30,241 bases of DNA from a virus (IMGVR_UViG_3300000304_000008:69363-99603), one strand, 5' to 3'; positions 1 to 30,241 are shown, counted from the stretch's first letter. The notes: generated by a model not told the origin, from the sequence alone. Made by a program: numbers and translations.

Positions 1-609
1 TTCGAGTGTATATTTATTGCCTCCGTCAATGCCTTTGGTAGGATTGTTGACAGAAACATTATACTCGCTAACAATATTTGTTATCACCCTTTGTGACATT
101 ACTGTATCCTCGCCGTTCCCAAAATCCTAAGACAATACTATATCACCTAACTATACACCACTATCTCCTTTATCACCTTTATCCCCTTTATCTCCTTTAG
201 GTATACCAAAGTTTAATACTGCATCTCTACCATCTTTAGTAGCAGTAACAGTAGCTTGACTACCAGCAGGTAATGTAGTAGTAGTACCAACTTCTATAGA
301 CGGAGCATTGTTTAATACATAATCTATTGTACTTTTCCAATCTTTCTTAGACCAAGTATAGAATACCTATTGTATAAATTTATTCTTAGCTGTTTCATTA
401 TAGATACCGTTCTCTCCTCTAAGAAGATGTCTAACTTTTCTTTCGACACATTTATTAGCTTTGGATTTGTTAAGTTTGTCGAAGTTATTATATAACAAAT
501 CAGCTACTTCCTTACCTGTCATGCCTTCTTCAATCTTGTCTATCTTTACGTTAGGACAGCAAGGTTGACAAGTATCACAGGCAGGAGTATTTTTTATTTC
601 TTTATCCAT
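1..609 (-). CDS. Tail fibre-like protein with short collagen-like repeat (3' end outside window; TAG read-through)
   Basis: ORF 367..609 continues through TAG at 367 with no TAA/TGA to the window edge. It contains the fibre-neck-like motif VGTTTTLPAGSQATVT...LNFGIPKGDKGDKGDKGDSG. Its N-terminal KIEEGMTGKEVADLLYNNF motif is shared with 6233..6880. Confidence 0.75.
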
Positions 610-611
610 AA

Positions 612-899
612 TTAATTAGTTTGTTCTGTATTTTTAACTATTTTAATAACGCCTTCATTTAAGGTAAACATATGAGATAACCAATCATTTAAGTCATTAT
701 AACTAACACCATTATTATCTAGCATCACCGGTATTTGACTTTTATCTTTCGTATTATATTCTACAATCATTTCAGCAAGTTCTCTTTCTATAAGATACAA
801 GTCATATTCATGTGAACTAATTATTCGATTTCCAAAATTCATCTACTGAATATTGAACAACACTCTATCGTCTGGAGAAATATATTCGTAATATGTCAT
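612..899 (-). CDS. Hypothetical protein, 95 aa (TAG read-through)
   Basis: ATG at 899 overlaps the TGA of the upstream gene (ATGA). One TAG precedes the track ORF 612..842. Ends TAA. Confidence 0.7.
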
Positions 900-3100
900 A
901 TGATTTGATCAATTAAATCGTATCCTAATGATACTAATTTATTTTTATCTGTTTCAGTAAGTTCAATAAAATTTTCATGAGGTAACGTGATAGTACACGT
1001 AGTTTTAGTTTGTTTGTCTACAATAGAATTTATGAATAATCTAACATTAGATTGTATTGTGCGAAATGTGATATTTGAATTATAAAAACATTTCCAATTA
1101 GAAGCATCAAATAAAAACGTCCATCGAGTACCATACTTACCATCATAATTACACCAATACTGAGGATTATTTGTTTTAATTGTAGTATTCTTCATTTTTT
1201 CTAATGTCCCTTCTTCAAGTGTAACACCTGTAACCATAATATCGTTATCATAGTCAATATAAAATCCGTCTTCTTCTATAACTTCTATTGTCTAAATAGA
1301 CTCATATGGGTAATATTCTATAAAATAATCAGTAAAACCATTTCTAAATTCTGTCTAATTAGAACCATCTATTCTACTGTACCCTTGTATATGTAAAGGA
1401 CAGCTTAATTGTACTGCTCCATTATTGTTTGTATAATTAGTTCTTTTTAAGTTAATATGAACTTTCGGAACAATTTGTTCTAAATTATCGTGTGGGCAAG
1501 ACCAATCTATGTAACCTTTAAACCAATTACAATAGACATCCGCAGTTTCAGAAAAACAATATAAAGAATCGCATTCATAATAAAAACAAGTAACAGGATA
1601 TTTTATAATATGTCCATTCCAATATTTACTTTGTCTAATATTATAAGTTCTATCATATATAATATTATCAGCATAAGTAATGCATCCTGCCTCATCTATC
1701 ACTATGTGAGAATTCTAACAATTTGTTAGCTTAAATGGAAAATATCCAAATTTATTACCTTTAACATCAAGACCACATTTGTTAGTATCGTCAATTAACA
1801 AAGTAGCATTTAATTTTAAATGAATATCTTGACAATTTATTTCAATTGGTTCTGTATTATAATATATGTAAGCTTTTGTTAAAAGGCATATTGACTCGTA
1901 ATTTGATTCCGTAGTACCAAGAATGGTAATATCTCCGTTTTTAATCTTATTTAAGATTTCATTGAACGGAATCGTATGTAACATATCTATATTATTATAT
2001 TCTGGAGATATAACTAAACCGGAAGGTAAAATTGTATTTGCATTTCCGGTATAAATAGTCATCCAATTTTTAATTTTATCAAGATTTTTATAAGTTAATT
2101 TTTTACATCTATAATAAGCGTCATATAGAAATCCTATATTGTAATTTCCGTTTGGAACGAAGTCTTGGATATCAAAGTCTACTATAATTTCAAGTTCATT
2201 TCCTCTTTTATAAGCATCTTCTGAATCTCTAAGCCAACCTAAATTAATATCGTTTATGTCACCATGATTATAATCGTCTTCTTCTGGAATATCATATATA
2301 ATAGTTGGAGGTAAATCTTTAAAAACGGGTCTTAATACAAATTTATTTGTTTTTGATGCTAAAAGACATATTTTATAATTGTTATTGTATTCACTACTTT
2401 TTATTATTTTACCAACATCAAATTCAGTATCTTCATCCCAGTAGATAATACCTCCGATAATATCCTTATCGTACGCATTTAGCAATCCGTTGTAATGTAT
2501 TTTATCACTATTACTATCTACGAGATAATAATATTTTGGATAACCGGCATACTAAAATCTCCACTGACTTGGATAACTTATTGCATAGATTACCTGATTG
2601 TTATTTATATTGTTTGTTATTCTTAGTTTTCTATTTTTAGCATCAAATTTATAATTATCCGCATTTGAGTTAACCAAATTTATCGGGCAATTTATGTGAG
2701 AACAATCGAATTCTAAATTTTTATTATTGTCTTGCATAATGTAGTCTATCTCTGCTACATTTGAAAAGTCACTATCTAATAAATTTATATTATTTGAAGA
2801 TACATTATTTATAAAATTTCTTGGAAATTTAAATATTCTATTACCGTCTGGTATTGATGGTATAATATCAAATTGATAAGTAGTAGCATTAAAATGACCA
2901 TAATTATTGTAACTATCCCAAGTAAAACCAATAAACCCCCAGATAGCTTCAAGAGAGTTCGTATATAACACACTTGTTAAGTCTAATACTTGAGCTAAAT
3001 AATCTTCCTATGTATAATCAATTTGTTCAGTACCTTCTGCAAACTCATCGTATGTTTGAGTTAGTACTATGTTTTTTGGTTTTATTTCATTCAATTTCAT
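896..3100 (-). CDS. Putative receptor-binding / LRR-like tail protein, 734 aa (TAG read-through)
   Basis: Track ORFs 2552..2971, 1715..2485, 1355..1702 and 896..1237 share one frame and are separated only by TAG. Asn/Ile/Asp-rich. The LEAIWGFIGFTW motif is paralogous to the neighbouring gene. Confidence 0.65.
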
Positions 3101-5339
3101 CTTGTAATAATGTTAAAACCCTAGAAATATCTTGTAAACGTGTCTAGGTATTTGAGTCCAACTTATTATAAAAAGATTGTTTTAATGTAATATATGTTAT
3201 CTCTTCTACATTATTAACAGATTGTGTAAACGTATTAACGTCTATGTTGACACTATCTATATATAAACAGATTACTCGCGGTATATTTTTACCAATTTTT
3301 AAATACTAAAACTAATCTCCATAAATATAGAATTCACAGTATGCGCTAAAATTATCCAATAATATTAAATCTTCAGCAGCATATAAATTACAGACAATCG
3401 TACCAAAATCGTCAGATCCGCTAAAACTAGGAGGGTGAACTAGACTTTTGCTGTTTATTAAAATTTTTGTATTTTGCCAGTTATGCGGCATTCCTGCACG
3501 GAAATTAAGTATTACATCGGACATGTCTTCTATTACATCGTTATTTATTAACTCCCAATTATACCACGTACTAGTGACTTCATTATATATATATCTTGGA
3601 GAACAATTTATTGTTTGAGGTTTTATTTTCTTACAGTTAAAATTAGAATCAATAGAAAAATATTTATAACCCATATAACTAGAAGCTGTATCAGCATCAG
3701 AAATTTCTTCTATATCTGAACAAATATAATCGGACATATTGTCACTTATTGTATAATCAAATAGATCTTGAGTCGTGTTATATGAGAAATTAAGACAAAC
3801 ATCATTAAGTTTATCAAAATTAACAAAAGTAAAATCAGGAGTAAAAATACTGCCTTTTAATATATCTCTTGATCTAACCACAACATCTCCAAAGTTTAAT
3901 TCAGAGGCTGCATTAAATACACAATCGTTATACAAATTATCGTATTCTTTATTGTTTTCTAAAATGTTTATAGGTAAATTTACACTATTGAAAGTAGTAT
4001 CTAAGAACATATTATTATAACTCTAACCTCCTGTAAATACTGAATTAGTATCTATGGTTAAAGTACCTCCTTGACAGAAATTATCATAAACGCATTTACT
4101 ATTTCCTATGAATTTTAAGTTTATATTTGCGTTGCTACAAAAGTCTACTAAAGTAACGTTAGAATGTTCTCCTGTTTGCCCACTGACATCAAACGTAACA
4201 CTATTATTAGTAGAATCGTGATTCATATCCATCAGGTACTCACCAAAATCTTCTACAAGATTGAAGTTAGTAAGATATTGAAGGGAATCCAAGAACGTAT
4301 CAGTTGAATTATTAATGGTACTGTTTTTAATTAATCCTTTAGCTGATTTAAGAACGTTGGATGTAAAATTAATTCCATTTACTTGACTAAGATCGCATTC
4401 TTCTAAAGCATAATCTAAATACTCGCAAACAGGCAAGGCTATATTATTATTATTATTATTAATGATTCTCGCCCTAAATAACCCTTTAGCAGTTGTTGCA
4501 GTGGCGATCTATGAAATATTAACATTTATCTGTTTTAGGTTATCTGCTCCAAAACAGTAATCAATATTTGTAACCTTGCTTTGTACAAATTGATTACTAT
4601 CGTATGGTGCAATATCACCTTCAACATTATAAAAAGCATAACTTAAATTTTCTGCTAACGGAAAGTTCCAGTTAAACGTAATAGTAGTACCTGCCACACT
4701 GTTAAATATATAACTACAGTCAGTAGCTTTAGGTAAATTTAAAGTATTATTAGCAATTGTTAATTGAATATTTTCAAACATGCCTCTAGCATTTTCAACA
4801 TTATTCCAATCACTAATCGCAAGTGTAAGATTACGAACGGTATCGGTAGGTCTATAACCGTTTAAGTTCATAGCTGAAATAATATTACTATTGTTAAATT
4901 GCTCTATATTCGTAACACTATCTTGTGAACCTAAAAAATAATTTATATGTTGTAAGCGATCACCATCTGTGATAGTTTTAACATTCTAAGTAGCTATTTT
5001 TAAAAACAGATTACCACCTTGAAGAATTTGTTCATTCCAGGTATATTCGCTCCATTCCCAACCAAAATAACCCCATATTATTTCAAGACCAGACCAATTA
5101 TCGGTTTCTTCTACACCATAATAATGACCTAATTTTTTATTATCGTTATTTGTGGTTCTTACGCTATACTAATAAGTCAATTCATTTGATTCATTTGCAT
5201 TTGGGTCTTTAATAATCCAATAACAACATTCTGTATAATTACCAGCTTCATAATCCTACTATTGCTCTTCACTACTATTATATAGTTTAATCCATTTGTG
5301 TTCTAAAGTTGGAAAAGTAATTGCCATAGTCGTAATCAT
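3087..5339 (-). CDS. BspA/DUF285-like leucine-rich-repeat putative receptor-binding protein, 750 aa (TAG read-through)
   Basis: Track ORFs 4509..4871, 4023..4436 and 3312..4010 join through TAG. TAATG overlap at the start, TGA at 3087. Repeats WNNVENARGMFEN, LPKATDCSYIFNS, FPLAENLSYAFYN and SKVTNIDYCFG resemble DUF285/BspA units. Confidence 0.65.
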
Positions 5340-6214
5340 TAAGCGTTCTGTAATTCTGTTATTGCTTGTTCATGACGAGCTAAAGCATTAGCAATAACAC
5401 GTTCATTATCTCTAATATAAGTTACGATAGAATCAAGATATTCCCCTATTTTATCATCAAGTAAATCATTAATGATTTGAGTTAAGTTATCGTTGCCTTC
5501 TCCATTAAAATAGTTATTAAGTATATCGTTAATATTGTCACCTAACCAACTTTCAACAATATTAGTTATATCCCAACCTTCTAACCATGCATTAATTATT
5601 TGAGTTAATTTTTCATCGTTTAACCATTCGTTAAATATCTACTCAATTAAATCCTTAATCATTTCCTCGTCTGGAGTTAAAATGCCATAATCAATATCAT
5701 TAGCCTACTCCATTAAGTCAGTAACTATCTTAACTATATCATCTATGATTAACTAAAAATCATATTCCTCCCAGTTATCAATATTACCATATTTACAATC
5801 ATCACAGCATATACATTTATAACGATAAGTCTTATCTTCATAATATACTTCACCGCATGTATCATATGCAGGTACATCTTGTATGTGCAATACGTTACCT
5901 CTATATCTTACAGGGCATGGAACTTTAATAGCAGTAGTAGCAAAATCAGTATCATATTTTTCATTAAAGCATTTATGATATATTAACTTTGTACTAACCC
6001 AATTAGTTTCATCAATCCATTTATCATCTGTTAAATCTTCTTCTGTACCAACAAACAATTCTATATGTAAGAAACCTTTAAAATCTAGATAACACAATAT
6101 AGTATTAGTTAAACGATATTCACTAGGTACAGATTGTTTAGTTATTGCTTCATTTGTATCATAATTAGTGAATACAAAATTATATTTATTTAATATCTAA
6201 GTATTGTAATACAT
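5339..6214 (-). CDS. Tail-region structural protein with acidic coiled-coil C-terminus, 291 aa (TAG read-through)
   Basis: Extends track ORF 5753..6097 in both directions through TAG. Ends ...NERVIANALARHEQAITELQNA then TAA at 5339. Confidence 0.7.
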
Positions 6215-6232
6215 AATAATTATTATTTAAAG

Positions 6233-6880
6233 TTAAACATCTGCACCAGTGGCATCTACCCATTTAGTACCATCCCACCATTGAGGCTATTTCGAAGATT
6301 CATCAAATCTACTTTGACCAGCTTTATAATTACCACTAATGTTAGCTTTAATCCACCAAGTAACATCGTAACCGTTAGGCTATACTCTAGTATTATTTAG
6401 TACTACTGTACCATTGCTTATAGTTCCTTCGTTAAACAGTAATACGCAATTTTCAGGTATATTGATAGTCTCACCATTTAAGTCAAAATCATATCGTATT
6501 TCATATACAGTATTGGCATTATTAATCATATCTTGTGTTAAGATATTCTTAGCTTCATTAGTTTCTGTATTACATACAATGTTCTTTCTTAATATCTTAT
6601 AACCTTTACCACTAAACTTATCAGGTTCATAAGCCCTATCTTTAAACTTTATCTTACCTTTATCAATAGTAGTATCTTCTTCATCTACTTGTGTAGCGAT
6701 AGAACCATATGCATCATCTACTTGAGATTGATATTCATCTAAAGTTCTATTTATATCTTCTTTAGTATGGTCAAACTAATCTGACAGCTATTGAAATTTA
6801 TTCTCTAAATTCTCAAAGTTCTGTTCAATTATGTCTGCTACTTGACCACCTGTCATTCCTTCTTTAATTTTTGCTGCCAT
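6233..6880 (-). CDS. Tail fibre-associated protein, 215 aa (absent from ORF track; TAG read-through)
   Basis: MAAKIKEGMTGGQVADIIEQNF...KFKDRAYEPDKFSGKGYKILRKN...YEIRYDFDLNGETINIPENCVLLF...WWDGTKWVDATGADV. The central domain is clearly paralogous to the N-terminus of 7682..12496. Confidence 0.8.
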
Positions 6881-6882
6881 AA

Positions 6883-7677
6883 TTAATCTTTCCAAATTTT
6901 ATTATCATACCAAAATTCATCATCCATATTCCATATATGGTCTTCAAGTATCCAATCGTGTTTAGCTCCTTTAGACATTGCAAAAAACAAATCATATAAA
7001 TCTGATAGTATTAAACTAGTAAATACTTTCTTTGCACAAGGACTAACGTTATGTTTTAATTCATGATTAAGATAACGATATAAATCATGTAATTTATCAG
7101 GTGTAGCATAATCATTAGCATTATCTGATTTACATGTAAATGGTATCTTATCCATACTTACATATCTCTATAAATCTTTATAATAATGTATTGCTAAATC
7201 TTCATTATTATAATAATAAGCATCTTTAAGTAAAGATATACGAAGCATAAATGCCATTAAACCCAGTAAGTCTTTATACTCTGCACAGTTATTACAGAAT
7301 GAACCACAACCATTACCACAATTATCTTTAGCTAAACCTTCAAGATATATTCCTTTAGCCTTAAATAAACTGAAATTATTTAAAAACATTACATGTAATG
7401 TATTAGTAGTTTCATCAGTATTTACTAAAGTAAACTCTATAATACAAAATGTAGGAGTATAATCTTCAGGAACGATAGTTAACCGTATTTCTTTTTTAAC
7501 AGTAGTATTAAAAGCTGGGGAAGTTGTTCTAACATTAGTCTCTTCATTCTAATGCTTTTCCCATTCCCATATACTATATATCTTTATATCTGTTATACGG
7601 TCTACCTATTCGTCATGGTTATTGATAATTATTTCAATACCATTATTTGTTAACTTTTTATTAATTATATAATTCAT
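6883..7677 (-). CDS. Cys-containing tail-region protein, 264 aa (TAG read-through)
   Basis: Joins the 3' part of 7606..7791 with 7168..7389 and 6883..7155 in one frame. Has a CGNGCGSFCNNC cluster and a Trp-periodic C-terminus (HIWNMDDEFWYDNKIWKD). Confidence 0.7.
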
Positions 7678-7681
7678 AATA

Positions 7682-10600
7682 TCAATCAAGTGAGTAAATA
7701 AAACTACTAGTATTACCTGTATATCTATATCCAATATGTAGACTATATAAACAATCAGTAGTATGTAGAACAGACCCGAATGCTCCATCAACTATATCTG
7801 GTACTAGCGATACTGCCCAATTAGTTGCATATGATGTACTAGTACTAGAATAATTTGCAGTCTACTCCATAACGTTTATTGAATTTACAGCCAACGCTTT
7901 ATATGCTAAAGAATATGACAAACCAGTTATAGTTTTTGATGAATTGCATGTCCATGCTCTTATCATATTACCAGCCGCATGAGGAAGATAAGTAGTATAT
8001 GTATCTGTAGATGTAATGTTAAAGAACGGTGTAACAAAATAAGTTACAATATTAAGAGGCGTAGTACCACTTAAAACAACATTTACAGAGAGATTTCCTA
8101 TAACTGGTGATATAGAAGGATATAATAATAGAACACTTGTACCCTAAACTCTAAACTTTAATGTATGGTTAGGAGCCAAAACGGCGGGCAATCCCCAAGG
8201 CTATATAGAATAATCACTAATACCGCCAGTAATACGAATTTTTAAACATTGACTAGCTAATGCGTAAAGTGAACTTCTATTTATCGCATTTAATGATGCT
8301 GGACCCATAGATAATTCAAATTCTCTACCACCACAATTAGCTACATTTATAGTAATAGTATTCATTGTCATGGATTGTCTTTCAGCAGTAGGACCTGCAA
8401 AATAAAAATGGGATGCAGTTTCATTTGCTAGTGTAATAGTAGCTGAACCAAAATTATACTATTTACTTTTAATAGTATTAGCACAATCTTGTGTTAATGA
8501 ACCTTTTATTGTAATGTTACCCTCAGTATCCCAGGTAATATTACCATTAGCTAATTGACCTGAACCATCATCATTAAAATAAGAAGAGCCAGCACCAAGC
8601 CAAACTTCACCAGTTTCACAGTTTAACAAATAATTAGGTCTAAATGAATTATTAGTGTTCATAGGATCAGATTTCTTAAACTCATCGTAGCTATTTGTAG
8701 TACCATCGCTAGAATTTTTTCCATACATACTAAATACAAACTCATCGTTAAATACCATTTCGCCGATAAGACCATTAGCAATAACGCCAACTTTAGTATA
8801 TATAGCTTCAAAATCTTCCATCAAAACCCACACATCTGTTCTTTGATTAGGATATGCGTTACCTTGGTTTGTACCCAACCAATCAAAAGTACCATTATAC
8901 ACATAGAAATTACCATCCTAAGTATCATATACATATGGTGCTTTTTCATCAGAATACTCGTATGTCTTCTTTACATCGTAAATACCAGCAGGATATATAA
9001 TCTAACTTCTGTTTACTTCAATAGAACCATCTAAACCATTAAGACCAGATAATCTCATCATCTACCAAGTACCACCTACAATGCCATCATCATCTGGATC
9101 TATTCTAGCTTGGATACACCATACATAAGGATATTGCACAGTAGTATCAGGTATTTCAGTAGACCAACCGGATGGGTATCTAGATTGTAGATTTGTAGGA
9201 CTATGATTAGCCTACGGAGCATCTTCTGTACCTAAAGAATATCGTATTTCAAAAGATATACCTGGTAAACCATCTACACCATCATGACCAGCAGGACCAG
9301 GATTACCGGTAGGACCCATTGGACCGACATCGCCTTGAGGACCTTGTGGACCTGTTTCACCACTAATTCTTACAGGGTCTGACCATGTACCATTAAGCGT
9401 ATCGTCAGAATTAATTAATGCTACAGTCATCCATAAGTATTGACCACTAGATAAATCGGGTGGATTTGTAGTCCAACCACTAGGAGTTCTAACACTATTT
9501 GTTAAAGAAGGGGGTTGAGTACTAGAAGTATTTGCTCTGAATCTAAATTCATATCGTTTACCATCTTGTGCAGTACCATCTCTACCATTAACGGGAATAA
9601 CTTCTGACCAAGAAATTACATAACCCGTAACACCATTTACTGTACCTATACATTGCCACCATTGACCGCTATCATCAGGATAATCTGACCATCCGCTTGG
9701 TAATGGATCTGTAGAGGTAGGCGCATTTGGTTTAGTATCAGATTTTTTATAGATATAAGTTTTCCAATTAGGCAATACCGCGTCTTCTCCATCTATCACA
9801 ACTGGTACTGTTTCAATATCTATTAACGTACTACCTTTATATAATTTAAATACTACTTTATTAGATATAGAAGAAGAATTGATAATAGAATTTATAGTAT
9901 ATGTACTTTCAGAACCACCGTCTAATGCTCTAGTTAATCGCATATTACTAGGCAACGAACTTAAACTAATTACATTATTACCGTCAATACTATTTACTCC
10001 ACAGGATACATGTGCATCAGAATATTGTCCTTGTTTATCTACTTTGATAACATTAACAGATGGACTCAATTGATACATGACAGCATTAATCCCATCCTTT
10101 AATTTAATAATTCTAAATACTATACTACGCTCGTAAACATTATTATTATATGTACCAGTAATTGTATAATTTATTTCAATAGTATCTGATGTACTAGAAG
10201 CAATAGATATGATAGTAGAAGTACCAGTCATCGCTACATTATTCACCGTTACACCACTTACCGGTGTATTAGTAATACCGGTAATCTATACATCTTCCGT
10301 ATCGTAATACATAAAAAATCGTATAGTTATTGGTAATCCATCTATTACATTGCCATCTTGGTCACACAATACTTGCGCCATTTCATTATCTATATCTAAT
10401 AGTACTGAACCAGCAGGACCTTGTGGTCCAACATTACCTGTAAGTTTAATAGGCGTAGTCCAATTAGATAATAAGGTTTCATCTCTACCGTGTATACGAG
10501 CAGAGGTCATCCATATGTAATAATTATCGGCTTCAACATATGGAACCTCAGTTGTCCAACCAGCAGGATTACGATTAGTTTCATCTAATTCAGGTGGAGT

Positions 10601-12496
10601 AGTTTGACTAGAATTAGTAGCATATCTAAATTCAGTATAATCTCCTGGGGCTAAACCAGCTGTACCTGATAATAATATTGGGTCAGACCATTCACCAACT
10701 AATTCACCTTTTGCTGTAAAATATGCTTGAATCATCCAAAGCACATTAGTTTCTGTTAAAGTTGGTATTGCTGTACCCCACACAGAACCAGGATTTATAT
10801 TATCTTTTACCACAACAGGTACATTGTCCGGTCCAGATGTAGTACAATACATAAATCTGATAGCATTACCATCTGCACCTATTTCGCCATCATAACCCCA
10901 TTTAGCCCATATTGCTGGAGTACTAAAATTACTCCACGTTTTATCAATACCTGAATAAGTGCGTTTAGATACCCACTCAAAAGGATATTCTAAATTTACG
11001 CCCATAGGATTATCTGTCCAACCTACTGGTACATAATCATCTTCATTTGAACTACCAGGTGTAGCAGGAGTTATCTATTCTGTAGTTCTAGTAAATATAT
11101 ATTCTACACCATCACCATCTATACCATTAGTTCCATATTTTGACCATATGGCAGGTGTAGTAAATTCTGTCCAAGCATTATCTTTAAATTGTCTACTACA
11201 AAACCATTCATATTGATTTACAGGATCTACACCAGATGGATGGTCAAACCAACCTTGAGGTACATAATCATCTTCATTAACCGATGCCGGTTTTGTTGGG
11301 GGAGTATTATCTGTTGTTCTGCAATATATAAATTCAATACTAGAACCATCTTTACCAGGTTCACCATCAATACCTGAAATACGTACAGGGTCAGACCATT
11401 GTCCTATTAATATACCATACTGATTAAACATACCTTGAGACATCCATACTGTAGTTGTCATGTCCTCTGGAGCTGCTATCCAACCTTCTGGATATGTAAT
11501 TTCATTAGTTTCAGTATTAATATATCCTCCGTTCGGTCTAGAAGGTTTTGATTCAGATTCTTTATAACAAAATATTACACGTCCTTCTGTAGCATTTATA
11601 CCGTCTGCACCATCTTTACCTCTAGGTATAGCGAATGTAAATTTAAATGTACCATCGTCCTGTAAAGTTACTTGAGCATCTACTTCTTCGCTTTCAACAG
11701 CGGTTGCTGTAGCACTGAAGCTATTAGCTAATTCTTCAGCTGTTGTAGATATTACCCAATTTGAACCATTAAACCATACTGGTTTACCTAACGTAGTATC
11801 AAAGTATTCAAAGCCTACAGGTATGTTTGTAGTAGGTCTATCTGAAGAACTACCGTATCGTTTAATATCGTAACGAATACCATCAGCATAACGCCAAGTA
11901 TCATCATCTTTATCATACCACAAAGGCGTACGATATTCTTCATCAGTATTGTATGCTTGATAACCGCTATCTTTGTGATCTATAGATAATATTTCTTGTA
12001 ATGTACCATTGGTTAAATCCATTAATTTAACTAATGTACCATCTTCTTTCTTATAACAAGCATAGGCATTATTATCACCATCTATTTCTTCCCAAGTTAC
12101 ATACTATGCGTCAAGTAAGAAAGTACCGGTTAATTCAACATCTATAAATTTACCAGTATTATAGCCAGCTATTAAAGTACTGTCTCCTTGAATAGTACCG
12201 TTTTTTATAGAACCACCTTTAAACTATAATACAGAACTTTTAGGCATAATAATAGTTTCACCCTGTAAGTCGAAATCATATCGTACTTCATACACGGTGT
12301 TATCGTCCATTATATCAGCCTATATAAGACAATTACCTGTATTACAATTTTCATTTTTGATTCGTAAGATTTTATAGCCCTTACCAGAATAGATATTTGG
12401 TTCGTAATCTCTATCTTTAAATTTAAGTATATTTTCTTGTACTGTTAAGTCTTCATTAACACCAGTAACAGTATTTATATCTATATTTTCTATCAT
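7682..12496 (-). CDS. Large repeat-containing tail fibre protein, 1604 aa (TAG read-through)
   Basis: Track ORFs 11075..12022, 10286..11005, 9212..10246 and 8459..8902 lie in one frame, linked by TAG-only gaps, ending TGA at 7682. About 8 Trp/Pro-rich modules (xEFxY...P.GW...YxW...WSxPxxxxG) are separated by Gly-X-Y collagen-like linkers. Confidence 0.85.
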
Positions 12497-12497
12497 A

Positions 12498-12944
12498 TTA
12501 TGCTGTAAATGTTACAAGTTTCTTACTTGAATCTAAAGTATAACAATCAACATGTACCCAATTAACATCTTCTTCTAATCTTATAGGGTATTCAAGTTTA
12601 TCTATATTCTCTTTAATAAGCTTCCTACATTGTTCAGGAGTATATACATTAGTATGAAAATCTATAGCTTTACCCAAACAATGAGCACTCATATAAACTC
12701 CTTTTTTAGATTTAACTAACTAACACTGATTACAACGTAAACCTCTTTGAGTATATGTTGACCCAGAATTAACTATCATCGGAACTTTAAGTATATCTTT
12801 TCTTATTGTAAGAATAGTACTTAACAATTCAGTAGATAAAAACTACCACGATTTATCACCATAAGTACTAATACAATGAGGACATACCAACTCCTTTAAT
12901 TGAAAGTAATTCTTAATTTCTTTAATTATTTCATCTCTTGTCAT
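12498..12944 (-). CDS. Peptidase M15 family endolysin, 148 aa (TAG read-through)
   Basis: MTRDEIIKEIKNYFQLKELVCPH...QRGLRCNQC...SAHCLGKAIDF...WVHVD gives the M15 Zn-binding SxHxxGxAxD and HxD motifs. In-frame TAGs at 12843 and 12720. An alternative upstream ATG lies at 13001. Confidence 0.85.
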
Positions 12945-13018
12945 ATCTCGATTAACGTAAATATTAATTTGGATATTGTTATTTTGTATGGTTATAACCA
13001 TAGTTTAATGGCTATAAT

Positions 13019-13055
13019 AAAAAAGGCGAAGTCGAGGATTAACCCCAACCTCGCC
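13019..13055 (-). terminator. Intrinsic terminator after the auxiliary capsid-like gene
   Basis: Minus strand reads GGCGAGGTTGGGG-TTAAT-CCTCGACTTCGCC followed by TTTTTT. Confidence 0.85.
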
Positions 13056-13077
13056 AAAGGTCATAAAGAAATTATGA

Positions 13078-14061
13078 TTATTCTGCGCTACCTGAAACGA
13101 AAGCATCCAAATATGTTTTGAAAGCAGAGGAACTGAGACTACCTTCTTTAACATATAATTGTACTTCCATAGGAGTATCTTTATGATATTGATTGTCAGG
13201 TGATAAATAAATATTATCAGCTTCAATAATCAAGCAATCGTAATCAGTGTTTTCATCAACAACTTTATCCTGTACAATCATAGGATAAGCATCGATAAAT
13301 ACCATACCTTTATATCCCATGTTACGCATTTCAGCATCACGTACTTGCTTCCAATAACCTTTACCAGGAGTACCTGCAGCTTTAGTAATAGTTACACCAG
13401 GAACAGCTTCCGGAATGTTACTTAACAACGCACCAGGAATAGTAAAATACAACGATGCATCCATATTAACTACAGAATATTCGTTGATAGAATATTTACC
13501 TTCGTTATCATCCTTCTCCAATGCAGTCAAAGTAAGAGTAGTACTAGAAACAGATGCTGTTACACGACGTCCAGGATGCTTGTTAATCTGACTAGCCAAA
13601 GCATTCAACAGAGTTGCAGCATCAGTAGAAGTAGCTACTGTTTCATACGTATGGGTAAACTGACCCGGATGTTCGTATAAGTCGTTATAAACGATTCTTA
13701 GAACATAACGATAACCAGCAGTGATAGTAGCACCAGCAGCTGCAATAGTAATCTTCTGTTGTACGGGTTCTTCGTATTCAGTCAGAGTTACGTTACGAAT
13801 ACCATTTCTCTGAATATTTACACTAAATTCAATTTCCTTCTTATCTTCCAATGCACCAGTAGAAGGATTAGCTACCTTCATAGTACCTTTGCATAAACCA
13901 ACATAAATTGATTTAGCAGCAGCAGCCAAAGCTGCACTAGTAATAAGTTTTCTATTCTCGTCGAACAATGCAATTTCGCCAACGTTCAACGCATCAGTAT
14001 TGCTATACGATGCAGGACAATCTGCATTAGCAACGAGTACATAATTTACGTTTGTAATCAT
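13078..14061 (-). CDS. Abundant virion structural protein, probably crAss auxiliary capsid protein, 327 aa
   Basis: Uninterrupted Ala/Thr-rich ORF with no TAG. Size and position after the ring-type genes match the crAss-like gene order. Confidence 0.65.
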   Translation of the reverse strand: MITNVNYVLVANADCPASYSNTDALNVGEIALFDENRKLITSAALAAAAKSIYVGLCKGTMKVANPSTGALEDKKEIEFSVNIQRNGIRNVTLTEYEEPVQQKITIAAAGATITAGYRYVLRIVYNDLYEHPGQFTHTYETVATSTDAATLLNALASQINKHPGRRVTASVSSTTLTLTALEKDDNEGKYSINEYSVVNMDASLYFTIPGALLSNIPEAVPGVTITKAAGTPGKGYWKQVRDAEMRNMGYKGMVFIDAYPMIVQDKVVDENTDYDCLIIEADNIYLSPDNQYHKDTPMEVQLYVKEGSLSSSAFKTYLDAFVSGSAE

Positions 14062-14080
14062 ATTTATTTTAATTAATTAT

Positions 14081-14163
14081 TAAGACTTTGCGCTAGTCTT
14101 ACGCTTAATTTCCTACTTTCCTAACTACAGTGTAGTTTAATTTCCACGTACTTTAAAGCGCAT
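14081..14163 (-). promoter_or_regulatory. Structured 5' leader of the 327-aa structural gene (candidate cis-regulatory RNA)
   Basis: Hairpins TAAGACT/AGTCTTA and AACTAC/GTAGTT, three GGAAA motifs, and a 5' TGCGCT able to pair with two alternative partners. Confidence 0.4.
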
Positions 14164-14169
14164 TAATTA

Positions 14170-14886
14170 TTATTCCATTGTATTCACTTCTTGATTATGT
14201 GTCTACAACCTTTGGTTACCCTAATTCTCTATATACATCTATGCTGCTATTTTAACTATCTCTGAATGAGTGTGTTCAGGCATATCAGTATATTCGTCAA
14301 AAGGATTTTTGTGTATATCTATATATTCTGGTTTTCTCAAATAAACCATATCATATTGACTTACTTGATATTTACCATCTGTAAACAAATATATATGTTG
14401 ATTTTGTATTAATTTTAAAGGTCTTGCTAAACAATAATGTAATCTATATTCTGATAACGAATTAGCTTTTTCTCTATCTATTGTTTCTACTGTTACTTCT
14501 AAAGTATCAGCTTTTTTAGGTATGTAATTGTCATCGCTATCTTTCTACCAGCATTTTAAATCTAAACCTTCAGTAGGTAATAATGTTGCAGTATCACCTA
14601 ATAATAATACATAATTGTCGGGTATACCAACCGAAAATTCAGAATCTGATATTTTATTAGTATTTAACTATTTATATACTACTAGAGTACGTAAATCATC
14701 AATACGTTTCTAGTCTTGTTCAAAACCTTTTTGTTTATAATTTATACCAGAATATCTGGTTTTGTAGAATTTTTCTAGACCTCTATTCAACCACCATTCT
14801 GTATCAGCAGACTTGGGTTTACTTAGACCGTCATAGAATTGATTTAATTCTCTTTCAAAGCTTTCCTAAAGTTCTATGAATTTCAT
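14170..14886 (-). CDS. Tail ring / head-tail connector protein, 238 aa (absent from ORF track; TAG read-through)
   Basis: MKFIELQESFERELN...TEWWLNRGLEKFYKTRY...GFEQDQKRIDDLRTLV...YLRKP...MPEHTHSEIVKIAA. TAATG overlap with the upstream gene, ends TAA. Paralogous to the two neighbours. Confidence 0.8.
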
Positions 14887-15668
14887 TACTGCTGATTATT
14901 TTGTTGTCTTGCCTAACCTGTTAATCTATATTTTGCTTCGGTAATAAACATTTCTACAGCACCTTCTACTATTTCCATATGCACGTTTTCAGGTAATTCA
15001 CAATGATCTAATATATTAATATTATCTACACCGATTACATCAAACGGTTTAGGCATTCGATAATATACTAAATCTACATTTTCAATAGTAGTATACGTGT
15101 CGTGAATAACGTTTAAATAAACATTTTCAGTAGTATCGTCATCTTGTCCTGAATTTAATATCACGTAAGGTTGAGGTAGAATAGCTCTATTATAATAAGT
15201 AGATACTATTTTTTCTACATCGTCTTCACGTATATTTAAGTTAGGCACAATTTGTACATATTTTAAAGGTGGAGAAGCACAAGTATCATCACCGTCTGCA
15301 TCAGCAATACCTGTAACATCACCTTTATATGTTGAACTTACCTTACTATTACTTCTAATGTATAAAAAATAATCTTCAGGTAAGATAAATTTATCAGTAT
15401 AAATATCCATGTTAAATGGATCTCTCTGTTGTTTTTCAAGAGTAGTTCTAACAATAAGACCTTTTAATGCATCCTAAACTTTCTTTAAAGCTCTAGAATT
15501 ATCTTGCACAACGTCTTCTTGTAAATAGTTATTCTTGATATAACGTTGAGTATACGCATTTAAAAATGAGAATATAGTATCTGATGTTAGTTTATCATTA
15601 AGCTCGAATTCAGGATTCATTAACTAAATCCTTCGTTCAAACTCCATTTGCATCTATCTAGCCGTCAT
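14886..15668 (-). CDS. Tail ring / head-tail connector protein, 260 aa (TAG read-through)
   Basis: MTARQMQMEFERRIQ...LPEDYFLYIRS...YYRMP...CELPENVHMEIVEGAVEM. Extends track ORF 14913..15410. Confidence 0.8.
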
Positions 15669-15670
15669 AA

Positions 15671-16393
15671 TTATTCTGCTAAAGTGTTAAGTTGTGTTTT
15701 CGTTTCTATTCTACGAGATTCAATATTTTCTAAGGCTAGCTGAACTGCAATATTTATTAATTCATAATGCATATATTCTGGTATCTCAACTAAGCCATCT
15801 GAACCTAAATTCTCGATTTTTGTAGGATATTTCACATAAGTAATATCTACTGTATAAGGTGTTTGAGTACTAGCAGTATCTACATATATCTGTAAACTAT
15901 TGTCTTCTATAGTAGCGACAGGAGTATCAATCCAAGGTTTATTATTATAAGTTTCTAAGAATCTATTAGCTACTAAATGGTCTATCATCTATACTGTAGC
16001 TGAAGGAGTTCTTTTAATTACATCTTGATTCAAAGGCTAAGTCCAATGTATGACCGCATTCACAAAAAACATTCTACCTTCACCTTGGGCTTGATTCTAT
16101 AGTAAATTAGTTATTACAATTCTGTTAGTACCTTCATCTAATGAAGCAGATATACTTTTATCTGTTTTAACTAATTTCTCTAAATCCTAGATACGTTTTA
16201 CACTACCTTCAAAAGGCTGCTATAAGTTATTATGACCTGTAAATTTAGTAGAAACTAATTGAAACAGAGCCTAATCTAACCAGTAGTCTATTTCAGCGTC
16301 TAAAAATGCAGGAGCACCACCAAATGCTGTACTCTAACAGTTTTTATCCATTACTACTTTAAATGCTGTGTGTAAATCGACTCTAGTCATCAT
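15671..16393 (-). CDS. Tail ring / head-tail connector protein, 240 aa (TAG read-through)
   Basis: MMTRVDLHTAFKVVMDK...FLDAEIDYWLDQA...FEGSVKRIQDLEKLV...YVKYP...EIPEYMHYELINIAVQLALENIES. Extends track ORF 15671..15988. Confidence 0.8.
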
Positions 16394-16395
16394 AG

Positions 16396-17148
16396 TTATT
16401 TAGATTTAATTTCACCCATTATCGCTGCTAATATATCAGAATTCTTCTTATCCTTTAAGAAACCAATAACCTCATCGATGCCATTACCAATTACATCAGT
16501 ACCAAAGTAATAAGTGGCTCTATTCTTACGAATTATATTCTTACTTACTGCTTCTTCAATAATGAAGTTATATTCTTTGTTAGGATTAGATTCCCAAATT
16601 CTAATAAATTTAGCAGGGTCTTTTTCAATATTTTCACTAAGTCTAGCTTCAACCATTTCATTTGACAGAGTGTCCGATTTAACTCCATATAAACGTAAAC
16701 ATTTACGCATATCATCAAGAGTCATCTTATCAAATGCTTTATAAGCATCACGCTTAATTTTACTAGCCTTGTTAATTTCTACTGCTTCATCATCCTTATT
16801 AATAAGTACATAATCTGTAGATGGTGATATATTTTTCATACCATCTGCTACACGTTTATGCCCTTTTAAGAATAAATATTGAAGCTCACCTTCTGGAGTA
16901 TCAGTATTGATTATAGTATCTTTCTTACCAATTTTAACTGCAAAAGTATCCCAATAATTTGACATAGGGTCTAAATAACCTTCGTTAAATCCCATCTTCT
17001 ATTCGAGTTCTCTTGCTTTTTCTCTACTTAAGCCTGTATATCTACTTCCTGAACGTGTCCAATAAGAACCTACATAATCAAAACAGTTATCCCATTTAAT
17101 TAACCCTGTCCAAGGGTCTACTTTTGTCATTCTAACGATTACTTCCAT
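16396..17148 (-). CDS. Conserved crAss-like protein downstream of the major capsid gene, 250 aa
   Basis: One TAG at 16999 joins MEVIVRMTKVDPWTGLIKW... to track ORF 16396..16995. Ends TAA. Confidence 0.75.
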
Positions 17149-17183
17149 AATTATAAATTAGTTTAATCCTGTTAGTATAAAGT

Positions 17184-17208
17184 GGTAGTCGCATTATTTG
17201 CGACTACC
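17184..17208 (-). terminator. Strong hairpin after the major capsid gene (weak terminator or mRNA-stabilising stem)
   Basis: Perfect 10-bp inverted repeat GGTAGTCGCA/TGCGACTACC with only a short U-tract. Confidence 0.6.
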
Positions 17209-17232
17209 TTTACATTATTTCCTAGAAAAAAT

Positions 17233-18702
17233 TTACTCTGAAAGCATAATGAGCTCCCCACAAGCGCGCGGGTCTCTTAACATAATGCCCACTTCACCCA
17301 AAAAGTGAACGCTATAACCATCCTTCGCATTACTACGAACTTCAGTATTAGAGTGAGCATAACCAGCAGGTGTTACAGAACCAGCAGTACACCAGTTAAC
17401 GAATTCACGGTCTTTACGTACTACTTTAACTACGTTAGCTTCACCATCACGTCTACCAAGGTCAAGGAACGTAATACGATAAGATTCCAACGGTTTCAAA
17501 GTAACCGGATGCAATTGACGGTTGTAAGTAGTATTATCATACAACGGGAAATATTTTAACGTCAACTCAATACCATTAGTCATCTTATAAGTCTTGAACT
17601 GACCACCGAAAGTTAAGTTATCACCAGAACCAGTAACTAATACAGTATCAATTAAGTTCAGATTAGCCATCTTTTCTTTCAGTACACGGTCAAATTCACG
17701 CATACCCATTTCACCAGTGAAACCGATGAATTTACGTTCGTTAGTACCAAGTACGTTATAAGACAAATCTGCCAAGAAATCTTCCAACAGTTCAGCAGTC
17801 AAACGAGTATAATAACGTCTGTTAGACGGAGCAATTTGTTCCAACAAACCTGCACCAATCATAACCGGACGACCATTCTTACCTTTTAGATTGCAAGAAC
17901 CATCCTTATTAACATTACATTTGTTGTAAACCAAACCTCTTTCAAGACGACGATACCATTCACGCATAGCAACCCATTCCTGATACGGAGCCCACAAATA
18001 AGACGATTTACCAGTCTTCGGGTCTTTCAAAGCCACTGCCATAACAGTAGAGAAAGCGGAACCAGTAATATCATAGCTAAGACGTGCAGTCCACAAATAG
18101 TTACGCATCTTGAAGTGAGTGTTGTAGTTCAGGATATCAGCCTCTTCACTGTATTCTTCGTATGCAGAAGCAAGACGAGATACTTGGCAACCTGCCTTAA
18201 GATATTCAGCTGGTACATACGATGCAGGATTACCATTTGCAATGAAAGTCGTGTATACGTACAGATTACCATCTTGATACGGAGCATCAGCTACACGCAA
18301 TTGGAATTCTTTATTATCGAGTTCCAAAAGTGCACCTGGACCAAACCAGTTATCTTCCAACCACAGAATAATTGGTGTATTATTTAAACCAGCAGTTACA
18401 CCGTCTGTGATAGCAGCACCATTCCACTTAGCATCACGAATAGTAACAGCACGGTCTTGGTCAATCATTACACCCCATTCAAATGCCGGTTGGTCAATGG
18501 TAAGTACATTACCCAAACCACCAGTCAACATATCCAAAGAAGTCTGATAACCTTGGTCTTTAGTACCAAATACGTAAGACAAGATAGTACCTACTTCATA
18601 AGGTCTCTGCTGAGAAGCAATACTAATCTTATTAGTATCAATCAAATCAGAGAACCATTTACCTTTGTATAAAACTAGGTTATTAAGAATATTATTCTCC
18701 AT
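17233..18702 (-). CDS. Major capsid protein (crAss-like), 489 aa
   Basis: Longest TAG-free ORF, with codon use typical of high expression. It follows an acidic scaffold-like gene. Features such as GAGLLEQI, TGEMGMREF and the C-terminal GIMLRDPRACGEL resemble crAss-like MCPs. Confidence 0.9.
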   Translation of the reverse strand: MENNILNNLVLYKGKWFSDLIDTNKISIASQQRPYEVGTILSYVFGTKDQGYQTSLDMLTGGLGNVLTIDQPAFEWGVMIDQDRAVTIRDAKWNGAAITDGVTAGLNNTPIILWLEDNWFGPGALLELDNKEFQLRVADAPYQDGNLYVYTTFIANGNPASYVPAEYLKAGCQVSRLASAYEEYSEEADILNYNTHFKMRNYLWTARLSYDITGSAFSTVMAVALKDPKTGKSSYLWAPYQEWVAMREWYRRLERGLVYNKCNVNKDGSCNLKGKNGRPVMIGAGLLEQIAPSNRRYYTRLTAELLEDFLADLSYNVLGTNERKFIGFTGEMGMREFDRVLKEKMANLNLIDTVLVTGSGDNLTFGGQFKTYKMTNGIELTLKYFPLYDNTTYNRQLHPVTLKPLESYRITFLDLGRRDGEANVVKVVRKDREFVNWCTAGSVTPAGYAHSNTEVRSNAKDGYSVHFLGEVGIMLRDPRACGELIMLSE

Positions 18703-18739
18703 ACTAAAATATTTACTATATATTTAATTAATTAATTAA

Positions 18740-19891
18740 TTAAGATATACGTAGTCTTTTTGTAAAATTATCCCAGATAGTAGAATCATCAGAACGATTT
18801 GCTCTTGTAGTCTGTTTTGTTTTGCCACTTACTGAAGTAGACCGCAAACTCTATTTGAACTTATCTATTGCTGAGTTATTACCTTCTCTCTTAGCAGCTT
18901 GAATCAATTTATCTGCATTTTTAGTAAAATAAGCAGATTCAATTAAATTCTTTACACCACCTTTAATATAATCAGACTGATATTTAGTTTTACCATCTGC
19001 GCCAGGCTTAAATATATAATCTATTAATTCACGTTTATCTTTTTCAGGAATAGATATACCACGTATATTTTTTAAATCTTTTATTTCCGCCACAACGTTA
19101 TCATAAAATTCCTGTTGTTGCTTTTTATATTGTTTAAAAGCCTTTTCCTAATCAGCCAATAGCTGTTCCTTTTTCTATTGTCTAATCTCTTTTAAATCTT
19201 CCAATGCATCCTAAGCTTCATCTTCAAGTAAGCCTGCATCTTCATATTTACTAATTTTCTTATCAATTTGTTTTTGACTAAATCCTTTTTCTTTAAGTAA
19301 GGCTTTTACTATTATTTTTTGAGAACCTTCGTCTTCTAAATCAATACCATCTAAATCAATTTCAGCATCTATTTTTAGATAATCTTGCAACTTACCACCT
19401 TGTTTCACAAAATTATCTAACTATTCTACTTCTTCACTAGCATAAGTAGGCTTACTTTCTTCTTCAATAATATTCTAAAAGTAATCAATTAGACTTTCGA
19501 TAGTATTTGGTTTTTCTTCATTTTCATCAAATTCCCATCCTAATTTTTCGGAAATAGCATCAAAGAATCCACCTACCATTTGTTCTTCATCAAAAGATGG
19601 TTCTTCAATATCTTCTTTAATTTCATTTTCTTTTGTTTCAGGTTCTTTAATATTTTTATTATTTTCTTCGTCTTGCTCTTCTTTATCTTCTTTTTCTTCT
19701 TTCTTTGTATTTTTTACTTGTTTAAGAGCAGGCTCTTCTTGATTGTTTTTAATTTCTTCAAGTTCGTCATCTGTTACAGAACCTTTTTCGTTATTATCTA
19801 TAATTTCTTCAGTTTCTTCTTTATTTACTTTGGGGACAAACGAATCAAATATTGCTTCAAATCCACCCAATGTATTCTTATTTTCTTCCAT
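18740..19891 (-). CDS. Acidic putative capsid scaffolding protein, 383 aa (TAG read-through)
   Basis: Joins 19475..19891, 19211..19408 and 18851..19093 through six TAGs. Has a Glu/Lys-rich disordered N-terminus and lies immediately upstream of the MCP. Confidence 0.7.
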
Positions 19892-19902
19892 AATTAAATA
19901 AT

Positions 19903-21675
19903 TTAATTAGAATCTTTTTCTTGTGAATAATTGTAAATGATAGGTGTAATAGCACCAGACATTCTCTATCTTTGTCTAGATTTACTTAATAAATACTACT
20001 ATTCTTCAGGAGTTAAAGTAGTTCTAGAATTAGATTTTAATTCATCGACTATACCATCAGTACCGTTTTCAAATTTTCCCAATATGTGCAACCACATATT
20101 ATTATTTAATTTTAGTATTGGTTTAAGTAATTTGTTCTTTCTACTATTTAAATTTTCTCTAAGAGTTAACTCGTAATCATAATCAGTTTTAGTGGCAGGC
20201 ATACCATATCTATAAGCATCACTAGTAGAGGTTATATTTGGTTGTGAACGGAATCTTGCAAATCTAACGAAATCTCCAAAACTATTTCCAGGTCTATATC
20301 CTTCAAATAACTATGATTCTAATTCTGGCTAAGATTCTACCCCATTTAAAGCCCATCTACCTTTTTTATTAACATTAGTATATGTTGTATTCTAATCAAC
20401 GATATTCAATAATTGCTGATTAGGTTCTTCTGCAAAATATGCTCTTTCATATCCCGGTAGTAACGCTCCTGTCCTTGTTGTATATTGTGCTTCTTTTGCT
20501 ATAAACCCATTTTTAGCCAAAGTCTTATAATCTGGACTAGCAAACAAATCATAAGGATAAATACTACGTCTAAAGTTACGTAATTGTTGCTCTATAGGCA
20601 AAGTTTCGTCATTTATATACGGGTATCTAACTAGAGCAACATCTGCTCTAGAAGGTCTAACGTCTGCAACATCTCCCATTGGTCTACTAAACCTGTCGGC
20701 AATTTCACCACTATTCGATACATATATACCAGTATGACCAGTATTCAACCTATCTCCACCAGTACGCTCACGACTTGTATTAACTGTCAACGCTTCGTTA
20801 ACAATATCGTTTATATTTTTTTGCTAAGCTACCTAAGGAGAAAAACTTACTCCTCTAACTGCTGTTGTATTTTTAGTTAAGTACTAATTTACCGCTTCTT
20901 GAGATAATGGATTTAACTATCGATTATTTAATATAAACTAAGCATAATTGGGGTCTTCGTTTATTATGTCGGTAATATGCTATATCTACCAATCATCATA
21001 ATTATATGTATCTCTTAAGAAATTTAATTCATCCTATAATTTATCTTCATCTAACTTTGCTGCTTGTTGAGCATTGCGATATTTGTCTATAGTCTACTTA
21101 TTAATTTGCTTTCTTACTTCTGGATGTTCAGTTGTATAATATTTATTGAAAATATTACCGTAAACATCTCTTAAATCTTTAATTTTATCTTCTACAAAGT
21201 TATATTCTGTCTATCTTCTACGATTATAAGGTTTTAATTCTTTAATTAAATTTATATTTCTCTTTAGTTTTCTACCAAATCTTCTTAATGGTTTTTCTAT
21301 AATATTTGGTAAAGCTGCTAAAACTAAACCTGTAGCTCCTGCCAAATATTCTTCATTTGCAAAATCTTTTGCAACATCGTAAACTCCTTTAATGTCACCA
21401 ATTACTGGAACATAATCGATAACATCTTCAGGACCAATTCTGGTCTATTTACCCCAAGCATCTAGCATAGCAGAATTATAAGCATCCTAATCAAACGGTT
21501 TATTGATATAATTACCGTTTGGAGTTACAACTACTTCTGGTAATACAGTGTTAGTCACTTCGTCTGTACCTTCAGCATATTTATTAGCTTTCCACTACCA
21601 ATAAGATAAGCTAGGGTTTGATTCCCTAGCCTACTTATATTCATTCATGTACTATCTAAATTCATTTCTATTCAT
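19903..21675 (-). CDS. 590-aa putative capsid cargo/effector with pre-toxin-TG-like segment and ADP-ribosyltransferase-like motifs (TAG read-through)
   Basis: Single frame with about 20 TAGs and no TAA/TGA, including track ORFs 20392..20790 and 19999..20202. Motifs: IDYVPVIGDIKGVYDV, AVRGV, GIYVSNSGEIADRF, GYERAYF. The ORF is solid; the function is inferred. Confidence 0.6.
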
Positions 21676-21826
21676 AAAGTCTATTTGATATTAAATTAGC
21701 AGCAATATTCATAGCAAAATCATTTAAATTAGCTTCAGGTGAATCTAATCTCTATGATAACTATAATAATAATAAATAAATTCTTTCAAGAAGCTCTCTG
21801 TCACTTAAGGTATTTAAACCATCCAT
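21662..21826 (-). CDS. Small hypothetical protein, 54 aa (TAG read-through)
   Basis: MDGLNTLSDRELLERIYLLLLQLSQRLDSPEANLNDFAMNIAANLISNRLYEQK. Fills the gap and overlaps both neighbours. Confidence 0.5.
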
Positions 21827-22118
21827 AGTGTTTTCTATTATTTAAATATTCTAAATTATTTTCATTATTATAAGCTTCTTGTTCAAAGGAAATATTGCGA
21901 TAAGCATTACCTTTCTTAAATAATCTTATAACCCATTCTACTATATACCAGACATAAAAGAATATGTATAACATTTCTTTCATCTGAACAGTATGAATAG
22001 ATTCATGATTTAAATCCTATTCAGATATTTTAGCTCCTTCTCTAACAAACAATATACCAAATAAGTTTATTGCTTTATAACCAGGAAACGGTATTATTTT
22101 ATTTTCTATTATCTTCAT
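21801..22118 (-). CDS. Small HExxH zincin-like putative metallopeptidase, 105 aa (TAG read-through)
   Basis: MKIIENKIIPFPGYKAINLFGILFVR...LNHESIHTVQMKE...AYRNISFEQEAY shows HExxH plus a downstream ExEA third-ligand motif. Confidence 0.75.
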
Positions 22119-22119
22119 A

Positions 22120-22344
22120 TTAATGTTTCCATTTAGAAGCATTCTTAGCGAATACTGCTTTCTTTACCATAGCTTTGCTATATTTATCCTTATTTGCTAA
22201 AACTTGTTTAGCAAAAGCCTAAACAGATTTACCATGTTTTTTAGCTGCTGCTGTGAAAGTACCTCTTTTAGATTTTTTAATATGTATGGTACCTCCGTCA
22301 GAATAGCACATTATTAAATTACTATTTTTAATAGAGTGTTTCAT
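22120..22344 (-). CDS. Small basic protein, 74 aa (absent from ORF track; one TAG)
   Basis: MKHSIKNSNLIMCYSDGGTIHIKKSKRGTFTAAAKKHGKSVQAFAKQVLANKDKYSKAMVKKAVFAKNASKWKH. TAATG overlap at the start. The IHIK..RG.FT...FA.NA.KWKH pattern resembles small crAss-like virion proteins. Confidence 0.75.
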
Positions 22345-22406
22345 TACTTACCTCCTTTACCACCTTTTCCTTTACTACCACTTTTCTTTCCACCTTTACA
22401 TGCCAT
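22344..22406 (-). CDS. 20-aa Gly/Lys-rich peptide MACKGGKKSGSKGKGGKGGK
   Basis: Fills the gap after the portal gene, is preceded by AAAGGAGGTGT, and its TAA overlaps the next ATG. Confidence 0.65.
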   Translation of the reverse strand: MACKGGKKSGSKGKGGKGGK

Positions 22407-22413
22407 AATAATC

Positions 22414-22424
22414 ACACCTCCTTT
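22414..22424 (-). promoter_or_regulatory. Strong Shine-Dalgarno sequence AAAGGAGGTGT
   Basis: Ends 7 nt upstream of the ATG at 22406 and is complementary to the 16S rRNA 3' end (ACACCUCCUUU). Confidence 0.65.
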
Positions 22425-22428
22425 ACTA

Positions 22429-24939
22429 TTATTTTTTACTTTCGCCAACTACTCTATTTTTTAATGCTGTACGAGCTTTAAGTTTTTCTCTTTCCATCGC
22501 TGCTTTATCACTCATACGTTGCAGTTCAGTTTCATGCTTCATACGTTCTCTTTCGAGTTGAATCTTTTTATTTTCAATCTCTTTCTTGTTTTCAGATTCA
22601 CGCATTTTAGCATTAAATTCAAATTGTTTAGAAGCCTCGTCTGATGCCTGTTTACGTTCATCTAATGCTTGTTTAGCTATTTCCATTGGATCAGGTATAC
22701 CGTTAGCATTCTAATCCATATTTTCAGAACCTCTATAAGCATTCAATTGAGCAACAGTAATCTTAGTTTGAGCATCGGTATCAATCTTATATTTTTCAAG
22801 ATCCATTTCAGCTTCTTTAATCATCAGCTCTTCTTCTTTGACTCTATTTTGTTCTTCTACTAATTGGCGTTGGGCTTCTTGTTCTGCTTGTTGCTGTTCC
22901 TGCATTTGTTGCATACGCTTATTCTCAATTTCTTCAAGACGTTGCTTAATTTCATTAACATTATCCATAGTAATAATTTCAGCAATATCTAATAAACTAG
23001 CACCGTTTTGCATAGCAGGTTGCATTAATTGTCTTAATTGCTCCAACTCATTTCTTTCTTTAGTAGAATCATCTACGAATATATCCATGTCTTCATAGAA
23101 GAAAGAATCACTTAGAGTTACAAAAGCTCTAGTAGCATCATCGAGTATGTAATTTAATACTGTTTTATTATCTTTCCAAGCATATCTAGCTGTATCTAAT
23201 AACATAGTAAGAACCTGTTTCTTTACTTGATTGTGTGTCCAGAACCATGGTTCAGTAATGTGATAAGATTGAGTAATAGCCTGATTAACATTACCCACTA
23301 ATTCATTAGCCGCAACGGAACCTTGTCTTTGTGGTGTAATACCAGTAAGTCTAGCTACCATATCTTCAATCTTAGCCATAAGATTAATGTATTGGTCTAT
23401 TACATTAGCCATACTTAAATCCCAAGCCTAGAATTGATTAAATGAAGCAGGTTTACCACCTTCTCTACCAGGTATATCCCAACCATCTTCATACGGATTA
23501 ATAAATGCTACACCTAATGCAGATAAATAGTGCATCCACTTATTAATATCAATACCCATATTTTTAGGTATCTAAGTAACATCAATAACAGGTACTTTGC
23601 CTTTGTCTCTAGCCATCGCTAATTCTAGACGATACCATATAACAATATACATATATTGTAAAGGTTTCATCATACTAACCAAACTCTTGGGTCTACTATT
23701 GGTATTATTATAAACCGCACCAGTATAAGGTAATTTCTATGAATTTGGATTATCAGCAGATATGTGTTGATATTCTATAGGCTATATACCAAAATATAAA
23801 GCATCTTCGCCTTCTCCAGCTCTATATCCTTCCCATACTTCTACAATCCAATCCCAGGTTACATCTATTTCTTCGCCTGTTATTTGATAACTTTCGTCTA
23901 CTTGAAACTCTTCTACTTCACCAGTTTCAAAGTTAGTTAAAGTAACGAAACCTATCTTTTTAAAAGATTTCCAACAAGTATGATAAACGTTTAATTGGTC
24001 TGAATCAAACGGATCATTAGTATACATATTAATTCTATGCATATCTACGTGATTGTAATCTAATTCAGATTTCTCCATTCTAGGATAATTACCAACACCA
24101 GGTTTAGCATCAATTAAATCTAATAATCTATTTAATTGCTTTTCATCTAGTTTATCATAGAACCTATCGTAGATTTCAGTAGGATTCATTACCATCAATC
24201 TACAGCACCAAGAAGCGTCTTGTATAAATTCTAAATCTACAGAATGTTCGTAATCAAAGAACATTGGATTTACTCTTTCTACATAAGGCTGACCATTCAG
24301 TATACCAATATAATATTCTTCTTCACCGCCTATTAATGCATCTTTCCAACCTTTATAGAATTCATGAGTAAGATTTAATTTCTTTTTTAAATATTTTAAT
24401 GATAAGTATGCAGCTCTTTCTGCAATATCTTTATAATCTTTAGTTACATATTTCTATATAGCTTCAGGTTGCATTACTTCACCACTAGCTAATTGCTGCT
24501 AATACTATACTTGATTTTCAGGACTTAAATTAGCCATAATACTAGCCATTATATAATCTACCAATAACGATTTTAACTATTCTTGAACTTCACTAGCAGC
24601 TTCATTACTAGTTCTACATACTTGAAAATTAAATGGTCTTTTAGTTTCCTCACCAAGTAACTAGTCAATATAAGGTTTAATTATATTATAATCCTATGCT
24701 GTAGCAGGGAAACCATCTTTTTGTTTAAACGGATTTGTAACATACTTTAAATCTTTTTCATTATATATACTATTGTATAGGTCATAGTATGTCTACATTT
24801 CTGACGTACGTTCAGTATTAAATCCGTATACACCTACGTTACCTGCACCAATAATATAATTTACACAATCTCTTTTCCACTATTCTGTTTTCTTTCTAGC
24901 AGGTAGTTTTTGTATTGGAAATGATTTAATATCTAACAT
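22429..24939 (-). CDS. Portal protein, 836 aa (TAG read-through)
   Basis: Joins 23782..24264, 22711..23412 and 22429..22686 in one frame. Starts FPIQKLP...WKRDCV, includes YNIIKPYIDQLLGEE and EVWEGYR, and has a long coiled-coil C-terminus. Directly follows terminase. Confidence 0.9.
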
Positions 24940-24941
24940 AA

Positions 24942-27900
24942 TTAATTACTAAATGTATATACATTATCTTCAACTACTGCACCGTCAGATAGTTCTGATT
25001 CACCCCATCCCTGCGCAAAGATAGGACCGTCGAACAGTAATCTACTTTTATTTGCTTTCTCTTTTTCTTTTACAGTGACATTAAACAATTGTTCCCTATA
25101 AATCATCAATTGCATCATTGCCATTACTCTATCAACGTTAACTATATCGTTGTAAGCAATTAATTCTTCGATTAATGGTTCTGATAATATATGGTATAAA
25201 TTCTTAGTACCATCGACGTTTATTTCATTTAACCAGTCTTTTATTAGACCTTCACCCCAAGCTTTTATTTGCTTGTTCATATGGCAACCTTTTTTACGAT
25301 TAACAGTAGATTTACTAACTACTATATCACTAATTATATCAGGCTAATCTGCCAATAGATATTCACAATGTTTGCTAGTAAAATAAACAAATAAACCTTT
25401 ATTCTGATTTTCATACATTGCAGTAGCATTATAGTATATAAGTAGTTTGCGTACATTCTCATAGAATTCTTCAGCTGTATTTGGTCTACCAGTATATTCA
25501 GCTACTATAATATCAGAATAAGATTCTATAGACTATACACGTTTATATATTATACAAGAGCCTAATGAATTAGTACCCGACTAATCATAATCATAAGAGT
25601 CTATACCAGCAATGTATAAACCATAAGGTGCATTTTTCATAGGGTGTTCCCATATTACTATAGAACCTGTTGGGTCATCATCTTTCTTTAAAGGATAATG
25701 TGTAATATCACCTGTTTTCTTAATAATCCAACGAAGTTGACCATCTCCTGTCTGGATTAAATCACCAACTTGTTTATAATTCTATAGCTCTTTATTAGTA
25801 CGTATTCTAGATAATTGCTCTTGTAATTCTTTTTTAGGGAATATATTACCACCAAATTCAAGACATGCTTCTTGAGGAGTACATGCATGTTCTGCAACAT
25901 ATCTATCTACTGCAACAGTATTAGTAGCTGCTGATATTACTTTACGTCTTTCTTCAAGTATAAACTCTAGAGATTGTTTTAGTAGAGTATTACCATCTTT
26001 ATCCATATAAAGACGTTTACCATCTTTATCACGTATATCTAAATTAGTATACTGTGGTATAAAGAAACCACATTTAGTGCCGTTAGCAGATTCATCCCAT
26101 ATGTTTTCAAACTCCATACAGTTATAACCGTCTGGATTATAAAACATATCTCTTAGTGTTTGAAAGTGAGAATCTTCATCACCACCAGTATTATGTGTAA
26201 CAATACCGTTTACAATATAATTATTTTGTTCATTAGCGGTTAAATTATATATTTTCTAAACGCCTATGTCTTCAATTTTAATAATACGCTCAGCGTGAAT
26301 ACCTGATACATATTTATGATACTTGGCTAAGTGATTCTAAGCAAATAAATAAATTAAATCTAATGCAGATTGTTTATAGTCGACGCGTAATTCAATATTA
26401 TCTGCGAATTTACTTACAGAAGTAATATCGTTAATTTCTAGACGCCATTCTCCATTCTTGCTTTTTATTAATCTACCGTTAGAATAATGCTCCCTATTAT
26501 CTGATTTTATATGCCTAACAGAGCAATGTATACCAAAATGTAGCAATACTTCTTGTACTTGTAATAATATTTCTTTTTGACATTGCGCCAGAATAATTCT
26601 CACTCTACCATCTTTATCTACTCTAATATATCCATCTGTGTCAAACAAACCACCTATTAACTCAGTTAAAGTATATCTATCGTACGTATGAATATCTAAA
26701 GGTAATCTCTTTTTATCTTTTGTTTGACCATAAATACCTAGTTCTCTAAGTTGTTTACATATACCTTTTATACGAATTTCTTTGTATTCTTTACCTTCTT
26801 TTGTAGTGTATTCTTTTTCTATCGCTGTGTCAAAATTACCTAAAATATAATCAATTACGTTTTTATCACAATTGGCTATTCTTGGTGTCTTATCGTAACC
26901 GTAAGTACCGTCACCTATAAGCCAACCAATTAATCTTGGTTCCCACATTTTCTTTTTACCAAAATAAGGAATCTCGTCTATAATACCTACTTGGTCACCA
27001 ACTTTACACAAATCAGCTCTGTGCCACAACCAAGATTTCATACGCTAATTTTCGTTACGCTTACCCGGCACTCTTTTTGTTTTACCTGGTGTAGACCACA
27101 ATAACGGATGGTCTATACTACACTCTATACTTCTACCAGAATTAGTAGTTATACGTAAGCAAGATTTCTCAGAAGGTGGGTTTATATTTGATATATTTTG
27201 TGGGCAAGCCTGATAAGTATCCCAGCCCATTATACCGTCTTCAAATGTTATATCTTCCACGTTAACGCAGTTACCTTCAGCTGTCCATACTCTAGAGCCT
27301 GCGCAAACACAACCAAATGCAATCATAGTACCAAACGCAATACCATCTTGTTCTACAGAAGGTCGAGCAATTTGCCATGCTGCACCTAATTCACTAAAAG
27401 AACCAGCTTCTTCAAATATAATTAATTTACCTGCTTTACCACGCACTACATCAGGATTATCTTTTAAAGTAACACCAATTATTTCTGATTTATAACCCAG
27501 TTCTACCTCGTTACCAAATTCATCTTTAGTATAAAAACCAGCTCTTTTACGCATAGTAGTATTTACACTACGCTTTTTACCCCATGCCGTATTTTTATCT
27601 ATAAAGTCCATATAGTCCCACGCTTTAGTAAGAATACCATCTTCAGTAAGATACTATTTGTTACTTGCATAAATATACGTTTTACTACCAGGTATTAGAT
27701 AATAATTTCTGCACGCCATTGATGCATTCTTATATGAATAACCCTTTCTACGGCTTTTTAGTACACACAAATGCTTACCTTCTTCTTCTGCATCATTTAC
27801 AGATTGAAAAAAGTAAGCATCATAATCGTAGAAATCTGGAAATTCTAATCGTCTTGATTTCTTAATTTTACCATTTATTACTTCGTAGACTATTCTCTAA

Positions 27901-28118
27901 ATAGGACAAAAATTGATATAAAAATAATTATAACCAGATATATAATCTCCATCTTTAGTTCTATACCCATCTAAGCATCTCCTTTTCTATTCATCCCAAT
28001 ACTGAAAGTATTCAGTAGTATTGATAGCATAATTACAATACTAGCCAGTCTACTCGAAGTGAATAGCTGGCTCACGGAATTTATCTGTATTTTTAAATCT
28101 TTTTGTAAAGTCTACCAT
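24942..28118 (-). CDS. terL: Terminase large subunit precursor, 1058 aa including intein (684 aa spliced; TAG read-through)
   Basis: Walker A-like LKSRRKGYSYK, Walker B LIIFEEAG, FG|TGG motif split by an intein, nuclease YIAGIDSYD, and C-terminal NVDRVMA. Four track ORFs lie in one frame. Confidence 0.93.
26190..27311 (-). mobile_element. Intein with LAGLIDADG homing endonuclease in terL, 374 aa
   Basis: N-terminal CVCAGSRVWT, block B IECSIDHPLL, LAGLIDADG motifs LIGWLIGDG and LIGGLFDTDG, C-terminal YIVNGIVTHN followed by Thr (+1). Confidence 0.93.
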
Positions 28119-28248
28119 AATCTTTCCAGATTTGTATATAATTATTACTATAAATTTCTTCTTTTGAGTGATTCATTAGATATGATACTCTATCTGAAAA
28201 TTCAAATAATTTAATAATGTATATGTGTGAAAAATCGTCGTATACCAT
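28093..28248 (-). CDS. Small hypothetical protein, 51 aa
   Basis: MVYDDFSHIYIIKLF...RLYKKI. The start is placed downstream of the terminator and the end overlaps the terL start. Confidence 0.45.
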   Translation of the reverse strand: MVYDDFSHIYIIKLFEFSDRVSYLMNHSKEEIYSNNYIQIWKDYGRLYKKI

Positions 28249-28260
28249 ATTAATGCAAAT

Positions 28261-28306
28261 AAAAAACCTCCCCGTTTCTACTGGGGGAGTAGGGGTTGGG
28301 GAGGTT
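28261..28306 (-). terminator. Intrinsic terminator downstream of the tRNA pair
   Basis: AACCTCCCC...GGGGAGG stem with inner CTACT/AGTAG, followed by TTTTTT on the minus strand. Confidence 0.8.
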
Positions 28307-28334
28307 AATGATTGATTTTTCATTTAACTTGTAG

Positions 28335-28404
28335 TTGCGGACTCCGACTCGAACGGAATCTTGAGATTATGAGCCTCAAATGCTATCCTTTGCACCAATC
28401 CGCG
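28335..28404 (-). tRNA. tRNA with CAU anticodon (initiator-Met-like)
   Basis: CGCGGAT-TG-GTGC/GCAT D arm; TGAGG-CTCATAA-TCTCA anticodon arm; TCCG-TTCGAGT-CGGA T arm; GTCCGCA-A. C1:A72 mismatch, CCA not encoded. Confidence 0.85.
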
Positions 28405-28411
28405 ATATTAG

Positions 28412-28484
28412 TCGCCCCCGCAGGATTCGAACCCGCACCTACTGGGTTAGAGCCAGTCTTGCTACCATTACAAATTAGAGGGCA
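28412..28484 (-). tRNA. Amber-decoding tRNA, anticodon CUA (probable tRNA-Gln)
   Basis: TGCCCTC/GGGGGCG acceptor; ACTGG-CTCTAAC-CCAGT anticodon arm (CTA at 28450-28448); GCGGG-TTCGAAT-CCTGC T arm. U1 with a weak first pair, as in tRNA-Gln. Confidence 0.92.
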
Positions 28485-28588
28485 ATGCACGTGGTTCTTT
28501 AAAGACTGCCACGTTAAAGTCTACCTATAACTCAAATTACAATATTCTCTGTTTTCGAACCGCACAGCAGATAAGCGGATATTATTTT

Positions 28589-28726
28589 TTAACCAAATAT
28601 TCTTTTATACCAAGGTTTTTTAGGCATACCTAACTGTTTACGAGCATTTAAATCAGTTTTAACTGCGATAATAATTTCATCAAAAGTATTGCAATCAGTA
28701 AGGTCTAATACGTATTCTTTCTTCAT
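28589..28726 (-). CDS. Small hypothetical protein, 45 aa
   Basis: MKKEYVLDLTDCNTFDEIIIAVKTDLNARKQLGMPKKPWYKRIFG, ending in an amphipathic KKPWYKRIF tail. Confidence 0.65.
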   Translation of the reverse strand: MKKEYVLDLTDCNTFDEIIIAVKTDLNARKQLGMPKKPWYKRIFG

Positions 28727-28761
28727 AACGCTAAATATATTTTATAGTTTAATTTATTGTA

Positions 28762-29289
28762 TTACTTATTCAACTCGTATGGATTAATTTCGTTGTTACC
28801 GCGTACTTTAACTGTTTCTAATTCTTCGGATTTAACAGCTTTCTCTAAGAAGTCTATAGTTTGAAAAGTACCTTTAACTTTTTCCATACCTGCTAATAAC
28901 ACTTGAATCTTCTTTTCATCAAGTTCTTCACCTAAAGATTCTTCATAATAAGAAGAGATAGTATCGATTTTATTTCTCATTGCATTAAGCATTTTGAGAT
29001 TTCTAGTATTCATCAATAGATTAAATTCATCTCTGCATACTTGCTCAATAACGCTAAGTTTATAATCTTGTTTCCCGAATTTTTGTTTCTTTAACACTTT
29101 TTCTCTATCTTCGAGAGACATACTTTTTACATACGGACTATTCCAGTAATCACAAAGTATTATAAAACTTGCTACATCATCAGCATGAGCTTTATCTTCA
29201 GTTGACTCATAGAACTTTTTAAAAGGCGGTAGTGCCCACATATTAGCGTGGACTACTACCTTATCTCCAATTATATCAAACAGCTTCAT
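28762..29289 (-). CDS. Conserved hypothetical protein, 175 aa (possible terminase small subunit)
   Basis: MKLFDIIGDKVVV start in a TAATG overlap. Helical, and close upstream of terL. The TerS idea rests on position and size only. Confidence 0.55.
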   Translation of the reverse strand: MKLFDIIGDKVVVHANMWALPPFKKFYESTEDKAHADDVASFIILCDYWNSPYVKSMSLEDREKVLKKQKFGKQDYKLSVIEQVCRDEFNLLMNTRNLKMLNAMRNKIDTISSYYEESLGEELDEKKIQVLLAGMEKVKGTFQTIDFLEKAVKSEELETVKVRGNNEINPYELNK

Positions 29290-29621
29290 TATGCAGCGCA
29301 CTTAGTACAGCAGTCACAAGGTTCAGGATTTTGCATATTAGCTTCATATTTAGCCTGAGCCTCATCAAATCGTCTATAATAATCTTTTAATATTTCATCT
29401 TTAACGATTACTGTTTCTTTACTGTTATCTATGCCAGGCATGCCGAAGAAACTTATAATAATATCACCTTTACTTACTGGCTTACCGTCTAATTCTCCAT
29501 CTTCATCTACAATCCATAACCAATCAATGTTATTACGGTGGTAATCAACCATGTTAACTTTATCTAAGTTTTCAGTATTTAATTTAACTAAATATCTATT
29601 TGCAAGAAAGTACTTAATCAT
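29289..29621 (-). CDS. Hypothetical protein, 110 aa, with Cys-rich C-terminus
   Basis: Track ORF, tightly packed with its neighbours, ending PCDCCTKCAA. Confidence 0.7.
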   Translation of the reverse strand: MIKYFLANRYLVKLNTENLDKVNMVDYHRNNIDWLWIVDEDGELDGKPVSKGDIIISFFGMPGIDNSKETVIVKDEILKDYYRRFDEAQAKYEANMQNPEPCDCCTKCAA

Positions 29622-29628
29622 AATTTCT

Positions 29629-29799
29629 TTATTTTAATTCGTTAGCGTATAAATTTGTATAATATTCTAATCTCTTTTCAGCTTCTTCCTGAGTATAATC
29701 TTCATTTTTATAATCAGGATATTGTCTGTAATTATAGATTATTTGTTGATAAAATTTAATTAATTCTAGCAACTCCATTAATAAATCATCTTGTGTCAT
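29629..29799 (-). CDS. Small hypothetical protein, 56 aa
   Basis: MTQDDLLMELLELIKFYQQ...LYANELK. ATGA overlap with the dUTPase stop. Confidence 0.65.
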   Translation of the reverse strand: MTQDDLLMELLELIKFYQQIIYNYRQYPDYKNEDYTQEEAEKRLEYYTNLYANELK

Positions 29800-29987
29800 G
29801 CTACTTCATCTGCTTCACCAAAACCTTTTGTTCCTCTCTCTGTTTCAGATAATTCATCGACAAGTATTGGCTCTGCAACTAAGTAAGGAACAATAACTAA
29901 CTGTGCAAATGGTTCACCAATAGCATATATTGTAGGTACAGCATCTGTAGTTACTTTCATCTTTGCCATTATCTCATTTCTATAATC
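29796..29987 (-). CDS. dut: dUTPase, 3' exon
   Basis: DYRNEI (second half of motif III), FAQLVI (motif IV) and ERGTKGFG (motif V). The first half of the gene is separated by an intron. Confidence 0.88.
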   Translation of the reverse strand, partial: DYRNEIMAKMKVTTDAVPTIYAIGEPFAQLVIVPYLVAEPILVDELSETERGTKGFGEADEVA

Positions 29988-30241
29988 CATTTTGTTATCT
30001 ATAAAGCTCTTTATCTTTATACTCTACTATTTCTTTTGTTATTAGTAGTTCGGACTATATCATCACCTTTGAATGGGCGGGGCACTCGTGTCAGTATTAT
30101 ATTCTATAAACTTAACATAATGTTTTAACCAATAATCAAAATCATTGATACATTTTTTATATTCTTCTATATAACTCATAGTTTCAACTGTTAGTCTCTG
30201 AACCTTCCAACTTTGTTAAAGGTTGGCTTGGCTGCTGATTA
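29988..30241 (-). mobile_element. Group I self-splicing intron (3' part; IA-like) in dUTPase
   Basis: Minus strand: Q element AATCAGCAGC (30240-30231), P6 hairpin CCAAC/GTTGG, R element GTTCAGAGACTAA (30203-30191), S element GATATAGTCC (30061-30052), P9 hairpins, and a terminal G at 29988 directly before GAT TAT AGA. Confidence 0.88.

Follow-up and report, generated by a model that had tools for sequence, protein, structure and literature searches.

Near its right-hand end the window - the whole 30,241-nucleotide stretch analysed here (IMGVR_UViG_3300000304_000008:69363-99603) - carries two TAG-free ORFs of 179 and 110 aa (28762..29621), the final genes of a standard-code-compatible block on the minus strand. 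They lie directly upstream of two tRNA genes, tRNA(CUA) (28411..28484) and tRNA(CAU) (28334..28404), and like these the genes that follow are without exception on the minus strand. The first is TerL (24942..28118; 1058 aa, 12 TAG, stop TAA; phrog_6681, E 1.5e-145) with an in-frame intein of Hint and LAGLIDADG domains (26191..27311; Pfam LAGLIDADG_3, Intein_splicing), whose three TAGs occupy positions 358, 594 and 621 of the TerL ORF and which is missing, as an alignment gap, from the closest relative (L010). The portal gene (22429..24939; 836 aa, 13 TAG, stop TAA; phrog_6547, E 2.8e-165) is followed by a 74-aa ORF (22120..22344; one TAG, stop TAA), a 113-aa ORF (21801..22142; one TAG, stop TGA) with homologues in 66 relatives and a 590-aa ORF (19903..21675; stop TAA) that is the window's densest in TAG (21), shares 83% identity with its counterpart in L010 and has no PHROG or Pfam match. 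A 383-aa acidic protein in scaffold position (18740..19891; six TAG) precedes the major capsid protein (17233..18702; 489 aa; Pfam Crass_capsid, E 5e-209), which is encoded without a single TAG. Such avoidance of TAG by the capsid gene is conserved in 54 relatives, where its rate is 0.06 per 100 codons as against 1.3-1.55 in portal and TerL.

Beyond the capsid gene lie ORFs of 250 aa (16396..17148; one TAG), 240 aa (15671..16393; seven), 260 aa (14886..15668; four; a weak CrAss_Ring_3_4 match, E 0.038), 238 aa (14170..14886; seven; phrog_15924, E 8e-8), 327 aa (13078..14061; none) and 167 aa (12498..13001; two). The original prediction had called the products of 14170..14886 and 12498..13001 a ring protein and an endolysin; Pfam and PDB-sequence searches gave significant support to neither label. 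A tail fibre-like protein with a collagen-like repeat (7682..12496; 1604 aa, 13 TAG, stop TGA; DAC15, E 2e-124) comes next, then an ORF of about 264 aa (6883..7677; four TAG) with its ATG at 7677, just past the preceding stop, and ORFs of 215 aa (6233..6880, or 6895; four TAG), 291 aa (5339..6214; four), 750 aa (3087..5339; nine, stop TGA), 734 aa (896..3100; five, stop TGA) and 95 aa (612..899; one). The series closes with a 1082-aa ORF that leaves the window, its N-terminal 203 aa lying inside (1..609; three TAG). Three of these genes are unseen under table 11, as had been pointed out, and are real, each having homologues: 22120..22344 in the standard-code phage cr55_1 (E 2e-9), 14170..14886 in cr114_1 (E 4e-80) and cr55_1 (E 4e-71), and 6233..6880 in DAC15 (E 7e-33) and crAss001 (E 2e-20).

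The window thus described is the late half, given over to virion and packaging genes, of a gut crAss-like phage genome that is complete at 99.6 kb with terminal repeats, and contains the last 28 kb of a recoded minus-strand block of 66 kb. With crAss-type capsid, portal and TerL genes all present, protein similarity places the phage in the order Crassvirales, family Suoliviridae. Its portal is 55-71% identical to those of Suoliviridae genera as opposed to about 30% for Steigviridae, so that its closest classified relatives are Suoliviridae; against Afonbuvirus cr6_1, a member of that family, identity is 71% for the portal and 86% for the capsid. With a portal that shares 71% identity with the closest RefSeq record and 96% with an IMG/VR contig, it represents a species-level lineage of its own.

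Reading TAG as sense yields 21 late ORFs with 118 in-frame TAGs and not one internal TAA or TGA, and the 20 complete ones all end in TAA (15) or TGA (5), frequently overlapping the next ATG. This bears out the earlier claim that genes are broken by TAG only and end in TAA or TGA, which as a rule for all gene ends is good for the window but fails for the early block elsewhere in the genome, where four of 54 ORFs end in TAG. Also as proposed, a switch from table 11 to table 15 raises coding density: minus-strand cover by ORFs of 100 aa or more goes from 51.4% to 90.4%, and with a 200-aa minimum it goes from 26.6% to 84.7%. Treating TGA as sense instead gives 52.1% on the minus strand; TAA as sense gives 57.5%, yet this gain is unspecific because the non-coding strand also reaches 44%. 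The gain in coding density is therefore confined to TAG and to the coding strand.

Could the TAGs be assembly or sequencing errors, or mark decaying pseudogenes? The fragmented appearance of the genes under table 11 is what speaks for this, and nothing more. Against it, TAG accounts for every one of the 118 breaks, open frames with homologues continue across 66 kb of a genome that is complete with its terminal repeats, and TAG recurs at the same sites in relatives from independent assemblies, in as many as 72 of 79. In L010, an independent assembly with a 96% identical portal, TAG is kept at 29 sites and replaced by CAA/CAG at 14 and by other codons at six. More broadly, TAG recoding is seen in 80 of 80 separately assembled relatives, with TAGs at matching sites, where changes are mainly to CAA/CAG. 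Errors of assembly, which the original prediction had left to be checked, are thereby excluded, and we consider the error or pseudogene explanation as a whole extremely improbable.

As to the residue that TAG stands for, UAG accounts for 31% of the window's Gln-type codons and for 37% of those of the entire 66-kb block, and the Gln-rich contexts quoted earlier are both present, the portal string CAA GTA TAG TAT TAG CAG CAA in frame at 24513..24493 and GFEQD-TAG-KRIDDL inside ORF 14170..14886. Tabulating residues opposite TAG in standard-code homologues, the comparison suggested at the outset, we found in the close relative cr55_1 a Gln at 18 of 47 TAG sites (Gln self-conservation there being 45%), with Gln ahead of all other residues by 35 log-likelihood units or more; for five standard-code phages pooled, Gln is again best, 36 units over Lys. 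Ten conserved sites carry Gln in cr55_1 (TerL 155, 846, 862 and 925; portal 49, 82, 386, 456 and 743; scaffold 248). Across 65-80 recoded relatives, portal 49, 82 and 456, TerL 155 and 862 and scaffold 248 (65 of 65 for the last) are exclusively TAG or CAA/CAG, and TerL 846 shows one Ser among 79.

An alternative is that TAG, though read as sense, specifies something other than Gln - Lys, Glu or an amino acid of class-II type (Ser, Leu, Tyr). Lys is the second commonest residue opposite TAG and falls just 2.9 log-likelihood units below Gln when the four distant standard-code phages are taken alone; the tRNA isotype, moreover, is not fixed by sequence, and three relatives have a tRNA(CUA) with a long variable arm. 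Weighed against the margins of 35 units with cr55_1 and 36 over Lys in the pooled set, and against conserved sites that alternate solely between TAG and CAA/CAG, this appears highly improbable to us, all the more as L013, a bearer of the long-arm tRNA, still aligns 16 of 23 TAGs to Gln or TAG. TAG very probably means Gln in the late genes (genetic code 15), with the phage-borne tRNA(CUA) as its decoder.

That tRNA was correctly foreseen as a cloverleaf with CUA anticodon, which ARAGORN (cta) and the Rfam tRNA model (42.4 bits, E 4.5e-7) confirm, except that it starts at 28411 rather than 28412. It is the only tRNA(CUA) in the complete genome and marks the exact boundary between the TAG-free genes and TerL. 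The fold is a canonical class-I cloverleaf (U1.G72, G2-C71, A73, GG in the D loop, TTCGAAT T loop) with one extra base in the D-arm linker; we identified no promoter or terminator around it. Compared across 24 tRNAs at the orthologous position, 18 of the 21 pairs show covariation; every one of these tRNAs has the CUA anticodon, U1, A73 and a weak 1:72 pair, while 2:71 is G-C in 15 and C-G in nine. The neighbouring tRNA(CAU), between tRNA(CUA) and TerL, has an anticodon of Met type and a C1xA72 mismatch and, though called by ARAGORN, falls below the Rfam gathering score.

In E. coli, the identity set for GlnRS comprises a weak 1:72 pair with U1, G2-C71, U35, G73, G3-C70 and G36. The window tRNA has the first three (U1.G72, G2-C71, U35) and differs in the others with A73, C3-G70 and A36, the last because an amber anticodon forces it. 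A73 also occurs in tRNA-Gln(UUG) genes of Bacteroides phages, and the E. coli rules may not hold here; U1 together with A73 is found in other isotypes of crAss-phage tRNAs as well. The nearest non-CUA tRNAs are phage tRNA-Gln(UUG), by a mean identity of 0.51 versus 0.50. A comparable amber suppressor is E. coli supE (glnV44), a tRNA-Gln with anticodon CUA that arose as a point mutant of a host tRNA and suppresses partially. Like supE, the window tRNA would read UAG against RF1 and has U1 in a weak 1:72 pair; unlike it, the tRNA is phage-encoded, with hundreds of essential codons dependent on it.

Pyrrolysine as the meaning of TAG would be in keeping with the CUA anticodon alone, from which ARAGORN derives its label 'tRNA-Pyl'. 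We consider it vanishingly improbable. The D loop is normal and contains GG, the anticodon stem has 5 bp and the T loop reads TTCGAAT, unlike the atypical, compact tRNA-Pyl; the 99.6-kb genome lacks room for pylSBCD (GlnRS, the sole synthetase family searched by profile, gave no match), and Gln stands opposite TAG in homologues. With its canonical cloverleaf and a substitution profile that is that of Gln, a tRNA-Pyl identity is rejected.

Whether the phage tRNA is the decoder, or the sole one, is a separate matter, since read-through might rely on a host suppressor or another factor. A tRNA(cta) lies near TerL in 63 of 80 relatives, and 17 have none in the 6 kb scanned beside the portal, although several of these 17 loci are short or truncated upstream of TerL and absence from them is hence not established. 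Imperfect agreement between recoding and suppressor tRNAs has been reported (Yutin 2021, PMC7886860), and the window's own allele, a singleton, has an unusual linker in its D arm. Nonetheless, it is the one tRNA(CUA) of a complete genome, scores well in Rfam, sits at the code boundary and has a cloverleaf maintained by compensatory changes across relatives, so to our minds another decoder is very unlikely.

Apart from its decoding role, the locus shows shuffling of tRNA(CUA) alleles among near-identical phages, beside GIY-YIG endonucleases. At least 11 allele types with less than 80% mutual identity are distributed near-randomly on the portal tree of such phages, in many alleles a free-standing GIY-YIG homing endonuclease follows the tRNA immediately on its 3' side, and the window's homology to the 96%-identical relative stops exactly at the tRNA 5' end. 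In three close relatives the suppressor is 'two-headed', bearing an extra arm on which a Gln-type anticodon loop, UUG or CUG, is displayed. The suppressor-tRNA locus may be a mobile, fast-swapping cassette, an idea we put forward tentatively and with some doubt. By analogy to SegB and the tRNA region of T4, the GIY-YIG endonucleases may favour inheritance of their own suppressor allele; another possibility is that turnover of alleles is selected for by host factors attacking tRNAs.

Comparable arrangements exist in RefSeq genomes cr6_1 (Afonbuvirus), cr114_1 (Aurodevirus) and cr131_1 (Cacepaovirus), where the syntenic tRNA upstream of TerL is annotated tRNA-Gln, read as CUA by ARAGORN, and where late genes are likewise fragmented under table 11; in cr114_1 the suppressor is also paired with a tRNA-Met. 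Unlike the window, all three have a homing-endonuclease gene beside the tRNA, and their alleles are of other types (below 80% identical). Delta-group crAss-like phages are known to read TAG as Gln, chiefly in late genes, and to combine an intein and TAG codons in TerL (Yutin 2021, PMC7886860), crAss-like phage peptides have been shown by proteomics to carry Gln at TAG (Peters 2022, PMC9523058), and a model in which early genes keep the standard code and late ones are recoded has been put forward (Borges 2021, bioRxiv 10.1101/2021.08.26.457843). The remark that such recoding was already known is right, and the published cases concern exactly this clade. These delta-group/Suoliviridae code-15 phages share with the window phage its order and family, TAG-to-Gln reading, a recoded late structural block next to a standard-code-compatible replication block, a tRNA(CUA) of their own and TAG codons inside the TerL intein. 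Hence, TAG-to-Gln recoding here is not new; it is ordinary for the clade and nothing different in kind.

What recoding may mean for the infection follows from how TAG is partitioned in the genome. Over the first 30 kb or so there is little or no gain when TAG is taken as sense, while 30-98 kb requires it. Early and replication genes have no internal TAG, and the four early ORFs that end in TAG have a backup stop 1-19 codons downstream. Being free of internal TAG, with few TAG ends, early genes can be translated by unmodified host machinery; the late genes require UAG read-through. Since the phage has a gene for neither a synthetase nor a release factor (a profile search of the complete genome for an RF-1/RF-2 domain and GlnRS found neither), a host enzyme would charge the tRNA(CUA) with Gln. 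Full-length late proteins might then be made only after build-up of this tRNA in competition with host RF1, and that the virion protein of highest abundance has almost no TAG would fit suppression less efficient than ordinary decoding. The outcome may be envisaged as a translational delay, or a safety lock, on the late genes.

Read with the standard bacterial code (table 11), the late genes, i.e. those for virion and packaging proteins, are broken into fragments which fuse to 21 abutting or overlapping ORFs once TAG is taken as sense. The original prediction was that the breaks are in-frame TAGs while true gene ends are TAA or TGA, and our data bear this out: across the 21 late ORFs, TAG occurs in frame 118 times and TAA or TGA never occurs internally, and of the 20 ORFs that are complete 15 close with TAA and five with TGA. 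Equally, the sequence strings it quoted are found in the window in frame, and the three genes it described as hidden under table 11 have homologues, some of them in standard-code phages. Running the proposed coding-density check, we found that ORFs of ≥100 aa cover 51.4% of the minus strand with TAG as stop and 90.4% with TAG as sense; for those of ≥200 aa the values are 26.6% and 84.7%. Coding density rejects both TGA as sense (code 4; 52.1% cover) and TAA as sense, which raises the two strands alike (57.5% and 44%), a gain to be expected since the DNA is 31.5% G+C. Inspection of codon context revealed no specific read-through context at the TAG sites; the base following TAG is unlike that after CAA and similar to that after CAG. 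In practice, the late block of the contig needs gene calling with code 15 (TAG as Gln); without it, several genes go missing along with about 40% of the contig's coding capacity.

As for the amino acid inserted, we translated window genes with X at each TAG and compared them by tblastn with nine annotated genomes of crAss-like phages. In five of these (cr55_1, crAss001, phi14:2, DAC15, Fpv2) the homologous genes are free of in-frame stops, which marks the five as standard-code phages. In the close relative cr55_1, 18 of 47 TAGs are aligned with Q, and ten of the best-conserved TAG sites have Q there; ordinary Gln codons of the window stay Q in this genome 45% of the time. When residues opposite TAG were scored against the substitution profiles of the individual amino acids, Gln fitted best: its lead was 35 log units in cr55_1 and, with the standard-code genomes pooled, 36 over Lys. 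Moreover, an IMG/VR scan yielded 80 portal relatives (68-96% identity), every one with in-frame TAGs. Portal positions 49, 82 and 456, TerL positions 155 and 862 and scaffold position 248 carry only TAG or CAA/CAG in all 65-80 relatives, and TerL position 846 shows a single Ser among 79. At the window's TAG sites L010, the closest independent assembly, has TAG 29 times, CAA/CAG 14 times and another codon six times. Such exchange across relatives shows that TAG and CAR act as synonyms and, together with the standard-code alignments, supports the predicted Gln reading. Conservation of the TAG sites across assemblies also excludes assembly error and pseudogenes.

Every gene in the window lies on the minus strand. 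The virus record it comes from is complete, 99,603 bp long and has direct terminal repeats, and the window takes up its bases 69363-99603. The 489-aa major capsid protein (17233..18702, minus strand) matches Pfam Crass_capsid (E 5e-209), and TerL (E 1.5e-145) and portal (E 2.8e-165) match crAss PHROGs. Judged by sequence, the closest classified genomes are Suoliviridae, with Afonbuvirus cr6_1 nearest (capsid 86%, portal 71% identical); portals of Steigviridae such as crAss001 are about 30% identical to that of the window. Genes originally named 'ring' and 'endolysin' gave no significant match in Pfam and PDB-sequence searches. Within the window, TAG is densest in a 590-aa ORF (19903-21675) that matches no known family: its 21 TAGs make up 62% of its Gln-type codons, and a homologue is present in just 14 of the 80 relatives.

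The predicted suppressor tRNA was recovered by ARAGORN at 28411..28484 on the minus strand and scores 42.4 bits with the Rfam tRNA model. It folds into a canonical class-I cloverleaf (U1.G72, G2-C71, A73, D-loop GG, T loop TTCGAAT) with one extra base between acceptor and D stems; its 'Pyl' label, which we reject, reflects the anticodon alone. A tRNA(cta) lies within 6 kb of the portal gene in 63 of 80 relatives. Aligning 24 distinct sequences, we see compensatory changes in 18 of 21 pairs; the anticodon CUA, U1 and A73 never change, and the 1:72 pair is always weak or mismatched. In the Suoliviridae genomes cr6_1, cr114_1 and cr131_1, the RefSeq annotation of the syntenic gene is tRNA-Gln. 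By similarity, phage tRNA-Gln(UUG) sequences take ranks 1 and 2 of 35, a non-discriminating result at 0.51 versus 0.50 mean identity; tRNA sequence similarity alone thus leaves the isotype unfixed, and it is the codon-level evidence on which the Gln assignment rests. An exact search of bacterial genomes found no match to the 3' half of the tRNA, and a scan for terminators and for promoters of the sigma-70 rather than the Bacteroidota type found neither element near the tRNA on the coding strand. Next to it ARAGORN calls a tRNA(CAU) (28334..28404, minus strand) that scores below the Rfam tRNA threshold and shares a C1xA72 mismatch with bacterial initiator tRNAs, yet is without their three G-C anticodon-stem pairs. 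A tRNA(CAU) is kept at the same place in cr114_1 and L010.

Sequence comparison suggests that the suppressor-tRNA locus is swapped as a cassette. In 64 genomes we count at least 11 tRNA(CUA) allele types (<80% identical), which are almost unlinked to the portal tree: they require 31 changes on it, compared with a possible minimum of 10 and an average of 34.6 after label shuffling. Four types occur together in one clade of 39 rows, of which 38 are nearly identical. Between window (28119-28484) and L010 (2148-3943), homology of 91-95% ends exactly at the tRNA 5' end and restarts at the TerL start. Directly 3' of the tRNA, a GIY-YIG homing endonuclease ORF is present in L010 (2234-3052) and in two further relatives, L020 (locus 1858-2900) and L031 (locus 3127-3951); L020 also shows a NUMOD1 domain and L010 a weak match to one, and no such endonuclease occurs in the window. 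In three other relatives, one of which belongs to the same four-member clade as the window, the tRNA(CUA) is 89 nt long, with C1-G72 and a long extra arm (L013, 1423-1511; L061, 2626-2714; L063), the loop of which (UUCUGAA or UUUUGAG) copies a Gln-type anticodon loop. Despite this tRNA, TAGs of L013 still align to Gln. TerL itself (24942-28118) is interrupted in frame by a Hint/LAGLIDADG intein (~26191..27311) with three TAG codons, which is absent in L010 and present in L012 and L013; the same combination of inteins plus TAG codons was reported for a TerL from the delta group of crAss-like phages (Yutin et al. 2021, PMC7886860).

Across the whole genome (G000:C1), TAG as sense makes little or no change in the first ~30 kb and raises cover from 5-68% to 87-100% between 30 and 98 kb. 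The late block (31.8-97.5 kb, minus strand) holds 381 TAGs in 21,153 codons, equal to 37% of Gln-type codons. Four of 54 early ORFs end in TAG (7567-8013, 18846-19364, 24299-24892 and 29380-30219, all outside the window); in each, an in-frame stop (TAA or TGA) follows after another 1-19 codons, so that late read-through would add a short tail only. Minus-strand order is TAG-free genes, the two tRNAs and, 293 nt further on, TerL, and the genome encodes neither release factor nor GlnRS. Based on this early/late pattern, tRNA location and lack of both factors, the scheme published for crAss-like phages, in which early genes keep the standard code and late genes are recoded (Borges et al., bioRxiv 10.1101/2021.08.26.457843), is the best-supported mechanism for our phage. 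Early genes would be translated by the host's standard code, a host enzyme would presumably charge the phage tRNA(CUA), and the charged tRNA would then let late genes be completed. Separately, ARAGORN calls a permuted tmRNA with tag GNKFVTDYTRIAA at 10992-11349 of the genome, outside the window, and a tmRNA is annotated in cr114_1, too.

The late genes with the highest expression seem to avoid TAG. With neighbouring genes at 1-3.6 TAGs per 100 codons, the capsid gene (17233-18702) has none (Poisson P 0.002), nor does a late gene of 327 aa (13078..14061; P 0.015), and in 54 relatives there are 0.06 TAGs per 100 codons in capsid, 1.30 in portal and 1.55 in TerL genes. Scarcity in the capsid gene is consistent with a less efficient codon being selected against in the protein made in the greatest amount.

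TAG-to-Gln recoding in the window is thus correct and, as the original prediction stated, already known (PMC7886860, PMC9523058, bioRxiv 10.1101/2021.08.26.457843). Yutin et al. 2021 (PMC7886860) described both TAG as Gln, mostly in late genes, and suppressor tRNAs in delta-group crAss-like phages, and, for two crAss-like phages, Peters et al. 2022 (PMC9523058) found peptides in which TAG positions carry Gln. In concept, therefore, the window adds nothing to the published picture of crAss-like stop-codon recoding. What it may add are side observations, namely the exchange of suppressor-tRNA alleles beside homing endonucleases and an avoidance of TAG that follows the expected level of expression, which bear on how a phage's private code is kept working and on how such a code spreads.
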